In this document: one piece after another, positions 1 through 64,000 of the stretch
How the letters are laid out: each line of letters starts with the position of its first letter
Position numbering within the stretch: position 1 is the stretch's first letter
From: Candidatus Levyibacteriota bacterium
Lineage (GTDB): Bacteria > Patescibacteriota > Microgenomatia > Levybacterales > UBA12049
Length of the DNA: 64,000 bases
Direction of reading: 5' to 3'
Assembly: GCA_016182235.1 (NCBI GenBank)
Contig: JACOXT010000003.1
Coordinates: forward strand, 66,209-130,208
Position numbers and translations under genes: made by a program
Notes under the pieces: generated by a model
What the model was told of the DNA's origin: nothing
The model's database searches: none
Seen by the model: only the letters and a program-made list of their open reading frames with translations

Positions 1-905
1 TAATTATAGCAGATGAGATAGAAGGCGAAGCATTAGCGACTTTAGTTGTAAATAAATTAAGGGGAACATTTAACACAATCGCAATTAAAGCTCCCGGATT
101 TGGAGACAGGCGCAAGGAAATGCTTGAAGATATCGCTATTCTGACCGGCGGAGCTGTTATCTCAGAAGATACAGGGCGTAAGTTTGAAAATGTGACAATT
201 GAGGATTGCGGACGAGCAGATAAGGTGTGGGCGGATAAAGAAAATGCACGAATTATTGGCGGAAAGGGAGAAGCCGGAAAAATAAAAGCAAGAATTGCTC
301 AGACAAGACGCGCAATTGAAGAGACTACATCTGATTTTGATAAAGAGAAATTACAGGAAAGATTGGCAAAACTAGCTGGCGGAGTCGCTGTTATAAATGT
401 TGGAGCTGCGACAGAAGTTGAAATGAAAGACAGGAAAGAAAGAGTTAATGATGCAGTGTCGGCAACAAAGGCAGCTTTGGAAGAAGGTATTGTTCCGGGA
501 GGAGGAGTGTCGCTTCTTCGTGCAAGAAAGGCTCTTCTAAAACTTAAAAATAGTCTGGCGTTGGATGATGAAAAGATTGGCGTAGATATTCTTTATGTCT
601 CACTTGCAGATCCTGCAAGATGGATCGCAAAAAACGCGGGAGCTGATGAAGGATGGGTTGTGAAGCATTTGGAAGATTCAAAAATTGCCGATTATGGTTT
701 TAACGTTATGACAATGGAGTTTGGATCAATGTTGGCCTCCGGAATTGTTGATCCTGCAAAAGTAACCCGTTCTGCAGTACAAAACGCTGCAAGTATTGGA
801 ATGATGGTATTGACAACAGAAGCTCTAATTACCGATCTTCCTGAGAAAAAAGAAGCCGCAATGCCAGGAATGCCTCCAGGGGGCATGGGCGGAATGGATT
901 ACTAA
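1..905 (+). CDS. groL: Chaperonin GroEL, C-terminal part (5' end outside window)
   Basis: The frame of ORF 120..905 stays open back to base 3 ([50 protein letters not shown]...). This is textbook GroEL sequence ending in the Gly/Met tail [14 protein letters not shown]. Confidence 0.97.
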
Positions 906-918
906 TCTTCTCTTCGTC

Positions 919-948
919 ATCCTGAACTCGTTTCAGGATCTTCTTTTT
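919..948 (+). terminator. Hairpin ATCCTGAA-ctcgt-TTCAGGAT plus T-rich tract; probable groEL terminator built from a dispersed repeat
   Basis: Perfect 8-bp stem 919-926/932-939 followed by cttcttttt. The same element recurs at 18756-18776. Confidence 0.6.
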
Positions 949-974
949 GACAAAACAATTTAATATGATATAAT
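947..974 (+). promoter_or_regulatory. Sigma70-like promoter of the proB leader
   Basis: TTGACA 947-952, 16-nt spacer, extended -10 TGaTATAAT 966-974. Confidence 0.65.
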
Positions 975-980
975 CTGTTG

Positions 981-1248
981 TACAGTTTAGTTATAAAGCG
1001 TTTGAGTTTAGTTTCCTGCTAAACAAGCTGATTGCGAAAAGCAATACGGAAGCAAACCGTAAAATATAAGCAAAGCGTGTCGGCAAAGCGGAGCGCTTAC
1101 TAAATAAGAGTTATCTTGTTTAACGTTTGCTCCCCGTCATTGCGGGGATTTTTTATGGCAAGATAGCTAAAGCAAGGTGGTATCACGGGTACAGACCGTC
1201 CTTGCAAGAATCTAACATTTTGTTGGGTTTTTGTAAGGGCGGTTTTTT
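981..1248 (+). promoter_or_regulatory. T-box riboswitch leader (antiterminator/terminator switch), probably tRNA-Pro responsive
   Basis: The T-box sequence AAGGUGGUAUCACGG (1174-1188) is close to the consensus AGGGUGGUACCGCGG. Helix A1 is 1172-1177/1200-1205, the 7-nt bulge UGGUAUC is 1178-1184, and helix A2 is 1185-1188/1196-1199. A competing terminator pairs 1196-1205 with 1233-1242 and is followed by U6 at 1243-1248. A Stem III-like hairpin lies at 1132-1147. Confidence 0.8.
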
Positions 1249-1271
1249 ATCGCCTGAAAGGGGAGTTAATT

Positions 1272-2036
1272 ATGGGAAATCATCAAGAAAGAGAAATAGG
1301 ATTTCATTTAGAGCAAGAAAGGTTTGTTACCAGAAGAATGGTTGTTAAAATAGGAAGCAGCACTATAACTGGCAACACGGAGAATCTTGATGTTAATTTT
1401 ATGGAAAACATCGCCAGACAAGTCAGCTTACTATTTAATCAGGGCATAGAGGTCATGATAGTGACTTCAGGCGCTGTTATAAGTGGAAAGAGAGGTCTAG
1501 GTAGAGTTGATACAGTTCTTGATAAGCAAGTAGCTGCTCTGTATGGACAACCAGAGTTAATTAGCGAGTGGAGAAAAACTTTAAACAATAACGGAGTTAA
1601 AAAGGTGGGACAATTGTTGGTTACGGACATTGATCTTAGGAATGTCAAGACAATTTTAAGCAAATCTTTGCATTTTGGAGTAGTCGTAGTAAATGCAAAC
1701 GATCCTGTTAATAATTACGAGATGAAACAATTCTTAGTTTCTGCAGATAATGATAGATTAGCAGGATTTATTGCAAAGGAAATAGATGCTGATACGTTAC
1801 TTCTCCTAACAGACGTAGATGGAGTTTTAGATAAAAGTGGAAAAGTTATCAATAATTTCTCTACAAAAGAAGAAATAGTAATCTTTTCTGCATCAAGTCT
1901 TGGAACTGGAGGTATGTCTTCAAAAATTCAAGTCGCTCAGGAATTTATCGGAAGAGCAATTATTGCTAATGGAAGATCTGAAAATGTTTTATTAAAAGTT
2001 GCTAGGGGAGAAGAAGTTGGAACACAATTCCATTAA
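1272..2036 (+). CDS. proB: Glutamate 5-kinase (short form, no PUA domain)
   Basis: Amino-acid-kinase motifs VVKIGSSTITG, VTSGAVISGK, NANDPV, ADNDRLAGFIA, LLLLTDVDGV and GTGGMSSKIQVA are present. The SD aaaggggag lies 6 nt before ATG 1272. Confidence 0.85.
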   Translation: MGNHQEREIGFHLEQERFVTRRMVVKIGSSTITGNTENLDVNFMENIARQVSLLFNQGIEVMIVTSGAVISGKRGLGRVDTVLDKQVAALYGQPELISEWRKTLNNNGVKKVGQLLVTDIDLRNVKTILSKSLHFGVVVVNANDPVNNYEMKQFLVSADNDRLAGFIAKEIDADTLLLLTDVDGVLDKSGKVINNFSTKEEIVIFSASSLGTGGMSSKIQVAQEFIGRAIIANGRSENVLLKVARGEEVGTQFH

Positions 2037-2368
2037 AATAATTTAGTTCCTATTTTAGCGTCTCTGTCAGGACGTACCAGAACAACTTTTCCTTCCTCGT
2101 TTGCAACTCCGACTGTTAAGACTTCCGACATAAAGGGACCAATTTGTTTTGGGGGGAAATTTACAACACCCATAACCAAAATTCCTTCTAATTCTTCTTT
2201 GTTATAAAGATCAACAACTTGAACACTTGATTTCTTGATTCCAATTTCTGGACCAAAATCAATAGTCAGTTTATATGCGGGTTTTCTAGCTTCTGGAAAG
2301 TCCTCAACTTCTATAACTTTTCCAACCCTAATATCAACTTTTTCAAAATCACTATAGTTTATTTGCAT
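2033..2368 (-). CDS. Stand-alone tRNA-binding domain protein (CsaA/Trbp111-like)
   Basis: MQINYSDFEKVDIRVGKVIEVEDFPEARKPAYKLTIDFGPEIG... is the OB-fold tRNA-binding domain also found at MetRS C-termini. The MetRS in this window lacks that domain. Confidence 0.85.
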   Translation of the reverse strand: MQINYSDFEKVDIRVGKVIEVEDFPEARKPAYKLTIDFGPEIGIKKSSVQVVDLYNKEELEGILVMGVVNFPPKQIGPFMSEVLTVGVANEEGKVVLVRPDRDAKIGTKLF

Positions 2369-2375
2369 GATTAAA

Positions 2376-2384
2376 ATTATATCA
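2376..2384 (-). promoter_or_regulatory. Extended -10 (TGaTATAAT) 7 nt upstream of the csaA-like ATG; leaderless-type promoter
   Basis: The minus strand reads tgatataat-tttaatc-ATG. The -35 region falls inside the groEL-tail relic. Confidence 0.5.
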
Positions 2385-2446
2385 TGAAAAAAGATGCTGC
2401 AATGCGGGGAATGCCTCCAGGGGGCATGGGCGGAATGGACTACTAA
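2384..2446 (+). pseudogene. Displaced relic of a groEL 3' end ([20 protein letters not shown])
   Basis: By hand alignment, 63 nt align with groEL 843-905 at 56/63 identity, in the same orientation and frame, with its own TAA. Confidence 0.85.
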
Positions 2447-2451
2447 AAAGG

Positions 2452-3354
2452 TTAATTAGATGGGGCTTTCATCCTCTTTACTCTATAGCGTCTGTAGAGA
2501 ATATAGATTAGAATAACTGCCGCAATCAATGGAGAATAGACTGCGAGCCAGATGAGGGCTTCAGCTCCAATCCTTAAATTGTCCAAAAGACTTCTTACTG
2601 CATATTTAAAGACAACACCTGGACGGAATGCCTTATCTGGAGTGTAAGGAAGCGCGAGTTCATCGGTTGAAAGGTAAATTGTGATCTTTGACAACTGCGC
2701 GTTTTTCTCGATTGCCTGCTGTTGTCCCCTGAGCGCGTCAATCTGGTCTTGCAAATTAATAAGCTCTCTTTGAACAGTTAAAATATCTTGAACATTAACT
2801 GCTTTATCTAAAATATCCTCAAACTTCACCTGCGTTTTTCTCAAAGTTGCTAATCTTGCTTCTATATCAGTATATTCTTGTGTTACATCGGTACCAACTA
2901 AGTTTTCACTAGTTACTTTAACTGCCAAATTTCTAAAGTAAGAAAGTGTTTGATCTAACTTATCAGTAGGCACGCGTACGGTAATGCTTGCAAAAGGAGA
3001 CTCAGTCGGTCTTGTATAGGATGTGTAAACCATATATCCGCCGTTATCTTTTACATAGGAAAGAATTTGATCACCGGTTTGGCGTACATCCTGAACAAGA
3101 AGAGATATGTTAGATTCTTGTATTACTACTCGATTGCTGGAAACATCAAAACTCTCGATAGACTTTGATTGGGAAAATTCTGGAGCGACTCCACCAATTC
3201 CAGCTTGCGGTAGAGCTTGGGGGTAATCTATATTTTGAAGTGTTCTATATTGAGAAAAAGGAGTGATGCCATTGTTTTTGAGATAAAGATAAATTATTAC
3301 AACAAGAAGAGTGATTATTAACTTGTGTGTTTTAACCCAACTAATTAGCGCCAT
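2452..3354 (-). CDS. DUF4349-like membrane-anchored protein
   Basis: It has an N-terminal TM segment, a coiled-coil region (EARLATLRKTQVKFEDILDK...LINLQDQIDALRGQQQAIEKNAQ) and a C-terminal TM segment, which is typical DUF4349 layout. ATG 3354 is preferred over the ORF-track start 3408 because a promoter sits between them. Confidence 0.75.
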   Translation of the reverse strand: MALISWVKTHKLIITLLVVIIYLYLKNNGITPFSQYRTLQNIDYPQALPQAGIGGVAPEFSQSKSIESFDVSSNRVVIQESNISLLVQDVRQTGDQILSYVKDNGGYMVYTSYTRPTESPFASITVRVPTDKLDQTLSYFRNLAVKVTSENLVGTDVTQEYTDIEARLATLRKTQVKFEDILDKAVNVQDILTVQRELINLQDQIDALRGQQQAIEKNAQLSKITIYLSTDELALPYTPDKAFRPGVVFKYAVRSLLDNLRIGAEALIWLAVYSPLIAAVILIYILYRRYRVKRMKAPSN

Positions 3355-3361
3355 TAATCTT

Positions 3362-3390
3362 AATATAATACTGTAGTTTGTAATTTGCAA
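3362..3390 (-). promoter_or_regulatory. Promoter TTGCAA-17-TATATT, 7 nt upstream of ATG 3354
   Basis: The minus strand reads ttgcaa attacaaactacagtat tatatt aagatta ATG. Confidence 0.55.
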
Positions 3391-3428
3391 TAGCCTATAA
3401 AAGAGCATCTGTTATAATATTTTGATTG

Positions 3429-4268
3429 ATGAAAAAGGTTATGCTGCTTACTATTCCACTAGTTGTGGCGGTAATTGTTTTTTTTGCCGTCTTATTTTAT
3501 ATAAACGAAAATTCTGCAAAAGGAGCGCTAAATGTCACTTCTGAGCCCAAAAGTGAGGTCTATTTAAATAGTAAATTGGTTGGTGATACTCCGCTTTGTT
3601 TATGCGAGCCTCCTCAAATGCTTGCCATTGGAGAGTATTCTGTCAAACTTATTCCCAAAGATACAGGTTTTAAACCTTTTGAAGAGAAAATTACAATCAA
3701 TAAATCTACTCTTACATCTGTGGAGAGAATTTTTTCCAAAGAAGAGGATAGGTCTGAAGGAACCGTAGTAACCTTGTCGAGTCTACCTAACAAAAGAGAT
3801 ATTGAGATTTTGGCGGAATCAGTACCCTTAGGAGCGAATGTTTTTTTGAACAATAGTCCAATTGGCAAAACGCCACTGCTTTTGAAAAAAGTAAGCGAAG
3901 GAGACCACGATCTTAGAATTATTCAGGAAGGATTTAAAGACAAATTAATAAAAATTAATACAGCATTAGGCTATAGACTTACTTCAAGGGTTTTTTTAGG
4001 AATCAGTGATTTGGCTAATAATCTTGCAACTCCATCAGGAGAAGTTGCTTCTTCTTCGGCAAAAGTTACTCCAACAATTTTAATACTTGATACGCCTACA
4101 GGATTTTTGAGAGTTAGGGAAAGTACCTCTACAGCCTCCTTAGAGATTGGTAGGGTTCTTCCCGGAGAAACCTATGAACTTTCGGATGAGAAAAGCGGTT
4201 GGTTTGAGATACAATTTGATGATGAAAAAAAAGGTTGGATAAGCAGTCAATATGCAGAGAAGCAGTAA
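3429..4268 (+). CDS. Membrane-anchored protein with two PEGA-like domains and a C-terminal bacterial SH3-like domain
   Basis: It has an N-terminal TM segment, PEGA-like segments (SEPKSEVYLNSKLVGDTPL; VPLGANVFLNNSPIGKTPLLL) and the C-terminal segment FLRVRES...GWFEIQFDDEKKGWISSQY. An extended -10 TGtTATAAT at 3410-3418 lies 10 nt before ATG 3429. Confidence 0.7.
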   Translation: MKKVMLLTIPLVVAVIVFFAVLFYINENSAKGALNVTSEPKSEVYLNSKLVGDTPLCLCEPPQMLAIGEYSVKLIPKDTGFKPFEEKITINKSTLTSVERIFSKEEDRSEGTVVTLSSLPNKRDIEILAESVPLGANVFLNNSPIGKTPLLLKKVSEGDHDLRIIQEGFKDKLIKINTALGYRLTSRVFLGISDLANNLATPSGEVASSSAKVTPTILILDTPTGFLRVRESTSTASLEIGRVLPGETYELSDEKSGWFEIQFDDEKKGWISSQYAEKQ

Positions 4269-4270
4269 AT

Positions 4271-5215
4271 TTACGAACCTAGGAAGTAGATTATAGCAAT
4301 TACGAGAACTGCCCAGATTATAGCGGCTGTTAGGAGCGGTTTATCTGAGAGGAGTACTCTTTCCGGGCTTTCACCCTCGCGTTTCTCATAAATATCCTGC
4401 AGATAGCGCATAAGACCATAAACAACCGGGATAATTGTGATCATAAGCCACTTTCTTTGAAAAAATGCCGGAAGAAAATCTGGCAGAAGGACGCTTATTC
4501 CAAGCTTGAATCCGACTGGGTTTTCCAAAAAAGTAAAAAGCGCGTAAGAGACGAAAGTCGAAGTTGCAAATATGGACGCATAGACATCAAGGAGTCTTTC
4601 GGAATAATGTGACAATGTTTTCCTAATATCTGCTATATTTAGTGATTTATTTTGGGAAACAAGCGTTAGTTCGGATCTTCGTTTGCCAATAGCTAAGAAC
4701 AGAGAAAGTGATATGGTTGTGAGAAGTAACCAGACGGAAATATGAAATCCTCCAGCAAACTCTCCGGCGTAAACTCTTAGTATGTAGCCCGAAGCAATTG
4801 CAAGAATATCAACAACCGGAATTGCTTTTAGGACTGTTGAGTAGTAAAGCTGTATTAATAAATATATAACCGTTGACGCGAAGAATGCCGGGGTTACTGT
4901 AAAAGCTATAACTAAGGAGACAGTTGTCAGTAACACCGCAACTACCAAGGCATAAGGCACAGATAAATCTTGGTGAGCCAGTGGACGGAATCTTTTAAAG
5001 GGATGGAGTCTGTCTTTTTTTATATCAAAGATGTCGTTAACTATATATATTGCAGAGGAGAGTATGCAAAAAACAAAAAAAGCAATTAGTACTTTTTGTA
5101 AAGATGTCCAGTCAAAAAGTTCTCCTGAGAATATTATTGCGGCAAATATTGCAACATTTTTTATCCATTGCCTTGGCCTTAGAAGTTTTAAAGTATTAAA
5201 TGCTATTTTTATCAT
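4271..5215 (-). CDS. UbiA-family polyprenyl-phosphate phosphoribosyltransferase-like protein (DPPR synthase-like)
   Basis: RPRQWIKN, NDIFDIKKDRLHPFKRFRPLA (NDxxDxxxD) and a polytopic membrane profile. Confidence 0.8.
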   Translation of the reverse strand: MIKIAFNTLKLLRPRQWIKNVAIFAAIIFSGELFDWTSLQKVLIAFFVFCILSSAIYIVNDIFDIKKDRLHPFKRFRPLAHQDLSVPYALVVAVLLTTVSLVIAFTVTPAFFASTVIYLLIQLYYSTVLKAIPVVDILAIASGYILRVYAGEFAGGFHISVWLLLTTISLSLFLAIGKRRSELTLVSQNKSLNIADIRKTLSHYSERLLDVYASIFATSTFVSYALFTFLENPVGFKLGISVLLPDFLPAFFQRKWLMITIIPVVYGLMRYLQDIYEKREGESPERVLLSDKPLLTAAIIWAVLVIAIIYFLGS

Positions 5216-6266
5216 AGGTGTTTTTCAGAGCCCGATGTAAAAAGAGCAATGTTCCACCTACCAGAATTAGAAGCATTATAATCGCAAAAAGTTTGGCTTT
5301 GCTTGATAAAACTAATGCGAGCGCTCCTAATATACCAGAAACAATCCAATAAAACAATGCAATACGTCTTTGTCCCATCCCAAGACTTAAAAGTAAATGG
5401 TGAAGATGTTTTTTATCGTGCCAAAAAGGCGAGCGTCCCGCTAGAAGACGTCGAATAATTGTGAATATCCCATCGGTCATAGGTACACCCATTACTAAAA
5501 TAGCAGTTGCCAATTTTGCTCCAGAAAGAATAGATGCAGCACTTAACAAAAGATATATTGCAGTTGCCCCGTAGCCAGGGAATATTTTTGCAGGATAGAA
5601 ATTGAAAATAAGAAACCCCATAGATGCGCCTGCAATTATGAAAGAAAGAGTCGCAGTTGTTGTATTTGTTTGATCAAGAGGTGAAAATCTAAGACTTAAA
5701 ACCCCGATGATAACTGCCGATATGGCAACAATTCCAGGCATTTGTCCGTCCACTCCCTTACTCCAGTTCAACATATTCATTACCCAAACTATCCAAAGCA
5801 TTGCAAGAATATCAGAAAGAACGAAAACTTGGTGAAGTCCAAAAAAATCTAAAGGGATTTTAATTATATCTAGAAAAATCACTCCTCCAAAAGGATTGGT
5901 GATAAACGGAATACTTATTCCGCTCCCAACAACAATTCCTGACACGACTATGTTTGTAATGAAACGCGCATATGGAGAAATATCGTACTTGTCATCGATA
6001 ACGCCCACAATAAGAGCAATTAAGGATGCGACGAAAAGTGCAATCACTATTTTTGTTAACGGCAGAAGAAGAATTCCGGTTATAAAAACTCCAATAAAAA
6101 GGGGAATTCCTCCGCCCCTTGGAATGGGTTTGGAGTGGATGACCCCTGGGTGTTTATGTCGATTCGGATCATCCAGTAGTCCAACCTTTTTAATCAAGGA
6201 TATAGATATAAAAGTGACTATTGTTGTTACGAGGAAGGAGAATATAAGCGCAATTATAAAAACCAT
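5196..6266 (-). CDS. Glycosyltransferase family 4 (MraY/WecA-type polyprenyl-phosphate sugar-1-phosphate transferase)
   Basis: It carries DDKYDISP, NMLNWSKGVDGQ and a polytopic membrane profile. It is too short and divergent to call MraY itself. Confidence 0.8.
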   Translation of the reverse strand: MVFIIALIFSFLVTTIVTFISISLIKKVGLLDDPNRHKHPGVIHSKPIPRGGGIPLFIGVFITGILLLPLTKIVIALFVASLIALIVGVIDDKYDISPYARFITNIVVSGIVVGSGISIPFITNPFGGVIFLDIIKIPLDFFGLHQVFVLSDILAMLWIVWVMNMLNWSKGVDGQMPGIVAISAVIIGVLSLRFSPLDQTNTTTATLSFIIAGASMGFLIFNFYPAKIFPGYGATAIYLLLSAASILSGAKLATAILVMGVPMTDGIFTIIRRLLAGRSPFWHDKKHLHHLLLSLGMGQRRIALFYWIVSGILGALALVLSSKAKLFAIIMLLILVGGTLLFLHRALKNTYDKNSI

Positions 6267-6267
6267 A

Positions 6268-6633
6268 CTAGAGAATTAGTATAATAGTTTTCACAATGAA
6301 AAGAAAAGTAAGAATTGTAACAAGAAGAGATGTTCCCGCAAACATGCGCGACACAAGGGGAATTTTTTTGTAAACTAGAGCTGAGGCAATTAAATTTAAG
6401 ACAAAAATTGAAGTGGCTGTTAAGATAGGTACGAATATTGCTATAGTTCTCCCTAACCTTTCTTCTCCCCATGGAAGTTGGTTAAAAATTGGAACAAAAG
6501 GAGGAAGTTTTCCGTAGAAAAATAAAGTAAGTATAAGGGTAACAATTATAAGCGCTAGCGAAGTGAAGAAGCCTATATTTGTGGTTTTGTCACTCCTCAC
6601 ATCTTTAAAGAATTCTTTCATAAATTGAGGCAT
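6268..6633 (-). CDS. Small integral membrane protein, unknown function
   Basis: A 121-aa ORF with 3-4 hydrophobic helices, packed tightly within the glycosylation cluster. Confidence 0.5.
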   Translation of the reverse strand: MPQFMKEFFKDVRSDKTTNIGFFTSLALIIVTLILTLFFYGKLPPFVPIFNQLPWGEERLGRTIAIFVPILTATSIFVLNLIASALVYKKIPLVSRMFAGTSLLVTILTFLFIVKTIILIL

Positions 6634-8089
6634 TATTTATTTCTACCTTTTTGGAATAGTTTATTAATGAAAAAGGGATTGGTTTTTGATTTGACATATT
6701 TACAATAAATTTGGGCCTTGTGCTTTCCAATGCATTTTTCGTGGCAGATATGCCATCTTTATAATTTGTCATATGATAGCCAACAACATATTTTGTAAAA
6801 GGCGGAACATCTATCAATTTATACACCTGAGCATTATTGCCCCAGACAAAGACCTTGTCATTTGTCTCTACCCTTGGCTTAATAAAGAGTGCTATTTCGT
6901 AATCTGAAGGAGTATTTCTATCAAAAAACGCCTGATAACTAAAAGTACTTTTTTGGCCTATTATATAGGAAACAAAATTTGGGTAGTATAAAAATGATTT
7001 CGTAAAGCTGTAAAGTCTAAAATTTTTAATTGTAATTAGGAGTACTACAAACAAAAGTAGCAATATTATTTTTTGATATTTTTTCGCCGAGAAAATAAGG
7101 CCTACCAAAAGCGATAAACTGGGAAGTAGAACTAAAACATAATGGGTATATGGTCGTTGAGAGAAAAAGGCATTAAATAAGGAAAAAGCAAGCCAGATGA
7201 ATATAAAGATCATCGTTTTGTCTAAAACATGCCTCTTAGAGTAAATATATGTAACAGATCCTAGCAAGAGAAGGCCTTTTATAAAAAGGAGAACTGGCAA
7301 GTTCCAAATTTTGTTTCCGTAACCTACATATGGGATATTCGTAAAAAGCGTTGCGTTTAGGAAATCTAAAAATGCCCCTTTTATAAGAAAAAATATTGAA
7401 GTTATAACTATGGGAAGAAGAAATCCTGCAAAAAGAAGCTTAAACTCTTTAAAAATAGTTTTTATATTTTTAATAGAAATATGTTTTGAAATAACCAAGA
7501 AAACAAAAATTGCGGCAAAATCAAAAGTGGCAACAATCTTAACAAGAAACGCAAGGCTAAGAAGAATCCCAATAATAAAAAGTATATAGGATTTTTGGTT
7601 TGTTTCAAGAGGTTTTCTAGTCATATGGACAGTTAGAAAAGCGGCTATGATAATTGGAAGAAGCATGAAGTTTTCAGCGTTAGCAATATTTCCTTCGATA
7701 AGGGGAAGACCAAAAAGAAAAGCAAATATTGAAGTTGAAAGATAAATAGGAATATTAGAATTTTTAAAACTGTAGAAAAGTTTTTTTGCAAGAAGGAAAA
7801 AAAATATGATAGACAAAATACCAAAAGTTGAAGATAAAAGTTTTATAAGAAACAGATTGGACTGGAAGATGGAATAAATAATATATAATAATGGAGGTTT
7901 GTTGTCGAATATATCACGATATAATAACAGGCCATTATTTAGAGACATTCCCACAGCATGATATACCCCTTCGTCTCCGTACCAATAAGGTTCAAAAAGT
8001 GATGGAAATCTAAGAAGATAGAACAAGAAAGAAGTAATTATGATAAACCAAAATTCAGTGTTTTTTTCAAGCACCTTAAGGATTTTCAT
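6605..8089 (-). CDS. Polytopic membrane glycosyltransferase, GT39/GT83 (ArnT/PMT)-like
   Basis: It has the N-terminal loop EPYWYGDEGVYHAVGMSL with a DE motif, more than 10 TM helices and a soluble C-terminal domain. Confidence 0.65.
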   Translation of the reverse strand: MKILKVLEKNTEFWFIIITSFLFYLLRFPSLFEPYWYGDEGVYHAVGMSLNNGLLLYRDIFDNKPPLLYIIYSIFQSNLFLIKLLSSTFGILSIIFFFLLAKKLFYSFKNSNIPIYLSTSIFAFLFGLPLIEGNIANAENFMLLPIIIAAFLTVHMTRKPLETNQKSYILFIIGILLSLAFLVKIVATFDFAAIFVFLVISKHISIKNIKTIFKEFKLLFAGFLLPIVITSIFFLIKGAFLDFLNATLFTNIPYVGYGNKIWNLPVLLFIKGLLLLGSVTYIYSKRHVLDKTMIFIFIWLAFSLFNAFFSQRPYTHYVLVLLPSLSLLVGLIFSAKKYQKIILLLLFVVLLITIKNFRLYSFTKSFLYYPNFVSYIIGQKSTFSYQAFFDRNTPSDYEIALFIKPRVETNDKVFVWGNNAQVYKLIDVPPFTKYVVGYHMTNYKDGISATKNALESTRPKFIVNMSNQKPIPFSLINYSKKVEINNASIYERIL

Positions 8090-8095
8090 AGAGCC

Positions 8096-9589
8096 TTATA
8101 GTTTCTCCGTGACTTTATACTCAAGCTTCTTTCCGAACATTAGTCGAGTATGAGAGATTAAGGCGGGAAGAGTGGAAAGAAATAATCCAACTATCGGTAA
8201 AAATACAAATTCTAATGGAAAAAGATATTTTCTAATTTTAGACGAGGTTATATTTTTTGGTCTGTTTTGAAAGTCAATAAATATCATAGCAAGAGTTGCG
8301 ACTAGACAAAAAGTTAAGATAAGCCCAGCCAAACTTGGCAGTTTGTATCCGAGAGTGGTTCTTGAAAAAACTGGATTTATAAATGTAATTATGTTTGCGG
8401 CTACTGTTATGATAAACCAATTGACTGGCCAAAGAAAGTGGTCTAATAGTACATAAAAGAGCATCACTGTTTTTCTAAAGAACGGAACATTGGGAACAGT
8501 AAACCACCACTTAATAAATAGAGGATCGTCAGACACGCCCCATGACCATCTCTGTTCTTGATGATATTTGTTTTTTAAACTTTTCAAATAGTTTGATGAA
8601 TAAGGAGAATCCATAGATGTTCTTAGGAATATTGGTTTTGTCCACACGTTTCCATGTAACATGTAAAACGCCTTAAAAAAGATTCTGTAGTCTTCGGGAA
8701 TAACGTCTGTATCCCAGAAACCTATTTTTTTTAAGAGATTAAAAGATAAAGAATATGTGGAGTTTGATATTAGCCTGTCGCCTTGGACTAATACCGCAGT
8801 TCTCCAAAGACTGCCGAAAAAAGAGATAATTCTAATTGGGGCTGGCACACGCCAGAAATTATTATAATTTACATTTGCCGACTGCCAGAATTTATTGTAA
8901 GGAAGGGGATCATTTAAGAATTCAAAAGTGAGATATGAAAAGTATTGTCTATCGAACATAGAATCTGCATCAACAGAAGAAACAGTGGCATAATTTATAT
9001 CTATAATATTCGTTTCTACGAGTTTTTGGTAAGCCTCTTTTCCTGCATAGGCTTGGTTAGAGGATTTTCCTTTTACTTCACCAGTGATATCGGGATGAAA
9101 TGTCGCAAGAATCCCTCCAAAGATATTTTTAAACTCGTTCACTAAAATATTTGCTTTTTCTTCGGCATGGCTTTCTCTTTGTTCCATTCCCAAAACAACA
9201 AAGAGACGTTTCGTGGGAAATGTCTGAGTGGAGATAGATCGTAATGTCTCTCTAAGTTTTTGTAAATTTTCTGTATAATTTGGAATTATTATGACATGCG
9301 TAACTTTTTCAAAATTTTTGATTTTTCTTGCTTTTTCCAGCCAATTTTCTGATTCTCCCTTTCTTATTTTCCTCGAAGCAATAAAAGCGGAAATGGCAAG
9401 AGAAAAAGATTTATAGAGCCAATAAACATCAAAAAAAAGAATAAAATAAGCAACAACGAAAGGAATAATAAGAGATCCCCAAATCGGAAAAAGAATTAAA
9501 GTCCACGAAACCAACGCTGGCATCATTTCTAAAATTCTCTTTGTTTTTGTTGGATAACGCGTAAATATTTTATGGAAAAAGTTAGTCAT
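8096..9589 (-). CDS. Membrane-embedded family 2 glycosyltransferase with QxxRW motif (processive synthase-like)
   Basis: VTHVIIIPNYTE, SVDADS and HQEQRWSWG are present, with TM helices at both ends. Confidence 0.75.
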   Translation of the reverse strand: MTNFFHKIFTRYPTKTKRILEMMPALVSWTLILFPIWGSLIIPFVVAYFILFFDVYWLYKSFSLAISAFIASRKIRKGESENWLEKARKIKNFEKVTHVIIIPNYTENLQKLRETLRSISTQTFPTKRLFVVLGMEQRESHAEEKANILVNEFKNIFGGILATFHPDITGEVKGKSSNQAYAGKEAYQKLVETNIIDINYATVSSVDADSMFDRQYFSYLTFEFLNDPLPYNKFWQSANVNYNNFWRVPAPIRIISFFGSLWRTAVLVQGDRLISNSTYSLSFNLLKKIGFWDTDVIPEDYRIFFKAFYMLHGNVWTKPIFLRTSMDSPYSSNYLKSLKNKYHQEQRWSWGVSDDPLFIKWWFTVPNVPFFRKTVMLFYVLLDHFLWPVNWFIITVAANIITFINPVFSRTTLGYKLPSLAGLILTFCLVATLAMIFIDFQNRPKNITSSKIRKYLFPLEFVFLPIVGLFLSTLPALISHTRLMFGKKLEYKVTEKL

Positions 9590-10380
9590 ATCGAAAATAT
9601 CTTTTTTACATTTTTGGTTGTTTGATTTCTTAATTTGTCAAAATTTATACCTCTTAGTTTTGAGATAAATTCACCAATAATTATAACATATTCCGGCCTA
9701 TTTTTGACTCCACGCATAGGCTCAGGTGTCAAGAATGGACTGTCAGTTTCCGTTACAATTCTATCAAGGGGAGCATAAGAAACTAGCTCTTTTAGCTCAA
9801 CTGTTTCCCCTGGAGCAAGGCCACTATAAGTTATATTTCCGTCAAAGCCAATATAGAATCCAAGGTCTAACACTTTTTTGAGGGAATCCAAATCTCCTGA
9901 CATACAGTGGAACATGCCAGGGGGATTTAGGAGATATGGTTTATGATTTTCTAGTATATCGAGTATATCTTTGCCTGCGAGGCGGTTATGGATTTGCAAT
10001 GGTAATTTTAGCTTGTTGGCAAGTATAATTTGCTTTATAAATGTTTCTTTTTGAAGCTTAGGATCAACTATTGAGTTTGATTTGTATCTAAAATAATCTA
10101 TTCCTATCTCGCCAATTGCCACAACTTTTGGATTTTTCGCCAGCTTTTCAAGCTCAAGCTCCCATCCAGCCTCAAGTTTGTCCGCATGGTGGGGGTGAAC
10201 TCCAACTATTGCGTAAAGTTGGGGGTATTTTTGAGCCATCTCAACAGCTCTAAAACTTGAATCAATCTTTGTTCCTACATTAATAATTTTCGTTACCCCA
10301 GCTTTAAACGCACTCTTAATAACTTCATCGTAGTCTTTTTCAAAAGCATGAAAGTTCAAATGACAATGAACGTCAATCAT
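9586..10380 (-). CDS. tatD: TatD-family metal-dependent hydrolase
   Basis: MIDVHCHLNF..., GVHPHHA, GEIGIDY, ETDSPFLTP. Confidence 0.9.
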   Translation of the reverse strand: MIDVHCHLNFHAFEKDYDEVIKSAFKAGVTKIINVGTKIDSSFRAVEMAQKYPQLYAIVGVHPHHADKLEAGWELELEKLAKNPKVVAIGEIGIDYFRYKSNSIVDPKLQKETFIKQIILANKLKLPLQIHNRLAGKDILDILENHKPYLLNPPGMFHCMSGDLDSLKKVLDLGFYIGFDGNITYSGLAPGETVELKELVSYAPLDRIVTETDSPFLTPEPMRGVKNRPEYVIIIGEFISKLRGINFDKLRNQTTKNVKKIFSI

Positions 10381-10397
10381 AAATCCATTATATCAGC

Positions 10398-10436
10398 TTA
10401 AATTCTCGGAAATAGAGGTTTTTGGGAGCTTAGCAT
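10398..10436 (-). pseudogene. Displaced relic of the metG 3' end (MLSSQKPLFPRI*)
   Basis: Bases 10402-10428 match metG 10867-10893 at 26/27 nt. The peptide SQKPLFPRI plus stop is identical and the only differences are synonymous (cca/ccg, ata/att). Weaker homology continues to about 10470. Confidence 0.85.
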
Positions 10437-10461
10437 GAGGTCGGAAGCTACAATTTCCTCT

Positions 10462-10866
10462 TTAATCGATTAGATTTTTCTTTTTTAGATCGGCGAAAAT
10501 AATGTAATCAACGGGAGATAGTAGTTCTTTGGTCGTTGAGTCAAAAAAATCTATTTTCCCAATTTCATTACTTGCCTTGAACGTTCCTTCAAAATCTGAA
10601 GTGTAGCAAGTCATTCTAACTTTTACTCCGATTGGTTTACCGTGAGCTTGAGCTCCAAAAGTTCCGTAATGACTAATAGTTTCTGGTTTTAAATCAACTG
10701 ACAATTCCTCTTTTACTTCCCGAGTCAGTGCTTCAATATCAGATTCTTTGTTCTCTCTTTTTCCGCCAGGAATATACCATACATTTTTTCCAATACTTAG
10801 AGTAACAAGAATCTTTTTGTCTTTAATGAAAATAAATGCAAGTTTGTCTATGTATTTTTTGTTCAT
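10462..10866 (-). CDS. NUDIX hydrolase
   Basis: The Nudix box is GGKRENKESDIEALTREVKEELSV. Its ATG overlaps the metG stop (ATGA). Confidence 0.85.
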   Translation of the reverse strand: MNKKYIDKLAFIFIKDKKILVTLSIGKNVWYIPGGKRENKESDIEALTREVKEELSVDLKPETISHYGTFGAQAHGKPIGVKVRMTCYTSDFEGTFKASNEIGKIDFFDSTTKELLSPVDYIIFADLKKKNLID

Positions 10867-12284
10867 ATTCTTGGAAATAGAGGTTTTTGGGAGACAATCT
10901 TTGACTCTTTAAATTGTTCTTCAATTTTTTTTGAGGTTTCCGGAAGGAAAGGTTTTAATTCAAAGGCAATGTTAATTATATTATTAACAATTGACTGAAG
11001 AAATTGTTTTAGTTTTTCCTTTTCTTTGATTTTCCAAGGCTCCTTCTTATTGATTTGTTGATCAAGTTTTCGTATTTCGTTCCAAATATTTTCTAAAATT
11101 TCATTGAATTTAAAACCCTCAATAGCTTTTTTATAATCTTCAGAAAACTTTGGGGTAGGAGATAGCTTTAAAATTACCCTCTCGCATAGTTTCGCAACAC
11201 GAGCCACTAAATTTCCCAGTCCGTTTGCCAAATCCGCATTGTAAGTTTCTTTTAATTTTTCTTCAGAAAAGTCTCCGTCAGAAAAAGGAGAAACTTTGGC
11301 AAGTAAATAATACCTTAAGGCGTCAGCGCCATATTTTTCAATCAATGGGATTGGATCAATTACGTTCCCAGTAGTTTTTGACATTTTCTGTCCATTTACA
11401 GTTATGTATTCATGGACGAATAGTTTTTTGGGCAAGTTCAATCCAGCAGAAAGAAGAAACGCCGGCCAATATATCGCATGAAATCGAAGAATACCTTTTC
11501 CGATTACATGAAGATCCGCCGGCCACCATTTATTGTATTTTTTTTCATCTAAAGCAAATCCCACCCCAGACTGATAGATGTTTAAAGCATCAAACCAAAC
11601 ATACATTCTTTGTGTTGGATCATTTGGAACACGCACTCCCCAATTTCTTGCTCTTTCATTGGATCTTGAGATACTAATATCCTTGAGACCTTGTTTTATA
11701 AACGAAAGAGCTTCATTTTTTCTCCTATCAGGAATTATTTGAAATTCTCCAGATTTTATAATATTTTCTATTTGTTCTTGATATTTTGAGAGTTTAAAAA
11801 AATAATTTTCCTCAGAAACTTCTTCAAGTTTTTTTCCCGGATGCTCAAAGCATTCTCTATCTTTATCAAGCTCCTCTTCTCCATAAAAAAGCTCACAGCC
11901 AACGCAATAAAGTCCTTTATAGGATTGTTTGTATATATCTCCTTTTTTCAAACACAATTCCCAAAGTTTTTGCGATGATGAGTGATGCTTGGGGTCACTT
12001 CCCTTTTGCCAGACATCAAATTCAACATTCAATTTTCTAGAAAGTTCATGAAAGATGGCAGAATTCTCATCGACAAATTCCTGAATCGGTCTTTTTGCTT
12101 TCTCTGCCGCCTGAACGTTTTTAATCGCGTTCTCATCTCCGCCGCACAAAAGAAGCGTCTCGTCTCCAAGTAATCGATGATATCTTGCTATCGTATCTGA
12201 CTGCACAAATTCCAATGCATGGCCAATGTGAGGCTTTGCGTTTACATACGGAATAGCGTTTGTTATATAAAATTTATTATTCAC
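10863..12284 (-). CDS. metG: Methionine--tRNA ligase (core enzyme, no C-terminal tRNA-binding domain)
   Basis: HIGH motif (PHIGHALE), KMSKT motif (QKMSKTTGNV), 473 aa. Confidence 0.95.
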   Translation of the reverse strand: MNNKFYITNAIPYVNAKPHIGHALEFVQSDTIARYHRLLGDETLLLCGGDENAIKNVQAAEKAKRPIQEFVDENSAIFHELSRKLNVEFDVWQKGSDPKHHSSSQKLWELCLKKGDIYKQSYKGLYCVGCELFYGEEELDKDRECFEHPGKKLEEVSEENYFFKLSKYQEQIENIIKSGEFQIIPDRRKNEALSFIKQGLKDISISRSNERARNWGVRVPNDPTQRMYVWFDALNIYQSGVGFALDEKKYNKWWPADLHVIGKGILRFHAIYWPAFLLSAGLNLPKKLFVHEYITVNGQKMSKTTGNVIDPIPLIEKYGADALRYYLLAKVSPFSDGDFSEEKLKETYNADLANGLGNLVARVAKLCERVILKLSPTPKFSEDYKKAIEGFKFNEILENIWNEIRKLDQQINKKEPWKIKEKEKLKQFLQSIVNNIINIAFELKPFLPETSKKIEEQFKESKIVSQKPLFPRI

Positions 12285-12301
12285 CTCTTGATTTTATCAG
12301 A

Positions 12302-12655
12302 TTAGCGCTGTCTTATGAAGAAGACTTCGATAGTTAGAAAAAGAATAATAAGAAGAATAATAAAATAAGTTTGGGTTAGATGGAAAAAACGTAAAAGAAG
12401 GTAAGATGTTAAAAATAAAGCTATAAATAATCCTCTTCGTGAATTGTTAGATAGATAAGTAGAGAAAGAGAAAGCAAGAATAAAGATAAGAATAAAAAAG
12501 AGAAGAGGTATTGGGTATTGATTATTGAGAATTAAGTATTTTTGTGATGGGTCAAATTTTAGAATTAAGTAAAAAAGACCGGTAAATGTCAAAAGACTAA
12601 TGACTAATAGCCAAAAAGGCCTTTTCTTGCGGCGCATATATTTCAAGTTTAACAT
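12302..12655 (-). CDS. Small integral membrane protein, unknown function
   Basis: A 117-aa ORF with three long hydrophobic segments and a basic N-terminus. Confidence 0.5.
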   Translation of the reverse strand: MLNLKYMRRKKRPFWLLVISLLTFTGLFYLILKFDPSQKYLILNNQYPIPLLFFILIFILAFSFSTYLSNNSRRGLFIALFLTSYLLLRFFHLTQTYFIILLIILFLTIEVFFIRQR

Positions 12656-12675
12656 ACTTATTTTTTAATTCCTTC

Positions 12676-12890
12676 TTGATCCCGCTACAACGCTTACTTG
12701 CTTTCATGGTTTACGTCTATACCTCGCAAGAGCACATGTACGGAATCTGCGGGGTAAAGTGTGCGAAGCTCTACTTTCACCCCTTGATCACGTTTAGCCT
12801 TTGCCGTTCGCCTTTTCAGTATTATTCATACACGGCTCTCAGAGCGGCTTTGACGTGGTCTTCGCCCCAACTGCGAAGACAGTTTGGGGC
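12676..12890. other. GC-rich non-coding block with several stable hairpins; candidate structured RNA of unknown class, strand unresolved
   Basis: By eye, roughly half of this block is G+C while the flanks are AT-rich. Hairpins occur at 12751-12783 (10 bp with one bulge) and 12831-12857, and two mutually exclusive hairpins lie at 12858-12880 and 12864-12890. The only ORF here (72 aa, TTG start) has an implausible composition. Confidence 0.3.
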
Positions 12891-12927
12891 TTGACAAGTA
12901 TTAGCAGTCGTGTTATATTATTGCTAA
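12891..12927 (+). promoter_or_regulatory. hrcA promoter overlapped by a CIRCE operator
   Basis: TTGACA lies at 12891-12896 and the -10 TATATT at 12914-12919. The CIRCE is TTAGCAgTC-N9-tAtTGCTAA at 12901-12927 (consensus TTAGCACTC-N9-GAGTGCTAA). Confidence 0.8.
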
Positions 12928-12929
12928 TC

Positions 12930-13658
12930 ATGAATGATTTGACACAAAGACAAGTTGAGATCCTAAGAAGTTTAATTGAAGAATATATTGCAACAGCAGA
13001 ACCTGTTGGTTCTGAAACGCTTGAAAAAAAGTATAACCTTTCATCCTCCCCTGCGACCATAAGAAATGAGATGGTGGCGCTCACCAAGCTTGGTTATCTT
13101 AAGAAAACTCATACGTCTTCCGGCCGCGCTCCAACTCCAACTGGCATGAAATTTTATGTTAAGCAACTAATGAAAGAAAAAGATATTTCTATAACAGAGG
13201 AAACAGCGGTAAAAGAAAGTCTGTGGGATTATAGGGGCAAAGAAGAGCGTTTTCTAAGAGAAGTAACGAAATCTCTGGCCAATAAAACTAAAGCTCTTGC
13301 AATTGTTTCAACATCTGATGGGGATATTTATTGTTCGGGTTACGCAAATATCTTAGACATGCCTGAATTTTTTGATATTGATGTAACAAAGAGTTTGCTT
13401 TCAGCAATTGACGAATTCGAGGTATGCAGAAAATTTTTTGAGAATATAGATGCCGATGATGTTCAGGTGCTTTTGGGCGATGAACTGGGTCCTACTCTAC
13501 AAGGTCCGTATGGATTTGTTTTTACGCATTATAAAACTCCAATGAGGTTGACTGGCGAGGTTGGGGTTTTGGGTCCAAGCAGACTTAATTACACACAAAT
13601 TGTCCCAACTGTCAGATACTTTGGGGATCTGATTGGAAAAATTGCCAGCGGATGGTAG
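12930..13658 (+). CDS. hrcA: Heat-inducible transcription repressor HrcA (compact, 242 aa)
   Basis: It starts MNDLTQRQVEILRSLIEEYIATAEPVGSETL...SSPATIRNEM, the winged-helix N-terminus of HrcA. The ORF-track start 12801 would run through the CIRCE and promoter. Confidence 0.9.
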   Translation: MNDLTQRQVEILRSLIEEYIATAEPVGSETLEKKYNLSSSPATIRNEMVALTKLGYLKKTHTSSGRAPTPTGMKFYVKQLMKEKDISITEETAVKESLWDYRGKEERFLREVTKSLANKTKALAIVSTSDGDIYCSGYANILDMPEFFDIDVTKSLLSAIDEFEVCRKFFENIDADDVQVLLGDELGPTLQGPYGFVFTHYKTPMRLTGEVGVLGPSRLNYTQIVPTVRYFGDLIGKIASGW

Positions 13659-13709
13659 TTCGCCTGCTGGCGAAATTAAAAATTAAAAGTGGAAAATTAA
13701 AAATTAGGT

Positions 13710-14192
13710 ATGACAAAAGACGACGCAAAAATAAAAAAGGAGTCAGAGAAGACTAAAGAAGCTACGGAAGCAGAACTTTTAAAATATAAGATTGAAGAGT
13801 TAGAGAATCAGAATAAGCGTTTATTGGCGGATTATAGGAATTTGGAGAAAAGAGTAGAAAGTCAGAGGAAAGATTTGATTCTGAAAGCTAATAAACAGCT
13901 TATCTTGCAAATTCTTCCGATTTTAGATACGCTAATTTTTGCAGATAAACAGAGTAAAGGGCAGGATCAGACTTTAAATTTGATCATAAAACAATTTTTA
14001 GATATACTTAAACTTGAAGGCGTTGAAAAGATAAAAACACAGGGCGCAGATTTTGATCCGAACTTAATGGAGTGTATAGAGACAGTTGAGGGAGACGAGG
14101 GAAAAGTTATTGAAGAGACAAGGTCTGGTTATGCTTTATACGGAGAAACTCTTCGTCCTGCAGATGTTAGAATAGGAAAGAAAGGAAACTAA
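13710..14192 (+). CDS. grpE: Nucleotide exchange factor GrpE
   Basis: Coiled-coil N-terminus, [20 protein letters not shown], 160 aa, located between hrcA and dnaK. Confidence 0.93.
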
Positions 14193-14194
14193 TT

Positions 14195-16141
14195 ATGGGA
14201 AAAATTATAGGAATAGATTTAGGTACAACGAATTCGTGTGTCGCGGTAATGGAGGGAGGAAATCCCAAGGTAATTTATTCAGCAGAAGGACGTAATGTGA
14301 TCCCGTCTGTTGTGGATCCGATCTCACATGTAGTAGGAGATGTTGCTAAGCGTCAGCTTGTCCTTAAACCCAAAAGAACAATATTTTCTATAAAAAGATT
14401 AATGGGCCGTAAATTTCAGGATGCCTCAGTGCAATTTGATAAAAAATGGTTGCCTTATACAATTAAATCCGGCCGGGATGGAATGGCAGTTGTTGAGGTT
14501 GAAGGCCGGACTTTCACCCCTCAGGAAATTTCAGCACAAATTTTGCAGAAAATAAAAGGAGACGCGGAAAGCTATTTGGGTGGGAAGGTAACGCAAGCTG
14601 TTATTACTGTTCCGGCATATTTTGATGACTCACAGCGTCAAGCTACAAAACAAGCTGGAGAAATTGCGGGACTGGAGGTTCTTAGGATTATTAACGAACC
14701 AACAGCGTCAGCCCTTGCGTATGGCCTTGACAAGAAAAATGCCCATACGGTTGCGATTTATGATTTGGGAGGAGGGACATTTGACATCTCGGTTCTTGAA
14801 TTAGGGGAAGGAGTATATGAAGTAAAGTCAACAAACGGCGATACGCATTTGGGAGGAGATGATTTTGATCAAATAATTATAAATCATATTGCGGAGGAGT
14901 TCCAAAAACAGAATGGTGTGGATCTAAGACGCGATTCTCAGGCACTTCAGCGACTTAGGGAGTCAGCGGAAAAAGCAAAGATCGAACTATCAAGTTCTCA
15001 GCAAGCAGAAATTAACCAGCCTTTTATTACCCAAGGCAAAGAAGGCCCACTTCACTTGACAATGACTCTTACCCGGCCAACGCTTGAGAAATTGGTAGAT
15101 AGTCTTATTCAAAAAACCCTAAAGCCAGTTGAACAGGCGCTCAAAGACGCTAAGAAAAAAATCTCAGATATTGATGAAGTAGTTTTGGTTGGCGGAATGA
15201 CGAGGATGCCAAAAGTTATAGAAGCTGTCACAAAGTTTTTTGGCAAAGAACCTAATAAATCGGTTAATCCGGATGAAGTGGTTGCAGTTGGGGCAGCGGT
15301 TCAGGGTGGAGTTTTGGGAGGAGAAGTAAAAGATGTACTACTTCTTGACGTAACTCCTTTGACTTTGGGTTTAGAAACATTGGGCGGAGTTTCAACCCCT
15401 CTTATATCCAAAAATACAACAATACCAACTTCCAAATCCCAAGTATTTTCAACAGCTGCGGATAATCAGACGCAAGTTGAGATAAATGTTTTGCAAGGAG
15501 AGCGGCCTATGGCTCTGGATAACAAAAGCCTGGGACGGTTTATCTTAGATGGTATTCCGCCGGCGCCTCGTGGAGTCCCTCAGGTTGAAGTAACTTTTGA
15601 TATTGACGCAAGCGGAATTTTGAATGTAAAAGCCAAAGACAAGGCAACCGGAAAAGAACAAAGCATCAAGATTACTGGTTCAACCGGTCTTTCCAAAGAC
15701 GAAGTTGAAAGAATGACTAAAGAGGCAGAAGTCCATGCTCAGGAGGATCAAGAGAAAAAAGGAAAAATTGAGGCAAAAAATGCCGCAGATTCCTTAATTT
15801 TTACAGCTGAAAAATCACTAAAAGATGCTGGAGATAAAGTAGATTCAAGTCTGAAAAAAGAAGTTGAAGACAAGATTTCGGCTCTCAAATCAATTCTTGA
15901 TACTGGCACAAAAGAAGATTTGGAGGCAAAGTCAAAAGATTTATCAGATAGTCTTCAGAAAGTTGGTCAGGCAATGTATAGCTCATCGCAACAATCAGCT
16001 CCTAACTCACAACAAACAACTGGAGATGGTCAGCAAAGCGATAGCAAAGCCAGTCAAGGTCAGCAAACAGACAGTGAACCAAAAAACGAAGAGAAAAAGA
16101 AAGACAAAGAAGAACCAATCGAGGGGGAAGTGGTGAACTAA
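14195..16141 (+). CDS. dnaK: Molecular chaperone DnaK (Hsp70)
   Basis: [35 protein letters not shown], 648 aa. Confidence 0.98.
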
Positions 16142-16146
16142 CGGAG

Positions 16147-16227
16147 AGATTTAAGATATAAGATTTATGATTTATGAATTCTATATCTATTCTTAAATCT
16201 TTAATCGTAAATCATAAATCATAAATC
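16147..16227. repeat. Interleaved AT-rich inverted repeats (A-B-A'-B') between dnaK and dnaJ
   Basis: A (agatttaaga, 16147-16156) pairs with A' (16191-16200). B (gatttatgatttatga, 16162-16177) pairs perfectly with B' (16212-16227). The two stems cross. Confidence 0.7.
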
Positions 16228-16235
16228 ATGTTAGG

Positions 16236-16254
16236 GCGCGAGTGGCGCTTTTTT
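16236..16254 (+). terminator. Weak intrinsic terminator after dnaK
   Basis: GCGC-gagtg-GCGC followed by T6 (16249-16254). Confidence 0.45.
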
Positions 16255-16271
16255 AGTATAATAGGAAAACT

Positions 16272-17192
16272 ATGGCGGACAATAAAGATTATTATCAGTC
16301 TTTAGGAGTTTCAAAAACGGCAAATGCGGATGAAATAAAAAAGGCTTACAGAAAATTAGCTCTTCAATATCATCCGGATCGCAATAAATCAAAAGAAGCC
16401 GAAACCAAATTTAAAGAGGTAACAAAGGCTTACGAGGTATTGTCCGACCCTCAAAAAAAGCAGGCTTATGATCAATTTGGACATTCGGCGTTTGAACAAG
16501 GAGCGGGGCAAGGGCCATTCGGAGGGGCTGGACCATTTGGTGGAGGATTTGGCGGTGGTGGCCGAAGCGGCAGATACGGTCCATTTACCTATACCTACTC
16601 AACTTCTAGAGGAGGAGAAAATGAGGGATTTGATTTTGGGGGATTTACAGACCCCTTCGAAATATTTGAACAGTTTTTTGGAGGTCAATCGCCATTTGGC
16701 AGTCAGCGTCAAAGACGTCCTGTTTATTCGCTAACTATAGATTTTATGGAAGCTGTAAACGGAGTAACAAAACAAGTAACTATTGACGGGAAGACGCAAA
16801 CAATAAAAATCCCGGCAGGTGTTGATGATGGTTCGAGGATTCGTTTTGGAGAATATGATGTGGTTGTTGAAGTTACTCCGGATACAAGATTTCGTCGGGA
16901 GGGTTATGATGTTGTTGGGGAAAAGGAAATTTCTTTTGTGCAGGCAGCATTGGGAGATGAAGTGGAGGTTGAGACAATTCAGGGAAATGTGAAGCTTAAG
17001 ATTCCAGCAGGAACTCAGTCAGATAGTGTTATTCGACTTCGTCAAAAAGGCGTACCCCATATTCATGGCAGCGGTCGTGGGGATCACTATGTGAGAATAA
17101 AAGTCCCCGTTCCAAAACATCTCACCCGCCGCCAGAAAGATTTACTCAGGGAGTTTCAAGAAGAAGACTCTTCGAGGAAAGGATGGTTTTAA
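16272..17192 (+). CDS. dnaJ: DnaJ-family co-chaperone without the Cys-rich zinc-finger domain (class II / CbpA-like architecture)
   Basis: It has a J domain with HPD (YHPDRN), a G/F-rich linker and C-terminal beta domains, but no CxxCxGxG repeats. Confidence 0.9.
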
Positions 17193-17240
17193 GTTAATGA
17201 CATCTTGACATAAAGATGTCTTTATGCTAGTTTAATACTT

Positions 17241-17489
17241 ATGATTCGTACTACGGTAAGACTTGACGAAAATCTCTTTAAAGAAGCTCGTAAAGTGGCA
17301 ATTGATAAACGGATGGCATTTGCTGCTGTCGTACAAGAAGCGCTAAGTTTATATTTGGGCAAGCCAACCCGAGGGACAATTGCTAAAAAATTTACGAGTA
17401 ATGATTTTTTGCTTAAATTAACGGGTTATAAGCTTAAAGGGGGACCAAAAGATTTAGCCCGCAAACATGACAAGTATACGTGGGAATAA
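17241..17489 (+). CDS. VapB-type antitoxin
   Basis: MIRTTVRLDENLFKEARKVAIDKRM...VVQEALSLYL resembles the MRTTxxxDDxLxxEA VapB family. It overlaps the downstream PIN gene. Confidence 0.6.
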   Translation: MIRTTVRLDENLFKEARKVAIDKRMAFAAVVQEALSLYLGKPTRGTIAKKFTSNDFLLKLTGYKLKGGPKDLARKHDKYTWE

Positions 17490-17907
17490 TAGGGTAATTG
17501 TTGATTCAGACGCATTGATTGGATCGATCCATGAGGATGACAGTCTGCATAATCTGTGTTTGGGAGTCTCAATATATATGGCAAAAAACAGTTATGCTAC
17601 TATAGTGCCGTACCCGATAGTTCTGGAAGCTGCAACAACACTAGCGAGAGACAAAACCATAAAACGTCCTGATTTAGCATATAAATTACTTCAAGATTAT
17701 TCTTCAGTTGAAGAGAAACCTTTTTATGATTCAAATGTTGAGAGTTTAGTCGCCAAGCTTTACAATCCTAGAACTTCCAAGAGAAATAGTCCCTTTGACC
17801 ATTATGTTTTAGCTCTTGCGAAAAAAAACGATATTAAGCTTATATTCTCATTTGATTCTTTTTATAAGAAAAATGGCTTAACCCTAATGAAAGATGTAGT
17901 TGTATAA
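17467..17907 (+). CDS. PIN-domain ribonuclease toxin (VapC family)
   Basis: VIVDSDALIG carries the first acidic residue and the size is PIN-like. It is translationally coupled to the antitoxin. Confidence 0.7.
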   Translation: MTSIRGNNRVIVDSDALIGSIHEDDSLHNLCLGVSIYMAKNSYATIVPYPIVLEAATTLARDKTIKRPDLAYKLLQDYSSVEEKPFYDSNVESLVAKLYNPRTSKRNSPFDHYVLALAKKNDIKLIFSFDSFYKKNGLTLMKDVVV

Positions 17908-17925
17908 ATACTTCTACTTCGTCCG

Positions 17926-17964
17926 CCGTCGTTCTTCACAGAAGAGCTTTGGCGAGGCAAACCC
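17926..17964. repeat. GC-rich palindromic repeat (ttcttca..tgaagaa..ggcgaggcaa family)
   Basis: ccgtcgttcttcacagaagagctttggcgaggcaaaccc has a second copy at 36921-36957. Confidence 0.75.
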
Positions 17965-18068
17965 GCAAACAAAAGAGCACTTAGCATTCTAATGTTCAAA
18001 GCTAAACAACACCGGTATTGATGCTATTTGCCTCCTTGGAATTTGTTATAATATTAAGAAGTGATAGT

Positions 18069-18359
18069 ATGGGCAAAATAAATTTAGATGAAATTAAAAA
18101 TAAAGCTTTACCCATCTTAAAGGAGGCAGGGGTTACTCGGTCTGCCCTATTTGGTTCTGTTGTACGAGGTGAGGAAAGACAAGATAGTGATATTGATATG
18201 CTTGTTGATTTTCCGAGGGGAAAGGGACTTTTTGAATTTGCTGGTCTGCAATTTCAATTAGAAGATGCGCTGAAGAAAAAAGTTGATTTAGTGGAATATG
18301 AATCCTTAAATCCTCTTCTGAAAGAGCGTATTTTGACAGAGCAGGTACAAATTTTATGA
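18069..18359 (+). CDS. Nucleotidyltransferase antitoxin (MntA-type, type VII TA)
   Basis: The motif LFGSVVRGEERQDSDIDMLVDF (GSxxRG...DxD) is present. ATG 18069 is preferred over the ORF-track start 18018. Confidence 0.85.
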   Translation: MGKINLDEIKNKALPILKEAGVTRSALFGSVVRGEERQDSDIDMLVDFPRGKGLFEFAGLQFQLEDALKKKVDLVEYESLNPLLKERILTEQVQIL

Positions 18360-18700
18360 ATAAAGATGCAACAGTTTTTCTTAAGCATATTTTAGAGAGT
18401 ATTAACCTGATCGAGAAATATACGGAAAATATTACAGAAGAACAGTTTTTGCAATCTGTTGAGAAGCAAGATTTGGTGACACGGCGACTTGAAATAATTG
18501 GAGAGGCAATTCGTAATCTACCCGAGGAGTTTCGTAAAGAACATGAAGATATTGTGTGGAATAAAGCAATGGCAACACGGAATATCCTGATTCATCATTA
18601 TTTTGGTATCAACTTCAAAACTGTCTGGGATACAGTGACAATAAGTATCCCTGAGTTTAAAAAACAGATTCAAAAACTTCTTGAAGAATCAAAAGGGTAA
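18356..18700 (+). CDS. HEPN/DUF86 toxin (HepT-type)
   Basis: The Rx4H motif is RNILIHHY. There is a 4-nt overlap with the upstream nucleotidyltransferase gene. Confidence 0.85.
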   Translation: MNKDATVFLKHILESINLIEKYTENITEEQFLQSVEKQDLVTRRLEIIGEAIRNLPEEFRKEHEDIVWNKAMATRNILIHHYFGINFKTVWDTVTISIPEFKKQIQKLLEESKG

Positions 18701-18845
18701 GTTCGTGCAAACCTAAGGCTCGACCTCAAGGGTTGACGCTCGAAGACTTGTCGTCATCCTGAATTTATTTCAGGATCTTATACCTGAATAGTTAGATGTC
18801 GAAACCCGCTTCGCTGCGAGGCGAGCAAGTTCGGCATGACACGGA
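18701..18845. repeat. Cluster of three GC-rich palindromic repeat modules
   Basis: It includes tcgtcatcctgaatttatttcaggatc (18751-18777, the same family as 915-940) and atgtcgaa...ttcggcat (18796-18838). Confidence 0.7.
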
Positions 18846-19538
18846 TTACGGACTAGTAAATTGAAAGGTGGAGAGGATTTGGTCGAATGTTTGTAAATAT
18901 TGGGCATCTTTATTACCGCCATGATTTGCTTTAATTTGTATAACTTGTTGATTATTAAGTAAGAAAACTTCGATAAAATCACTTCCAAGCTCACTACCTG
19001 TAATTCTTTTTCCTTGAATCCCATTAAGATTAAAAGACTCATTTTTCTCGATCCGTACAGAACTTCCTGGATCTTCAGCAATAAGAGCAAGTTGACCTTG
19101 ACTCTTTATAAAATCTTCAAAAGATGTTGAACTTGTTTTAATAAGTCCTCTAATGGTAATAAAAAGTCCGTCATGAAGCTCTTGTCCTTGACGCTGCGTT
19201 TCACCCTTAATAGCTAAGCTAACCTCATCATCCCTTTCACTTAGATTCATTTCTAAAGGATATCTTAGGCTAAAGTTATATTGTTTATTTTCATAAGTTA
19301 TCCAATCTGTAGTTTCATCAGGAGTTGGGGAAGGGATTGTGGTTGGTACTACTGAACTTTGTTTGTTTGAGACTACTGTTTGATTTTGTTTTGTTCCCAG
19401 AATATAAGAACCTATGGTGACTAGAACAAATAGTATCCCAAGACCAATAGGGATAATTTTTGAACTGGGAGTATTATTTGAAGGCATTTGATTGTTATTA
19501 ACTTCTGGAGTCTGCGATACTTGATTTATATTGTCCAT
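18846..19538 (-). CDS. Membrane-anchored/secreted protein of the QILSTF(K/Q/R)F-tail family, unknown function
   Basis: It has a TM anchor, the linker GTKQNQTVVSNKQSSVVPT and a domain starting DWITYENKQYNFSLRYP and ending FDQILSTFQFTSP. Confidence 0.7.
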   Translation of the reverse strand: MDNINQVSQTPEVNNNQMPSNNTPSSKIIPIGLGILFVLVTIGSYILGTKQNQTVVSNKQSSVVPTTIPSPTPDETTDWITYENKQYNFSLRYPLEMNLSERDDEVSLAIKGETQRQGQELHDGLFITIRGLIKTSSTSFEDFIKSQGQLALIAEDPGSSVRIEKNESFNLNGIQGKRITGSELGSDFIEVFLLNNQQVIQIKANHGGNKDAQYLQTFDQILSTFQFTSP

Positions 19539-19594
19539 AATTAAACAATAGGGAAAGAAATAGTGAATGTCAAGGGTACCATACTATAAGATAT

Positions 19595-19623
19595 TTGTCA
19601 AGCAAAGATGAGTGGTATATACT
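19595..19623 (+). promoter_or_regulatory. Promoter TTGTCA-17-TATACT, 6 nt before ATG 19630
   Basis: Exact spacing was measured. The predicted TSS coincides with the A of the ATG. Confidence 0.6.
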
Positions 19624-19629
19624 AAATCT

Positions 19630-19947
19630 ATGCTGCCTGTTAGGTTTCTGAAGTTCTGGTATTTGGAGGCTCCAAGGGGTTTAATTGCTTATTTTGTTTC
19701 CCTGAACTCTGCCTTTCTCCATCTTTTCTCTCTTCCGCTTTTAGTCAAAACTTATTTCAGACCCTGGAAAAATGAATACAGAGAAGGCTTGGTTGGGTTT
19801 TCTGTAGGAATGGGAATTTTTATTAAGACGTTTGTCATTGCGGTTGATATTTTGCTATTTTTTCTTCTTTTATTAGCCCAAGCTCTAGTTTTTGCTGGTT
19901 TTATTCTTTGGCCGATAGTAACTGTAGCTTTTCTTTTTCAGGGATAA
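19630..19947 (+). CDS. Small membrane protein preceding the Clp-like ATPase
   Basis: MLPVRFLKFWYLEAPRGL... with two C-terminal TM helices. The ORF-track GTG 19612 lies inside the promoter. Confidence 0.55.
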   Translation: MLPVRFLKFWYLEAPRGLIAYFVSLNSAFLHLFSLPLLVKTYFRPWKNEYREGLVGFSVGMGIFIKTFVIAVDILLFFLLLLAQALVFAGFILWPIVTVAFLFQG

Positions 19948-19951
19948 ACTT

Positions 19952-22348
19952 ATGTTTGAATACGCAAGAATCTATCATTTCTACAATCTTTTATTGGTAA
20001 GGATTATTAGATTGTTCGTTTTTATATTCTTAATATTGTTTTCTATTATTCAAATAGCGACCTTATACGCAATATCTATTCTCTTTGAGCCAATTAATAT
20101 ACTTTCCCAAAATATTCCTTTATTTTTTTTGTCAATTTTTTTGATGTTTGAGATTTTCTTACGCTTTAAGATTGCAAGAGCTTCTCCCCCACTGAGTCTT
20201 AAGGATAATCAAACAAAGAAGATTTTTGACTCATTTACTTTAGAGGCATTGAGCATTTTCGTTACCTCAAAAAGCACAAAAAATATCATAAAGTCTCTTC
20301 TTAACAAATCTCAAGTTAAATTTATCTTGCAAAAAGGAGATTTTGAAGAAAAAGATATTAAACCCTTGGAAATCCCGAAAGAATCTTTGGCAAAATATGC
20401 ATTTGAAACTGCGAAAAATTTGAATGGAAAATTCGTCACGACCATGGATTTAATTACATCCTATCTTTTATTGACAGAATATCAGACTAATCTTTTGTTC
20501 AATAAGAAGCTCAAGAAAGAAGAGCTTGTCAATATTCTTTTTTGGGCAAGAAATTCTTTTAAAAGTGAGGAAGAAATTAAGCCAATAAGATTTGAATTTT
20601 GGGGCGAGGGAATTGGGGAGTCATGGGTTTATGGCTGGACAGTTGAGACGCAAAAATACATGGTTGATATTGCATCTGAAGCGCTGGCTAAAAAGCCACT
20701 CCTAATAGGTAGAGAGCAAGAATACAAGAAAGTTGTAGAAGCGCTTAGTAATTATAAATCTGTAGTTTTGGTAGGTGAACCTGGAAGCGGGAAAAATACT
20801 CTTGTTGAATCTCTGGTTTTCGAAAGCTTTATGGGCAATTTGAGAGGAAATTTGTATCACAAGAGATTTTACCAGCTTTTGGTTGATACTCTTCTTGCTG
20901 GAACTCAGAATCAAGGAGAACTTCAGGAACGCTTGGACGATGTTATTGCAGAAATCAGTCATTCAATAAACATTATTATTTACATTCCTAATTTCGAAAG
21001 TATTATGGGTTCTTCAACTTTTAATACAGACCTTTCAGGAGTACTTATTCCGTATCTTCAAAAAGGAAAAATTCAATTCATTGCAAGTGTCACGCCTTCT
21101 TCTTACAAAAGATTTATAGAGCCAAAACACACATTAACAAATCTTCTTACAAGTGTTCATTTTGAAGAGCCTGATAAAAAAGACGCGCTCCAAATGCTTT
21201 TTATGAAAACTCCAGCAATTGAGGCAAAACATAAAGTGTCAATCTCGTATAAGGGAGTTTTGACAGCAAATGATTTCTCTTCCAAGTATTTGCCAAATAC
21301 AGTTATGCCGGGACGAGGAGTCACTCTTCTTGAGGATACTGCAAATAAAGTTGTGCTGTCAGGAAGAAAAATTGTTGAAGAAGAAGATGTGATTTCTGAG
21401 ATTGAGGAAAAAACAAAAGTTGCTATTGGAAAACCAAAAGAAAAAGAGAAGAGTTTACTTTTGCATCTTGAGGATGAGCTTCATAAATATATTATTAATC
21501 AAAAAGAAGCAGTTTTTGAGATTTCAGAGGCTTTAAGAAGGCTGCGCGCCGGCCTTACAACAAAAGAAAAACCAATTTCTTTTCTTTTTTTAGGCCCAAC
21601 CGGAGTTGGCAAGACAGAGACGGCAAAAGCGCTATCTAAGGTTTATTTTGGGCAAGAAAGTCAGATGGTTAGGTTTGACATGAGCGAATTTGGAGAAAGC
21701 GGAAGCGTTAATCGTTTCTTGGGAGAAGAAGGAGAAGGACTTACCGATATGGTTTTTGACCATCCTTTTTCACTAGTACTTCTTGATGAATTTGAGAAAT
21801 CAAATCCAAAAATTATTGATCTTTTTTTACAAGTTTTGGATGATGGAAGACTCACTGATATTAAGGGAAAAACAATCTCTTTCGTAGACACTATTATTAT
21901 TGCGACATCTAATGCAGCTTCTGAATATATTAGAGAAGAGGTAAATAAGGGCACACAAATTGACAAAAATTTCCAAAAGAATTTACTTAATTTCTTACAA
22001 GAGAAAGGAATTTTTAGGCCTGAGATGCTAAATAGATTTGATGGCGTTATCGTTTTTAAGCCCTTGGGAGAAAAAGAGGTAGGACAAATTATTAAGCTTT
22101 TGCTAAAGGAACTTTCAGATAAGCTTTTAGAAAAAGATATAATGGTTAATTTTGATCAAAAAATAATTGAGAAGATTTCAAAGGAAGGGTTTGATGAGGA
22201 ATTCGGCGCTCGTCCCTTGCGCCGCTTTATACAGGACAGCATAGAAGATCAGATAGCAAAGATGTTATTGAAAGATGAGATAAAAAGAGGAGATAAAATC
22301 AATTTGTCCGTTGATGGAGCTGGCAACTTTCAGATCATAAAAATATGA
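19952..22348 (+). CDS. Clp/Hsp100-family AAA+ ATPase with N-terminal transmembrane region and degenerate first nucleotide-binding domain
   Basis: The N-terminal ~75 aa are hydrophobic. NBD1 has Walker A GEPGSGKN (N instead of T/S) and no DE Walker B (IIYIPNFES). NBD2 is intact (GPTGVGKTETAKAL, LVLLDEFEKS, GARPLRRFIQ). Confidence 0.85.
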   Translation: MFEYARIYHFYNLLLVRIIRLFVFIFLILFSIIQIATLYAISILFEPINILSQNIPLFFLSIFLMFEIFLRFKIARASPPLSLKDNQTKKIFDSFTLEALSIFVTSKSTKNIIKSLLNKSQVKFILQKGDFEEKDIKPLEIPKESLAKYAFETAKNLNGKFVTTMDLITSYLLLTEYQTNLLFNKKLKKEELVNILFWARNSFKSEEEIKPIRFEFWGEGIGESWVYGWTVETQKYMVDIASEALAKKPLLIGREQEYKKVVEALSNYKSVVLVGEPGSGKNTLVESLVFESFMGNLRGNLYHKRFYQLLVDTLLAGTQNQGELQERLDDVIAEISHSINIIIYIPNFESIMGSSTFNTDLSGVLIPYLQKGKIQFIASVTPSSYKRFIEPKHTLTNLLTSVHFEEPDKKDALQMLFMKTPAIEAKHKVSISYKGVLTANDFSSKYLPNTVMPGRGVTLLEDTANKVVLSGRKIVEEEDVISEIEEKTKVAIGKPKEKEKSLLLHLEDELHKYIINQKEAVFEISEALRRLRAGLTTKEKPISFLFLGPTGVGKTETAKALSKVYFGQESQMVRFDMSEFGESGSVNRFLGEEGEGLTDMVFDHPFSLVLLDEFEKSNPKIIDLFLQVLDDGRLTDIKGKTISFVDTIIIATSNAASEYIREEVNKGTQIDKNFQKNLLNFLQEKGIFRPEMLNRFDGVIVFKPLGEKEVGQIIKLLLKELSDKLLEKDIMVNFDQKIIEKISKEGFDEEFGARPLRRFIQDSIEDQIAKMLLKDEIKRGDKINLSVDGAGNFQIIKI

Positions 22349-22752
22349 ATGAGAAAGTAAGCGGATATTCTTTGCTTCTTGTTGGACTTTTGATCATGAT
22401 TTTTTGCGTTGTGAATGTATTTATGGTTTTCACCAACAAAGCAAAGCCTTTTCAAGTTTTTAATACTGAATCCAACAGCAAGTCTGAGAGCTCTTTAAAT
22501 ATCAACGATCTTCTTAAGCAAATTCAAAGCGGCAACCAAAATGCTTTTGACCAATCCATCCAACAGCCCAATATTGATATTCTCCCTGCCGAAGTTTTAA
22601 ATCAAAGTCTTAATCTGACTACCCATTTTTTCTTGATGAGTTTTATACTGGGTTTTGGATATAAATTGGCAAGTCTTGGAACCCAATTAATTCGCCCAAT
22701 CAATGTAAAACTTAAATCAAATCTCGATCCCTCCACAAACAAAGTCAATTAA
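22345..22752 (+). CDS. Small membrane protein, unknown function
   Basis: 135 aa with TM helices at both ends, overlapping the Clp-like stop by 4 nt. Confidence 0.5.
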   Translation: MNEKVSGYSLLLVGLLIMIFCVVNVFMVFTNKAKPFQVFNTESNSKSESSLNINDLLKQIQSGNQNAFDQSIQQPNIDILPAEVLNQSLNLTTHFFLMSFILGFGYKLASLGTQLIRPINVKLKSNLDPSTNKVN

Positions 22753-22757
22753 AACGC

Positions 22758-22786
22758 TTGACAGAATTTGTTTGATTTAGGATAAT
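22758..22786 (+). promoter_or_regulatory. Promoter TTGACA-17-GATAAT, 6 nt before ATG 22793
   Basis: Exact spacing was measured from the sequence. Confidence 0.6.
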
Positions 22787-22792
22787 GAAGAT

Positions 22793-23473
22793 ATGGATAG
22801 TCAAACTCAAGGACAGCAATCTGCCAATACCGATATTTCTTCCCAGTCGACCAATTCTAACCAGTGGTTAAGAACATTGGGCATTGGGTTTGGAATAGTA
22901 TCTTTTGGAATCGCCATTGGAGTTATTGGATATCTATTAGGAACAAAACAAAATCAAACTGTAGTCCAAAACCAACAAAGCTCAGTAGTTCCAACTCTAT
23001 CTCAACCTTCCCCAACTGCTATTGACGAAACCGCAAACTGGAAGACATATACCGACGACAAATATAGTTTCCAATTTAAATATCCATCTGAATGGGTAAT
23101 TGCTTCAAAATTGGATAACGCTCTGGAAGGTGTTGCTAGATACATTGCATTAACAGATCCTTTGTTATCTGAGTCTGCTTCGCTAGTTTTTTCTATTCAG
23201 ATAAAACCAAATTCATCTTATTCTAATGAGCTTACGAAAACAAAAGCAGATATAGGAGCGAGTGAAGAGCATAACATTGTTATATCTGGTATTGACGGTA
23301 AGAAATACTCTACGGTTGGAGAAGCAACAGGTCCTGGTCCAGATAAACTTTCATCATATGTCTTGCCATTGAATGGAGGTTCTTTTCTAATCACTATTGC
23401 TCCAGAGCAGGAAAACAAAAATTATACCGCTACAATAGACCAAATCCTCTCTACCTTCAAATTTGTTGATTAA
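22793..23473 (+). CDS. QILSTF-tail family paralog
   Basis: TM anchor, GTKQNQTVVQNQQSSVVPT, ANWKTYTDDKYSFQFKYPSEW, ending IDQILSTFKFVD. Confidence 0.7.
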   Translation: MDSQTQGQQSANTDISSQSTNSNQWLRTLGIGFGIVSFGIAIGVIGYLLGTKQNQTVVQNQQSSVVPTLSQPSPTAIDETANWKTYTDDKYSFQFKYPSEWVIASKLDNALEGVARYIALTDPLLSESASLVFSIQIKPNSSYSNELTKTKADIGASEEHNIVISGIDGKKYSTVGEATGPGPDKLSSYVLPLNGGSFLITIAPEQENKNYTATIDQILSTFKFVD

Positions 23474-23482
23474 TTAAAAGTA

Positions 23483-23719
23483 CTATTTTTTATAGACCTC
23501 ATCATGGGTGCCGATGTCAGTAAAAATCTCAGAATTTCTTTTAAACTCTAATTTTTGATAATATTCCGATTTCCACTTAGCGGATGCGCCACGACACCAA
23601 GATTGCGCAAATAGACGCTTTTTTAACTTGTTTGGTTTAATAACATCTTTTGTTTTACGGTATGCCATATAAAGATTATACATGAACGGCGATAACAGAT
23701 TCAGATTCAAATTCATCAC
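23483..23719 (-). CDS. Small ORF; the C-terminus (DIGTHDEVYKK) resembles RelE/ParE-type toxin ends, possibly a fragment
   Basis: The evidence is the ORF plus a weak C-terminal motif resemblance. No partner antitoxin is present. Confidence 0.3.
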   Translation of the reverse strand: MMNLNLNLLSPFMYNLYMAYRKTKDVIKPNKLKKRLFAQSWCRGASAKWKSEYYQKLEFKRNSEIFTDIGTHDEVYKK

Positions 23720-23727
23720 TCCTTGAT

Positions 23728-23810
23728 GTCATTGCGAGCGAAGCGAAGCAAGCTCTTGCTATTTGGGATTGCTTCGTCTCCTTCGGCAAGCTCAGGATCC
23801 TCGCAATGAC
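23728..23810. repeat. Long GC-rich palindromic repeat (gtcattgcgag ... ctcgcaatgac)
   Basis: It has 11-bp terminal inverted arms and an inner hairpin gaagcaa/ttgcttc. Confidence 0.75.
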
Positions 23811-23821
23811 ATTTATTCGTG

Positions 23822-23850
23822 TTGAATAGGAAGGCTGAACCTGGTATACT
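23822..23850 (+). promoter_or_regulatory. nusA promoter TTGAAT-17-TATACT, 10 nt before ATG 23861
   Basis: It lies inside the ORF-track N-terminal extension, which starts at 23819. Confidence 0.6.
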
Positions 23851-23860
23851 TAGAAACACT

Positions 23861-25018
23861 ATGCCGGCAGTTCAAAGAAGCGAATTTTTGTTAGCTCTAA
23901 ATCAAGTCGCCAACGAGCGCGGCGTTGATGTTGAAGTGGTTTTAGATACAGTTAAAAATGCAATCCTAGCCGCCTACAAAAAGGATCACCCTGATATAGA
24001 AATTGAGGAATTCACTACGACTTTGGATAAAAATACCGGAGAAGCTAAAATTTCACACAACAGTAAAGACGTTACTCCTCCTGGTTTTGGAAGGATTGCC
24101 GCTCAGACCGCAAGACAAGTAATACTTCAAAAAATTAGAGAAAAAGAAAAAGAAGCAATAATTGCCGATTATAAGCTGAGGATTGGTACTATTGTAAACG
24201 GCATGATCTTACGATTTGCCGGACCAAATATTATTGTTGATGTCGGGAAAACAGAAGCATTGATGCCGTCTCAAGAGCAGATTCCAAACGAAAAATATCA
24301 TTTGAATCAAAGGCTAGCCGTGTATATTCTAGAAATTAGAGAGGGACTGAAAGGAGAGGATATAATAGTATCAAGGTCTAGTAATGGGCTTTTGGAAGGA
24401 TTATTTAAAAGGGAGGTTCCGGAGGTTAGTAAAGGAAATGTCGTTATCAAAAATATCGCAAGGGAGCCTGGCGCAAGAAGTAAAGTAGCTGTATATTCAA
24501 ATCAATCAGGAATTGATCCTGTTGGAAGCTGTGTCGGACAAAGAGGAGTAAGAGTTCAGGCTATAATAGCCGAGTTTGGAGGACTTGAAAAAATAGACAT
24601 TATTCAATGGCATGAAAATATTAAAGATTATATTGCCCAATCCCTGTCTCCCGCTAAGAATGTAAGAGTTGAGATTGAAAAAGAGGAAGACTCGAAGAGC
24701 CCGGGGCAAGAAAAGACTGCTCATGTATTTGTTCCAAGTACGGAATTATCGCTTGCAATTGGCAGAGAAGGACAAAACGTTCGTCTAGCTTCTAGATTAA
24801 CAGGTTATAGAATTGAGATAGAAGAAGAGATAAAAGAGGAAAAACCTTTAGCTACCGAAGAACAGTCCCGCGAAGCGGGATCTGGCTCCGCCAGAAAAAC
24901 AGAGGAAGCACAGAGGGTTAAGGATGCAGGTAAAGTTAGCGATAAAGCGATTACAGAAAAAGAAGAAGTAAGCTCTAAAGTTGAAGCTAAACCAGTTGAG
25001 AAAAAAAAGAAGAAATAA
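23861..25018 (+). CDS. nusA: Transcription termination/antitermination factor NusA
   Basis: MPAVQRSEFLLALNQVANERGVD... has S1 and KH regions and an acidic/lysine-rich tail. Confidence 0.93.
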   Translation: MPAVQRSEFLLALNQVANERGVDVEVVLDTVKNAILAAYKKDHPDIEIEEFTTTLDKNTGEAKISHNSKDVTPPGFGRIAAQTARQVILQKIREKEKEAIIADYKLRIGTIVNGMILRFAGPNIIVDVGKTEALMPSQEQIPNEKYHLNQRLAVYILEIREGLKGEDIIVSRSSNGLLEGLFKREVPEVSKGNVVIKNIAREPGARSKVAVYSNQSGIDPVGSCVGQRGVRVQAIIAEFGGLEKIDIIQWHENIKDYIAQSLSPAKNVRVEIEKEEDSKSPGQEKTAHVFVPSTELSLAIGREGQNVRLASRLTGYRIEIEEEIKEEKPLATEEQSREAGSGSARKTEEAQRVKDAGKVSDKAITEKEEVSSKVEAKPVEKKKKK

Positions 25019-25127
25019 TTTGAAATTTTCAATTTGAAATTTGAAATCAAATATAAATTTTAAAATTTAAAACCATTTAAAATTCATTGAAAATTAAAAA
25101 TTTTAAATTTAAAATTAATCGTATGTT

Positions 25128-26624
25128 ATGGCAAATAAAAAAGTTCATAAGCAATCCTCAAAAGAATCTGTAAATTATCCGCCTGTAGTCGCTGTTTTGG
25201 GTCACGTAGATCATGGAAAAACAACCCTTCTTGATGCTATTCGTAAAACCGATGTTGTGACAAGAGAGCATGGGGGCATAACACAAGGGATCGGAGCATC
25301 AAGTATCGAGATCGCCGTTGAAGGAAAAAAAAGAAAAATTACTTTTATTGACACGCCTGGACACGAAGCTTTCTCGCTTATGCGAGGACGCGGAACGCAG
25401 GCGGGAGATTTAGGTCTTTTAGTGGTTTCATCTATTGATGGAGTAATGCCTCAGACAAGAGATAGTATAAAGCTTCTTAAAGAGGGAAAGATACCTTTTA
25501 TTGTTGTTTTGACCAAGATTGACCTTCCTGAAAAAAATGAGGATAAAGTTAAACGGCAATTATTAAAAGAAGAAGTATTGCTTGAGGGATATGGAGGAGA
25601 CGTTCCATATATTGCTGTTTCTGCAAAAGAAAATATAAACATTAAGGAGCTTCTTGAATTGATTCTTCTAGTCTTCGATATGGGCGGGACAAAAGATCTT
25701 TCGGAAAAAGGACAATTTAAAGCTATTGTTATTGAATCAAGATTGGATCAAAAAGCAGGCCCTAGGGCAACGATTGTTATCAAAAACGGAAGTTTGTCCA
25801 TAAGAGATGAAATAATTTGCAACTCATTGATTGCGCGCGTAAGGACAATTATAAATGATAAGGGACAGCACTTAAATACAGCAAAACTTGGGGAAGCGGT
25901 CGAAGTTTTAGGATTTGAAAAAGTACCTCCAATTGGAGAGATTGTGACCAAAAAAGGCGCTGAGGTCGCCCACGATCCCGCTAAGCAAGATGTAGGCTCC
26001 CCGCGCCCTCTTGAAATTCCTCCAGATTTTTTAGCTCCAAAAGAAGAACCTAAGCTTTCAGTAATTCTTTGTGCGGATAATTTGGGGTCTTTGGAGGCAA
26101 TTTCCAAAGCAATACCCCAAGAAATAAGTATTGTTCTTCAAAAAACAGGAGACATCTCATCGGCTGATATTTTGTTAGCAAAAACGATGAATGCAATTGT
26201 ATTGGGATTTAATATAAAGATTAAGCCAGAGATTTTAAAATTTGCGAGCCAAGAGAAAGTTCTGGTAAAAAATTATAGGATTATTTATGAATTAATAGAT
26301 GAAATAAAGGACGTTTTGAAAGGCAAGGAATTGGCTCTAGAAGAGGAGATCTATGGTAAGGCAAAGATTATAGCTTCCTTCCCATTTGAGAAAACGAAGG
26401 TTTTGGGAATCAAAGTCTTGGAAGGAAGAGTGGCTCGCGGAGACAAAGTAAGACTTATAAGCCGATCAAGAGATAAGGATGTAATTATTGGGGAAGCAGT
26501 TGTTAGCTCTTTAAGAGTTGGAAAAAACTCAGTTTCCAAGGTCGAAGAAGGACATGAAGGAGGCATACTTCTCTCCCCTTTCCTTGACTTTACTATAGGA
26601 GATATGTTAATATGCCATAGCTAA
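25128..26624 (+). CDS. infB: Translation initiation factor IF-2 (short form starting at the G domain)
   Basis: PPVVAVLGHVDHGKTTLLD, DTPGHEAF, TKIDL, 498 aa. Confidence 0.95.
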   Translation: MANKKVHKQSSKESVNYPPVVAVLGHVDHGKTTLLDAIRKTDVVTREHGGITQGIGASSIEIAVEGKKRKITFIDTPGHEAFSLMRGRGTQAGDLGLLVVSSIDGVMPQTRDSIKLLKEGKIPFIVVLTKIDLPEKNEDKVKRQLLKEEVLLEGYGGDVPYIAVSAKENINIKELLELILLVFDMGGTKDLSEKGQFKAIVIESRLDQKAGPRATIVIKNGSLSIRDEIICNSLIARVRTIINDKGQHLNTAKLGEAVEVLGFEKVPPIGEIVTKKGAEVAHDPAKQDVGSPRPLEIPPDFLAPKEEPKLSVILCADNLGSLEAISKAIPQEISIVLQKTGDISSADILLAKTMNAIVLGFNIKIKPEILKFASQEKVLVKNYRIIYELIDEIKDVLKGKELALEEEIYGKAKIIASFPFEKTKVLGIKVLEGRVARGDKVRLISRSRDKDVIIGEAVVSSLRVGKNSVSKVEEGHEGGILLSPFLDFTIGDMLICHS

Positions 26625-26629
26625 TCTGT

Positions 26630-27586
26630 ATGGATAATTTAACGATAACTAAGCTCAAGGCGCTAATAGACGAGAACGCCAACATCGGAATAGCCGTAGG
26701 CAAAAACCCCGGCATAGACGAGATGGGGGCAGCTTTGGCTTTATACTTAGCCTTGAGTCAAGAAGGCAAAAAGGTGACAATTGCTTCTCCGTCTGAACCA
26801 ATTGTTAAAGTTTCTTCTCTTGTTGGAATAGATAAGGTAAAGAAAGGCTTCGACCAAGATCAGGGAGATTTAACGGTTTCTTTTCCTTATAAAGAGGGAG
26901 AAATAGAAAAGATTTCTTATACTCTTGAGGATGGAAAATTAAATATCTTGGTTAAGGCTTCAGAGCTGGGTTTGTCTTTTGATGAAAATAATATACTCTA
27001 TTCTAGAGGAGGAGGAGCACCAAAGCTAGTTTTTGTAGTTGGAACTCCGAGAGTATCAGATTTAGGAAGGGTTTTTAGTCCGCAAGCGCTCAAAGATTCA
27101 ACAATAGTAAATATAGATTATAGGGAGAATAATCAAGGTTTTGGAGATCTAGTTCTAGTTAGTAAAAATTTATCTTCAGTCTCGGAGATGATAGCAAGCC
27201 TTATTGTTTCCATGGGTCTTAAAATAGATATGGATGTTGCTTCAAACTTAATGTCCGGAATAATTATGGCAACAGATAACTTCCAAAGCGCAAAGACAAG
27301 TCCTCTTTCATTTGAAATGGCGGCTTTCCTTATGAAAAAAGGCGCTACAAGACAAGCTCCTGATATAAATAAAAAGCCAGAGATTCTTCAGGGAGATGAG
27401 GCATATTCATTCTTTGCTCCTCCAAAACAACCCAAAAACGATGATCAAAAAGCAACCGCCTTTGCCAAAAAGGCCATAGAGCCGAAGGATGCCGCCTTTG
27501 CCAAAGATTCGAGCGAGCCAACGGAAGACAATCCTCCGGATGACTGGCTCGCACCAAAAATCTACAAAGGCTCAACTACAATATAA
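26630..27586 (+). CDS. DHH/NrnA-like protein with degenerate catalytic motifs
   Basis: Layout and spacing resemble DHH phosphoesterases (IGIAVGKNPGIDEMGAALAL...; IVNIDYRENN; GIIMATDNF). However, the DxD and DHH positions read GID and DYR. Confidence 0.55.
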   Translation: MDNLTITKLKALIDENANIGIAVGKNPGIDEMGAALALYLALSQEGKKVTIASPSEPIVKVSSLVGIDKVKKGFDQDQGDLTVSFPYKEGEIEKISYTLEDGKLNILVKASELGLSFDENNILYSRGGGAPKLVFVVGTPRVSDLGRVFSPQALKDSTIVNIDYRENNQGFGDLVLVSKNLSSVSEMIASLIVSMGLKIDMDVASNLMSGIIMATDNFQSAKTSPLSFEMAAFLMKKGATRQAPDINKKPEILQGDEAYSFFAPPKQPKNDDQKATAFAKKAIEPKDAAFAKDSSEPTEDNPPDDWLAPKIYKGSTTI

Positions 27587-27593
27587 TTAACCA

Positions 27594-27622
27594 TTGAAAG
27601 GCTTTTAATAAACTGCTATAAT
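27594..27622 (+). promoter_or_regulatory. Promoter TTGAAA-17-TATAAT about 120 nt upstream of rpsO
   Basis: Exact spacing was measured. The downstream leader is AT-rich and repeat-laden. Confidence 0.6.
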
Positions 27623-27628
27623 ATAAAT

Positions 27629-27740
27629 AATTAATTTTCAATTCGAAATTTTCAATTTTCAATGAAGCTTCAAATTTAAATTTTAAAAAATTAAGTTTTC
27701 ATTTCAAATCTTAAATTGAAAATTTTAAATTATTTAAGGT
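27629..27740 (+). promoter_or_regulatory. Long rpsO 5' leader (candidate S15 autoregulatory element)
   Basis: About 110 nt lie between the predicted TSS and ATG 27741, with ttttcaat/attgaaaa-type inverted repeats. Most neighbouring genes have almost no leader. Confidence 0.3.
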
Positions 27741-28010
27741 ATGCCGCTTAGTCCGACTCAGAAAAAACAGGTTATAAAAGAGTATCAAACAACAGACGGT
27801 GATACTGGAAGCCCAGAGGTTCAGATTGCGCTTTTAACAAAAAGAATTGATAGATTGACACAGCATTTGAAAGACCATATTCACGATATGCATAGCCGCC
27901 GGGGGCTTTTATCAATGATAGCCAAAAGAAGAAGACATATTAACTATTTAGAGGAAGTGGATAAAAAGCGTTCTTCAGTAATTGAAAAAAAGATAGGACT
28001 TAAAAAATAA
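27741..28010 (+). CDS. rpsO: 30S ribosomal protein S15
   Basis: GDTGSPEVQIALLTKRIDRLTQHLKDHIHDMHSRRGLL. Confidence 0.97.
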   Translation: MPLSPTQKKQVIKEYQTTDGDTGSPEVQIALLTKRIDRLTQHLKDHIHDMHSRRGLLSMIAKRRRHINYLEEVDKKRSSVIEKKIGLKK

Positions 28011-28016
28011 CCCATA

Positions 28017-30095
28017 ATGACTAATAGCAAAAAAAATACAGCGAATTTACAAATAAATGGTAAAACCTTAACTCTAGAAATAGGAGAACTGGCTCTTCAG
28101 GCAACGTCTTCTATATTGGCAAGGCTAGGAGATACGATGGTCTTGGTAACAGTGGTTGAGGGAGAAGAAAGAAAAGATATTGATTATTTTCCTCTTACTG
28201 TCGAATATGTAGAAAGGTTATACGCTGGAGGGAGAATCAAGGGTTCAAGATGGGTAAAAAGAGAGGGCAGGCCATCAGACGATTCTATTCTCATAGCGCG
28301 TCTTATAGACCGTTCAATAAGACCGCTTTTTCCAAAAGAATTTAAAAAAGAAGTACAAATCATTGTGACGGTTCTTTCTGTAGACGGAGAAAATTCTCCA
28401 GACGTTCTTTCGATTGTTGCAACAAGCGCCGCACTTGCAGTTTCAAGAATTCCCTGGTATGGGCCAGTCGGAGCAGTAAGAATAGGTTATGTTAAAGAAA
28501 AAGACCACGCAACTGAATCAGGGCATGAATTTTTAATAAATCATGGGGCGGGAGAATCCGAGCTATCGGATTTAGATTTAGTCATAACGCAATTAAAAGA
28601 TAAAACTTTGATGATAGAGGCGGAAGGACTACAAGTCTCTGAAGAAATAGTTCTTAAGGCAATTGAAAGAGCGCAGGTAGAGAATAACAAAATTATTAAT
28701 TTTATAGAAGATTTTGCAAAGAAAAATGGCGCGAAGAAAGAGACTGTAACGCCCAATTCTGAGTTTGCTAATCTTTTGACAAGACTTGAAAAGTCATACA
28801 AAGATGAGATCGTCGCGCTTGTTAAAAATAGAGTTGATAAAGAGTCGGGCGGAGATTCGTCTGATTTGATCGATAAAATTATTCAAGAGGAAAAAATTTC
28901 AGATCCGGAATTTTCCATTGCCTCTAAGGAAGTTGCCAAAGCAGTTGAGTATATTCTTTTTAAGCATATAAGGGAGAATACCTTGAAAAAAGGAATAAGA
29001 CCGGATGGAAGAAAAATAGATGAGATTCGGCCAATTTCTGCAAAAGTAGGAGTGCTCCCTAGAACTCATGGGTCTGCAATTTTTCAAAGAGGAGATACGC
29101 AGGCTTTGACGGTTGCGACATTGGGTTCGCCTCGTCTTGAACAGTTGATTGAGTCAGCGGAAGGAGAAGAATCCAAAAGATACATTCATCATTATTCAAT
29201 GCCTCCATATTCAGTTGGGGAAACAGGAAGGATAGGCGTGCCGTCAAGACGCGAGATTGGACATGGGGCCCTAGCAGAAAAAGCGCTTTTGGCTGTTATC
29301 CCAAAACAGGAAGAATTCCCCTATACGATTCGAGTTGTTTCAGAAATTCTTTCTTCCAATGGTTCAACTTCCATGGCTTCGACTTGCGGATCAACTCTTG
29401 CTCTAATGGACGCTGGGGTTCCAATCAAAAAACCTGTTTCGGGAATAGCGATGGGAATGGTTTCAAATGGAGATAAATATGTGATTTTAACTGATATTTT
29501 AGGCCTTGAGGATTTTTCTGGAGACATGGATTTTAAAGTTGCGGGAACAGATACAGGAGTTACAGCAATTCAACTGGATGTTAAGATTTTAGGATTAAAT
29601 ATTGTCCAAATTAAAGAGGTTTTTGAGAGAGCAAAAAAGGCAAGAGACTTTATTTTGGAAAAGATGCAGGGAGTTATTAAAGAGTCTCGTAAAGATGTTT
29701 CAACGTTTGCTCCAAAGATAGAGCAAATACAAGTTCCGGTTGACAAAATAGGAGAGGTGATTGGTCCCGGGGGACGCGTAATTAAGAATATAATTGCCCA
29801 AACAGGCGCAACTGTTGATGTTGAAGATGATGGAAAGGTAACTATTTCTGGAACATCGGAAGAATCTGTTTCAAAGGCTCTTGAGTGGGTAAAAGGTATT
29901 ACCAAAGAAGTAACAGTTGGGGAGACTTTTGAGGGGGAGGTCAAAAGAATCCTTCCGTTTGGAGCATTCATAGAATTTTTGCCCGGAAAAGAAGGAATGG
30001 TTCATGTTTCTCAGATGTCAACGGGATTTGTCAGGAATCCTATGGATGTTGTCTCAATTGGCAAAAAAGTTAAAGTTAAGGTTATTGAAATCTAA
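28017..30095 (+). CDS. pnp: Polyribonucleotide nucleotidyltransferase (PNPase), S1 domain cut short at ...VKVKVIEI*
   Basis: It has two RNase PH domains, a KH domain and an S1 domain (GETFEGEVKRILPFGAFIEF...). It lacks the usual terminal D..GRI.LS strand, which is found displaced at 31800-31853. Confidence 0.95.
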   Translation: MTNSKKNTANLQINGKTLTLEIGELALQATSSILARLGDTMVLVTVVEGEERKDIDYFPLTVEYVERLYAGGRIKGSRWVKREGRPSDDSILIARLIDRSIRPLFPKEFKKEVQIIVTVLSVDGENSPDVLSIVATSAALAVSRIPWYGPVGAVRIGYVKEKDHATESGHEFLINHGAGESELSDLDLVITQLKDKTLMIEAEGLQVSEEIVLKAIERAQVENNKIINFIEDFAKKNGAKKETVTPNSEFANLLTRLEKSYKDEIVALVKNRVDKESGGDSSDLIDKIIQEEKISDPEFSIASKEVAKAVEYILFKHIRENTLKKGIRPDGRKIDEIRPISAKVGVLPRTHGSAIFQRGDTQALTVATLGSPRLEQLIESAEGEESKRYIHHYSMPPYSVGETGRIGVPSRREIGHGALAEKALLAVIPKQEEFPYTIRVVSEILSSNGSTSMASTCGSTLALMDAGVPIKKPVSGIAMGMVSNGDKYVILTDILGLEDFSGDMDFKVAGTDTGVTAIQLDVKILGLNIVQIKEVFERAKKARDFILEKMQGVIKESRKDVSTFAPKIEQIQVPVDKIGEVIGPGGRVIKNIIAQTGATVDVEDDGKVTISGTSEESVSKALEWVKGITKEVTVGETFEGEVKRILPFGAFIEFLPGKEGMVHVSQMSTGFVRNPMDVVSIGKKVKVKVIEI

Positions 30096-30158
30096 TCCCC
30101 GTTTCCGAAAGCCCCATTATTGACAAATAATCTCATGGTAGGATAACATACGAGAATT

Positions 30159-30908
30159 ATGTTAGAAGAATGGATCAGAATACAACATGTAAAAGGTAAC
30201 AGGGATGGTGGTGAAATGGGATCCACCCTTCTTAAACTCTATGGCGACGAACCTTTTCCTTATCCTCTAACTCAAGCTGCCCCCGAAGGAACTCCGCAGG
30301 ATATACTCGGCCATGCAATTTCGGAATACAAGAAAGGACATCTTACCCCAGAGTTAGTTGATGCAACTTGGCAGACAATCTGGAAAACATGGGGAGAAAG
30401 AATTAATCATACTTTTCAAGTCCCATCTTGTGATCGAACCCCAGAAGAATTAGGAGGGCTTGCAGGAAAAAATAGAGCAGTTCTTTTAGTGCCAGATGAG
30501 ATATATACGAAAGAAGGTTTAGTTCTTATTGGAAAAATGTTTCCTAAAATACAAGGCTGGACTAAAAGCGAAAATGTTAAAGTTAAAGACAATAACGGAG
30601 GTTCTATAGACATAGAGATGGACATAGATTCTCCTAATAGGAATACCAGTGAAGATAAAGCAAGGAATATTTTTATAAGGGAAAGACGCAGAGTACAAAG
30701 ATTTGCAACCTATATTGTTGGTTCCCAATTCAGTCAACTTTTGACTGGTCGTTATTTAGATGAGGGATCTACATGGTCTCGTTGTTTTGATTCTGTTAGT
30801 GGCGGCTTTGCTGTTGCTAAGTTCGAGTCGGATGGTCGATTGAAAGTCGCGCGGCTAAGTGTCCATCCGAGTTTAGGGTATCGTTCCGAGGGAGTAAAGG
30901 AAGCTTAG
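30159..30908 (+). CDS. Hypothetical protein, 249 aa, no recognisable motif; visibly GC-richer than its neighbours
   Basis: A long ORF with its own promoter-like signal (TTGACA 30120-30125, GATAAC 30142-30147). It sits inside the block that interrupts pnp. Confidence 0.6.
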   Translation: MLEEWIRIQHVKGNRDGGEMGSTLLKLYGDEPFPYPLTQAAPEGTPQDILGHAISEYKKGHLTPELVDATWQTIWKTWGERINHTFQVPSCDRTPEELGGLAGKNRAVLLVPDEIYTKEGLVLIGKMFPKIQGWTKSENVKVKDNNGGSIDIEMDIDSPNRNTSEDKARNIFIRERRRVQRFATYIVGSQFSQLLTGRYLDEGSTWSRCFDSVSGGFAVAKFESDGRLKVARLSVHPSLGYRSEGVKEA

Positions 30909-31034
30909 TCTTTTGATCCTTTGATCTTCTTTGCGTCTTTGAACTTTCCGTTTTTTTGATGGAGTAAATAATGAAAGTAGGTTAATGTTCTCAAGAGAAC
31001 TTCTTTTGAGACTCCGAAATTATTGTGGTGTGAG

Positions 31035-31758
31035 CTTCCCACATGGAATGTGGGAGCACGAGGTAAATCATTAATCTTCTTCTGGATCTATAAGTAATTT
31101 ATGAATAACAGAATCTTCGACTTCGGTTTCTTCCACAAATGACTGGTAACTTAAATTGGGGTTAGTTTTTGAGAAATAAGACAATATGAATTCTGTGTTG
31201 CAGAAAGGATGCTCGTCTTCATGCAGGTAATATTTATAGGAAGAATAAGAACGAAGATTACTGTTGCTAAGCTTTAAGGGATTGCGATGGATATATTTTG
31301 AAACTTGCAGTAAATATTCATCATTTTCTATAATCTTGGCTTTAAATGTTCCTTGGAAAAGTGGCCCAATACGTTCATGTTTTGTATTAAAATATCTGGT
31401 ATAGCTATTTGCAAACTTCCTTAAAAAATTCGTTATTCCATCATCTACGTTTTGCTTTAGTAGAAAATGAAAATGGTTAGGCATTAGGCAGTAAGAATAA
31501 ATCTCTACCAAATCAATTTGATTTTCGATCTTTTTAGCTTTTTCTATTCCCCTTTTAAAGTCTGAAAGCTTTGCTGGTAGCGGAGTTTTGTGATAGAAAT
31601 CCATAGTCAATAAAAACTGTTGATAGTCGCGTTTATTAATAAAAATATTTCTTTTTTCTACGCCTCGATTATAAATATGATAATAGTTACCGGTAGTAAA
31701 ATAAGGATTAGTCACTGTCTAATGATAAATATTCGTGCTCCCACTTGTCAAGTGGGAG
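31035..31758. mobile_element. IS200/IS605-family or REP-associated (RAYT-like) Y1 transposase unit flanked by inverted hairpins
   Basis: The left hairpin is ttcccacat-gga-atgtgggag + cacga (31036-31061). The right hairpin is tcgtg + ctcccactt-gtc-aagtgggag (31733-31758). A third, weaker copy lies at 31897-31913. Confidence 0.75.
31071..31715 (-). CDS. Y1 (HUH) transposase, IS200-like / REP-associated tyrosine transposase family
   Basis: YHIYNRGVEKRNIF, the HUH motif in MPNHFHFLL, GPLFQGTFKAK, and the catalytic Tyr region SKYIHRNPLK. The start codon is GTG. Confidence 0.85.
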   Translation of the reverse strand: MTNPYFTTGNYYHIYNRGVEKRNIFINKRDYQQFLLTMDFYHKTPLPAKLSDFKRGIEKAKKIENQIDLVEIYSYCLMPNHFHFLLKQNVDDGITNFLRKFANSYTRYFNTKHERIGPLFQGTFKAKIIENDEYLLQVSKYIHRNPLKLSNSNLRSYSSYKYYLHEDEHPFCNTEFILSYFSKTNPNLSYQSFVEETEVEDSVIHKLLIDPEED

Positions 31759-31799
31759 ATCACAAGAGGGAGATCCGGAGATCCACACACAATTTACTA

Positions 31800-31853
31800 T
31801 GGATAAAGTTGTCTACGCAAGAAGCCTTGAGCAGATTAAACACCTGGCTCTAG
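31800..31853 (+). pseudogene. Displaced 3' end of pnp (WIKLSTQEALSRLNTWL*)
   Basis: IKLSTQEAL matches the canonical PNPase S1 terminal strand (GRIxLSxKEA). It is on the same strand and in the same phase (mod 3) as pnp, directly after the inserted block. Confidence 0.6.
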
Positions 31854-31916
31854 AAGAGTAAAGATAAGTATAAAAAAGGAGAAGTGTCAGCCTAATCACC
31901 TCGAAGGTGGGAGCGA

Positions 31917-31946
31917 TTGTGAAATTTAGGAGTTTTGTAGTATTAT
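31917..31946 (+). promoter_or_regulatory. Promoter TTGTGA-18-TATTAT, 6 nt before ATG 31953
   Basis: Spacing was measured from the sequence. Confidence 0.5.
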
Positions 31947-31952
31947 AGTCTT

Positions 31953-33017
31953 ATGGATGTTAGTCTTCCGCTTGAGACTCAAATAGAAAAACTCGTTGAA
32001 AAAGCAAAGGAAGCTCAGTTGCCCCAAGATTTACTGGAAAAGATAGAAGAAGAGATAAATCTTTTGAAAGCAAGCCTTAAAGGAGGATCCTCCTCTAGCG
32101 GATCATTTATGGAGTTTGAGAGTATTGTAAATTATATAAATTGGGTTACATCCGTGCCCTTTAACAAAGAGACAAAAGATATATTGGACCTTGAGCTTGC
32201 CAAAAAGGTATTGGATAAAAATCATCATGGTTTGTCAAACGTTAAAAATGTGATTTTGGAATATTTATCTTCTATTATTTTGAATGTAAGAAGTGGAGGG
32301 AATAACGCTAGGGCTCCTATTCTTTGTCTTGTCGGACTTGTTGGGACTGGAAAAACTACTCTTGGGTATTCAATTGCTGAGAGCATGGGCAGAAATTTTG
32401 AAAGAATACCGTTTGGAGGAATGGGTGATGCGAGTGACCTTCGCGGAAAATCAAGGGCAGTGTCTGATGCAACTCCTGGAATATTAATAAAAAGCATAAT
32501 CCATGCTCAAAGCAAAAATTGCGTAATACTTCTTGATGAACTGGATAGGGTAACAGAGGAAGGCAAAAAAGATATTATGGGAGTTCTAGTTGAACTTTTG
32601 GACCCCGAACAAAACAAGTCATATGTGGATCATTACATAGATTATCCTTTTGATTTATCTAAGATTTTGTTTGTCGCAACTGCAAATAATACGACAGGTA
32701 TTGCGACAGCTGTTTTAGATAGACTTCAGCTGATTCAGATGCCATCTTACACGGATGAGGAAAAAATAGTTATCGCAAGAAATTATTTACTAACAAAAAT
32801 TCGTAGTGAAGCAGGGTTATCCGAATCCCAATTGTCTATCAACGAAGATGTTTGGCCTGGAATTATTCGTCCTTTGGGTTATGATTCGGGAATCCGAAGT
32901 CTTCAGCGTACAATAGAAGGTATATGCAGAAAAGTAGCAAGGATGATCGTTGAGGGGAAAATACAATCAGTTAACGTGACTACTCAAAATGTCAAAGAAT
33001 TCCTGCCAACTGAGTAA
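31953..33017 (+). CDS. Lon-like AAA+ module only (no N-terminal LON domain, no protease domain)
   Basis: HHGLSNVKNVILEYLS, Walker A GLVGTGKTTLGYSIA, Walker B VILLDELDRV, SGIRSLQRTIEGICRK. The protein ends after the lid helix, at 354 aa. Confidence 0.8.
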   Translation: MDVSLPLETQIEKLVEKAKEAQLPQDLLEKIEEEINLLKASLKGGSSSSGSFMEFESIVNYINWVTSVPFNKETKDILDLELAKKVLDKNHHGLSNVKNVILEYLSSIILNVRSGGNNARAPILCLVGLVGTGKTTLGYSIAESMGRNFERIPFGGMGDASDLRGKSRAVSDATPGILIKSIIHAQSKNCVILLDELDRVTEEGKKDIMGVLVELLDPEQNKSYVDHYIDYPFDLSKILFVATANNTTGIATAVLDRLQLIQMPSYTDEEKIVIARNYLLTKIRSEAGLSESQLSINEDVWPGIIRPLGYDSGIRSLQRTIEGICRKVARMIVEGKIQSVNVTTQNVKEFLPTE

Positions 33018-33063
33018 GTTGACATAGGTCTTAGGTCAATTAGAAATTAGTAATTAGAAATTT

Positions 33064-34740
33064 ATGAATACTGTTTCTTTCGTCCCCCTCGGTGGTATTG
33101 GTGATGTTACCAAAAATATGTATTTGTATGAATATAATAATCAAATACTTATCGTTGATTGCGGGTTGGGTTTTGCGGATGAAACAATGCTTGGAGTTGA
33201 TCTTTTGCTTCCTGACATTTCATATTTACTTAAAGTGTGTCAGCCGTTTGGCAAATCAAAGAAAAGAATTGCAGGAATGGTTCTAACGCATGGACACGAG
33301 GATCATATTGGAGCGCTTCCTTTTATCTTGCCTCAATTGCCAAAATTTCCAATATTTGGGACAGTTTTTACTGCAGCTTTGGCTAACGCAAAACTTGCCG
33401 AATTTGGAGTAGAAGGACGAGTTGAAGAAGTAAAGTTTGGAGACTCATTAAGAAAAATTGGAGATTTTGAAGTTGATTTTATAAGAGTTACGCATTCAAT
33501 ACCTGATACAAGTCATGTTTTCATTAGAACCCCTTTGGGAAGTTTCTATCATGGATCGGATTTTAAATTCGACGAGACTCCCTATGATGGCAAAAAAACA
33601 GATTTTGCGAAGATATCAAAAGTGGCGAAGTCTCAAGTTTTATGTATGATGTCTGATTGTTTGGGGTCTGAAAGAAAAGGAAGAAGTCAGTCAGAAATAA
33701 CACTTTTGGACAGTTTCTTAAGGGAGATGAAGGAATGTAGGGGGAAATTTATTGCTACTACTTATTCCTCAAATATCTCAAGACTCAATCAGATTATAGA
33801 GGCGTCTGAACAATCGGGTAGAAAAGTATGTTTCATAGGCAGATCTTTAATAAGAACAAAAGAAGTTGCTAAGCGTTTGGAATATATGACAATTGGGAAG
33901 AATCTGGAAATCAAGATAGAAAATATTGGAAGCTATAGCGATGATAAGCTCACTCTTATAGTAGCAGGCAGTCAAGGTCAGGAAAATTCCGCGATGTCTA
34001 GGATTGCGAGTGGAGAGCATAAGGAAGTTAGACTAAGCGAAAATGATATAGTTGTTTTTTCCGCAGACCCGATTCCGGGAAACGAAACTTCGATTTACGA
34101 GCTGATTGATGCAATTGCCAAGAAAGGAATTAAAGTATTTTATTCTGCAATGGGTGCGCAGTTTCATGTATCCGGACACGGATCGCTGGATGAGCTTTCT
34201 CAACTTGTACACTTAGTAAAACCCAAGAATATTATTCCCATTGGCGGATCTTACAGGCACATGTTTGCGTATAGAGATATGACAGAAAAGTTAGGATACA
34301 AAAAAAGCGATTCCTTGCTTATCGAAGACGGACAAGAAATTATTTTTTCTAAAGAGGGCGTTAAGTATGGCAAAACAATACCTGTCAAAAAAGTATACGT
34401 TGATGAGATATCTGGAGAGGCAATAGAACATTTTATTTTAAGGGATAGGCAAAAGCTTTCTGAAGGAGGGATTGCTGTAATTCTTGTAGAGGTTGATTCT
34501 AATAACGGTCAGCTTGTTGGCAAGCCGGATATTATCATGAGAGGATTGTCAGTATCTTTTGATATTGGCCGTTTGAATTCAAAACTCTTTATGGATTTCA
34601 GGAAAGCGTTGCTTTCTAGAAAAGGCAGGGTTATAAATTGGATTTATGTAAGGAAGTTAATAGGAGAGCTGGCGGAACGAAGAATCTTCAAAGAACTCCA
34701 CCGCCGTCCCCTCGTTCTACCGGTTGTGATTGAGGTATAA
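33064..34740 (+). CDS. rnj: Ribonuclease J
   Basis: Metallo-beta-lactamase motif LTHGHEDHIGALP, beta-CASP and C-terminal domains, 558 aa. Confidence 0.92.
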   Translation: MNTVSFVPLGGIGDVTKNMYLYEYNNQILIVDCGLGFADETMLGVDLLLPDISYLLKVCQPFGKSKKRIAGMVLTHGHEDHIGALPFILPQLPKFPIFGTVFTAALANAKLAEFGVEGRVEEVKFGDSLRKIGDFEVDFIRVTHSIPDTSHVFIRTPLGSFYHGSDFKFDETPYDGKKTDFAKISKVAKSQVLCMMSDCLGSERKGRSQSEITLLDSFLREMKECRGKFIATTYSSNISRLNQIIEASEQSGRKVCFIGRSLIRTKEVAKRLEYMTIGKNLEIKIENIGSYSDDKLTLIVAGSQGQENSAMSRIASGEHKEVRLSENDIVVFSADPIPGNETSIYELIDAIAKKGIKVFYSAMGAQFHVSGHGSLDELSQLVHLVKPKNIIPIGGSYRHMFAYRDMTEKLGYKKSDSLLIEDGQEIIFSKEGVKYGKTIPVKKVYVDEISGEAIEHFILRDRQKLSEGGIAVILVEVDSNNGQLVGKPDIIMRGLSVSFDIGRLNSKLFMDFRKALLSRKGRVINWIYVRKLIGELAERRIFKELHRRPLVLPVVIEV

Positions 34741-34777
34741 GATTATTCCAAAAACCCCAGTAGCAGAGCTTCGCTCG

Positions 34778-35815
34778 CTACGGGGTGAACCGGAACGTGG
34801 AGAGAATTTGGTCAAGCAACCCTCCATCATCAAGGCTTCCTTCGACATCGTTAATGATCAAAAATGCTGATTTCGAGTGTAGGGGAATTACAACTGTTTT
34901 GCCTTCGTTAATCCCAGAAAAGAGAGTAAACACAATAGCTTTTTTACCGCCAACAACAATCTTTCTGATTCCTTCCTCTGCCACTTCCTGAAGTAAGGGA
35001 TTTGCAAATTCCTCCAGCGTGAGATTAAGAGGATTTTTCTCGATGTCGAACTTTAGCAGCAGATGCTCAACGCCATCATTATCTTTCCATCTAAATAACA
35101 CAGATGAACTAGAATTTGTTTTTAAAAAATATTCTGGATATTTCACCTCAAACCCGTACTCCTCGTTGCGGTAGGTTTGCCAATTTGAAGTATAACCCTC
35201 ACTAATATCAAATTGAGGATCGGATGGTGTTTTTTCTGCTTGTTTAGTTTGCAATGAATTTATAAGTGATTGTGTTTCCGAAGGAAGCGGACCGGCAATA
35301 ATAGAATTAAATGCGGAATAGAAAATATAAAAATTTAAAGCTAGAGTTAACAACAATACAAATAGTGCAAGTGGCCATTGATTTTTACGAACAGTAAGTA
35401 TTGATCCTGTTGCTTTGTCGTGCCAACCTTGCTTTTTGGGATCTTTGATAATTGCCACAAACCCCAGACCAAATAGGAGGAATGCGAATTGGTATCCTAT
35501 GGTATGGCGAAAAAGACTTCTTTTTAGACTTAATAAATTGCCATTTTCATCAGTAACCCTAAGTCCCACCAATAGTTTGCCAATTGTTCCTCCAAACCAA
35601 TGAGTAAAGTAAGTTATATATAGTATAGTTAAAACAAAATAGGGCATAACCCATACAATTAAGAGTAAAAATAAATTCTTCACTAATTCCGACAAATTTC
35701 CGCTTGTTCCCGTATACCAGAAAAGAGTGCTAAACGGCAATAAAAGAATAGCGTTATCAGTAATTTGTGCCAAGAGACGCAATCTGTATCCCGCAAACTT
35801 TCTACTCTCCATCAT
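34778..35815 (-). CDS. RDD-family membrane domain fused to a C-terminal QILSTF-tail domain
   Basis: FAGYRLRLLAQITDNAILLL... is RDD-like. The C-terminal part is SNWQTYRNEEYGFEVKYPEYF ... LDQILSTFRFTP. ATG 35815 avoids the 100-nt overlap implied by the ORF-track start 35929. Confidence 0.7.
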   Translation of the reverse strand: MMESRKFAGYRLRLLAQITDNAILLLPFSTLFWYTGTSGNLSELVKNLFLLLIVWVMPYFVLTILYITYFTHWFGGTIGKLLVGLRVTDENGNLLSLKRSLFRHTIGYQFAFLLFGLGFVAIIKDPKKQGWHDKATGSILTVRKNQWPLALFVLLLTLALNFYIFYSAFNSIIAGPLPSETQSLINSLQTKQAEKTPSDPQFDISEGYTSNWQTYRNEEYGFEVKYPEYFLKTNSSSSVLFRWKDNDGVEHLLLKFDIEKNPLNLTLEEFANPLLQEVAEEGIRKIVVGGKKAIVFTLFSGINEGKTVVIPLHSKSAFLIINDVEGSLDDGGLLDQILSTFRFTP

Positions 35816-35828
35816 AGTTCGAATTCCT

Positions 35829-36875
35829 CTACTCAGACCCTGAACTTGTCGAAGGGTCATATTTTCCTCGTATATTGTTATACGCGATACTCCAAACAGT
35901 TGCCTTGAAAGCATTAAGAATTCCTCCAAGAAGTATCATTGCTATAATCATGGGGATAACAAGAATTGCTCCGATTACAAATAGTCCGATACCAAGTGAT
36001 TGGTTTTGTCCAGATGTTAACATTCCTCCAAAAATAATCCCTATAATAATTAATACTGGAATGGCTAGTATGAACATACTTAGAATTATATTGACAAGAC
36101 CAAGGAGAATCATTGCCCAGGTTTTTTTCCTTGCAATTTTATAACCCCTAAAAAGTGATTCTTTACCTGATTTTTTCTCTAGAACTACAATACGACTAGC
36201 CCAAATTTCAGAGAGAAGATAGTAGATGGATCCATATAATACTACGCCAAAAGTTATTATAGACAAAAGACCAAGCAGTATTTTTACTATTGTAGTGGGG
36301 ATTATAATTGTTATAAAAATTATAATACTTATGGTTAGAAAGCCGACTGCCAACACTAATGGCGGAACAGTTTGAAGCCATGCCAAAGATTTGGTATGGG
36401 AAAATGCTTTTTCTGATGAATCTCGAATATTAGGAATTCCGTTTAAAATGCTTGTTTGAACACCCTCAAGAAGTAAGCCTGTTGACCACGCTTTACTTAT
36501 AATACCAATAATTATAGCTAAGATAAAAACTGTAATAATTTCAATTGCTAAAATAATATAGAAATAAAAAGGAACAGAGGAAAACAAATTGGACAAAAGC
36601 TCCAAAACCTGTGAGTCAGATGCGCCCAATACTTGTGTTAGTCCTCCCGATGCGATTTCTCCCGGAAAAGATTGAAAATTTTCCTTGACATCTTTTATTT
36701 TATCTGAATTGAAATTGAATGGAAGATTAAAGTTAAAAGACAACGAAGCTCCTGAGGCCAGCCCGAATATCCACAAAACTTTATATTTTTTGATTATATT
36801 CCAAGCTTGGTTATATAACTTTCCTATTTCCCAATCTGGCAACTTATTGTCCATTGCGGTAATCTTTCTATTCAT
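35829..36875 (-). CDS. Polytopic membrane protein, unknown function
   Basis: 348 aa with 6 or more TM helices. The C-terminal codons (DPSTSSGSE*) are supplied by a GC-rich repeat. Confidence 0.55.
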   Translation of the reverse strand: MNRKITAMDNKLPDWEIGKLYNQAWNIIKKYKVLWIFGLASGASLSFNFNLPFNFNSDKIKDVKENFQSFPGEIASGGLTQVLGASDSQVLELLSNLFSSVPFYFYIILAIEIITVFILAIIIGIISKAWSTGLLLEGVQTSILNGIPNIRDSSEKAFSHTKSLAWLQTVPPLVLAVGFLTISIIIFITIIIPTTIVKILLGLLSIITFGVVLYGSIYYLLSEIWASRIVVLEKKSGKESLFRGYKIARKKTWAMILLGLVNIILSMFILAIPVLIIIGIIFGGMLTSGQNQSLGIGLFVIGAILVIPMIIAMILLGGILNAFKATVWSIAYNNIRGKYDPSTSSGSE

Positions 36876-36920
36876 GATAGACTGAAATTAGTTAGCTTGT
36901 CAATTGACAAGAAGACCCGA

Positions 36921-36957
36921 CTCCGTTCTTCATTGAAGAACTTCGGCGAGGCAAGGG
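36921..36957. repeat. GC-rich palindromic repeat, second copy of the 17926-17964 family
   Basis: ctccgttcttcattgaagaacttcggcgaggcaaggg. Confidence 0.75.
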
Positions 36958-36974
36958 GGGGTGATTTTGTGAAT

Positions 36975-37412
36975 ATGAATTATGCGGGGGCAGGAGCGCG
37001 TTTCTTGGCAGCAATTATAGATGGTTTGATCTTGTTAGTAATTAATTCGATATTCGGTTTTGTATTAGGGGGTAACAATCAATCGCCATTAAGTTATTTG
37101 TTAAGTCTTGGTGTGAGTATTGGCTACTGGGTCTTTTATCAAGCATCTCAAGGGCAAACTATTGGGAAAAAAGTAATGAGAATAAAAGTTGTTGACGCTT
37201 CCGGCAACAAACCAACTGTAATGACATTTTTCTTGCGAGAGATAATCGGTAAATTAGTTTCAGCAATTATTTTATTCATTGGATACCTAATGATTCTTTG
37301 GGATGCAAAAAAGCAAGGACTTCACGATAAAATCGCGGGAACTGTGGTTGTCAGAGTAACAGACGTATCGGCCAAAAGTCCTGTAGCTAATACAAATAAT
37401 GTAGCGTCTTGA
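36975..37412 (+). CDS. RDD-family membrane protein
   Basis: MNYAGAGARFLAAIIDGLILLVINSIFG..., WDAKKQGLHDKIAGTVV. The ORF-track TTG start 36897 reads through the repeat. Confidence 0.75.
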   Translation: MNYAGAGARFLAAIIDGLILLVINSIFGFVLGGNNQSPLSYLLSLGVSIGYWVFYQASQGQTIGKKVMRIKVVDASGNKPTVMTFFLREIIGKLVSAIILFIGYLMILWDAKKQGLHDKIAGTVVVRVTDVSAKSPVANTNNVAS

Positions 37413-37431
37413 TGATATTGAAATATCGTGC

Positions 37432-37460
37432 TTGATAGCTATTTTCTAAATGTATATAAT
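37432..37460 (+). promoter_or_regulatory. ftsK promoter TTGATA-17-TATAAT, 11 nt before ATG 37472
   Basis: Exact spacing was measured. Confidence 0.6.
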
Positions 37461-37471
37461 AAGAATCTGCC

Positions 37472-39577
37472 ATGGCACGAAGATATCGTCATAGAAGTAA
37501 ATTTAAATTCAAGCTTAAAAAGGGTACAGTTTATTCTATTTTCTCATTTGGTTTTATTGTTTTGGGAATAATTCTTCTTTTGTCTTTTACAAAAAATGGC
37601 AATAATTTTATTTTGATAAACAGTCTTTTAGAGAGAAATTTTGGAAATACTGCTTTATTTTTTCCGTTTGTTTTAATATTTTTTGGATTTTTATTTCTAA
37701 GACTTCGGATTTTCTTATCCAAAGCAAATATATCTATTGGGTTTTTAGTTTTTTTTCTATCACTGGGTGCTCTACTTAGGGCGGGGCAAGTTGGAAAAGA
37801 GCTATATGGTGTTATCTCTGAGATCCTAACGGATTTTGGAGCGATAGTAGTCTATTTTGCGGGAGTATTTGTTGGTTTGATTGTATTTTTTAATACATCG
37901 GTTGATGAGATAGTTGAATTTGTCAACCTGATATTCAGGAATATTTATAGACTTTTTCCAACAAAGCTCTTTGATTTTTTTAAGAGCAAGAGCACATCCT
38001 TTAGCGAAAAACAGATGACAATAAAAGGCGGCAAAACAATCCCAAACCTTTCCGGTGGGCGATCTCAAATAAATGCTCCGATAATTAACAAGAGCTCTCC
38101 TCTTCTTTCTGATAAATTAGTTAGCAATCCCTTGGTTAAATCAGGGCTTTGGGAATATCCTCCTTATTCTCTTTTGTCAGAAGGATCATCGCATAAGGCC
38201 GATCGCGGCGACATAAAAAGAGTCGCAAGTATTATAGAAAAAACATTACAAAGCTTTTCTATCGGAGCCAAGGTTGTTGAAGTTAATCTAGGGCCTGCTG
38301 TTACTCAATATGCCTTAGAGATTGCGCTTGGAACAAAAGTTTCCAAAATTACTTCTTTGTCCAATGATTTGGCTCTTGCAACTGAAGCACCAACCGGACA
38401 AATTAGAATTGAGGCTCCAATTCCCGGAAGAAATCTAGTTGGAATCGAGATCCCAAATAGAAGTTTGGAAGTGGTAACTTTGAAGACTATGCTTGAGTCC
38501 AATGTGATGAATAAGAATAAGTCCAAACTTACTGTTTCTTTGGGGCTTGATGTCAGCGGAGATCCAGTTGTTGCGGATATTGCTAAGATGCCTCACGTCT
38601 TGATCGCTGGGACAACAGGTTCCGGAAAGTCCGTTTTAATCAATTCTTTTATATCTTCACTTCTTTTTAGAGCTAGTCCTTCAGAAGTAAAACTCATTCT
38701 TATTGATCCAAAAAGAGTAGAGTTGACCGGATACAATGGGATACCTCACCTCATGACGCCGGTAATAGTTGAGGTTGAAAAAATTTTGGCCAGCCTTAAG
38801 TGGGCAATGGATGAGATGGACAGACGCTATACAACATTCGCAGAGCGTGGAGTTAGAAACATTGATTCATTTAATGAACTTGCAGGTTTCCAGTCGCTTC
38901 CCTATATTGTTATTCTTATAGATGAACTTGCCGATTTGATGGCTTTTGCTCCTGTTGAGGTAGAGGATGCTATCGCCCGCTTAGCTCAGATGGCAAGGGC
39001 AACAGGAATACATCTTGTCGTCTCAACACAGCGTCCGTCAGTTGATGTAATAACAGGACTAATTAAGGCGAATATTCCTTGTAGAATTGCTTTTAATGTT
39101 TCATCGATGGTTGATTCAAGGGTAATTATAGATGTTCCGGGAGCAGAAAAACTACTAGGACGGGGAGATATGCTTTATATCCCGCCAGACCAAGCAAAGC
39201 CGACTCGTATTCAAGGGGCATTTGTTTCAGAAAAAGAAGTGAGAGGACTTGTAGATTTTCTAAAAACCAAAAATCCTCCTGTTGAATACACAGAAGAAGT
39301 TATTTCAAAACCTCTAATTGTAAAGAAATTAGCCGGATCATTGGGAGCAAATGGAAAAGACGCTCTTTTTGAGGAAGCGATAAGAATTGTTTGTCAATAT
39401 GATCGTGCGTCAGCATCACTTCTTCAAAGAAGACTGTCAATAGGCTATTCAAGAGCCGCAAGAATTTTGGATCAATTGGAGGAAACAGGAGTAGTGGGGC
39501 ACGCTGAAGGGTCAAAACCCCGTGATGTATTGGCAAAAAATGCTGATGAGATTATAAATAACTTAAATCAACAGTAA
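37472..39577 (+). CDS. ftsK: DNA translocase FtsK
   Basis: N-terminal TM helices, Walker A GTTGSGKSV, LIDELADLM, and a gamma-domain-like C-terminus (LLQRRLSIGYSRAARILDQLE). Confidence 0.93.
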   Translation: MARRYRHRSKFKFKLKKGTVYSIFSFGFIVLGIILLLSFTKNGNNFILINSLLERNFGNTALFFPFVLIFFGFLFLRLRIFLSKANISIGFLVFFLSLGALLRAGQVGKELYGVISEILTDFGAIVVYFAGVFVGLIVFFNTSVDEIVEFVNLIFRNIYRLFPTKLFDFFKSKSTSFSEKQMTIKGGKTIPNLSGGRSQINAPIINKSSPLLSDKLVSNPLVKSGLWEYPPYSLLSEGSSHKADRGDIKRVASIIEKTLQSFSIGAKVVEVNLGPAVTQYALEIALGTKVSKITSLSNDLALATEAPTGQIRIEAPIPGRNLVGIEIPNRSLEVVTLKTMLESNVMNKNKSKLTVSLGLDVSGDPVVADIAKMPHVLIAGTTGSGKSVLINSFISSLLFRASPSEVKLILIDPKRVELTGYNGIPHLMTPVIVEVEKILASLKWAMDEMDRRYTTFAERGVRNIDSFNELAGFQSLPYIVILIDELADLMAFAPVEVEDAIARLAQMARATGIHLVVSTQRPSVDVITGLIKANIPCRIAFNVSSMVDSRVIIDVPGAEKLLGRGDMLYIPPDQAKPTRIQGAFVSEKEVRGLVDFLKTKNPPVEYTEEVISKPLIVKKLAGSLGANGKDALFEEAIRIVCQYDRASASLLQRRLSIGYSRAARILDQLEETGVVGHAEGSKPRDVLAKNADEIINNLNQQ

Positions 39578-39583
39578 AAAACA

Positions 39584-40216
39584 ATGATACGGGTTGGGCA
39601 AAGATTGCAAGATGAAAGAGTAAGACGCGGCTTAACTCTTGATGAAGTTTCCAAGACATTAAAGATCAAATATTTTTTTTTGTCAGCTTTAGAGGAGGGA
39701 AACTATAAAGAGTTGCCGTCCGGTACCCATGCTTATGGATTTGTCAGGAACTACGCAAAGCTTCTTGGACTTGCGGAAAATGAAATACTTGCTCTTTTTA
39801 AAAGAGAATATGATGAAGAGAAATTCCATAAAGTTCTGCCAGAAGGGCTAGTGAGAAAAGATTTTCCTATTCATCGAATTAGATTTGGGCAAACTTTTAA
39901 GATTGTTATTCTAATTTTTTTAGTTTTTCTGGGGTACATATTTTTCCAGTATAGATATGCAATTTTTAATCCTCCCCTTGATGTTTCTTCTCCAGAGGAG
40001 AATTCTATTGTCTCCTCCCAAACGATTTTAGTTATTGGAAAGACAGACCCAAACTCAAGCGTTTTCATTAACGATGATATTGTATCAATAGATAAAGAGG
40101 GGAATTTCAAAAAAAGTGTTAATGTGTTTCCCGGAAAAGCAAGAATTGTGATTAAGGCGGTTAATAAATTTAAAAAAGAAACGGTTATTGAACGCAATAT
40201 AGAAGTTAAACCCTAG
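39584..40216 (+). CDS. RodZ-like protein (XRE-type HTH, one TM helix, extracytoplasmic domain)
   Basis: VGQRLQDERVRRGLTLDEVSKTLKIKYFFLSALEEGNY, HAYGFVRNYAKLLGL. Confidence 0.7.
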   Translation: MIRVGQRLQDERVRRGLTLDEVSKTLKIKYFFLSALEEGNYKELPSGTHAYGFVRNYAKLLGLAENEILALFKREYDEEKFHKVLPEGLVRKDFPIHRIRFGQTFKIVILIFLVFLGYIFFQYRYAIFNPPLDVSSPEENSIVSSQTILVIGKTDPNSSVFINDDIVSIDKEGNFKKSVNVFPGKARIVIKAVNKFKKETVIERNIEVKP

Positions 40217-40303
40217 GTGCCAATAGAAATCCACATCCCAGGTGTACAGTATACCCTCTTGTTGAGCTTGACTTTTTCATTCATCGGTGAAATAGTGTAA
40301 ATA

Positions 40304-40921
40304 ATGAGTCTTCCACAATCACTAACAACTCCGACACGTTTTTCAAAATACCTTGCGATTCTTGTTTTTGTTACACTTCCTTTTATTGGTTTTTTGCTTG
40401 GTGTTCGCTATCAGGAAGTATTCATGCAATCAGAAAAAATGCAAGAAGAAAGCAACCTTCTAATCGAACGTACCCCCACCCCTACACCTTTAGCAATACC
40501 AACAGTTGACCCTTCAGTAACAGCAAATTGGAAGACATATTCGGGTAAATATTTTTCTTTTAAATATCCATCTACGTGGATAGAGCAAGCAGGACCTAAG
40601 GATGGAGAGGAGGATATAGGATTTAGAATATCACCTAATGCAGTATTTGGAGCATCTTATTATATAAATGAGAGTTATGAGCAAGGAATAAGGGATTTTG
40701 AGGATCGCAAATCAAGTAAGCTAAAAATTGATGCAAGAGAAGCTACAAGATTTGAATTAACAGATGCCCCAAGCGTACTACCATCTGGCTATTCAATAAT
40801 TTCGTTTGTTGTTAAAGGACTTGGAAATACAAGCTACTCAATAGGCTTCAATGGTGACAGAAAAGATATTGAAGATCAATTAATAACCCAAATCCTCTCC
40901 ACCTTTCAATTCTCAAACTGA
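40304..40921 (+). CDS. QILSTF-tail family paralog
   Basis: TM anchor, TANWKTYSGKYFSFKYPSTW, ending ITQILSTFQFSN. Confidence 0.7.
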   Translation: MSLPQSLTTPTRFSKYLAILVFVTLPFIGFLLGVRYQEVFMQSEKMQEESNLLIERTPTPTPLAIPTVDPSVTANWKTYSGKYFSFKYPSTWIEQAGPKDGEEDIGFRISPNAVFGASYYINESYEQGIRDFEDRKSSKLKIDAREATRFELTDAPSVLPSGYSIISFVVKGLGNTSYSIGFNGDRKDIEDQLITQILSTFQFSN

Positions 40922-40948
40922 TCCCGCGAAGCCTTGGCGAAGTGGGAC
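40922..40948. repeat. GC-rich palindromic repeat fragment (tcccgcgaagccttggcgaagtgggac)
   Basis: It is related to the ggcgaggcaa family and sits directly after a stop codon. Confidence 0.5.
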
Positions 40949-41130
40949 AAATTCACTGATTAATAAATCCAAATACAAAATTACAAATCTCAAATAAATC
41001 TCTCAATCTCCAAATATCTAAATTCAAAACGTTTTTAATTTTTGTCATTTGATATTGTTTCGAGTTTCGATATTCGTGCTTAGAATTTTTTCTAACCTGT
41101 CTTGACGTCTTTTGTTATGGTAGTTTCCAA

Positions 41131-41159
41131 TTGACATGAGATATTTGTTAATGATATCT
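41131..41159 (+). promoter_or_regulatory. Promoter TTGACA-17-ATATCT, 7 nt before ATG 41167
   Basis: Spacing was measured. The -10 is weak. Confidence 0.45.
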
Positions 41160-41166
41160 TTAATTT

Positions 41167-41660
41167 ATGATAGATTCTGCTCAGACAATTTTGTTTGTCG
41201 TGATAGTTGCTTTGACTATTCTCCTTTTGGTTTTGGGAGTCCAGGTATTTTTTATTCTTCGGGATCTTCGAAAAACAGTTTCCAAAGCAAATAAAGTTCT
41301 GGATAATACCAATGTAATAACACAGTCGGTTTCTTCTCCTATTTCTTCTTTGTCCTCAATAGCGATGGGAATTAAGACTGGATCTTCAGTTATAAATCGG
41401 GCGCCCTGATCGGTGCGGGCATCGTTTTTTTGCTCGGTACAAAGAAGGGCAAAAGATTATTAAAGGCAATTTCGGAAGAAGGAATAGGAAATATTTCTAG
41501 TATCCTTGACAAGGAAGAAAAGTTTGATGATGCATATGAGGATGAAAAGGTCGAAAAGGTAATGCCGCAAAGAAGCGCAGCAACTGAAGATGTAAATACC
41601 AATGAAGTAAAACCTAGAGTTAGAAGATTTTTTAGAGGAATTACAAAAAGACTAAATTAA
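41167..41660 (+). pseudogene. DUF948/YtxH-like membrane protein split by a frameshift near 41395-41410
   Basis: ORF1 ends ...GSSVINRAP*. The next frame reads, without a start codon, GALIGAGIVFLLGTKKGKRLLKAISEEG (a YtxH-type helix) and continues into ORF 41430..41660. Confidence 0.5.
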
Positions 41661-41673
41661 CTCTTAAAACTTT

Positions 41674-42630
41674 CTACAAGCCAAATATTTTGATGTTTTC
41701 ATTGTGTTCCGTCAAGGTTCTGGCATATCGAATGGTTTTATTTTTATCGTGAAGGTAGTATAAGTAGTTTGTATCTGAAGGGTTTGCTGCTGCACGAAGC
41801 GCCTCAAGTCCGGGATTTGATATCGGTCCAGGCGGCAATCCGATATTTATATAAGTATTGTAATTAGATAAAACACTTTTATATTCTTCTGTCGTAACAG
41901 GTTCCCACCATTTATTGTTTGACGCATTTTTTCCTTTGGCATATTGAATAGTGGCGTCAACTTGTAGCGCCATTCCTGCATTCAATCTATTCATTAGTAT
42001 GCCTGCGATAATTGGTTTTTCTTCATCTGTAATTGCTTCCCGTTCGATTAGAGAGGCAAGAATTACTATCTCTTTCTGGTTTAACTTAGCGTTGAGTATA
42101 TTAAGAGTGGAATATTTTTGTTCGAAATTTCCCCGTAACTGATTTAAAACCATTTCAATATCCGCGTTTTTTGGAATAAGATATGTGTCTGGAAAAAGAT
42201 AGCCCTCATTTATCATAAGAATATTTTGCCAGGAATCATTATAAGTCGGGATTTCTTTTTTTAGAACTTCTGCGATTTCCTCCGCTCTTTTTCCCTCGGG
42301 AATTGTTACCCATATGTCTAGAGTTCCGTGAGTCAAATTCAACGCGATTTCTTCCGTAGTCATTTTGGGTGAAAGCCTAAAATCTCCAGCCTGAATATCT
42401 TTATCAAGACCAAATTGTTTTATGAGTAGGAAAAAAATAATTCGGCTTCTGATAAGCCCTTTTTCTTTAAGATTATTTGCAATTTCGCGAACTCCATCGC
42501 CTTTTTTAACGACAAAGATTACAGATTTTTCGCTTGTAGGGTCTGGAGGACGCTTCCCATTTTCCCACCAGACAACTCCTGATATCACAGAGGCAATTAG
42601 AATTGAAATTAAAATAATTAATTTTTTCAT
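41674..42630 (-). CDS. mltG: Endolytic murein transglycosylase MltG (YceG-like)
   Basis: N-terminal TM, FRLSPKMTTEEI, VTIPEGKRAEEIA, LASLIEREA, YNTYINIGLPPGPISNPG. Confidence 0.9.
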   Translation of the reverse strand: MKKLIILISILIASVISGVVWWENGKRPPDPTSEKSVIFVVKKGDGVREIANNLKEKGLIRSRIIFFLLIKQFGLDKDIQAGDFRLSPKMTTEEIALNLTHGTLDIWVTIPEGKRAEEIAEVLKKEIPTYNDSWQNILMINEGYLFPDTYLIPKNADIEMVLNQLRGNFEQKYSTLNILNAKLNQKEIVILASLIEREAITDEEKPIIAGILMNRLNAGMALQVDATIQYAKGKNASNNKWWEPVTTEEYKSVLSNYNTYINIGLPPGPISNPGLEALRAAANPSDTNYLYYLHDKNKTIRYARTLTEHNENIKIFGL

Positions 42631-42639
42631 ATTGAAGGA

Positions 42640-43941
42640 TCATGACAATTTGAATATCGCATGATCTTCTAATCTTTTTTTTGCTTCGTTTAGATTATAC
42701 GAGTTTTGACTATAGAGCGTACAAAGAAGTTCTCCTTTTTCGACATTTTCCCCTAGCTTTTTTTCTAAATATATACCTGCCCCTTTTTGCTCGGGCGCAC
42801 CTAAGGCTTTTGCAATAATTGTAATATTGGAACTGTTAATATTTGTAATTTTTGACTTTTTTTGTGCATGAAGTCTAAATATAAATTTACCCGGTTTTAA
42901 ATCTTCACTGTCTAGATTTGGGTTTCCTTCCTGAACACGTATTATTTCTTGCATTTTTTTGAAGGCGAAACCATTTTTTAGGATATAGGTTGCCCATCCA
43001 AAAGAATTACCAAAGTTTTTTCTGACATATTCCTTAAGTTTTTTTGGAGAGTCATTAAGACAAAGCTCTAATAGGTTTCCTGCCAGATTTATACTTCTAA
43101 TCTCAAGATCCAAAGGGCGATTGTGTTTTTGCTGAAGAACTCTTATAGCTTCTCGTGTTTCAAGAATAGGACCGATACCTCGACCTGCCGGCTCGTTGGT
43201 TCTATGAATCAGAACACGAATTTTTATATTAAATTTTTTAGCTATATATTCAAACTTTCTCTTTAATATCTCAACGTCTTCCAGCTTATGAACTTTTACG
43301 GTTTTTCCATAAGGAAGATCTATAACTACATGGTTAGATCCAAATGCAATTTTCTTGGCCATAATAGACACTATGATTTTATCGAAGCTTTCAAACAAAA
43401 GAGGTTTTTCGACTATTATAATCGCATCGTCAGCCGGAGCAATATTAAAAGCTCCCCCCCAAACAATACATCCATTTGTTTTTTTTACTATTTCATAAAT
43501 TTTTTCTTTTGAAAATTTGACTTTAGCAAGTGTTTCCATATCATCTGCAGTTCCCGATGGAGTAGTTATCGCGCGAGAAGAGCTTTTTGGAATACAAAAA
43601 CCGGCCGCGGCAACAATTGGAACAACAACAAGGGTAGTCCTTGTGCCGGGCACTCCTCCTATGGAATGCTTATCAGCAACAATTCCTTTAAATTCAAGTT
43701 TCTCGCCTGTCTCAACCATTGCCTTGGTAAGATAATAAAGCTCCTGGCTGGAGAATCCATTTGAATAGCCGGACGCTGCAAAGTAAGTAGTTATAATATT
43801 CCCAAGCTTCTCTTTGGCTATTTGGTCCATGATGGAATATATTTCTTTATAATTCAGCCTTTTACCAATTAGCTTTTTTCTAATAGCGATTAATGCTTTT
43901 TGGGTATTAATATGCTCTAAATTTACTTTTTTTTCTTCCAT
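42640..43941 (-). CDS. Thymidine/AMP phosphorylase family protein (glycosyl transferase family 3)
   Basis: ADKHSIGGVPGTRTTL, TTPSGTADDME, 433 aa. Confidence 0.85.
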   Translation of the reverse strand: MEEKKVNLEHINTQKALIAIRKKLIGKRLNYKEIYSIMDQIAKEKLGNIITTYFAASGYSNGFSSQELYYLTKAMVETGEKLEFKGIVADKHSIGGVPGTRTTLVVVPIVAAAGFCIPKSSSRAITTPSGTADDMETLAKVKFSKEKIYEIVKKTNGCIVWGGAFNIAPADDAIIIVEKPLLFESFDKIIVSIMAKKIAFGSNHVVIDLPYGKTVKVHKLEDVEILKRKFEYIAKKFNIKIRVLIHRTNEPAGRGIGPILETREAIRVLQQKHNRPLDLEIRSINLAGNLLELCLNDSPKKLKEYVRKNFGNSFGWATYILKNGFAFKKMQEIIRVQEGNPNLDSEDLKPGKFIFRLHAQKKSKITNINSSNITIIAKALGAPEQKGAGIYLEKKLGENVEKGELLCTLYSQNSYNLNEAKKRLEDHAIFKLS

Positions 43942-44083
43942 AATTATCCTTTTATCTGTTTTAAGGCGATCGAAACCATGCTTTTTATGGTGGTGAGAAT
44001 AAAGTAAAATGAGATATTAATATTGCGATAGATAGCTGGCCAGATTTTTATCAAGAATGCCCTTAAGTTTTGCTTTTCCATAT

Positions 44084-44734
44084 TTAAATTATTTTTTCAA
44101 ATCTTGCTTTTACAATAAGTCTTTTCCAAATGGTTCCCGGAGGCGTACATGTGACTAAAGTGATATAAGAGTTATTATAATTTTGTTCAAGTAATGATGT
44201 ATCCGAAGCATCAATAACACGGCTTTGGAAAACTTTATATAAATAGACGGAGTTACCAACTGTAGCATATATTTTATCTCCATTTTTGAGCTTATGGATA
44301 TTTGTAAATATTGTTTTGTAGTTTTTGTTATTGAAAAATTGAGGCAGAGTAGAATGTCCAAATATCAAAGAATTACCAGTTTTCCCGGGGATATTATACT
44401 TCCCATAATTTACTAAATGTTTTGTGGTATTGGTGTCGACAGTCGATACCACGGCGTTTTCAATATTTACCCGGGGAATAGAGAGAAAGTATTTTGATAT
44501 TTCAGATTGGCTTTTGGGAAAATGACTCTCAAGGTTTGTAGTCGTATTTATTTTTGGAGTAGGATTGATAATATCTTGCGTCTCAAAAGGTTGAAAATAA
44601 ATATACCATAAGACAATCGGAAGAAAAAAATAAATAATCGAAGTTAATCCTGTTACAATAAATAACACGCTCAAAATTCGAAGGCATTTTCTAGAACTAT
44701 TCTTTAATTTCTTAGAATAAAAGTGTTTAACCAT
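44084..44734 (-). CDS. Sortase-family transpeptidase
   Basis: N-terminal TM, LIFGHSTL (His), ITLVTCTPPGT (TLxTC Cys), downstream Arg. Confidence 0.85.
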   Translation of the reverse strand: MVKHFYSKKLKNSSRKCLRILSVLFIVTGLTSIIYFFLPIVLWYIYFQPFETQDIINPTPKINTTTNLESHFPKSQSEISKYFLSIPRVNIENAVVSTVDTNTTKHLVNYGKYNIPGKTGNSLIFGHSTLPQFFNNKNYKTIFTNIHKLKNGDKIYATVGNSVYLYKVFQSRVIDASDTSLLEQNYNNSYITLVTCTPPGTIWKRLIVKARFEKII

Positions 44735-46901
44735 TGATTTCAGTTACAATTTTTATATTCTTTTCCAATAATGGAAGCTTTTTTGGTAAAAATGGAAGAT
44801 TTGGTGTAAATACGATGTCAACATTTGATACCTGAGATAGCTTATAAAGAAGATCCTCCGTTTTTGTGAATGAGGTTCCTTTTATTTCTTTTTTTAGCTT
44901 ATTTTCGTCTATTTTTGGTAGAAGCAATCCTTTAATAGTAAGTTCTGCTTCAATCTCCTCGTCATTTTTCTGTTCTATATTTTTAACATTTGCCTTAACA
45001 TTATTATAATCTATTTTTTGATCTTTTGGTAGATCTTTTTCTAAAAGAGGACGACCTACGACTATTAGATCGTCTTTTTTGTATAAGATGCCTTTGTATT
45101 CAACTGATCCTTTTAGTGTAAGTTTGTCAACCTCGTCTCCAACTTTTGCGTCCATAGTTTCATCTACGAGATTAGATGAAATAAAAACTGGCAAGAGAAG
45201 CCTATCTTTACTAAGTTCCTTTGATAACTCTTCCATTGCTTTTCTTTCTAATTGATTTGGAAGATCGATCTTTAATTTATTGCTATCTTTTTCCGATACA
45301 ACAGTAACTTCTTTTTTTGTTCCTCCCGAGAATGGATTATCATTTTTTGCAACAAGATCTGCAATCTCAAATGATCCCACATTAAATTTAGTGCCCGAGG
45401 GGAGATTATACTCTTTACCAATATCCTGAGAGGTTACATTAACTGTTTCTTTTTCGGGATTTACTACTTCATCTGCTGAGTGTGACGCCACAGCCTTAAT
45501 GGTAATAGATTTGTCTAGAGTAAATTCCAGATTATTAGGAGATTTTATGACAGAACCCTCTTCTAAAGTTTTACTTTGGCTAAGACTATTAAATATTGTG
45601 ACTGCTCCTTTTGCTTTGGTGCCAATTTCTTTTTTGCCTGTAGTTTGTATTGATACAGATCCATTTTCCGAGATTGTCACGAGCTCGCCATTTATGATAT
45701 TTTTACCAGGATCAGAAGGAGATGTCGTAGAGAATAAAATTTTTTGATCCTTTTCTATTATGTTGGGCTCCAAACTTATTACGATTGTTGCTTTAACAAA
45801 TAAAAAATAAGAAGCGATAACTCCTAGAATTAAAAGAATAATCGTAGGTATCAAAAGAGTTACTCTGCCTTTTGGGAACTTTATTTTTTTTGTGGATCTT
45901 AACAATTTTCCTAAGCCAATCGTTAATGAGGTCAAAAACTGGTTTGCGGTTTTTTCTTTTGCGGGTTCTTTTGGAATAGATTCTAATTTTTCGTTCTTCA
46001 CTTCCTTTGACGAAGACATTTTTGCAATATCCTGGTCTTTGACGAAGCCAAAATCCTCTGTTGAAAAACTCGCTTTCTGATCCCCGTCTTTACTCACTTT
46101 TTCTTCTATGTTTTGTGTATGCTCTTTGGAGGACATATCTTCTTCCAACATCTCAAACCCCATTTGGATTGTTACTCCAGAAAGTACGGATTTTGCATCG
46201 AATCCCTCCGGAAGACTCGTTATTTGAGGAAGATGAAGAAATGGCAGACTTTTACTGAAACTATGCCCTATAAATTCTTGACTTAGATCTTCTTTGCCGT
46301 TGAATATAATAATTCTTGAAGGTAAGACTTCAGATGTTTGAAAATATTTTAGTAGCGTATCAACAGTAAAGGGAATGGAATTGTGGATTTCTGAGGTTTT
46401 TGTTTCGATAATTTTTCCTCCTTTAATTAAAGTAATAGTTACATTTTTTTTGTTGACTTCTACGAGTATTGCTGAGAGGGGAGCGCCTTCTTCTTTTTGA
46501 AGAAGATGAGCTATTGCTTGGGAGATTACCAGAAAACCAATTGGTGTAAGCTCCAACTCTTCGCACGCCTTTTTTAATTTTATAAGATACTCTTTTTTTA
46601 TTTGGTTGTTTTGCGTCCAATCTTCCTTGACTCCAAAAATTGTTTGATGCGTCTCAATATTCTCAGGTAAAGATGATTCGGCTTGAGATATTGCCTTATC
46701 CAATACTTCTAGAAATTCGTCTAAATCGGCGTCTTCGATCGACTCTGAAAAATAAACTTGCTCCTGCCCAATTATTTTGACTTTATTTTCGCTTTCTTGA
46801 AAAATTACGGCATTTACTTTCTCTTGTCTTAGAATTAGAACCAAAAAATAGCGTGTTTCGACTTTCTTCTTAAGTTGTGGCAAAAATGGCAGCTTAATCA
46901 T
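44727..46901 (-). CDS. Large (724 aa) single-pass membrane protein, unknown function; the N-terminal third is weakly FtsA/PilM-like
   Basis: It is a long ORF with one central TM helix (VTLLIPTIILLILGVIASYFLFV). It overlaps the sortase start by 8 nt, and alaS ends 2 nt upstream. Confidence 0.6.
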   Translation of the reverse strand: MIKLPFLPQLKKKVETRYFLVLILRQEKVNAVIFQESENKVKIIGQEQVYFSESIEDADLDEFLEVLDKAISQAESSLPENIETHQTIFGVKEDWTQNNQIKKEYLIKLKKACEELELTPIGFLVISQAIAHLLQKEEGAPLSAILVEVNKKNVTITLIKGGKIIETKTSEIHNSIPFTVDTLLKYFQTSEVLPSRIIIFNGKEDLSQEFIGHSFSKSLPFLHLPQITSLPEGFDAKSVLSGVTIQMGFEMLEEDMSSKEHTQNIEEKVSKDGDQKASFSTEDFGFVKDQDIAKMSSSKEVKNEKLESIPKEPAKEKTANQFLTSLTIGLGKLLRSTKKIKFPKGRVTLLIPTIILLILGVIASYFLFVKATIVISLEPNIIEKDQKILFSTTSPSDPGKNIINGELVTISENGSVSIQTTGKKEIGTKAKGAVTIFNSLSQSKTLEEGSVIKSPNNLEFTLDKSITIKAVASHSADEVVNPEKETVNVTSQDIGKEYNLPSGTKFNVGSFEIADLVAKNDNPFSGGTKKEVTVVSEKDSNKLKIDLPNQLERKAMEELSKELSKDRLLLPVFISSNLVDETMDAKVGDEVDKLTLKGSVEYKGILYKKDDLIVVGRPLLEKDLPKDQKIDYNNVKANVKNIEQKNDEEIEAELTIKGLLLPKIDENKLKKEIKGTSFTKTEDLLYKLSQVSNVDIVFTPNLPFLPKKLPLLEKNIKIVTEING

Positions 46902-46903
46902 AC

Positions 46904-48709
46904 TTAGCTTACTTTTGAGTATATTCTTCTTTTTCCTTGACCGATATTTTCTTGCTTTATTATAGTAAACTTTTTTAGTTTCGATGTAAACTCAACATGA
47001 GGTCCACCGCAAAACTCTTTTGAATAGTTACCGATAAAATAAACTTTTACTTTATCTCCATACTTTTCGTCGAACAAACCAATTGCCCCAAGTTTTTTAG
47101 CTTTTTTTAATGGCAACATTTCAAAATGCACGGGCAGATTTTCAAGAATCTTTTTATTAACAATTTCTTCAACTTTTTTTAACTCGTCCAAAGTAAGACT
47201 ATTGTCATAATTAAAATCAAATCTTATTCTCTCAGTCGTAATATTTGATCCTGTTTGATGAACTCTATTTCCTAAAACATCCCTTATTGCCTGATGTAAT
47301 AAATGCGTTGCAGTGTGGCCCATAATTGTTTTTTCAGAGTGATCTGCCAAACCCCCAGCGAATTTCTTAGATGCTCCTTTTCTTGAAACCCTTTGATGTT
47401 TTTTCATTTTTTCCGCGAATTTTTGTTCATCAAAAACATAACCTAAGTTTTTTATTTGAGTAGGAGACAGACCGTGAGAGGAGTATAGGAAAAAGGCATC
47501 ATCGGAGTCTATTTCAACCTGGCCTTTCAACTCATCGCCTATTTTATACTTATCTTTAATAAACCTTTGAGCACGCGTAAGTACAAATCTATAGTTATTG
47601 GTTTCTTCCAAAATTGTGTTGATTATTCTTTGGGAATCTTTTTCTAATTGAGGATCTGTATCTTTGTGGTTCTCAATAATTGATTCACTTATTGCGCGTG
47701 TCGGAACCATCATGTTTTCGAATCCTCTTATTACGTTAATATTATCCAGCGCTCTACGAATGAGCCTTCGTAATATATAACCGTGTTCTTTATTGGAAGG
47801 CAAAACACCACTTTCTACGATAAATACTGAAGCAGCCATGTGATCAGCTATGATTCTCATCTCTTTTTTATTTTCCTGATACCTCTTGTACGTGATTTTT
47901 TCTATTGCTTTAATAATAGGAGCAAACAAGCTTGTCTGAAAAACATCCTGTTGGTTTTCAACTGCAGCCAGAAGCCTTTCCACTCCTGCCCCATGATCAA
48001 CGTTTTTTTGGGGAAGTTTTCTAAAGCTCCCGTCTTTTTCTTTTTGATATTCCATAAAAACACTATTAACTATTTCCATAAAGCGTCCGCATTGGCAGTT
48101 GGGGTGGCACTGTCTGCCGAATTTTGCATCATGAAGAGTATCAAATAAATAAAATATTTCGCTGTCTGGTCCACCAGGTTCACCAGGCGGCATATTGTCT
48201 GGTTCTCCAGCCCTAGACCACCAGTTCTTGGTATCGTAAAAAAATATTCTTTCTTTTGGATTTAAACCTTCTTTTGTAAAAATATCAATCCATAATTTTT
48301 CTGATTCTCTATCTTTTGCAATGTCTTTATATCCTTTGAAAACCGTTGCGTAAAGCTTATGAGAAGGAATTCCTAACTCTTTAGTGATAAATTCAAAAAT
48401 CCAGGGGATTTGTTCTTTCTTAAAATAATCTCCCAGACTCCAATTCCCAAGCATTCTGAAAAAAGTTGTATGTCTGTTATCGCCTATTTCTTCAATATCC
48501 TGGGCTCTAAAAGAATTTTGAACATTTACCAAACGTTTTCCTTGGGGGTGTGGTTCGCCCAAAAGATAGGCAACTAAAGGTTGCATACCGCTACTTGTAA
48601 AAAGAGTTGTCGGATCATTCTCTGGCACTAAAGGCGCATTAGAAATTCTCTTATGATTCCTTTTTTCAAAAAAAGAAATATATTTTTTAATAATTTCCTG
48701 TGCAGTCAT
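46904..48709 (-). CDS. alaS: Alanine--tRNA ligase (short form without C-terminal DHHA1 domain)
   Basis: It has a class II core (FTSSGMQP, RHTTFFRMLGNWS) and editing-domain motifs (HTATHLLHQAIR, CGGPHV). The SD aaggag precedes the ATG. Confidence 0.93.
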   Translation of the reverse strand: MTAQEIIKKYISFFEKRNHKRISNAPLVPENDPTTLFTSSGMQPLVAYLLGEPHPQGKRLVNVQNSFRAQDIEEIGDNRHTTFFRMLGNWSLGDYFKKEQIPWIFEFITKELGIPSHKLYATVFKGYKDIAKDRESEKLWIDIFTKEGLNPKERIFFYDTKNWWSRAGEPDNMPPGEPGGPDSEIFYLFDTLHDAKFGRQCHPNCQCGRFMEIVNSVFMEYQKEKDGSFRKLPQKNVDHGAGVERLLAAVENQQDVFQTSLFAPIIKAIEKITYKRYQENKKEMRIIADHMAASVFIVESGVLPSNKEHGYILRRLIRRALDNINVIRGFENMMVPTRAISESIIENHKDTDPQLEKDSQRIINTILEETNNYRFVLTRAQRFIKDKYKIGDELKGQVEIDSDDAFFLYSSHGLSPTQIKNLGYVFDEQKFAEKMKKHQRVSRKGASKKFAGGLADHSEKTIMGHTATHLLHQAIRDVLGNRVHQTGSNITTERIRFDFNYDNSLTLDELKKVEEIVNKKILENLPVHFEMLPLKKAKKLGAIGLFDEKYGDKVKVYFIGNYSKEFCGGPHVEFTSKLKKFTIIKQENIGQGKRRIYSKVS

Positions 48710-48745
48710 CTCCTTACATTATATCACGCTCAAATAAACATGCGC

Positions 48746-48774
48746 TTGAATTTATAATTTTTGTCTAGTATACT
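48746..48774 (+). promoter_or_regulatory. Promoter TTGAAT-17-TATACT, 10 nt before ATG 48785
   Basis: Exact spacing was measured. Confidence 0.6.
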
Positions 48775-48784
48775 CGTTTAGCTT

Positions 48785-49366
48785 ATGTCGAAGGCAGAAA
48801 TATATCCTGGATTTCAAGATAGAGAAACTAGAACTGGGGAGAAAGGCGCATTTGAAAATGGACAAAGGTTGGATGTTGTTGGCAGGAAGCTAAAGGTAGG
48901 AGAGAAAGCTCCTGATTTCAGTCTTCTCAAAGTTGACCCAGGAAGTGACGAGACGGCATTGGTAAGTCTTTCTCAAATGCCTGATAAATATTTGCTCTAT
49001 CTGGTTAATTCCTTTGGTACGCCGGTGTGTGCCTCTGAGGCAAGACAATGTGAAGATATTTCAAAGACCCTCAGGGACAATGGCGACGTTATTCCGATCT
49101 TTGGAGTAAGTAATGATGACCCTTCATTTTTGCGGGACTGGATGAAAGAAGATGGAATAACTAACCCAATTCTTTCTGTTCCTAAAGACAATAATTTTGG
49201 TCCAAACTACGGAGTTCTAATTCCAGCATATGATGGTCAGCTTCAACGTTCACTTTTTGGAATTGTGAGTGGTAAGTTGGTTTATACAGAATATGTATAC
49301 GATCAGGGTGAATTGCTCCCAAATTTCGTAGCTGCAGTTAGGGCTATCTTCATGGAGCAAGCTTAA
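48785..49366 (+). CDS. tpx: Thiol peroxidase (Tpx-like atypical 2-Cys peroxiredoxin)
   Basis: VGEKAPDFSL, NSFGTPVCASE (the S.DTPVC position), a second Cys in QCEDIS, and QRSLFGIV. Confidence 0.7.
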   Translation: MSKAEIYPGFQDRETRTGEKGAFENGQRLDVVGRKLKVGEKAPDFSLLKVDPGSDETALVSLSQMPDKYLLYLVNSFGTPVCASEARQCEDISKTLRDNGDVIPIFGVSNDDPSFLRDWMKEDGITNPILSVPKDNNFGPNYGVLIPAYDGQLQRSLFGIVSGKLVYTEYVYDQGELLPNFVAAVRAIFMEQA

Positions 49367-49561
49367 TTTCGTAGAGGACGTTAGAGATATTAGAGTGGAT
49401 AAGAAAAGAATAATTGCCAAGCTAGTCCATCTTATAGGTGGCCGCATGCCGCACTAATTTATCCAAAGTATGCCGCTATGTAGCGTTATACTTTAAGCGG
49501 TAAATAAGGCGCAGGAATATAAGTTTTAGATCATGTGATAAAATATTTTTGGAGAGGTTTT

Positions 49562-49831
49562 ATGAATGTTAATCAAACTTTAGATGCGCTAGCAATGGAT
49601 TTAAAAAGAGTTGCGCAGGGATATTATAGTGGGTCAGAAGTAATGGCTAGTCGCTTTGTGCAAGAAGCTTTTGTAAGGAAAGAGGAATTAAGAAATTCTA
49701 AACTCAAGCCTTATCTTAGAAAGTTACTTTCAAAAATGGATGAGGTTTTTAAAGAAAAAGATCATAAGAAACTTGCAGAAGATGCTCTGATGTATAGTAC
49801 TCTTTTCCAAAACGCAAGTCTCAAGAAATAG
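49562..49831 (+). CDS. Small helical hypothetical protein (89 aa)
   Basis: An ORF with SD ggagagg upstream of ATG 49562. No motif was recognised. Confidence 0.45.
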   Translation: MNVNQTLDALAMDLKRVAQGYYSGSEVMASRFVQEAFVRKEELRNSKLKPYLRKLLSKMDEVFKEKDHKKLAEDALMYSTLFQNASLKK

Positions 49832-49868
49832 TCTGACGCATGGAGGGGTCGCCTTACTTTGGGGACTT

Positions 49869-49900
49869 AATACTTAAATAATATATATTATTTAAGTATT
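49869..49900. terminator. Perfect 32-bp AT-rich palindrome (bidirectional terminator candidate)
   Basis: The sequence is aatacttaaataatat|atattatttaagtatt. It lies between the convergent 49562 gene and the ancestral nth end. Confidence 0.55.
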
Positions 49901-49964
49901 TTGGTAATATAATTTCTAAGCGGGCAATTTAAGTGCCTGCAGTGGCCGGGGCAGAAGTTGCGGC
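49888..49964 (-). pseudogene. Displaced relic of an nth 3' end (SRNFCPGHCRHLNCPLRNYITKILK*)
   Basis: By hand alignment, 49905-49964 aligns with nth 50747-50806 at 46/60 nt. The frame is kept, and CPGHCRHLNCPLRNYI matches CPAHCKHSNCPLRNYI. Confidence 0.8.
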
Positions 49965-50018
49965 TATTGGTGAAATCGAATACGGAATAAGGATAGGTAT
50001 GGTACAATATAAAAACTT

Positions 50019-50216
50019 ATGAGAAAGATTAGCGTAAATAAAATTATAAAAAACCAGAATAAATATGTTGTTTTAACAAAAGATAAATCAGATATTTTAG
50101 TATCAGGCGCTTCAATTCAGGAGGTTGAAAAAAAGCTAAGTAAGCTAAGCATAAAAGACGTTGTTATAACCTACATCCCGCCGGTAAATAAGTATCTTTC
50201 TCCGCTATGTCGGTAA
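50019..50216 (+). CDS. Small protein (65 aa) upstream of and overlapping the aspartic-protease-like gene
   Basis: An ORF whose ATG lies 10 nt after an extended -10 TGgTACAAT (50000-50008). No motif was recognised with confidence. Confidence 0.5.
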   Translation: MRKISVNKIIKNQNKYVVLTKDKSDILVSGASIQEVEKKLSKLSIKDVVITYIPPVNKYLSPLCR

Positions 50217-50632
50217 TAAGATTTGACTATACGCCTGAAGTTTTTATTAATCCCAAAACTCAAAAAGTTGACTACATTTATAGACCGCTTGTGGATGTTA
50301 GACTTTCTTATAAGCATAATTTTGGTAAAAATATTATTTCATGTTTGCTTGATTCGGGTGCGGATAAAAATTTATTTCCAGCAAGTTGGGGTGAATCTGT
50401 TGGGATAAACATAAAGAAAGGTGAGTCAGTTCGCCATTATGGAATTGGCGCCAATGATTTGATTGCCTATAGACATAAAGTAATGTTGTATATTGGTTCG
50501 TTTTCTTTTGAAGCATATTCTGATTTTAGTTTTGAGCAAAGTTTTCCACTTCTTGGCAGAGAGGGTTTTTTCAAATACTTCAAGGAAATTGTTTTTAATG
50601 AAAAAGGAAGATTTGTAAATCTTAAATATTAA
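50207..50632 (+). CDS. Retropepsin-like (clan AA) aspartic protease family protein
   Basis: The signature LLDSGADKNLFP (D-S-G-A) sits in a 141-aa protein, the size of single-lobe retropepsin-like proteins. Confidence 0.65.
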   Translation: MSVIRFDYTPEVFINPKTQKVDYIYRPLVDVRLSYKHNFGKNIISCLLDSGADKNLFPASWGESVGINIKKGESVRHYGIGANDLIAYRHKVMLYIGSFSFEAYSDFSFEQSFPLLGREGFFKYFKEIVFNEKGRFVNLKY

Positions 50633-50738
50633 ACGAAGCATTTCATCTACTTGGAGGTAGATCCTCGATTATATATTTTCTATAGTACAAGAAGATTCCG
50701 ATACGGGATCGGTGTAGATAAAAGTGAAAGGTAAAAAA

Positions 50739-51359
50739 TTATCTTTTAATATAATTTCTCAGTGGGCAATTGGAGTGTTTACAGTGAGCTGGACAATAGG
50801 TGCGGCCGTAAGCGATCATTCTATTTGTAAAATCAAACCACTCCTCACGCGGTAAAATTTTCATCAAGTCTTGTTCGATTTTCTCTGGATTTTTGTTATT
50901 TGTAAGTCCAAACAAGCGAGAAAGCCGTGTAGCATGAGTATCAACTGCAATACCTTCAGTTATTCCATATAAATTTCCCAAAATAATATTTGCTGTTTTT
51001 CTGCCCACTCCCGGCAGTTTGGTTAGCTCGTTCATTGTTCTTGGAATTTGACCCTTGTATTTTTCATCAATTATTCTCGCAGTTTCTTTTATAAATTTTG
51101 CTTTTTGCCGAAATAGTCCAAGTTGACTTAAATCTTTTTCAAGTTCGCTTAAATTTATGTTTTTATAGTTCTTAATTTCTTTATATTTCTCAAAAAGTTT
51201 TTCAGTTACCTCGTTTACTTTTTTGTCCGTATTTCTAGCTGATAAAATGACTGTAGTTAAAAGCTCAAAAGGAGTTGTGTAATTAAGAATTGTTTTAGAG
51301 TTAGGAAACAATTCTTTTAAAATCTTCAAAATTTCTTCTATTTCTTGTTTTTGACTCAT
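50739..51359 (-). CDS. nth: Endonuclease III
   Basis: HhH-GPD (LTKLPGVGRKTANIILG), VDTHATRLS and a C-terminal Cys cluster CPAHCKHSNC. ATG 51359 is preferred because TGtTATAAT lies 7 nt upstream of it. Confidence 0.9.
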   Translation of the reverse strand: MSQKQEIEEILKILKELFPNSKTILNYTTPFELLTTVILSARNTDKKVNEVTEKLFEKYKEIKNYKNINLSELEKDLSQLGLFRQKAKFIKETARIIDEKYKGQIPRTMNELTKLPGVGRKTANIILGNLYGITEGIAVDTHATRLSRLFGLTNNKNPEKIEQDLMKILPREEWFDFTNRMIAYGRTYCPAHCKHSNCPLRNYIKR

Positions 51360-51366
51360 ATCAGGC

Positions 51367-51375
51367 ATTATAACA
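51367..51375 (-). promoter_or_regulatory. Extended -10 TGtTATAAT, 7 nt before nth ATG 51359
   Basis: The minus strand reads tgttataat-gcctgat-ATG. Confidence 0.55.
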
Positions 51376-51504
51376 TTTGACCCCTTGACATTATAGAGCG
51401 ATATGTGATATAAGAATAACACTCTATAAATATATAAAGAAAAACAATAAGGCTAGTGTTGCCTTTGTTTTTTTGTTGGTAGAGAGACTACGACATATTC
51501 TCAA

Positions 51505-54500
51505 ATGCCAAAGACTGATAACAAAACTGACTCTTTCAGAATCAACTGGGGGAAAGAATATCCCTTTTTACCAAAACTAGATCTTCTTGCCATACAGAAA
51601 AATTCATATAAGTGGTTCATCGAAGAGGGAATCGGCGAAATTCTTAAAGAAATATCTCCTATAGATGATTTTACGGAAAAAAATTGGAGACTGGAGCTTA
51701 AAAGCTATAGAATTGGTAAGCCCGCTATCTCTCCAGAAATTGCCCTTTCAAAGGGTCTAATTTATGACGCCCCGTTATATGTAAAAGCGATTCTTATTAA
51801 TAAAAAAACAAATGGGACAATTAGTCAGGAAGTTTTTTTGGGCGATATTCCCCAAATGACAGAAAGAGGAACCTTCATTATAAATGGAGTTGAGCGTACG
51901 GTGGTTAATCAGCTTGTTCGTTCTCCCGGGGTCTTTTTTACAGCAATTCAAGATAATGTTACTGGCAAAAAATTATATACAGGAGAAATAAGACCTATTC
52001 ATGGATCATGGCTTGAGTTTTCAACTACAAGGTACGAGACGATAACGGTTAAGATAGACAGAAGAAGAAAATTTTTGGCAACGACCTTTTTAAGGGCTAT
52101 TGGAATTTCAACCAATGAAGAAATAAGTGAAGTTTTTAAGAAGCTTGAGATAGAGAATGGCACTTCTTTTATAGAGAATACTTTACAAAAAGATGAAACT
52201 GGAAATTCGAAGGATGCCGTAGTTGAGATATTCAAAAAAATGCATCCTGGAGAGCCAATTGTTTTTGAAAAGGTAAAAGAAAATTTCGACGGCTTGTTCT
52301 TTAACGCTCGCCGCTATGACTTGGGTAAGGTTGGTAGATATAAAATAAATAAAAAGCTCAAAGATTTTCCAGGCTTCTCTATGTCATTGGAGCACACTCT
52401 AACTAGGGGAGATGTCTTAGGAACAATAAGCTATTTAATAAAACTGGCTCAAGGATATGATGGAGTTGACGATATTGACAGTCTTGCCCATAGGCGGGTT
52501 AGGAGGGTTGGAGAATTGGTTGCCACAACAGCATTTAGAGTCGGAGCATTAAGACTCGAACGCAGCATCAAAGAAAGAATGAGTCTTATTCAGCCAGACG
52601 TGCCCCCCTCGATAGGCAGCCTTATAAATGCAAAGCCGATCATGGCCTCAATTAATGAATTTTTTAGAACATCTCAGCTTTCAACAATATTAGATCAGAC
52701 AAATCCACTTTCTGAGATTGACAATTTGAACAGGTTAACCGTGATGGGAACAGGCGGTATTAGTCGAGAAAGAGCAGCTTTCTCAATAAGAGATATTAAT
52801 AGCTCTCAATACGGAAGAATATGCCCAATTAGAAGCCCAGAAGGACCAAATATTGGATTAGTTACTTACTTGGCACTTTATTCTAAGATAAATGAATACG
52901 GATTTTTGGAAAGTCCTTATAGAAAAGTAGTTAAAATTAAAAAAGGAAATGATATTTTTGTTAAAGCAACAAATGAAATTATTTATTTGAGTGTGGATGA
53001 CGAAAGGCAATATCATATTACTCATGCGGGAGTATTGTCAAACGATACCATAAATGGCGATCGCGTTCCAGTTAGATATCAAGGTGGATTCAAAGAAGTA
53101 GAGAAAGAAAAAGTTGATTTTGTTGATGTTGTCCCAAGGCAGGTTGTAGGGACATCCGCATCTCTTATTCCATTTGTTTCCCATGATGAAACAAATAGGG
53201 CTCTCATGGGTACTCACATGCAGTGTCAGGCAGTGCCTCTTGTTGCCCCAGCTAGTCCGGTGGTTGGTACAGATATGGAGAAAGTAATTGCCTCAGTTAT
53301 GGGTAGAATAATTAGAGCCCCATTCGATGGAAAGATAATATACGCTGACGCTAATAAGGTAACAATAAAAGGCAGCAAGAAGGACGAAGAAGAAACATAC
53401 GACATAGAGTCATTTAAAAGAACATCGCAGGCAACATCTTATACGCAAAAAACCATGGTTGTCGAGGGACAGAAAGTTAAAAAAGGAGATATTTTGGTTG
53501 ATGGACCCTCTTCAGATAAAGGTGAATTGGCGCTTGGGCAAAATTTATTAATTGCTTATGCTTCTTTAGATGGTTTGGGATACGAAGACGCAGTTGTTGT
53601 TTCGGACAGACTTGTTCGTGAAAATGTTCTTTCATCGATTCATATTGAAAAACATGAGGCATCGGTAGTTGAGACTAAGCTTGGTCCGGAAGAAACCACG
53701 AGAGACATTCCAAACATTTCCGAGGAAGATCTAGCCAATCTTGATGAGGAAGGAATAATTGTTGTAGGAAGTGATGTTGTTCCGGGAGATATACTTGTTG
53801 GCAAGATAGCTCCAAAAGGAGAAACAGAGTTAACAGCCGAAGAGAGACTTCTTCGAGCAATTTTTGGAGAGCAGGCAAGAGAAGTAAGAGATACTTCCTT
53901 AAGGATGCCGCATGGTGAACGGGGAACAGTTATAAGTGTTCAAGTATTGGATAGAAGAAAAGGAGATGAACTCGAGCCTGGAACTTTGAGAAAAATTATT
54001 ATTGAAGTCGCACAATTTAGGCATGTTGTGGTTGGAGATAAGCTTGCAGGCAGACATGGAAATAAAGGAGTAATTTCTAAGATCTTGCCTGTTGCGGATA
54101 TGCCTTGTCTTGCAGATGGCACGCCGATTGATATAGTAATATCTCCCATAAGCGTATTGGCGCGAATGAACTTAGGCCAGCTACTTGAAGCACATCTTGG
54201 ATGGGCGTGTTCAAAGTTGAATAAAAAAGTGGGAATTCCTGTCTTTGAAGAGATTGGTGAGGAAAGAATTGTCGCATCTCTTAGGATGGCTAATCTTCCA
54301 CACGATGGCAAGACAGTTTTATATGATGGTAGGACTGGAGAGCCTTATGAAAATCCAGTCGTTGTTGGAATAGAGTATATTATGAAGCTTATCCATATGG
54401 TTGAAGATAAAACCCACGCAAGAAGTACTGGTCCTTATTCTTTGGTTACTCAGCAGCCGCTTGGAGGCAAAGCACAAATGGGAGGACAGCGTTTGGGAGA

Positions 54501-54867
54501 AATGGAAGTTTGGGCGCTTGATGCGCACAGAGCAAGGTATACTCTTCAGGAAATGCTGACGATAAAGTCAGATGACGTAGTAGGGAGAGCTAAAGCATTT
54601 GAGGCAATTGTTAAAGGAATAGATATTCCAACACCAAGAGTGCCTGAATCGTTTAAAGTCTTGATAAAAGAGCTTGCTTCTTTGGGTCTAAATGTAACTC
54701 CTATTGGGGCAACAATTGCTAAAGAGTTGTCCCCTGCTACTCTCGGTGAGGGAACGGCCGAGAAGAAAATTGAAGAAAAAGTAGAAAAGGATGTCTTGGA
54801 GATGCAAAAGGAGCTGAGTGCATCAGAGGTAGATGTTTCAAAAGGAGACAAAATTAATATAACCTAA
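51505..54867 (+). CDS. rpoB: DNA-directed RNA polymerase subunit beta
   Basis: 1120 aa, with GTFIINGVERTVVNQL, NLNRLTVMGTGG and GRHGNKGVISKI. Confidence 0.98.
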   Translation: MPKTDNKTDSFRINWGKEYPFLPKLDLLAIQKNSYKWFIEEGIGEILKEISPIDDFTEKNWRLELKSYRIGKPAISPEIALSKGLIYDAPLYVKAILINKKTNGTISQEVFLGDIPQMTERGTFIINGVERTVVNQLVRSPGVFFTAIQDNVTGKKLYTGEIRPIHGSWLEFSTTRYETITVKIDRRRKFLATTFLRAIGISTNEEISEVFKKLEIENGTSFIENTLQKDETGNSKDAVVEIFKKMHPGEPIVFEKVKENFDGLFFNARRYDLGKVGRYKINKKLKDFPGFSMSLEHTLTRGDVLGTISYLIKLAQGYDGVDDIDSLAHRRVRRVGELVATTAFRVGALRLERSIKERMSLIQPDVPPSIGSLINAKPIMASINEFFRTSQLSTILDQTNPLSEIDNLNRLTVMGTGGISRERAAFSIRDINSSQYGRICPIRSPEGPNIGLVTYLALYSKINEYGFLESPYRKVVKIKKGNDIFVKATNEIIYLSVDDERQYHITHAGVLSNDTINGDRVPVRYQGGFKEVEKEKVDFVDVVPRQVVGTSASLIPFVSHDETNRALMGTHMQCQAVPLVAPASPVVGTDMEKVIASVMGRIIRAPFDGKIIYADANKVTIKGSKKDEEETYDIESFKRTSQATSYTQKTMVVEGQKVKKGDILVDGPSSDKGELALGQNLLIAYASLDGLGYEDAVVVSDRLVRENVLSSIHIEKHEASVVETKLGPEETTRDIPNISEEDLANLDEEGIIVVGSDVVPGDILVGKIAPKGETELTAEERLLRAIFGEQAREVRDTSLRMPHGERGTVISVQVLDRRKGDELEPGTLRKIIIEVAQFRHVVVGDKLAGRHGNKGVISKILPVADMPCLADGTPIDIVISPISVLARMNLGQLLEAHLGWACSKLNKKVGIPVFEEIGEERIVASLRMANLPHDGKTVLYDGRTGEPYENPVVVGIEYIMKLIHMVEDKTHARSTGPYSLVTQQPLGGKAQMGGQRLGEMEVWALDAHRARYTLQEMLTIKSDDVVGRAKAFEAIVKGIDIPTPRVPESFKVLIKELASLGLNVTPIGATIAKELSPATLGEGTAEKKIEEKVEKDVLEMQKELSASEVDVSKGDKINIT

Positions 54868-54873
54868 CTTATT

Positions 54874-57800
54874 ATGATTAATAATATTGACAAAAAAATG
54901 AAGGATATCACAATCTTGGACTTTAAGGCGCTAAAGATTTCATTGGCCTCACCCCAGGATGTATTGGCGTGGTCTTATGGAGAAGTAACTAAACCAGAAA
55001 CCATTAATTATCGAACGTTACGACCCGAAAAAGATGGTCTTTTCGACGAAAGAATTTTTGGCCCAACAAAAGATTGGGAATGTTACTGCGGTAAATACAA
55101 AAGGATTAGGTATAAAGGAATAGTTTGCGACAAGTGCGGAGTTGAGGTAACCCTTTCAAGAGTTAGGCGCGAGCGAATGGGGCATATAACGCTTGCCGCA
55201 CCGGTTGCGCACGTTTGGTTTTTTAAGGGATCATCTTCTCCTTTGTCTTTACTTCTAGATATGTCTCAAAAGAATCTCGAGTCTGTAATTTATTACGCTT
55301 CTTACTTGGTTATTGGCATCGATGAGGAGAAAAAAAGTGAGGCAATGGACACATTCTCTAAATATATAGACAAGAAGAAGCAAAGCCTAAAGGGAGACAT
55401 ACAGGAAGAGGAAAAAAAAGTAAATTTGGAAATTAATAAAAAGAAAAAAGACGGAAGTACCGCCAAAAACCTGCAAAAAGGACTAATCGAGCAGGAACTG
55501 GAACTTATAAAAAGGCAGAAGATGGCAATACTCTCTGAAAGATTGGCAGAGGAAAATAGAAAATTAGATGAGATTTTTGAAGCACTTTCTAAGCTTTTGA
55601 AAAGTTTGGTTGTAGGTACGGTACTTTCCGAGGACGAATACCTTAAGATTTTGGAATACGATATTCCTGTCTTTTTTACAATTAAAACGGGAGCAGAAGG
55701 CCTTTTAGAATTATTGGAGAAAATTGATATAGCCTCACTAATATCATCTCTTAGAAAGGAAGTTTCAAAAGCTAAGGGACAAAAGTATCTTAAGCTAATT
55801 AAAAGGTTAAGGTTAATTGAATCTATTCGAAAAGCAGATATCTTGCCAACCTATATGTTGCTGTCAAATCTTCCTGTTATTCCCCCAGATCTCCGACCCA
55901 TGGTTCAGCTTGCGGGGGGAAGGTTTGCCACATCGGACTTGAACGATCTATATAGGAGGGTTATAAATAGAAATAATAGATTAAAGCACCTAATTTTACT
56001 TGGTGCCCCTCAGATAATTCTTAAAAATGAAAGAAGAATGCTTCAAGAAGCAGTAGATTCTTTGATCGATATCTCTCAACGCGGAAGCCAGATAACTTCG
56101 ACTCCTCTTCGTTCCTTATCTGACATGCTTCGTGGAAAACAGGGAAGATTTAGACAAAACCTTTTAGGTAAAAGAGTAGATTACTCAGGTCGTTCTGTGA
56201 TCGTTGTCGGTCCTCAACTTAATTTGTCGCAGTGCGGACTTCCGAAAGAAATGGCCTTAGAAATGTTTAAGCCTTTTGTTCTTCGGGAGGTAATTGTAAG
56301 AGGATTTTCTCCAAACATAAAGTCTGCTAAAAGATTTATTGAAAAGCGTCCACCTGAGGTTTTCGATATCTTGGAGGAAATAACCAAAAACCACCCAGTT
56401 TTACTAAATAGGGCTCCAACCTTACATAAGTTGGGTATTCAATCTTTTTACCCCATTTTAATTGAGGGATCTGCGATTGCCTTACATCCTTGTGTTTGCG
56501 CGGGTTATAACGCGGATTTTGATGGAGATCAGATGGCTGTCCATATCCCCTTATCCAAAAAAGCTCAGGAAGAAGCCATAAATCTTATGATGCCAAGGCA
56601 TAATCTATTAAAACCAGCTGATGGAGGAGCGATTACTCTTCCCAATAAAGAAATGGCCGTTGGAATATATTATTTAACAAGCATAGATGATGGTTTAAGA
56701 AAAGAAGATCTTCCTACATTTAGAGACATGAATTCGGCTTTATTGGCATATGATATTAAATCCGTAAAGCTTAGAGAGCCAATACAAGTTAGAATTAATG
56801 ATCAAAATGAACAAACTTCAGTTGGCAGAATTTTATTAAACAAAGCTTTGCCCGAAGCTTTTGGATTTATCAATAAGCCTGTCAATGCCTCTGGAATCAA
56901 AGAAATCGTAACAGAAGCAATTGGAAAAAGCAGTCCCGAAGAAGTAGAGTCTTTAATTGACTCGATTAAAACTCTTGGATTCTACGGAGCAACTATTTCA
57001 GGAATTTCGGTTTCTCTTTTTGATAACGAGATGATTAGTCAGAGAAAGAGTTTTATAGAAGAAGCTGACAGAAAGGCGTCCGAAATAGAAACCAATTATC
57101 AAAAGGGACTCATAACTGAAGAAGAGAGAAAAAGACTGGTAAATGATATTTGGTTAAACGCTACAGATAAAGTAGCAGATCTTACTTGGGATAACCTAAA
57201 GTCTACAAATGTCATAAAAATTATTATAGATTCTGAGGGAGCAAGAGCAGGCAAGGAGCAGTTGAAACAACTATCGGCTATGAAAGGATTAATACTTGAT
57301 CCTTTAGGAAAAATAGTTGAGTTACCGATAAAATCTAATTTCAGGGAAGGATTGTCAATATTTGAATACGTCGTTTCTGCTAGGGGCTCTAGAAAAGGAT
57401 TAACAGATTCTGCTTTAAAGACTGCAAATGCAGGATATTTGACAAGGCGTCTAGTTGATGCGTCTCACGATGTAATCATAAAAAAGGAAGATTGCGGAAC
57501 TAAGGAAGGAATTCCGGTGAGTGCTACCGAAAAGGATAGGATGACCCCATTTAGAGAGCGAATTCTAGGTAGGGTCCTTGCTGAGAAAGTTGTCTCTAAA
57601 AAGACCAAGAAAGTTATTCTGAAGGAAAATGAGGAAGTAACGGAAGAAGTCGCAAGAAAGATTATAGATAACGATGTTAGCAACGTAGTTGTAAGATCGG
57701 CTATTACCTGTAAGCTTGAGTATGGGATTTGCGCTACGTGTTATGGTTGGGACTTTAGTACAAGAAGAAGGGTAGAGCTTGGTGTGCCTGTTGGAGTAAT

Positions 57801-58587
57801 TGCCGCTCAATCAATTGGAGAGCCGGGTACTCAGTTGACAATGAGAGTTAGGCATTTTGGCGGGGTTGTTATGTCAGACGTTACTCAAGGATTGCCAAGG
57901 GTTGAAGAGCTTTTTGAAATGAGATCTCCAAAAGCTCTTTCTCCAATTGCTGAATTCTTAGGCAAGGTAAAAATCGAGACGACTAATGAGGGTTATCTTT
58001 TAAATTTAAAAAGCACTAAAATTAAGCCTGCTGTGGAGAGAGAGTATTTTCTACCTCTAACAGCGACATTAAATGTTGGAGATGGAGATATTATTGCTCC
58101 GGGAACTCAGCTTGCTCAAGGATACGTTGATCCAAAGGAATTACTTAAAATTAAAGGACTCGTCGATGCTCAGCGTTATATCATACTCGAGGCTCAGAAG
58201 GTTTATGAATCACAAGGAATTGCAATTAATGATAAACATTTTGAGGTAGTTTTACGCAAAATGTCTGATAAGGTTTTGATTGAGACGGTTGGAGATACTT
58301 CTCTTATTCCGGGAGCCTTTATAACAAAGACGAGGTTTGAAGACATAAATGTAGAGATATTGTCCCAAGGAGGCGAGCCAGCTACCGCGAGGCAAACGAT
58401 ACTCGGAATTACAAAATCAGCTCTTTATTCCGATTCTTGGCTTTCTGCTTCTTCTTTCCAAGAAACAACTAGGGTTTTGACAGAGGCGGCTTTAGAGGGA
58501 CGAGAAGATTGGTTAATAGGACTTAAAGAAAATGTAATTATAGGACGGCTTATTCCAGTTGAAGGTAAACCCCAAGATGGAGTATAA
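54874..58587 (+). CDS. rpoC: DNA-directed RNA polymerase subunit beta'
   Basis: 1237 aa, with the zinc motif CYCGKYKRIRYKGIVCDKCG, NADFDGDQMAVH and RRLVDASHD. Confidence 0.98.
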   Translation: MINNIDKKMKDITILDFKALKISLASPQDVLAWSYGEVTKPETINYRTLRPEKDGLFDERIFGPTKDWECYCGKYKRIRYKGIVCDKCGVEVTLSRVRRERMGHITLAAPVAHVWFFKGSSSPLSLLLDMSQKNLESVIYYASYLVIGIDEEKKSEAMDTFSKYIDKKKQSLKGDIQEEEKKVNLEINKKKKDGSTAKNLQKGLIEQELELIKRQKMAILSERLAEENRKLDEIFEALSKLLKSLVVGTVLSEDEYLKILEYDIPVFFTIKTGAEGLLELLEKIDIASLISSLRKEVSKAKGQKYLKLIKRLRLIESIRKADILPTYMLLSNLPVIPPDLRPMVQLAGGRFATSDLNDLYRRVINRNNRLKHLILLGAPQIILKNERRMLQEAVDSLIDISQRGSQITSTPLRSLSDMLRGKQGRFRQNLLGKRVDYSGRSVIVVGPQLNLSQCGLPKEMALEMFKPFVLREVIVRGFSPNIKSAKRFIEKRPPEVFDILEEITKNHPVLLNRAPTLHKLGIQSFYPILIEGSAIALHPCVCAGYNADFDGDQMAVHIPLSKKAQEEAINLMMPRHNLLKPADGGAITLPNKEMAVGIYYLTSIDDGLRKEDLPTFRDMNSALLAYDIKSVKLREPIQVRINDQNEQTSVGRILLNKALPEAFGFINKPVNASGIKEIVTEAIGKSSPEEVESLIDSIKTLGFYGATISGISVSLFDNEMISQRKSFIEEADRKASEIETNYQKGLITEEERKRLVNDIWLNATDKVADLTWDNLKSTNVIKIIIDSEGARAGKEQLKQLSAMKGLILDPLGKIVELPIKSNFREGLSIFEYVVSARGSRKGLTDSALKTANAGYLTRRLVDASHDVIIKKEDCGTKEGIPVSATEKDRMTPFRERILGRVLAEKVVSKKTKKVILKENEEVTEEVARKIIDNDVSNVVVRSAITCKLEYGICATCYGWDFSTRRRVELGVPVGVIAAQSIGEPGTQLTMRVRHFGGVVMSDVTQGLPRVEELFEMRSPKALSPIAEFLGKVKIETTNEGYLLNLKSTKIKPAVEREYFLPLTATLNVGDGDIIAPGTQLAQGYVDPKELLKIKGLVDAQRYIILEAQKVYESQGIAINDKHFEVVLRKMSDKVLIETVGDTSLIPGAFITKTRFEDINVEILSQGGEPATARQTILGITKSALYSDSWLSASSFQETTRVLTEAALEGREDWLIGLKENVIIGRLIPVEGKPQDGV

Positions 58588-58593
58588 TACGTT

Positions 58594-58666
58594 AATAAAT
58601 ACCAATAATCCAATAAGCAAATAAACAAATGAATTGGATTATTTGAAATTTGAATATTGGTTTATT
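58594..58666 (+). terminator. Long imperfect AT-rich hairpin between rpoC and rpsL
   Basis: aataatccaat (58604-58614) pairs with attggattatt (58633-58643). The outer arms are aataaatacc/ggtttatt. There is no clear T-run. Confidence 0.35.
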
Positions 58667-58683
58667 ACGACTGAAAGGAGTCT

Positions 58684-59175
58684 ATGCCGACTTTATCGCA
58701 ACTTTCCAGAAGAGGTAGATCTAGAAAAATAAAAAAGAGTAGATCCGGAGCTTTAAGAAGGCTTTTTAACGCGAAGGACAGAATATACAAAAATATAGTA
58801 GCTCCTCAAAAGCGGGGAGTAGTTACACTTGTCAAGACAATGACTCCCAAAAAACCAAACTCAGCACTTAGAAAAGTTGCTCGCGTTAAGCTCTCGAATA
58901 AAATGGAAGTTACAGCATACATCCAAGGTATAGGACATTCTCTTTCCGAACATGGGATAGTTCTTGTTCGCGGAGGAAGAGTTAAAGATTTGCCAGGAGT
59001 AAAATATCATATTGTTCGGGGAAAACTTGATCTTTTGGGAGTCGAAGGAAGAAAAAAGGGAAGGAGCAAATACGGAGCAAAGAAAGGTCAAGCAGGTAGT
59101 TCGCCGAGGGTGGTAGCGGGAACTGCTCCAAACGCAACTTCCGCAAAACCAGCAGCACCGGCGGCTGCTAGTTAA
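58684..59175 (+). CDS. rpsL: 30S ribosomal protein S12 with an internal insertion and an Ala/Pro-rich C-terminal extension
   Basis: [36 protein letters not shown], 163 aa. The SD aaaggag is present. Confidence 0.95.
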
Positions 59176-59208
59176 AAGTTAATTTTGATCGAACGAAAGT
59201 GAGCGATT

Positions 59209-59682
59209 ATGAGACATAAACAGGCACAAAAAAGGGAAATAGAAGGAGACGTAATCTACAAAAATAAATTAGTCTCAAAGTTTATTAACTATTTAATGCG
59301 TGACGGTAAGAAAACTGTAGCTCAAAAAGTGCTATATGGGTCTTTTGATCTCCTAAGTCAAAAAAATCAGGATCCAATTTCTGTTTTTGAGAAAGCCATT
59401 CAAAATGTCGGACCAAGACAGGAAGTGAAGGCAAAAAGAGTAGGGGGAGCATCCTACCAAATACCCATGGAAGTGAGGGGAGAAAGAAAAGTTTCTTTGG
59501 CGATAAGATGGATTGTTGATGCGGCAAGGCGTCGTTCAAATAAAGATTTTCACATATTCGAAGAAAAATTAGCAGCCGAACTTACAGACGCTTCAAATGA
59601 TCAAGGCGAAGCAATTAAGAAAAGAGATACAGCGCTTCGAATGGCGCAGGCGAATCGAGCATTTAGTCACTTTAAATGGTAA
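59209..59682 (+). CDS. rpsG: 30S ribosomal protein S7
   Basis: LVSKFINYLMRDGKKTVAQKV, QIPMEVRGERK, ending MAQANRAFSHFKW*. Confidence 0.96.
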   Translation: MRHKQAQKREIEGDVIYKNKLVSKFINYLMRDGKKTVAQKVLYGSFDLLSQKNQDPISVFEKAIQNVGPRQEVKAKRVGGASYQIPMEVRGERKVSLAIRWIVDAARRRSNKDFHIFEEKLAAELTDASNDQGEAIKKRDTALRMAQANRAFSHFKW

Positions 59683-59770
59683 TCTAATGCTCGATGAAGT
59701 CTCTCTGAAACCGCTCCATGAGCCGTATTCGAATAGAATTGAAAAGGCGAATGGTAAGGTTAATGGGACA

Positions 59771-59800
59771 AATCGCGCCTTCTCCCACTTCAAATGGTAA
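59771..59800 (+). pseudogene. Displaced relic of an rpsG 3' end (NRAFSHFKW*)
   Basis: Nine codons plus the stop encode the same peptide as rpsG 59653-59682. Five codons differ and all five changes are synonymous. Confidence 0.7.
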
Positions 59801-59806
59801 ATTTTT

Positions 59807-60333
59807 CTACTGAAGGTCAATCCCGAGGATTTTGTCACCGATCTCGATTTTTTCGACAACATCCACACCTTTTATTACAATACCAAAGTTAGTATATTCA
59901 TAAATGGTTTGGAATTAAATTCAACCGGCACATTCCCTCCTCCAGTGCCATTGCCATCTGGATCTCCTCCCTGAATTACCCAATCCTCTACTCTATGGAA
60001 AATAAGATTATTGTAAAATCCGCTTTTGGCTTTTTGTATAAAATTAGAAACAGTATTTGGCGCATCGGTAACGTAAAGAGATAACTCAATATCTCCTTTT
60101 GAGGTTTTAATTATTGCAGTATTAGCGTTAGTTTGAGAATTTTGCATTGTTTGGGAGGATGTTGGGGATGGAGTAAGATTTACTGTCTGGACAGGAGATG
60201 GCGAGGGCGTTAATGGAGCAACATTTAGTGTTTCTTCAACAGCAGGATTTTGTTTGGTTATATTGTTATTGATCATATAGACAACAAATAATCCAAGACC
60301 AATCAAAACACAAAATATTATAACTTTCTCCAT
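59807..60333 (-). pseudogene. Cyclophilin-type peptidyl-prolyl isomerase, disrupted (internal deletion plus frameshift)
   Basis: ORF 59875..60333 carries NFIQKAKSGFYNNLIFHRVEDWVIQGGDPDGNGTGG and then stops. The expected C-terminus YTNFGIVIKGVDVVEKIEIGDKILGIDLQ* is in another frame (to 59807). About 35-45 aa of the core (the RG..AMA...SQFFI region) are missing. Confidence 0.7.
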
Positions 60334-60427
60334 GTTTACTATCTTATCATAATTTATCTTCAGGTGAAGCCTTATTTAATAAAAATCAAGCCTATCGTTA
60401 TGATAATACGTATCATTAGAGTGATGA

Positions 60428-60694
60428 TTAAAAAGGTTTCTTTTTGATTCTTTTTTGCTCTTTGTATTTCTTTCTTTGATAAACCCAGCTACTTCCTTTT
60501 GAATTTGGTATTTTTGCCGACACATCTTCTATCTTCTGCCAGAATTTATCTTTCTTTTCATCTGAAAGAATTTTTTCAACCATCTTCTTATATCCCTCAC
60601 CTGAATATTTAAGATTTAAACTTACTCCAGCAATAGTACCAGGGGTAACCCTTAGAATTTTTCCGATGGACAGGTAGTTCTTGATTATTACCAA
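60428..60694 (-). CDS. TrpR/YerC-like HTH fragment with lysine-rich tail (probably truncated)
   Basis: PGTIAGVSLNLKYSGEGY resembles the TATISRV..CLNYG..GY end of YerC/TrpR-like proteins. The N-terminal helices are absent, and the start is TTG. Confidence 0.4.
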   Translation of the reverse strand: MVIIKNYLSIGKILRVTPGTIAGVSLNLKYSGEGYKKMVEKILSDEKKDKFWQKIEDVSAKIPNSKGSSWVYQRKKYKEQKRIKKKPF

Positions 60695-60820
60695 AATCCT
60701 GAAAGAAAGGAAAATAAAATTACTAGATTATTTGTTAAGCCGCTCAACGGAACATGGCAGCGCGATCTTGCTGAATTCGATACTAGTACAGAAGAGGGAA
60801 AAGTTGCGCTAAATGAATAT

Positions 60821-61429
60821 TTGGCAAAGGTTACAGAAGATACACTGGTACAAGAATTTGTTCCTCACGAGAAATGGTTGCGATACATGCGTTACCAAAA
60901 TAATAAAGACCATGTGTATGTTGCATGTTTTGAGTTTACAGAGGATGAATCTCCCACAAGCAAACGGGTAAATATACCTTACTTTGGAAGAAAAATACGA
61001 CATAGAGCTGCAGGAGTAAATCTAAACGAGCTTCTTACTAGCGTTTTTAATACTTCCGTAAGACCTTTGAGCAACAATGACAATAAATTGGGGAATCTCA
61101 ATAGGTTTATGGATGAATTTTCGACAGCATTAGAAGATAAATTGGGAGGCGCAGTTTCTTTATTGAGCGTTGATCTTGGAGTCTCTAATATGGAGCAATT
61201 AGGAGGAGAGTATGATTTTGAAAGAATCAAGAATTCTGTCGCATTTTTTGAAACACAGACATTTCCTCAATCCTGGGCACACAATAGACTTCTTATCTTT
61301 CCCTATCCTGTTAAAACTTATATTCATTTCTGGAAAGCGTTTATGCAAGAGCATGGAAAGGATATGGTTGCTAGAGCAATAACTCTGAAAAAATCCATGA
61401 GTCAAAAAGCAAGAAACATCATAGAATAG
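60821..61429 (+). CDS. Hypothetical protein (at least 202 aa), start uncertain
   Basis: The frame is open from about 60655 with no ATG before the TTG at 60821, so it may be a 5'-truncated gene remnant. No motif was recognised. Confidence 0.4.
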   Translation: MAKVTEDTLVQEFVPHEKWLRYMRYQNNKDHVYVACFEFTEDESPTSKRVNIPYFGRKIRHRAAGVNLNELLTSVFNTSVRPLSNNDNKLGNLNRFMDEFSTALEDKLGGAVSLLSVDLGVSNMEQLGGEYDFERIKNSVAFFETQTFPQSWAHNRLLIFPYPVKTYIHFWKAFMQEHGKDMVARAITLKKSMSQKARNIIE

Positions 61430-61498
61430 AGATGGAAAGTATGGTATACTAGTTACAATCTCAAATTTCAAAGCTTAAATCTCAAAACTGACCCTTAG

Positions 61499-61563
61499 GT
61501 CATCCTGAAGAAGCTACGCGACTGAAGGATCTCGTGAGATTCTTCGCTTAAGCTCAGAATGAC
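61499..61563. repeat. GC-rich palindromic repeat (gtcatcctgaag...cagaatgac) nested in a long AT-rich inverted repeat
   Basis: The terminal arms are gtcat/atgac. The outer AT-rich arms are 61455-61492 and 61572-61607. Confidence 0.65.
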
Positions 61564-61616
61564 AATTTCTTGTCAGATTTGATATTTGAGTTCTAAGATT
61601 TGAGTTTATTTTTATT

Positions 61617-63731
61617 ATGGCTGAAAATAGAAGAGCAACAGAACTAGATAAAATTAGAAATATAGGCATTATTGCTCATATTGACGCCGGCAAGACCACG
61701 ACTACTGAGCGTATTTTGTATTACACTGGCAAGACCTACAAAATCGGTGATATTGATGAAGGGACAACGGTAATGGACTGGATGGAAGAAGAAAGAAAAA
61801 GGGGTATTACAATTGTTTCGGCCGCAACTACAACTTATTGGAAGGATCACAGAATAAATATTATTGATACTCCTGGGCACGTTGATTTTACAGCAGAGGT
61901 AGAGAGGTCTCTTAGAGTTTTGGATGGAGGAATAACTGTTTTGGACGCGGAAGAGGGCGTGCAGTCGCAGTCTGAGACTGTCTGGAGGCAGGCAGATAAA
62001 TATAAAGTGCCGAGGATTTGTTTCGTCAATAAAATGGATAAAGTTGGCGCAGACTTTTTTGCGACTGTAAAAAGCATAGAAGACAGACTTGGCGCAAATC
62101 CCGCGATTATGGTTTTACCAATCGGAGTTGAGTCGACCTTTAAGGGGATTTATGATCTTTTGAATAGAAAATCTATTATTTGGTCTGGCGAGGAGCTTGG
62201 AGCAAAGTTTACAGAGGGAGACGAAGTTCCGCAGGGTTTGAAAGATAAGATCGAAGAGTATAGAAGTAAATTAGTTGAAAAAATAGCGGAGACAGACGAC
62301 GCGCTTCTAGAAAAATATCTCGCGAATGAGACGCCAACGGTTGAGGAGTTAAAAAAAGCCTTAAGGAAAGCAGTTATCGGATATAAGCTTGTTCCTATTT
62401 TTGCCGGATCATCTTTAAGAAATAAAGGGGTTCAGCCTCTTTTGGACGGGGTCGTAGATTATCTTCCTTCCCCGGTTGACTTAGGATCTGTCAAAGGAAT
62501 TAATCCAAAAACAAATGCGGAAGAAATAAGGAAACTTACTCCGGAAGAACCTATGTCCGGCCTTGTTTTCAAGATCCAAAATGATCCTCATGTGGGAAAG
62601 CTGACCTACTTTAGAATTTACTCCGGAAAAATATCTTCGGGATCTTATTCCTACAATAGCACAAAAAATAAACAGGAGCGTATCGGGAGACTTCTTTTGA
62701 TGCATTCAAATCAAAGAGAAGAGATAAAAGAAGGATCTACAGGGGAGATTGTTGCTATAGTCGGGCTTAAGGAGAGCGGAACAGGAGATACGCTATGCGA
62801 TGCGTCAAAGCCAATTATTCTTGAAAAAATTTCTTTTCCAGATCCTGTCATATCTTTGGCAATTGAACCTAAGACAAAATCTGATCAGGAAAAACTTGGT
62901 TACGCGTTAAAACGTCTTATGGATGAGGATCCAACTTTTCATGTAAAGACTAACCATGAAACAGGCCAAACTATTATCTCGGGCGTTGGTGAGCTTCAGC
63001 TTGAAGTAAAGGTAAATACGATGAAAAGCGATTTTGGGGTTGATGCCAGCGTTGGTGATCCTCAGGTAGCTTACAAAGAAACTATTGGTAAAACTGCGGA
63101 AGGAGAGGGGAAATATATAAGGCAATCCGGGGGTCGGGGACAATATGGACATTGTTTTTTGAGAGTTGAACCTAAGCCTCGAGGAGAGGGATTTGAGTTT
63201 GTAAATGCGATTAAAGGCGGAGCAATACCTTCGGAATTTGTGACTTCAATTGAAAAGGGAGTTCGCGAAACAATGGAAAATGGGATACTTCTTGGATATC
63301 CAATGGTTGATATGACTGTCACCGTTTATGACGGATCCTACCATGAAGTTGATTCTTCGGATATTGCTTTTAAAATTGCAGCTTCTCAGGCTTTGCAAGC
63401 AGCCACTAAAAAAGCAGGTTTAACGCTTTTGGAACCAATTATGAAAGTTGAAGTAACAACGCCAAGTGAATTTATGGGGGATGTTATTGGAGATTTGTCT
63501 TCAAAAAGAGCGCAAATCTCTGAAACTCAAGAAAGAAGCAGGGCAACTATTATTCTGGCCTTAGCACCTCTTGCTGAGCTCTCAGGGTACGCGACTACAC
63601 TTCGTTCCATGTCCAAAGGAAGAGCGTCGTACTATATGGAGCCTTCTCATTATGAAGAAGTGCCGAAAAATATCTTGGAACAAATGCTAGCCAAATCCAC
63701 ATTCACAGGACGAGTTTCTGCACAACAATAA
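61617..63731 (+). CDS. fusA: Elongation factor G
   Basis: IRNIGIIAHIDAGKTTTTERILYYTG, DTPGHVDF, NKMDK, 704 aa. Confidence 0.98.
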   Translation: MAENRRATELDKIRNIGIIAHIDAGKTTTTERILYYTGKTYKIGDIDEGTTVMDWMEEERKRGITIVSAATTTYWKDHRINIIDTPGHVDFTAEVERSLRVLDGGITVLDAEEGVQSQSETVWRQADKYKVPRICFVNKMDKVGADFFATVKSIEDRLGANPAIMVLPIGVESTFKGIYDLLNRKSIIWSGEELGAKFTEGDEVPQGLKDKIEEYRSKLVEKIAETDDALLEKYLANETPTVEELKKALRKAVIGYKLVPIFAGSSLRNKGVQPLLDGVVDYLPSPVDLGSVKGINPKTNAEEIRKLTPEEPMSGLVFKIQNDPHVGKLTYFRIYSGKISSGSYSYNSTKNKQERIGRLLLMHSNQREEIKEGSTGEIVAIVGLKESGTGDTLCDASKPIILEKISFPDPVISLAIEPKTKSDQEKLGYALKRLMDEDPTFHVKTNHETGQTIISGVGELQLEVKVNTMKSDFGVDASVGDPQVAYKETIGKTAEGEGKYIRQSGGRGQYGHCFLRVEPKPRGEGFEFVNAIKGGAIPSEFVTSIEKGVRETMENGILLGYPMVDMTVTVYDGSYHEVDSSDIAFKIAASQALQAATKKAGLTLLEPIMKVEVTTPSEFMGDVIGDLSSKRAQISETQERSRATIILALAPLAELSGYATTLRSMSKGRASYYMEPSHYEEVPKNILEQMLAKSTFTGRVSAQQ

Positions 63732-63785
63732 GAGTAATGAGAAGAAAATCGACGAACTATACCAAGACAAAGTTAATTTATCTAT

Positions 63786-64000
63786 TTACTTGTCTATAAT
63801 TTTAAAACTTGAAAGCATATATTTAATATCTTCTTCATATCTTTGTTTATCAGTTCCAACTGCAGATGTTGCAATAGTATAAACTTCGTTATTAAGTTTG
63901 ATATGATAAAAGTCAGTAGTTCCGTATTCAAGTTTATGAAGTGTCACGAATAGTAATTGCCCTACTTGTTTCTCTATAAAAATATTCTTTTGGCCACTGA
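63786..64000 (-). CDS. 3' part of a gene running off the window; tail ...DIKYMLSSFKIIDK* resembles the QILSTF-tail family
   Basis: The minus-strand frame is open from 64000 to the TAA at 63786-63788. This ORF is not in the ORF track because it is partial. Confidence 0.4.
   Translation of the reverse strand, partial: SGQKNIFIEKQVGQLLFVTLHKLEYGTTDFYHIKLNNEVYTIATSAVGTDKQRYEEDIKYMLSSFKIIDK

Follow-up and report, generated by a model that had tools for sequence, protein, structure and literature searches.

The window analyzed here is a 64,000-nt stretch of Candidatus Levyibacteriota DNA (contig JACOXT010000003.1, positions 66,209 to 130,208; position 1 is its first letter). Several of its conserved genes are followed by an insert and then by a displaced second copy of the gene's own 3' end. 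How does such a scar arise? The question matters as this recombination scar is a marker of where and how a mobile-element-poor Levybacteria (CPR) lineage with a small genome acquires DNA. A first-pass annotation had claimed five cases. Tail duplication with an insert is genuine at four of them (groEL, metG, nth, and rpsG), while pnp, the fifth, has no displaced tail. The products annotated at these loci are GroEL, a proB-like amino-acid kinase, CsaA, DUF4349, MetRS, Nudix, TatD, EndoIII, S7, PNPase, and a Y1/RAYT-like protein; the window contains no tRNA genes.

At groEL (Pfam Cpn60_TCP1; repeat family D2), the functional 3' end (843 to 905) and the relic (2384 to 2446) are both on the forward strand and comprise 20 protein letters each. 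They are 92% identical over 61 nt (845 to 905 versus 2386 to 2446) and share 17 of 19 amino acids, yet groEL tails are hypervariable across relatives. Insert 1 (906 to 2383) carries a proB-like amino-acid kinase gene (1272 to 2036, forward) and csaA (2033 to 2368, reverse). The T-box reported in front of proB (992 to 1206) can only be called T-box-like, since its match is subthreshold (30.4 bits versus a gathering score of 93). The relic opens with an ATG and stops 5 nt short of the stop codon of the convergent DUF4349 gene (Pfam; 2452 to 3408, reverse), beyond which lies a PEGA-SH3 gene (3426 to 4268). Its frame differs from that of groEL, and the statement that relics keep the reading frame is in any case meaningless for a detached relic. 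At metG, where all features are on the reverse strand, the functional end (10863 to 10893) and the relic (10398 to 10428) have 28 of 31 nt in common, and both read SQKPLFPRI followed by a stop. The stop of metG overlaps the start codon of a Nudix hydrolase gene (ATGA; 10462 to 10866; Pfam NUDIX), which together with a 33-nt spacer makes up insert 2 (10429 to 10862), and 17 nt separate the relic from the start of tatD, which follows it.

The functional end of rpsG (59653 to 59682, forward; NRAFSHFKW and stop) matches its relic (59771 to 59800, forward) at 23 of 30 nt and at 9 of 9 amino acids plus the stop, all 7 nt differences being silent. Insert 4 (59683 to 59770) consists of 88 nt of non-coding DNA (43% GC) with no match in Rfam; about 65 nt of it resemble 12800 to 12866 on the opposite strand. 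The nth repeat, on the reverse strand, is present but extends further than had been claimed: the functional end covers 50739 to 50837 (FDFTNRMIAYGRTYCPAHCKHSNCPLRNYIKR, then stop) and the relic 49888 to 49980 (FDFTN-----SRNFCPGHCRHLNCPLRNYITKILK, then stop), and the two align from FDFTN to CPLRNYI with a 5-codon gap (tblastn E value of 7e-9). Insert 3 (49981 to 50738) is a two-gene cassette made of p65 (50019 to 50216, forward; 65 aa, weakly DUF5678-like) and p141 (50207 to 50632, forward; 141 aa, retropepsin-like with a DSGAD motif). Across the four loci, repeats measure approximately 30 to 93 nt and inserts 88 to 1,478 nt, and the identical blocks are 32 nt (groEL), 21 nt (metG), 13 nt (nth), and 9 nt (rpsG). 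In each of the four pairs, the homology runs exactly as far as the stop codon, with no similarity beyond it.

We then scanned 306 ORFs from the window and related loci for recurrence of their last 9 aa (at least 7 of 9 identities, within 3 kb). This gave seven same-strand downstream recurrences, six of them in non-paralogues. With the same strand and distance limits, the first 9 aa gave no match and the middle 9 aa a single one, located upstream. The repeats are thus essentially restricted to the C-terminal, same-strand, downstream class, and no 5'-end relics were seen. Further tail duplicates were found in related Levybacteria at nth, rpsG, and a DUF192 gene.

As had been noted in the first-pass annotation, the differences between the copies are mostly synonymous. 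Counted by codon, rpsG has five synonymous and no non-synonymous differences, including a Ser switch between the AGT and TCC families, and nth has five and four; the metG nucleotide differences are 3/0. Not one of 200,000 simulations of neutral decay reproduced the rpsG pattern (P < 5e-6), and the nth pattern was also rare (P = 7e-4). Among relatives with rpsG scars, L013 showed 5/0 (P = 3e-5) and L009 4/1. The copies have therefore diverged while coding, in different lineages, and do not represent the decay of a local duplicate: each pair includes one foreign copy that came from another lineage, as first proposed. In rpsG, the functional tail uses the codons of the closest relatives (L005 and L011) and is of native type along the entire diverged stretch, with the foreign codons in the relic, so that this functional tail looks vertical rather than donor derived. 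The GC3 of the inserts equals the genome value (about 0.29), which suggests related donors.

This substitution pattern also bears on a simpler reading, namely, that tails were duplicated in place (by a long target-site duplication, slippage, or tandem duplication) and then diverged, or that relics were kept as translated or regulatory sequence. The ATG at the start of the groEL relic would fit, as would an ORF that runs from inside rpsG across the 88 nt into the relic and the position of the metG relic, which could hold the ribosome-binding region of tatD. However, neutral decay cannot yield the differences seen in rpsG and rarely gives those of L013 and nth, and a tandem duplication would leave similarity past the stop codons. 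Moreover, three of the four relics lack a start codon, an in-frame stop precedes the L009 and L013 relics, and decay is plain in the nth relic, which has lost 15 nt and carries an A-to-G change in the CPAHC motif. In-place duplication is thus largely refuted, and we consider this whole reading very unlikely.

Since the window derives from a metagenome assembly, strain variants, or a chromosome and an episome, might have been merged through common tail k-mers. The 32-nt block of groEL lends itself to this, as at k = 31 a chromosome plus a circle is k-mer equivalent to the integrated form, but the blocks of metG, nth, and rpsG are too short to bridge such a graph. Single Logan contigs, from four sequencing runs, span metG-Nudix-relic-tatD, csaA-relic-DUF4349, and relic-cassette-nth at 100% identity; among these, L023 confirms the groEL relic junction, L024 covers the nth relic region, and L003 and L004 show no difference from the window at the metG-Nudix insert. 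At rpsG, neither of two Logan contigs reaches the relic junction, as both break off within the insert at 59746. Scars of the same kind nevertheless occur in L008, L009, L013, and L017, genomes assembled independently in other studies, and we give hardly any credence to an artifact.

Comparison with relatives revealed what the sites look like without the inserts. Empty sites were seen at nth|98-aa gene, rpsG|fusA, and pnp|Lon-like gene. The one postulated at groEL|DUF4349 had to be moved: L022 lacks both insert 1 DNA and the DUF4349 gene, and in L021 7.8 kb of other genes replaces the latter, so that DUF4349 is itself variable and the real empty site is groEL|PEGA-SH3. These four intervals are gene-content hotspots. 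In every testable case, it is the distal copy that holds the ancestral spacing to the downstream neighbor. The nth relic stands about 60 nt from the 98-aa gene, which is the spacing of the genuine nth tail in L005; in L008, the nth relic abuts UPF0047, as genuine nth tails do in seven relatives; and the DNA 3' of the rpsG relic is orthologous to that 3' of the genuine rpsG stop in L011. The nth cargo is mobile, as it adjoins different conserved genes in other Levybacteria: in L037 the p65-p141 cassette separates rpsJ from rplC, and in L043 it is found next to a xerC/D-like gene. No relics accompany it at either site, and tail duplication is therefore not obligatory for its movement. The scar is a sign of recombination and not necessarily of gene gain, as the first reading had it, because insert 4, at rpsG, is non-coding and only 88 nt long, and the nth insert of one relative measures only 95 nt.

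The pnp locus has a different structure. Homology to relatives stops abruptly at 30091, inside the last strand of the S1 domain; in relatives, the protein runs on through D(E/D)QGRINLSM and a basic extension of about 60 aa. Approximately 230 nt of the 3' end is lost, and 1.85 kb of unrelated DNA (30092 to 31952) stands before the Lon-like gene, containing a 249-aa ORF (30159 to 30908, forward) and a RAYT-like Y1 gene (31071 to 31715, reverse) flanked by REP-like hairpins with GTGGGAG (around 31035 to 31060, 31730 to 31760, and 31895 to 31915). The supposed tail relic at 31800 to 31853 was rejected, as the C-terminal 90 aa of 120 homologues gave no tblastn match there or elsewhere downstream. 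The gene is truncated by an insertion plus a deletion. Such a product fits homology-facilitated illegitimate recombination (HFIR), the mechanism initially favored, in which homology to a conserved gene anchors a linear fragment whose other end is joined at a microhomology. The phylum is reported to possess genes for competence and recombination (PMC12455944). At pnp, the RAYT-like gene with its hairpins is another possible cause. At the other four loci HFIR is not the best fit: it usually leaves a recipient deletion of about the size of the insert and not a duplicated anchor, duplications having been traced to the single crossover of a circular molecule (PMC3240628), and the rpsG functional tail does not look donor derived. 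We hence regard it as an improbable source of the four pairs.

For these pairs, we favor homology-anchored, recombinase-free integration, to which we assign a probability of about 50%. DNA from a related Levybacterium would enter with its own last 30 to 90 nt of a conserved gene, trailed by the donor's downstream DNA, be it cargo genes or merely a spacer of about 90 nt, and would recombine with the resident gene inside the short common tail. One tail would complete the gene and the other would come to lie at the far side of the insert, at the ancestral distance from the old downstream neighbor; the tail would be present twice because the join fell within it and not beyond. Single-crossover integration is documented to duplicate the homologous segment (PMC3240628), and such a segment on both sides of an insert is the mark of a single crossover (Campbell or att type) and not of classical HFIR. 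The geometry is thus that of a Campbell-type event; a one-ended homologous event with a second, illegitimate join inside the resident tail is the alternative. We infer how the reaction is catalyzed, in which form (circle or linear) the DNA arrives, and by which route it enters: host recombination (RecA) would act after DNA uptake, without a dedicated recombinase. Genes for competence and for homologous recombination occur in Patescibacteria, where ribosomal proteins and groS are enriched among the genes acquired horizontally (PMC12455944). Genome compactness would presumably filter the outcomes: with intergenic spacers of only 5 to 70 nt, a join placed further downstream would remove the neighbor, and the sole survivors would be events that spare the conserved gene. 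The 3'-end bias would follow from selection for an intact conserved gene and neighbor.

Several findings count against this mechanism. Repeats of 30 to 90 nt with such short identical blocks are very short for a RecA-dependent crossover; the 88- and 95-nt inserts could not have entered as circles unless trimmed afterwards; the p65-p141 cassette has no relics where it adjoins rpsJ and xerC/D; and our searches turned up neither a donor genome nor a circular or empty-site allele in the same population. Natural transformation, moreover, brings in linear single strands and does not favor Campbell integration. In addition, selection alone has to explain the 3'/5' asymmetry, which site-specific integrases explain directly, and the rpsG events of the window and of L009/L013 share their first codon to within 3 nt, hinting at a defined site.

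The last two findings speak for a second, tentative reading, in which the pairs are attL/attR of elements that use a tyrosine or serine recombinase, integrate at an att site overlapping a protein gene's 3' end, and carry a replacement tail; the integrase and most other content would since have been lost, or the elements would be mobilized in trans, like cis-mobilizable elements. Scars found exclusively at 3' ends, repeat lengths typical of att sites, and an identical block in every pair all fit, and relics are alike across genomes (the window rpsG relic matches that of L009 at 23 of 27 nt and its own functional tail at 20 of 27). Silent-only differences would also be expected because a tail brought by an element is translated as long as that element stays integrated, and partial tRNAs and degenerate integrases scattered in the islands of a streamlined genome offer a precedent (bioRxiv 10.1101/2020.12.28.424599). 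However, ORF and Pfam annotation revealed no recombinase or integrase gene, or integrase fragment, in the four inserts, as the first-pass annotation had stated, nor was a recombinase among the matches listed (25 of 46 Pfam families) for 77 ORFs in the variable regions of relatives. The inserts are also far below the size of any autonomous element, and the 5' boundaries of the nth repeats in the window and L008 lie at least 15 nt apart. Finally, with the rpsG functional copy native and the relic foreign, the element would have to imitate sequence on the 5' side of the crossover, something that restoring the gene does not require.

Known elements with att sites in 3' ends (tRNA/tmRNA islands; streptococcal ICEs and IMEs in rpsI, rplL, rpmG, and guaA; Prochlorococcus tycheposons) share with our loci a direct repeat of the target 3' end that bounds the insert, an intact gene with a partial copy at the far end, one host and one incoming copy, empty sites in relatives, and reuse of the site. 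They differ in size (several kb to more than 100 kb versus 0.09 to 1.5 kb); our loci lack integrase, excisionase, and replication genes, involve protein-gene tails only, and show nth repeat boundaries that are not fixed. Campbell integration, as in suicide-plasmid mutagenesis or lacZ duplications (PMC3240628), likewise places a homologous segment on both sides of the insert without a dedicated recombinase, but documented duplications measure 109 to 950 bp, compared to 30 to 93 nt with mismatches here; no circular donor is known from nature, and two inserts are too short for circles. With HFIR, our loci share foreign uptake that has its anchor in a conserved gene and lacks mobile-element genes; pnp matches its insertion plus lost gene end, whereas the other loci show tail duplication. 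The systems in which it is known (Acinetobacter, S. pneumoniae, and P. stutzeri) are naturally competent bacteria. Minimal mobile elements and hotspots (Neisseria; Oliveira et al.) resemble our slots (groEL|PEGA-SH3, nth|neighbor, rpsG|fusA, and pnp|Lon) in that varied small cassettes without mobility genes occupy one position between conserved genes, but those cassettes are swapped through double crossovers in the flanking DNA, and no duplicated gene end results. In fungal and algal mitochondria, mobile ORFs bring a replacement 3' end of atp6 or cox genes, driven by homing endonuclease genes in the insert. Our inserts contain no endonuclease gene, but the arrangement is alike: a conserved gene, a foreign in-frame replacement tail, an insert, and the displaced original tail.

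Housekeeping genes are tightly spaced across the window, whose GC content is 36.9%; they include groEL, metG, hrcA-grpE-dnaK-dnaJ, nusA-infB, rpsO-pnp, ftsK, alaS, nth, rpoB-rpoC, and rpsL-rpsG-fusA. No tRNA gene lies within its 64 kb, and a search of its whole length at Rfam gathering thresholds gave no match. The nearest genomes belong to Candidatus Levybacteria (Microgenomates group, CPR). The first-pass annotation had claimed five cases in which the 3' end of a conserved gene recurs beyond an insert. Those at groEL, metG, nth, and rpsG were found as described, while the one at pnp was not. The groEL tail (845-905) recurs at 2386-2446 (61 nt, 92% identity), the metG tail (10863-10893) at 10398-10428 (28/31 nt identical), and the rpsG tail (59653-59682) at 59771-59800 (9/9 residues plus the stop codon, 23/30 nt). 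The nth repeat exists but is longer than had been noted: the second, relic copy extends over 49888-49980, from FDFTN onward with a 5-codon gap (tblastn E value of 7e-9). The repeats measure 30 to 93 nt and include identical blocks of 32 (groEL), 21 (metG), 13 (nth), and 9 nt (rpsG), and in-register alignments with 80-nt flanks showed that similarity stops precisely at the stop codon in all four pairs.

As a test against chance, segments from the end, start, and middle of each ORF in the window and the related loci were compared with their own locus in six frames. With 30-residue segments, strong matches between non-paralogues were solely C-terminal, on the same strand and downstream. With the last nine residues (at least 7/9 identities, up to 3 kb), 306 ORFs yielded seven same-strand downstream matches, six of them non-paralogous. 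The same-strand controls over the same distance gave no match for the first nine residues and one, located upstream, for the middle nine. Within the window, the four claimed pairs were recovered and no additional ones.

Logan contigs from four sequencing runs were 100% identical to the window. They cover 1880-2982 (csaA, relic, DUF4349 gene), 7989-12833 (metG, Nudix gene, relic, tatD), and 49871-52284 (relic, cassette, nth). The assembly is supported at the metG and nth junctions and from csaA through the relic to the DUF4349 gene, while the rpsG relic junction lies beyond the contig ends: two Logan contigs both stop within the rpsG insert at 59746, which suggests a population variant. In a k=31 graph, false paths cannot arise from the identical blocks of the metG, nth, and rpsG pairs, which are too short for that; with the 32-nt block of groEL, short k-mers alone cannot separate the integrated form from a chromosome plus a circle. 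A general artefact is also unlikely, because other groups' genome assemblies show the same type of scar.

A relatively high-GC element of about 65 nt is present in two copies of opposite orientation (~70 to 75% identity), at 12800-12866 (+), upstream of hrcA, and at 59691-59757 (-), within the 88-nt rpsG insert. Permissive Rfam searches of 12640-12930 and 59660-59890 returned no match for it. Both copies contain Logan contig ends (12833 and 59746), a hint that the genome has further copies or variants elsewhere. Just upstream of hrcA, at ~12855-12895 (+), GTCTTCGCCCCAACTGCGAAGACAGTTTGGGGC could form two interleaved, pseudoknot-like helices (GTCTTCGC/GCGAAGAC and GCCCCAA/TTTGGGGC). No CIRCE element was seen by eye upstream of hrcA, nor was there an Rfam match.

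A codon comparison of six tail pairs showed that differences between the copies are mostly silent. The probability of the observed pattern under neutral decay of one copy, obtained by simulation, was <5e-6 for rpsG in the window (five silent changes, no replacement; 0/200,000 simulations), 3e-5 for rpsG in the related locus L013 (five and none), 8.5e-5 for rpsG in L009 (four and one), 7e-4 for nth (five and four), 0.01 for metG (three and none), and 0.05 for groEL (two and three). One serine of the rpsG pair is even encoded by AGT in one copy and by TCC in the other. Such differences indicate that the copies diverged while both were translated, that is, in different lineages. They back the proposal that one tail of each pair is foreign, and the silent-dominated pattern leads us to reject in-place duplication.

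The functional rpsG tail of the window uses the codons of its closest relatives, L005 and L011 (CGA GCA TTY AGY); the relic reads CGC GCC TTC TCC. A higher-GC donor, considered in view of the GC-rich third positions of the rpsG and nth relics, was rejected, since the functional rpsG tails of relatives use these C-ending codons too. The relic codons indicate no more than a different lineage. Third-position GC in the insert genes is ~0.29, equal to that of the rest of the window, and groEL tails are hypervariable among relatives with 75 to 85% identical GroEL, while the two copies of the window are 92% identical. We infer from both observations that the donors were related Levybacteria, and very close ones for groEL. 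An attempt to polarize donor and recipient at nth found the three nth tails equidistant at the nucleotide level. Many "partial" GroEL homologues had raised the idea of an interrupted groEL, which was discarded: the gene in L021 consists of two adjacent ORF calls, and the other partials lie at contig ends.

In every testable case, the relic keeps the ancestral relation to its downstream neighbor. The DNA 3' of the rpsG relic is clearly orthologous to that following the real rpsG stop in L011, and the 88 nt after the functional rpsG stop of the window are not. The nth relic lies ~60 nt from a convergent 98-aa gene, the same spacing as for the real nth tail in L005. The metG relic is 17 nt from the tatD start, and 5 nt separate the groEL relic from the stop codon of the DUF4349 gene, which is convergent. 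In L008, where the nth insert is only 95 nt, the relic abuts a convergent UPF0047 gene, like the real nth tails of seven other relatives.

Empty sites were found for groEL in L022, for nth in L005, and for rpsG next to fusA in L012 and next to the PPIase gene in L011; metG was without a relative. Of the unoccupied sites that the first-pass annotation had named for groEL, metG, nth, and pnp, relatives show those at groEL, nth, and pnp, but the groEL neighbor is a PEGA-SH3 gene (3426-4268 in the window) instead of the expected DUF4349 gene. Since the PEGA-SH3 gene follows groEL after 62 nt in L022, DUF4349 is part of the variable region. The distance between groEL and this gene increases to 2.5 kb in the window and to 7.8 kb, made up of unrelated genes, in L021. 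Likewise, nth and alaS are separated by 0.7 to 8.6 kb among genomes, with ordinary accessory genes in the slot (UPF0047, DUF763, FKBP, MsrB, DNA glycosylases, and restriction-modification systems), and rpsG and fusA by 9 nt in L012 and up to ~1.9 kb elsewhere. A scan of metagenomes for DUF4349 returned one locus (L020), which is not syntenic.

Related genomes carry scars of their own: an rpsG tail relic in L009 and L013 (one shared event), an nth relic in L008, and a relic of a DUF192 gene tail in L017, where the insert is a Fic-family gene. Two events only can be compared for each gene. The rpsG repeats of the window and of L009/L013 begin at the same codon, within 3 nt, and the nth repeats of the window and of L008 begin at least 15 nt apart. 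No common element was found upstream of the rpsG relics of the window and L009/L013. The 26-nt palindrome AGTCTAATnnTCTAAATnATTAGACT was rejected for this role, being local to L009 (856-881 and 1335-1360) and L013 (770-795 and 1249-1274) and absent from the window and all other loci compared (22 loci). In L009 and L013, its two copies bracket a small gene between rpsG and the relic, a homologue of window positions 60428-60694. Next to rpsG, 59875-60333 (-) encodes a 152-aa protein with a hydrophobic N terminus and the first half of a cyclophilin fold only (profile positions 3-80 of 159). L005 and L011 also have this protein next to rpsG, so that a recent pseudogene is improbable.

The inserts differ in cargo, and an all-against-all BLASTP found no mobile gene shared among them. 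Behind groEL, a proB-like kinase gene encodes the kinase domain only, scoring below the NCBIfam cut-off and lacking a PUA domain. Its T-box-like leader at 992-1206 (+) reaches 30.4 bits versus a gathering score of 93, with a well-matched GGUGGUA motif and most of stem I missing; this CPR genome may have a reduced form of the T-box here. The same insert encodes a genuine CsaA (2033-2368, 111 aa). The MetRS of the window (10863-12284, 473 aa) is without a C-terminal tRNA-binding domain, of which CsaA is a free-standing homologue. Behind metG, the insert is a Nudix gene translationally coupled to metG via an ATGA overlap, which implies that the donor already had a metG-Nudix operon.

The nth insert holds a cassette of two genes, p65 and p141, at 50019-50632. 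The ~65-aa protein is weakly DUF5678-like, and the 141-aa protein has a DSGAD motif and distant relatives that match retropepsin-like Pfam families. A 65% identical cassette lies between rpsJ and rplC in L037 (4810-5426), and a 52% relative lies beside an xerC/D-like gene in L043 (357-934), near which a paralogous aspartyl-protease-like gene is also found. At each site, the cassette is convergent with the end of the conserved gene (nth, rpsJ, or xerC/D-like). Its presence in three different slots in different Levybacteria indicates that it is mobile, and it may be a selfish or toxin-antitoxin-like module; no tail relics were found beside it in L037 or L043. In agreement with the first-pass annotation, Pfam and NCBIfam searches of every ORF revealed no recombinase gene in the four inserts. 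No close relatives of insert cargo were found on viral contigs: none for p141 or for a 249-aa ORF downstream of pnp, and for the Nudix gene only the generic Nudix box.

The premature stop reported for pnp (28017-30095) is real, and the displaced tail proposed at 31800-31853 is not. The gene ends prematurely inside the S1 domain, where the Pfam S1 match extends over positions 2-62 of the 74 in the model, and homology to the L025 pnp ends at 30091. In Microgenomates PNPases, D(E/D)QGRINLSM comes next, followed by a basic extension of ~60 residues with the conserved motif HPLxxQ(F/L)RRE, more fully HPL(A/S)xQ(F/L)RRE; the window PNPase has lost this extension as well as the final S1 strand. None of 120 Microgenomates PNPase homologues matched 31800-31853, or any other sequence downstream of pnp, with its last 90 residues. 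With the in-frame peptide appended, several PDB PNPase chains match through query residue 91-92, i.e., through IKLSTQE, and the single printed residue-level alignment spanning IKLSTQE is to a ribosomal protein S1 repeat. We judge the likeness of IKLSTQEAL to an S1 domain end to be generic. In L025, a Lon-like AAA gene follows pnp after 66 nt, and the L026 slot holds a different gene. The truncated homology together with the empty site in L025 indicates an insertion coupled to a ~230-nt loss of the gene end.

The pnp block contains the 249-aa ORF, which has no family match, and a RAYT-like Y1 gene (Y1_Tnp E value of 3.5e-9; REP_Tyr_transpos, 52.6 bits versus a cut-off of 80). This gene is bracketed by inverted, REP-like GTGCTCCCAC...GTGGGAGCAC hairpins containing GTGGGAG (31035-31060, 31730-31760, and 31895-31915). 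It is the only transposase-like gene, and it lies in the block that has no repeat. The rpsG relic CTCCCACTTCAAATGG resembles the hairpin arm CTCCCACTTGTCAAGTGG, probably by coincidence.

Elsewhere in the window, AT-rich AATTTGAAATTTTCAATTT... repeats occupy spacers on either side of the infB region (25017-25065 and 27626-27688) and may be motifs associated with promoters or terminators. A set of four paralogous proteins, predicted to be anchored in the membrane, is encoded at 18846-19538 (-), 22793-23473 (+), 34778-35929 (-), and 40304-40921 (+). Their common domain, without a Pfam match, begins with (T/S)xNW(K/Q/I)TY...F(x)(F/L/V)(K/R)YP and its C-terminal (D/T)QILSTF(K/Q/R)F is nearly invariant. 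The window also has a sortase gene at 44084-44734.

Duplication of a homologous segment in direct orientation around an insert is the product of one crossover with a molecule bearing that segment, a geometry that holds for a site-specific recombinase and for host recombination on a circle. The four tail pairs therefore fit a single crossover or a second join inside the resident tail. In Escherichia coli, duplications of 109 to 950 bp have been traced to a single crossover with recircularized DNA (PMC3240628). Classical homology-facilitated illegitimate recombination, in contrast, typically combines insertion with a deletion of recipient DNA of similar size and shows 3 to 10 bp of microhomology at the illegitimate junction (PMC3240628). 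This was the mechanism preferred in the first-pass annotation, and the four tail pairs depart from it, showing duplication and no loss of recipient DNA. The pnp locus does fit its insertion-deletion outcome.

For the four tail pairs, we favor a recombinase-free, homology-anchored integration, to which we give a probability of about one half. In its favor, searches revealed no recombinase or recombinase fragment, the inserts are of very small size, and the DNA came from close relatives; moreover, competence and recombination genes have been reported for Patescibacteria, as has their exchange of ribosomal-protein and chaperonin genes (PMC12455944). Joins extending past the 5- to 70-nt spacers would harm the next gene and be filtered out in a compact genome, and joins near 5' ends would part genes from their promoters, so that genome compactness can explain why scars are seen only at 3' ends. 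This route nevertheless has four weak points. It depends on a very short stretch of homology, inserts of 88 and 95 nt are too small to have been circles, 5' relics are entirely absent, and both rpsG events begin at one and the same codon. A simpler explanation for these four points would be that the scars stem from site-specific elements, decayed or mobilized in trans, for which the partial tRNAs left by tycheposons in Prochlorococcus offer a precedent (bioRxiv 10.1101/2020.12.28.424599). We consider such an origin possible but less likely than the recombinase-free route.

In a more far-reaching reading, a cassette between two tail copies may loop out, or be taken up as a fragment, and could re-enter any relative with the same conserved tail by host recombination alone. 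Conserved gene ends would then be portable attachment sites in Levybacteria, an extension we regard as doubtful. Cargo would hitch-hike on rpsG, nth, groEL, or metG tails across this group, in which classical mobile elements are nearly absent, and by counting tail relics one could trace how CPR genomes have gained genes.

CPR bacteria (Patescibacteria) have tiny genomes and few recognizable mobile elements, yet they exchange many genes. The scars read out such events at the sequence level: entry occurs at the last 30 to 90 nt of conserved genes, and the donor DNA comes from related lineages with its own gene end, leaving no recombinase behind. A simple scan comparing the last 9 to 30 codons of a gene with the next few kilobases finds the signature, so the frequency, age, donors, and cargo of these events could be measured across thousands of genomes. 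The same scan could settle the choice between host recombination and lost integrases. Host recombination, if sufficient alone, would mean that streamlined genomes gain genes by a general route that has been overlooked; lost integrases would imply a family of elements that target protein-gene tails in CPR bacteria.

Among known systems, integrative elements are the textbook case of an insert that has the 3' end of its target gene on either side, and the window shares with them direct repeats of the target 3' end that finish at the stop codon and have an identical core, as well as unoccupied attB-type sites in relatives. However, site-specific elements carry their recombinase inside, usually by one att site, whereas the four inserts have none. 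The pnp block, seen in a single copy, has a Y1 gene flanked by inverted hairpins and may be an IS200/IS605 or RAYT-REP unit; such units have a Y1 (HUH) transposase and subterminal hairpins and make no target duplication. Three aspects appear to be undescribed in the literature searched: tail-repeat scars occur jointly with recombinase-free hotspot cassettes, the scars are as dense as four in 64 kb, and within a CPR lineage they are found repeatedly at the same protein-gene tails, around inserts that can be as short as 88 nt and carry no recombinase. As in a Campbell single crossover, two copies of the whole shared segment flank the insert in direct orientation, and at rpsG and nth the distal copy sits in the ancestral context. 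Finally, core-gene hotspots with recombinase-free cassettes are known as minimal mobile elements, and the loci studied here show their hallmark, different cassettes between the same two conserved genes without mobility genes.

Follow-up and report, generated by a model that had tools for sequence, protein, structure and literature searches.

Two copies of the groEL 3' end

How does a second copy of the groEL 3' end come to lie downstream of an intact groEL, with proB and csaA between them? The question is raised by the 64-kb stretch of Levybacteria DNA analyzed here (the window). Its first gene is groEL (3-905, plus strand; Pfam Cpn60_TCP1, E 1e-31), of which the C-terminal 300 codons are included, the start lying upstream of the window. 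The first-pass annotation had reported a duplicated groEL tail, and our ungapped comparison gave the same count: 56 identities over 63 nt between 843-905 and 2384-2446, both terminated by TAA. The direct repeat proper is formed by the functional tail (845-905, plus strand) and an orphaned 3' fragment, hereafter the relic (2386-2446, plus strand). These 61 nt are identical at 56 positions (92%) up to the stop codon and include an exact core of 32 nt (867-898 and 2408-2439), while the sequences flanking both copies are unrelated on either side. The core 32-mer occurs exactly twice in the window, versus zero times expected from 100 shuffles, and no other two-copy direct repeat of the 64 kb is as long or as good. 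A one-by-one search of 78 further groEL loci, in genomes both related and unrelated, found none in which the groEL tail is present a second time (self-copy score of 49 here versus 17 for the best of this background).

A chimera of assembly or binning, joining the contigs of two strains at their common groEL tail, has to be considered. The region is able to confuse assemblers: in the relative L082 (relatives and contigs are given by L numbers) two versions of the groEL tail flank a scaffold gap of 10 N, an arrangement uninterpretable as a tail duplication. Against this, the window has no gap here, and the two copies differ at 7 positions, which rules out a collapsed or mis-joined repeat. Besides, the region recurs in two independent Logan assemblies, made from different runs, with 100% identity across their spans. 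Contig L177 (SRR12113430) covers 869-2437 and ends inside opposite repeat copies, and contig L081 (SRR12113384) covers 1880-2982, running from csaA through the whole relic into the DUF4349 gene. The duplication thus survives in other assemblies and the probability of an artefact is practically negligible.

Contents of the interval between the copies

Just after the functional tail, the terminator scan found a hairpin (GTCATCCTGAA-N5-TTCAGGATC and then a T-run; 916-940, plus strand) with a fold of -10.1 kcal/mol (z = -2.3). It had been described as a copy of a dispersed repeat. Membership in a dispersed palindrome family could be verified, with a second copy at 18753-18777; a recent replacement of the terminator could not, as orthologous hairpins with compensatory stem changes are found directly 3' of groEL in L009, L092/93 and L094-96. 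Judged by this conservation, the hairpin is the native groEL terminator of Levybacteria.

A sigma-70-type promoter (947-974, plus strand; TTGACA, a 16-nt spacer and TG-n-TATAAT, 12 of 12 consensus matches), conserved in L094 and L089, precedes a T-box-like leader recognized by Rfam and the terminator scan (992-1262, plus strand). The leader is very highly conserved with L094 and L089 (84% mean column identity in a three-way alignment, gapped ends included) and a consensus fold was obtained. The T-box proposed earlier at this place holds only in an atypical sense. The match to Rfam RF00230 scores 30.4 bits (E 4e-5; 32.5 bits for the L089 leader), below the gathering score of 93, and Stem I is truncated to about 20 nt versus 86 in the model, with no recognizable K-turn or distal platform in the leader. 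What stands is that AAGGUGGUAUCACGG aligns to the T-box sequence of the Rfam model, UGGN bulge included, and that the terminator (1196-1242) and the antiterminator share sequence at the 3' arm of the latter, the two helices being mutually exclusive. A short hairpin of 6-7 bp carries CCU in its loop (UUUCCUG), and one of its pairs is compensatory in L089. Rfam had no match in the GC-rich spacer of L086, and no paper on T-box riboswitches in CPR was found in the literature searched.

The leader is followed by a proB-like amino-acid kinase gene (1272-2036, plus strand; 254 aa, Pfam AA_kinase) without PUA domain, whose product scores 144 bits against TIGR01027 glutamate 5-kinase, below the cut-off of 186. 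Its orthologues adjoin csaA in L089 and L094-96, and groEL in L094-96 and L087. Convergent to it lies csaA, coding for a CsaA/Trbp111-type tRNA-binding protein of 111 aa (2033-2368, minus strand; Pfam tRNA_bind). This product is above the curated cut-offs of NF007495 (158 bits, cut-off 117) and TIGR02222 (153 bits, cut-off 119.65), and 85-91% identical to Levybacteria orthologues. At the nucleotide level csaA is 84.5% identical to L092 versus 78.7% to the otherwise closer L086, only a weak hint of discordance. No paralogues of proB, csaA or the DUF4349 gene were found in the 64-kb window.

An extended -10 box (TGATATAAT, 2376-2384, minus strand), read from the sequence, stands 7 nt before the csaA ATG, and TGCTATAAT is found at 6 nt in L086, L092, L094 and L178. 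The conservation of TGnTATAAT at 6-7 nt from the start codon bears out the promoter proposed earlier and is compatible with a leaderless mRNA. Upstream of csaA these four relatives conserve a back-to-back csaA/PEGA promoter, ATTATAGCATGATATAAT; L178, with 45 nt upstream of csaA, confirms this promoter and carries no information on DUF4349.

Two gene orders in the relatives

The relic abuts a gene that converges on it. Its TAA (2444-2446) is 5 nt from the stop codon (2452-2454) of the DUF4349 gene (2452-3354, minus strand; 300 aa by the database start, with the longest ORF extending to 3408; Pfam DUF4349, E 2e-39), the protein of which is identical to P0001. Beyond it, the PEGA/SH3 protein gene (3429-4268, plus strand; Pfam) is the conserved right flank of a variable interval. 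Actually, the synteny of groEL with PEGA, UbiA and MraY is kept across Microgenomates, and at least eight gene orders were found between groEL and PEGA. A metagenome scan with the single DUF4349 protein returned nothing; repeated with a DUF4349 alignment, it gave 80 loci, mostly in unrelated contexts.

Two of these gene orders together account for the locus. In L094-96, csaA stands directly beside PEGA, with a single groEL tail and with neither DUF4349 nor relic. A single blastn alignment of 1714 nt (77%) relates 702-2395 of the window to 8644-6975 of L094, extending from the groEL end and its hairpin over promoter, leader and proB into csaA. The earlier view of the 1.5-kb block as a free-standing insert in the groEL tail had to be given up, the block being colinear with these single-tailed relatives over 1.7 kb. 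In L084, L097 and L100, on the other hand, an intact groEL converges on DUF4349, which is the ancestral order that the first-pass annotation had predicted for this locus. Again a single alignment (74%) connects 2387-3419 with 5995-4939 of L097, including the groEL tail, DUF4349 and the spacer between DUF4349 and PEGA. In L082 DUF4349 adjoins PEGA, but other genes separate groEL from DUF4349. Two more arrangements are of interest: on a JGI contig groEL, csaA, DUF4349 and PEGA follow one another without the relic, and in L089 a ceramidase-family gene precedes the DNA with leader, proB and csaA, which begins there with the -35 box.

The ends of these homologies define a joint at 2385/2386, with the csaA half of the csaA/PEGA promoter on its left and groEL codon -20 on its right. 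L086, L092 and L094 are homologous as far as 2386-2395, and L097, L084 and L082 from 2386-2387 onwards. The joint falls between the two -10 boxes of the back-to-back promoter. The overlap at the junction consists of GA (2 nt) when L086, L092 and L178 are taken as proxies of the parent, and of an A-run when L094 is taken.

The two tails also differ in their endings. The functional copy ends in GATTACTAA-T (GAT TAC TAA T) followed by the hairpin, which is also the arrangement of L094 and L009. For the relic the ending is GACTACTAA-AAAGGTTAA (GAC TAC TAA AAAG-TTAA), as in L082, L084 and L097, and its last 30 nt are identical to the groEL of L097. The window tails diverge by 8%, and either copy differs from the L097 tail by 10-11%, as expected for alleles of two lineages. 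Beyond the adjacency to DUF4349, what marks the relic as coming from the order with DUF4349 amounts to a single synonymous site plus some 9 nt of a flank rich in A/T.

Could the block (906-2385) be, or have been, a site-specific integrative element, with the groEL 3' end as attachment site and the tails as attL and attR? It is a discrete block between direct repeats and leaves its target gene intact, as islands at gene 3' ends do; L084 and L097 look like the empty site, and contig L177 begins and ends within the repeats, which would be expected also of a circle. Nevertheless, L081 links csaA, relic and DUF4349 linearly, and the tail repeats are found at none of the other 78 groEL loci searched. 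No recombinase could be found in the block, where the only genes are those of AA_kinase and tRNA_bind, with no other ORF of useful size; leader, proB and csaA fill it and leave no room for an integrase, excisionase or transposase. Terminal inverted repeats are absent from its ends, the sole end-proximal inverted match being the two TGATATAAT promoter boxes. The same block beside a single-tailed groEL in L094-96 and beside the ceramidase-family gene in L089 speaks for ordinary chromosomal DNA, and we regard an attachment-site element as highly implausible. A transposon or IS was rejected as well: there is no transposase, and the duplication is of 61 nt versus the 2-14 bp expected.

The relic as a non-coding leftover

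A relic kept for a function could act as the -35 or UP region of csaA, as the DUF4349 terminator, or through a translated peptide of 20 aa. Relative to the csaA promoter it lies between about -20 and -80; it has an in-frame ATG at its 5' edge and persists in a streamlined genome, all of which such a role would explain. Its co-option as the csaA -35 region, claimed earlier, did not hold: the candidates match TTGACA at 3 of 6 positions with a spacing of 15-16 nt, and the relatives with the same extended -10 have unrelated DNA upstream of it. The antisense strand of the relic folds worse than shuffles (-6.1 versus -10.0 kcal/mol), arguing against a DUF4349 terminator. As for the peptide, the ATG goes back to a CATG in what was once the -10 region of PEGA, and no RBS, Shine-Dalgarno sequence or promoter was visible on inspection upstream of the relic. 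Besides its disabling junction, the relic has a specific change of CCG to CGG that replaces Pro by Arg, at a position that is Pro in every intact groEL examined, and the relic was found in no relative. The 20-codon ORF at 2384-2446 is accidental, and the description of the relic as a non-coding leftover of the groEL 3' end was supported. We infer that the relic is inert by itself, any function being very unlikely.

A probable scar between two gene orders

The orphan tail is probably a recombination scar that joins two gene orders of related Levybacteria. As such it is an ordinary scar and reveals no new element or mechanism. One parental architecture, which we call N, would consist of groEL, hairpin terminator, promoter, T-box-like leader, proB, convergent csaA, the back-to-back csaA/PEGA promoters and PEGA; the other, D, would be groEL, convergent DUF4349 and PEGA. 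The window would then be N up to 2385 (groEL to the csaA promoter) fused to D from 2386 (groEL codon -20). Each architecture would have brought its own groEL tail, hence the two tails in the window. The partners may have been the DNA of two closely related cells or chromosomes differing in the groEL-PEGA cassette. At one end the exchange would have been homologous, within a conserved flank, and at the other an illegitimate join, with a microhomology of about 2 nt (GA), or up to the A-run if the parent was similar to L094. Such an exchange would correspond to homology-facilitated illegitimate recombination (HFIR), the single crossover of a circularized fragment being an equivalent form. On these comparisons, homologous-plus-illegitimate recombination appears to be the most likely mechanism.

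With regard to polarity, we lean towards a D-type recipient (like L082, L097 or L084, which are the nearest relatives) that took up groEL-anchored N-type DNA. In this case proB and csaA would have been added and the resident groEL end pushed downstream, a "C-terminal displacement". The opposite direction, in which an N-type recipient took up D-type DNA anchored in PEGA/UbiA and ending 61 nt inside groEL, is also a serious candidate. Among the sequenced genomes there is no actual donor or recipient, the parental junctions being proxies from relatives at 75-90% identity. D-type relatives have spacers of 35-53 nt, or still longer ones, between groEL and DUF4349, in some cases with a terminator; here the spacer is 5 nt, so that an extra deletion is needed.

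The groEL product is 93% identical in amino acids to those of L082 and L084, 91% to that of L097 and 82-84% to that of L094. Sliding identity showed the groEL body to be L082-like along the whole 900 nt, to its very end and without a switch, and no donor tract or crossover point was visible in the gene. L082 was the nearest relative for every shared gene when nearest neighbors were determined gene by gene. Neither did composition indicate a foreign segment, as the GC content stays between 33 and 43% throughout with no step.

This lack of a compositional or phylogenetic donor tract would suit an origin in situ. According to it, an ancestor with the order groEL-proB-csaA-DUF4349-PEGA copied 61 nt of its own groEL tail into the spacer between csaA and DUF4349. 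Either 845-2385 would have been duplicated in tandem and the second proB-csaA then lost, or a break would have been repaired with the tail as template. The copies have the exact 32-nt core in common, no relative is closer to either of them than they are to each other, and the JGI contig demonstrates that csaA beside DUF4349 exists independently of the relic. However, two events would be needed, or an unusual templated insertion that stops exactly at the stop codon. Besides, duplication in place leaves unexplained why the relic has the D-type signature (GAC...TAAAAAG-TTAA) and not the resident GAT...TAATC, why the joint lies in the csaA/PEGA promoter, and why L097 and L084, both among the nearest relatives, have groEL facing DUF4349. 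We consider this origin improbable. The exact core taken on its own is explained equally well by a duplication in situ or by later gene conversion.

Some consequences of the relic are passive. It is now the upstream flank of the csaA promoter, and the two direct repeats make proB-csaA deletable. Its value would be that of a marker, since it fixes the joint of two gene orders to the base and would show that this joint was illegitimate and not site-specific. It would also mean that close CPR relatives shuffle housekeeping modules among themselves at one conserved chromosomal site, namely DUF4349, csaA, and proB with its riboswitch-like leader. This is modest but concrete evidence of how the streamlined genomes of the Candidate Phyla Radiation may exchange and lose biosynthetic genes.

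The number of gene orders, at least eight, suggests a hot spot in the groEL-PEGA interval. A wider reading, that this is a cassette-exchange hot spot of Levybacteria in which the conserved flanks, including the last groEL codons, anchor the recombination of DNA taken up from nearby cells, the orphan tail being a footprint of HFIR, is speculative and we think it rather unlikely. Were it true, the orphan tail would be a rare, directly readable trace of genes taken up naturally by an uncultivated CPR bacterium, the tail pair at the scaffold gap of L082 could be a second, independent footprint, and the 61-nt repeats could still mediate the loss of proB-csaA within the population.

Comparison with known systems

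The T-box control of proline biosynthesis is known from proBA and proI of Bacillus subtilis, with a CCU specifier, and T-boxes with a short Stem I are found in Actinobacteria. The leader described here resembles them in preceding proB, in carrying AAGGUGGUAUCACGG, in its competing antiterminator and terminator helices and in the CCU of a hairpin loop. It differs from them in its score (30 bits versus 93), a Stem I of about 20 nt and the CPR host, and it concerns the cargo, not the duplication.

Islands and prophages that integrate into the 3' end of a gene are bounded by attL and attR repeats; in one example, mycobacteriophage Bxb1, attB lies in groEL1. As in such islands, direct repeats of a gene 3' end flank additional genes while the target ORF stays intact, and an empty site is found in relatives (L084 and L097). 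Unlike them, the block carries no integrase or other mobility gene and gives no sign of moving as a whole unit, its cargo is native and syntenic with groEL in other Levybacteria, and the repeats are imperfect throughout.

Another parallel is the C-terminal displacement of Rhs, CDI and T6SS effector loci, which leaves orphaned 3' ends together with orphan immunity genes (PMC5361080; Jackson et al., 2009, as cited therein). There, incoming DNA pairs with the conserved part of a gene and brings a new 3' end with its downstream genes, and the old end is orphaned downstream, as would have happened here. However, the gene affected here is a housekeeping chaperonin, the tails are nearly identical and nothing polymorphic or toxic would have been exchanged; the displaced fragment is single, with no array and no sign of selection.

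The last comparison is with HFIR, scars of which were left by natural transformation (de Vries & Wackernagel, 2002; Prudhomme et al., 2002; both as cited in PMC5361080). At loci with T6SS and Rhs, displaced 3' ends are left by integration that uses homology at one end only, the other end being joined illegitimately (PMC5361080). In an Escherichia coli conjugation study (PMC3240628), a part of the anchor segment was duplicated in most events, by the single crossover of a circularized fragment, and the duplications of homologous DNA measured 109-950 bp. The segment duplicated here, of 61 nt, is shorter than these experimental 109-950 bp, and the case is derived from comparative sequence alone in an uncultivated CPR bacterium. 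The likeness lies in the structure. One junction would lie in conserved homologous DNA while the other would be illegitimate with almost no homology, foreign genes would join the anchor, and the crossover of a circularized fragment would yield two groEL tails. As both HFIR and C-terminal displacement would have it, the two parental architectures are found in relatives and are each colinear with one half of the locus, and an orphan 3' fragment of the anchor gene lies beyond the added genes.

A second groEL 3' end between csaA and DUF4349

The C-terminal part of groEL extends up to position 905 and is followed by a hairpin terminator (916-940), a perfect sigma-70-type promoter (947-974), a T-box-like leader with its own terminator (1196-1242), a proB-like amino-acid kinase gene (1272-2036) and a convergent csaA/tRNA-binding protein gene (2033-2368). 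Between csaA and the DUF4349 gene (2452-3354), after which come the PEGA/SH3, UbiA and MraY genes in that order, we have found an orphaned copy of the groEL tail (the relic, 2386-2446, + strand). The first-pass annotation had described this duplication and the sequence agrees. The ungapped alignment of 843-905 with 2384-2446 gives 56 identities over 63 nt, and both translations terminate at TAA. The homology proper starts at 845/2386 and covers 61 nt (92%) ending at the stop codon, including an exact run of 32 nt (867-898 and 2408-2439) found exactly twice in the 64 kb and in none of 100 shuffles. The sequences flanking the copies are unrelated at either side, and only 5 nt separate the relic stop from that of the convergent DUF4349 gene. 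An assembly artefact is very unlikely, because contigs from two independent Logan assemblies of separate sequencing runs match the window perfectly. Specifically, L177 (SRR12113430) corresponds to 869-2437, from the interior of one repeat copy to the interior of the other, and L081 (SRR12113384) to 1880-2982, passing through csaA and the complete relic to end within DUF4349; the duplication and the relic junction thus survive in other assemblies.

Two gene orders fused at the groEL tail

Positions 702-2395 align in a single stretch (77%, 1714 nt) with the compared locus L094, spanning the groEL end, hairpin, promoter, leader, proB, csaA and the csaA promoter. Positions 2387-3419 align, again in a single stretch (74%), with locus L097, spanning the end of its intact groEL, DUF4349 and the spacer to PEGA. 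The only sequence common to both architectures is the groEL tail. By these alignments, the window joins the left portion of one architecture to the right portion of the other.

The endings of the two tails show the same division. The functional tail ends GAT TAC TAA T, followed by the hairpin GTCATCCTGAA-N5-TTCAGGATC, the same as in L094 and in locus L009; in locus L092 the hairpin is present but groEL ends GAC TAT TAG. The relic ends GAC TAC TAA AAAGGTTAA, like the groEL 3' flank of L097 and of the relatives L082 (GCA_964363495.1) and L084 (GCA_964372855.1), and over its final 30 nt it matches L097 groEL without a difference. The window copies diverge by 8%, and each by 10-11% from the L097 tail. 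Besides, one relic codon reads CGG (Arg), whereas all the intact groEL genes examined read CCN (Pro) there, a change that fits a copy no longer under selection. In L082 (9408-9526, minus strand) a 10-N scaffold gap separates two versions of the groEL tail; behind the second come the usual flank and a TTCCCCGAGAGGGGAA terminator. Either strains differ at this position or the tail was duplicated a second time, independently; the overlapping contig L098 ends before this region.

From its occurrence in L094, L009 and L092, with compensatory stem changes (ATCCCGAA/TTCGGGAT in L094, ATGCTGAA/TTCAGCAT in L092), we conclude that the hairpin at 916-940 is the native groEL terminator of Levybacteria. 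The terminator now in use had been described as a copy of a dispersed repeat; the same palindrome does appear at 18753-18777 and in other CPR loci, but given its orthologous presence in those three loci the hairpin is not a recent substitute. The palindrome family is dispersed over several CPR genomes, one Levybacteria copy being the conserved groEL terminator. Further copies were located in L009 (6910-6934), L010 (10896-10920), L060 (4804-4828), L092 (10157-10181), L094 (8408-8432) and L127 (4321-4345); most differences between copies fall in the loop or are compensatory changes of the stem.

At the other side of the block, the relatives L086, L092, L094 and L178 carry upstream of csaA a compact divergent promoter, ATTATAGCATGATATAAT, whose two strands read as extended -10 boxes, overlapping and back to back, one serving csaA and the other PEGA (window 2366-2386; L086 1755-1804; L094 6949-7003; L178 1-48; also in L092). 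In the window this promoter is severed after ...ATTATATCATG(A) and groEL sequence, AAAAAAGATGCTGC, follows. The overlap at the joint is GA with L086, L092 or L178 as the parent look-alike, and an A-run with L094. The 20-codon "ORF" owes its in-frame ATG to the CATG of the former PEGA promoter. The distance from the csaA -10 box to the ATG is 6-7 nt in five lineages, and this conservation supports the leaderless csaA mRNA proposed in the first-pass annotation. Transcription of csaA is predicted to begin at the A of its ATG (2368) or 1 nt ahead of it. In L086 a GC-rich, structured-looking spacer of ~210 nt (2137-2349, e.g. gcagagcaccacgactttagccgtgggtgaatgcgatgctctgc) lies between csaA and DUF4349; it had no Rfam match at E <= 0.01.

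Variability of the groEL-PEGA interval

The groEL ... PEGA-UbiA-MraY frame is conserved across Microgenomates and its groEL-PEGA interior is variable. Comparing window 906-3425 with the corresponding loci, we found at least eight gene orders. PEGA follows groEL directly in L008, L009 and L021. The order groEL, proB, convergent csaA, PEGA appears in L094-96, and groEL, four other genes, convergent csaA, PEGA in L092. The arrangement of groEL facing DUF4349, presumed ancestral by the first reading, exists before PEGA in L084, L097 and L100. L082 has groEL, other genes, a PIN toxin-antitoxin pair, DUF4349 and PEGA; L087 has groEL, proB, convergent DUF4349 and PEGA; L086 has DUF4349, csaA and PEGA; and a JGI contig (3300075153), by its gene calls only, has groEL, csaA, DUF4349 and PEGA. 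The interval is a hot spot filled by proB, csaA, DUF4349, the PIN pair, GNAT/HIT/DHFR genes or nothing. Of the DUF4349 homologues with less than 65% identity, most are sited elsewhere in their genomes.

GroEL identity (window 3-905 against L094, L092, L087, L021 and L100) is out of step with the neighbor genes. GroEL of L094 is 82-84% identical and those of L092, L087 and L021 62-68%, and L094 is no closer than these three in UbiA, MraY or glycosyltransferase. Because GroEL identity does not track these genes, the comparison suggests that groEL itself may have been exchanged between Levybacteria lineages.

The proB leader and other repeats

The proB leader (window 975-1262; L094 8090-8375, minus strand; L089 856-1142) is very highly conserved across lineages whose ProB proteins are just 57-77% identical. 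It has the T-box sequence and a terminator/antiterminator pair, with Stem I reduced to a 6-7-bp hairpin whose loop is UUUCCUG (Pro codon CCU). It scores 30 bits against the Rfam T-box (gathering score 93), and Rfam over 1-64000 gave no family at gathering score and no tRNA, riboswitch or other RNA gene. Possibly the leader represents an atypical T-box with a short Stem I, here in a CPR phylum; no paper on T-boxes in CPR turned up in the literature searched.

Other repeats appear along the window. Two inverted paralogous ORFs of ~228 aa, 18846-19538 (-) and 22793-23473 (+), with 65-nt arms 85% complementary (19342-19406 and 22931-22995), enclose a 3.2-kb segment of three genes. A 24-33-nt motif, AATTGAAAGGTGGAGAGGATTTGG, is found three times near gene ends (18859-18882, 23432-23464, 40888-40911). 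The intergenic inverted repeat at 23706-23832, GTCATTGCGAG...CTCGCAATGAC, contains internal GC-rich repeats and has the look of a further dispersed palindromic element. At 25013-25135 and 27626-27735, AT-rich repeats, both inverted and direct (AATTTGAAATTTTCAATTT...), surround a 2.6-kb segment, and a 60-nt direct repeat (77%), starting TAATATAATTTCT, is located at 49905-49964 and 50747-50806, 842 nt apart.

Origin of the relic

We found no evidence of relic activity of any kind, no terminator on its antisense strand and no visible SD or promoter upstream of its short ORF. Its proposed co-option as the csaA -35 region is not borne out: the candidates are poor (3/6), and in relatives the same extended -10 box has unrelated sequence upstream. 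As a passive consequence, proB-csaA could be lost by deletion between the 61-nt direct repeats, restoring the order groEL, DUF4349, PEGA (D-type).

Membership of the block in an att-flanked island, with the tails as attL and attR, or in a transposon is excluded, because it contains no recombinase, transposase or terminal inverted repeats and in other Levybacteria forms part of the ordinary chromosome. Duplication of the groEL tail in situ is improbable; it needs more events and leaves the flank signature and the joint position unexplained. The preferred reading is that two related chromosomes, or fragments of DNA, differing in the cassette recombined, where one end would have been homologous, within a conserved flank, and the other illegitimate.

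The direction is less clear-cut. Across all the shared genes, groEL through TatD, L082 is the nearest relative, with L084 second for most and L097, assessed separately, similarly close. Since in all three DUF4349 adjoins PEGA and the site contains neither proB nor csaA, parsimony slightly favors a D-type recipient that would have gained groEL-anchored proB-csaA and had its resident groEL end displaced, essentially the scenario of the first-pass annotation. Somewhat less probable is a recipient of the L094 order (N-type) that would have gained the tail and DUF4349 through a PEGA/UbiA anchor; it is plausible because the groEL-hairpin-leader-proB-csaA order is common to the more distant L094 lineage and no donor tract was seen in groEL. 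The original observation is confirmed and its interpretation supported in part.

The atypical leader and the hot-spot behavior of the interval are more unusual, but incidental to the relic, which is a fresh case of a recombination scar of a known kind. The steps proposed would fit the pattern of homology-facilitated illegitimate recombination, which has also been used to explain orphaned 3' ends at T6SS and Rhs loci (PMC5361080). In E. coli, where integration took the related single-crossover route, 109-950 bp of the anchor segment became duplicated (PMC3240628).

Follow-up and report, generated by a model that had tools for sequence, protein, structure and literature searches.

Does the region preceding a solitary glutamate-5-kinase-like gene in the genome of a member of Candidatus Levybacteria (Microgenomates, CPR) encode a T-box that senses tRNA-Pro, and, if so, how could a leader with so short a Stem I control transcription? 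These questions were considered in a 64-kb stretch of that genome, referred to here as the window, in which the T-box leader spans positions 991-1248. Throughout, coordinates are those of the window and all features described lie on the + strand. As outlined below, the leader is a genuine, conserved, and Pro-specific T-box with a new architecture, and 991-1248 very probably serves as a tRNA-Pro-responsive leader that controls the kinase gene by transcription attenuation. The coordinates and sequences quoted in the original prediction that drew attention to this locus all proved correct on re-reading.

Extent of the leader and its assignment to the T-box family

Examination of the region downstream of groEL confirmed the previously proposed sigma-70-type promoter at 947-974, comprising the -35 hexamer TTGACA (947-952) and the extended -10 element TGaTATAAT (966-974), which together match the consensus at 12 of 12 positions and include the extended TG. 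Transcription of the leader probably begins near position 981, such that the leader would measure some 290 nt up to the ATG at 1272, a revision of the 270 nt or so first estimated. Most of the related leaders considered below are likewise preceded, at an equal distance, by a TTGAC-type -35 element and a -10-like hexamer. Because groEL has a terminator-like hairpin of its own (919-939), the leader and the kinase gene constitute a separate transcription unit. Folding, one of the checks suggested when the T-box was first proposed, gave a supportive result, with the 291-nt leader being more stable than shuffled versions (z = -5.5) and with the fold constrained to the leader model lying at most 2.4 kcal/mol from the unconstrained minimum.

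In a permissive search, the region 992-1206 matched Rfam family RF00230 (T-box) over the full model (30.4 bits, E = 4.3e-5), this being the sole significant Rfam family for the window leader. RF00230 was also the only significant family in five related leaders (32-49 bits, full model each), with E-values for these and the window ranging from 4e-8 to 7e-4. The score of the window leader is far under the RF00230 gathering score of 93 bits, and at the gathering threshold, no T-box was reported by Rfam in the whole window or in 14 related loci. The original prediction had proposed a cmsearch with RF00230 as a check and the lack of a hit as grounds for rejection; the search did return a significant match, but one that exists only below the curated threshold, at which there is none. 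The low score is explained by Stem I having shrunk to a 6-bp hairpin, with 20 nt being aligned to the Stem I interior, as compared to 86 nt in the model. The same alignment places Stem II, Stem IIA, Stem III, and the T-box sequence. Together with the covariation of the helices and the presence of the same elements at 11 other loci, presented below, this upholds the identification of the leader as a T-box. When models R1 and R2 were used, a second T-box was detected neither in the window nor in any of the fetched loci.

The regulated gene encodes a glutamate-5-kinase-like protein

The gene downstream of the leader (1272-2036) is preceded by the Shine-Dalgarno sequence GGGGAG (1260-1265) and encodes an amino-acid kinase of 254 residues (Pfam AA_kinase) that contains no PUA domain. 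NCBIfam proB (TIGR01027) is its best family by a wide margin, with a score of 144 bits against an equivalog cutoff of 186; orthologues of the kinase score 129-159 bits. Over the whole of its length, the protein aligns with glutamate 5-kinases of solved structure (2W21, 2J5T, and 4Q1T), with values of about 1e-24. In these alignments, the NxND and DND motifs coincide with those of glutamate 5-kinases and the lysines are kept, with K26, N141, D144, N160, D161, and K218 being invariant across the kinase family. The NxND and DND residues and the catalytic lysines are presumably those responsible for substrate binding and catalysis in the Escherichia coli glutamate 5-kinase structure. The earlier designation of this gene as proB is, therefore, backed by the substrate motifs and by the best-matching family, but not by a score that reaches the family cutoff. 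Its description as an orphan was accurate for the DNA covered here. Verified ProA queries yielded no homologue either within the 64-kb window or in the flanking sequence at 27 related loci, and neither ProC nor ProS was found in the window.

Distribution of related leaders

The kinase is identical to a protein annotated as hypothetical in a Candidatus Levybacteria genome. More than 1,400 relatives of it were detected, with the named ones among the closest belonging to Microgenomates. For comparison, 27 distinct loci with orthologues of the CPR-type kinase were fetched, of which 12, the window included, present a leader of the same type directly upstream of the kinase gene. Besides the window, these are L001 (identical to L165), L169, L179, L180, L168, L172, L004, L008, L010, L011, and L012. 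The hosts of these 12 distinct leaders are Levybacteria, Roizmanbacteria, and other Patescibacteria. Since the kinases accompanying these leaders share only 38-80% identity with that of the window, the leaders sample real divergence; four of them come from close Levybacteria relatives, and about eight independent lineages are represented in all. A scan of metagenomes using a kinase profile yielded at least two CPR-type loci among the matches listed, both lacking a T-box. At L161, the leader has been lost, with the 3' half of the terminator alone remaining behind groEL. At L007, where the kinase gene is followed by proS, a terminator-like leader containing GUGGUGGAUC was noted; as no match to R2 was obtained, this leader was not counted as a T-box.

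Alignment of whole leaders with MAFFT misaligned the variable middle portion as well as L004. The 5' domain and the discriminator were, therefore, tested apart, and a 39-nt hairpin insert was cut from L012. In this manner, an alignment of ten 5' domains, with L004 left out (A4), and an alignment of eleven distinct discriminator cores (A5) were obtained.

The antiterminator and the terminator are mutually exclusive

The antiterminator, i.e., the discriminator core, spans 1172-1205 and is aligned to RF00230 with high posterior probability. Helix A1 is formed by GCAAGG (1172-1177) and CCUUGC (1200-1205), while helix A2 is formed by ACGG (1185-1188) and CCGU (1196-1199), with the 7-nt T-box bulge UGGUAUC (1178-1184) lying between their 5' strands. 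The T-box core thus reads AAGG-UGGUAUC-ACGG (1174-1188), and the sequence GGUGGUA is invariant in all 12 leaders. In ten of the eleven distinct discriminators, an A-U base pair is found in A2 at the place of the conserved G-U sensor pair. Across alignment A5, 94.2% of the cells are paired in A1 and A2 and ten cells show changes on both sides, a result equaled in none of 500 shuffles. The assignments of A1, the bulge, and A2 made in the original prediction, therefore, hold.

An intrinsic terminator was identified at 1196-1248, consisting of an uninterrupted stem of some 22 bp (1196-1242), longer than initially described, and a U6 tract (1243-1248), with the 3' strand GUAAGGGCGG at 1233-1242. 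The 5' strand of this terminator is provided by the 3' strands of A2 and A1, such that the two folds exclude one another. The calculated stabilities are -31.1 kcal/mol for the terminator, as compared to -12.6 kcal/mol for the antiterminator. The proposed competition between the two structures is seen in each of the 12 leaders, where the 3' strands of A2 and A1 also fall within a hairpin that exceeds the antiterminator in stability in every case (-12 to -32 kcal/mol) and runs directly into U6-U8. Moreover, the A2 3' strands CCGUCC, CUCGUCC, and AUCGUCC co-vary with the terminator 3' strand, being matched by GGGCGG or GGACGG, by GACGAG or GAUGAGG, and by GGGAGGUGC, respectively. The covariation sought in homologous leaders is thus present in A1, A2, and the terminator alike.

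These structures bear on the possibility that the switch is mainly translational, relying on sequestration of the Shine-Dalgarno sequence as in actinobacterial ileS T-boxes. Such a mode of action would be in line with apical-loop specifiers, as described below for the present leaders, so far being known from translational T-boxes (PMC7583486). In addition, the terminator 3' strands of L012, L168, and L004 contain AGGAGG or GGGAGG, such that the hairpin would hide the ribosome-binding site. In the window, however, the Shine-Dalgarno sequence lies 12 nt past the U-run, outside the terminator and in no helix of the switch, indicating that the switch here does not work by translational sequestration. 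Furthermore, a pure sequestrator needs no U-tract, whereas one directly follows a G+C-rich stem in 12 of 12 leaders. A mainly translational switch is, as such, considered unlikely. In L012, L168, and L004, where the Shine-Dalgarno sequence is held in the terminator 3' strand and the start codon abuts the U-run, both levels of control may act.

The linker and Stem III

Between the decoding and discriminator domains, the minimum-free-energy fold contains a variable linker hairpin, AGCGUGUCGGCAAAGCGGAGCGCU (1074-1097). Hairpins of different length occupy this position in other leaders, with L180 presenting AGUG/CACU where the window presents AGCG/CGCU. This is followed by Stem III with the purines that border it (1106-1171), the outer stem being formed by UUAUCUUG (1111-1118) and CAAGAUAG (1159-1166), preceded by AAGAG (1106-1110) and followed by CUAAA. 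Stem III of T-boxes is flanked by conserved purines, namely 5'-RRRxG ... AA-3' (PMC7583486), a motif to which the AAGAG and AA flanks conform. In the Rfam alignment, too, the outer stem is placed on Stem III, a large insertion being present. As the helices of L180 are out of register in the Stem III alignment (A6), pair counts were not made for this element.

The apex of Stem III includes a terminator-like hairpin, UCCCCG-UCAUUG-CGGGGA (1131-1148), followed by U6 (1149-1154). This embedded hairpin and its U-tract are kept in L001, L169, and L179; L180 presents a different helix sequence, CUCCGC/GCGGAG, together with U8. The element is possibly a pause site that gives the tRNA time, or else an early terminator. 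In the latter case, transcription could stop upstream of the T-box sequence, before the switch forms.

Covariation in the 5' decoding domain

The Stem I domain (997-1029) begins with a base helix, AGC (997-999) paired with GCU (1027-1029), upon which a K-turn-like asymmetric loop is placed, with GUUUGA (1000-1005) opposite AA (1025-1026). Stem I itself comprises 6 bp (1006-1011/1019-1024) within GUUUAG-UUUCCUG-CUAAAC (1006-1024) and ends in the 7-nt apical specifier loop UUUCCUG (1012-1018). This organization, a 6-bp stem and a 7-nt loop, is shared by 11 of the 12 leaders, while L004 presents 4 bp and a 7-nt loop. In alignment A4, the base helix appears as AGC/GCU, AAC/GUU, or GGC/GCU, and Stem I is 100% paired, with both-side changes at three of its six pairs. 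In the K-turn-like loop, A1005 is invariant and the G of the GA is kept in seven of ten leaders, while the opposite strand reads AA or GA in nine of ten. All 12 leaders lack a long Stem I in which an AG bulge and a distal loop would form the interdigitated T-loop platform for the tRNA elbow, as had been noted when the ultrashort Stem I was first described and as reflected in the short Rfam alignment of this region.

Stem II is minimal (1031-1045), with AUUGC (1031-1035) and GCAAU (1041-1045) enclosing the purine-rich pentaloop GAAAA (1036-1040). The stem is 100% paired, with both-side changes at four of five pairs. The loop reads GAAAA, GAUAA, GAUGA, or GACGA in nine of ten leaders, and is a 7-nt GAAAUAA in L011. 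As read from the sequence, this 5-bp hairpin contains no internal loop able to make an S-turn. Stem IIA (1046-1062) follows, with ACGG (1046-1049) and CCGU (1057-1060) flanking the loop AAGCAAA and with an F-box-like CCGUAA at 1057-1062. Both ACGG/CCGU and CCGUAA are invariant in ten of ten leaders, and Rfam aligns the element to Stem IIA. Complementarity of 3-4 nt between the loop and the linker, as in Stem IIB, can be read in seven of the eight leaders outside the window group, namely, L180, L172, L168, L012, L011, L008, and L010. Such complementarity was not found in the window group, comprising four closely related sequences; for the window loop AAGCAAA, only a 2-bp match nearby and the 6-nt complement UUUGCU (1126-1131) were noted.

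Taken over its four helices, the 5' domain is paired in 99.4% of the cells, with eight pairs changed on both sides. None of 500 shuffles scored as high, and pairing fell to 22-41% when the partners were slid. Compensatory changes are accordingly found in five helices, i.e., the Stem I base, Stem I, Stem II, A1, and A2.

These changes, found beside kinases that are no more than 38-80% identical, are not what would be expected were the leader a decaying or non-functional T-box remnant, with 1196-1248 corresponding to a constitutive terminator or to a structure of no consequence. Decay could account for the low Rfam score, for replacement of the G-U sensor pair of A2 by A-U, and for the terminator-like hairpin embedded upstream of the T-box sequence, and the loss of the leader at L161, leaving the 3' half of the terminator, offers an example of such erosion. 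Yet UGGUA is invariant, changes in the specifier are strictly synonymous, and the promoter is conserved, all of which would be unexpected of a relic. That the leader is a remnant is, therefore, very unlikely.

Evidence that the leader is specific for proline

The apical loop presents the Pro codon CCU at 1015-1017, followed by the purine G1018. At loop positions 4-6, a Pro codon is found in 12 of 12 leaders, reading CCU in the window, L001, L169, L179, L168, L172, and L004, CCC in L008, L011, L012, and L180, and CCA in L010. The base that follows is always a purine, this being G, or A in L004. By contrast, the triplets at positions 3-5 (UCC or CCC) and 5-7 (CUG, CCG, CAG, or CUA) correspond to mixed amino acids across the leaders. 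The genes found downstream agree with proline, with the leader and kinase gene being followed by proS in L172, L004, and L012, and by proC and proS in L010. The CCU specifier assigned to the window leader in the original prediction is thus sustained both by variation among Pro codons only and by the proS and proC genes found downstream in relatives. A CCU specifier has been reported for the Bacillus proBA and proI T-boxes as well (PMC3858371, PMC13198045).

The UGGU of the bulge predicts a tRNA with discriminator base A73. As the 64-kb window contains no tRNA genes, evidence on this point was drawn from related genomes. There, tRNA-Pro(GGG/CGG) genes near orthologous kinases (L003, L005, and L013) encode A73 in three of three cases, with the tRNAs ending in ...CACCCCG-A or ...GUCUCCG-A, as anticipated when the bulge was first described. 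Sensing of another tRNA through a different loop frame, e.g., Ser (UCC), Phe (UUC), or Leu (CUG), might be entertained given that the triplets of UUUCCUG overlap, that one sequence cannot fix the register, and that A73 is not unique to tRNA-Pro, but is scarcely credible given that only frame 4-6 is always Pro and that the regulated genes are proS, proC, and the glutamate-5-kinase homologue.

Proposed mode of action

In the attenuation model, transcription of the leader would start from the promoter at 947-974, and the apical loop of the 6-bp Stem I would offer CCU and the following purine to the anticodon of tRNA-Pro. Stem I would be backed by its K-turn-like base, by the 5-bp Stem II with its purine-rich loop, and by Stem IIA with the F-box. 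Were the tRNA-Pro uncharged, its 3' ACCA would pair with UGGU (1178-1181) in the T-box bulge, and this pairing would steady A1/A2 (1172-1205), allowing RNA polymerase to read through into the kinase gene. Were the tRNA charged or absent, 1196-1205 would be captured by the far more stable terminator (1196-1242 and U6), and transcription would stop ahead of the Shine-Dalgarno sequence. The G+C-rich CCN:NGG pairing may lower the need for an elbow platform, much as suggested for glycine T-boxes, and so permit binding to be fast enough in its absence, while a pause at the Stem III hairpin and U-tract may add time for the tRNA to bind.

Several observations count against the attenuation model, namely the lack of the Stem I platform and of an S-turn, the A-U pair in A2, the low Rfam score, the lack of a Stem IIB partner in the window group, the embedded hairpin and U6 at 1131-1154, and the sampling of only about eight independent lineages, with several leaders being closely related. 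Attenuation in response to tRNA-Pro nevertheless remains, with high probability, the function of the leader.

Comparison with known T-boxes

T-boxes of the terminator type generally need the long Stem I elbow platform, such that the tRNA is captured fast enough relative to RNA polymerase, with a short apical-loop Stem I being acceptable only under translational control, where there is no such pressure of time (PMC7583486). In the latter group, the translational actinobacterial ileS T-boxes, a short Stem I carries the specifier in its apical loop and an S-turn-bearing Stem II compensates (PMC7583486). Examples include ileS of Mycobacterium tuberculosis and Nocardia farcinica (Sherwood 2015; Battaglia 2019; Suddala & Zhang 2019), as recounted in PMC7583486 and PMC11297988. 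The leaders described here resemble these in their apical-loop specifier on a short Stem I, in lacking the elbow platform, and in their Stem III insertion. They differ in output, the actinobacterial T-boxes acting on translation through a Shine-Dalgarno sequestrator and the present leaders containing an intrinsic terminator that ends in a U-run; in Stem II, which is elongated and bears an S-turn in the former but is a 5-bp hairpin capped by a GANRA-type loop in the latter; and in the specifier, which is Ile as compared to Pro.

The Bacillus proBA and proI T-boxes (Brill et al. 2011, via PMC3858371 and PMC13198045) are similar in that they, too, employ transcription attenuation and CCU and control glutamate 5-kinase; in the relative L010, a P5C reductase is controlled as well. 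In contrast to the Bacillus systems, the leaders considered here contain a 6-bp Stem I with the codon in its apical loop, have no proA nearby, are found in CPR hosts, and often have proS in their operon. With glycine T-boxes of the glyQS type, they share a minimal decoding apparatus, a G+C-rich duplex (CCN:NGG here as compared to GGC:GCC there), and transcription termination.

Novelty thus lies in the combination of an apical-loop specifier without an elbow platform, an intrinsic terminator, and a minimal Stem II. In the literature searched, no report of T-boxes in Patescibacteria/CPR bacteria was found, a negative result of limited reach. In TBDB, class II T-boxes were sought in Actinobacteria only, with RF00230 being used otherwise. 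Standard annotation thresholds overlook leaders of this type. With an ultrashort Stem I joined to an evident intrinsic terminator, this conserved family lends itself to a natural test of the kinetic argument for the platform. The leader is, in addition, a tRNA-sensing module of very small size that engineering could draw on. The distribution of these leaders points to tRNA-sensing riboregulation of proline supply (the glutamate-5-kinase-like kinase, ProC, and ProRS) in CPR bacteria, a group thought to be poor in amino-acid biosynthesis.

A more speculative proposal, which is put forward tentatively and considered possible rather than probable, is that these leaders represent a third class of T-box, acting co-transcriptionally without contacting the tRNA elbow. 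In such a class, CCN:NGG pairing and a Stem II with a GANRA-type loop would replace the platform and the S-turn, the Stem III pause in Levybacteria would add time, and a CsaA/Trbp111-like protein might help. Such leaders would be common across Microgenomates and would escape T-box annotation as it now stands.

Genomic context of the unit

A gene encoding a CsaA/Trbp111-like tRNA-binding protein lies next to the unit in the window, L001, L169, L179 (where a remnant is found), L168, and L012. No such gene borders any of the 15 kinase loci that lack a T-box. This co-occurrence may be a lineage effect.

The leader-kinase-csaA block is bracketed by 61-nt direct repeats of the groEL 3' end. The first copy lies at 845-905, while the second, 92% identical and forming an in-frame relic of 20 codons, follows csaA at 2386-2446. 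The second copy is absent from all of the related loci compared. Recent insertion of foreign DNA was also considered and was ruled out by the groEL-kinase order shared with L001/L165, L179, and L161 and by the G+C content of the block (0.33-0.39), which is near that of its surroundings. As the site downstream of groEL is common to Levybacteria without the duplication, the earlier view of an inserted block is correct in so far as direct repeats do bracket the unit, but overstated, given that its position is conserved in the lineage. The groEL repeat is accordingly read as the scar of a local recombination event at a lineage-conserved position.

The T-box leader and the block that contains it

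Within the predicted tRNA-Pro-sensing T-box leader upstream of the glutamate-5-kinase-like gene, a terminator-like hairpin (UCCCCG/CGGGGA followed by U6; window positions 1131-1154) was found in the apex of Stem III, 5' of the T-box sequence. In L180, one of the fetched loci encoding orthologues of the kinase, this embedded hairpin is kept; its helix there has another sequence, and U8 follows. In addition, the Stem IIA loop AAGCAAA (1050-1056) recurs verbatim 18 nt downstream (1068-1074), and the embedded hairpin carries a 6-nt complement of AAGCAAA, UUUGCU (1126-1131), at its 5' foot. Long-range pairing of AAGCAAA with UUUGCU may be possible in the window leader, the sequences available for comparison being four close relatives.

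The leader, the kinase gene and a csaA-like gene form a 1,480-bp block flanked on both sides by a 61-nt direct repeat derived from the 3' end of groEL (845-905 and 2386-2446), the copies being 92% identical. The second copy, which retains its frame within a 20-codon relic beginning at ATG 2384, was absent from every related locus compared.

The csaA-like gene (2033-2368, minus strand) encodes a CsaA/Trbp111-like tRNA-binding protein and is not co-transcribed with the kinase gene. Examination of relatives revealed counterparts in L001 (4272-4604) and L012 (1435-1758), as well as partial copies in L169, L168 and L179. In several lineages such a gene adjoins the T-box-kinase unit; of the 15 orthologous kinase loci with no T-box, none has it as a neighbour. 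One may speculate that the protein is functionally tied to a T-box that lacks the elbow platform.

Orthologous kinase loci without a T-box

In two loci in which the orthologous kinase gene is not preceded by a T-box, the leaders (L003, 3898-4030; L081, 1192-1325) contain a conserved 25-codon ORF, MF[RK]TSLPIP..VPS, before the kinase gene. In these leaders, CCCAUCCCA, GUGUGGGG and CCCACAC can pair in alternative ways, and these segments are followed by a terminator, CCUCCC..GGGAGG with U7. By its sequence, this arrangement resembles an attenuator in which the ribosome reads Pro codons ahead of the same kinase gene.

Four other kinase loci without a T-box, L006 (20-75), L009 (3925-3975), L173 (2955-2995) and L175 (2955-2995), share the motif GACC(C/T)ATAGTTG just 5' of the -10 element, possibly an operator for a protein regulator. 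Upstream of the kinase-proS pair in L007, a long hairpin with U6, as well as the sequence GUGGUGGAUC, was detected (3820-3935); the discriminator model R2 gave no match in this locus.

The T-box leader has been lost in L161 (3935-4000) and L163 (3945-4000), which encode kinase orthologues at 65-70% identity. Both retain the end portion of the leader, namely, a U-rich run and the Shine-Dalgarno region, and L161 also retains the 3' half of the terminator. The L163 kinase gene is unexpectedly surrounded by ferredoxin and FlpD-type genes, perhaps as a result of transfer or misassembly.

Finally, tRNA-Pro genes were located less than 3 kb from the kinase gene in three loci without a T-box, namely, L003 (anticodon GGG; 1901-1972), L005 (anticodon CGG; 5664-5736) and L013 (anticodon GGG; 1128-1199).
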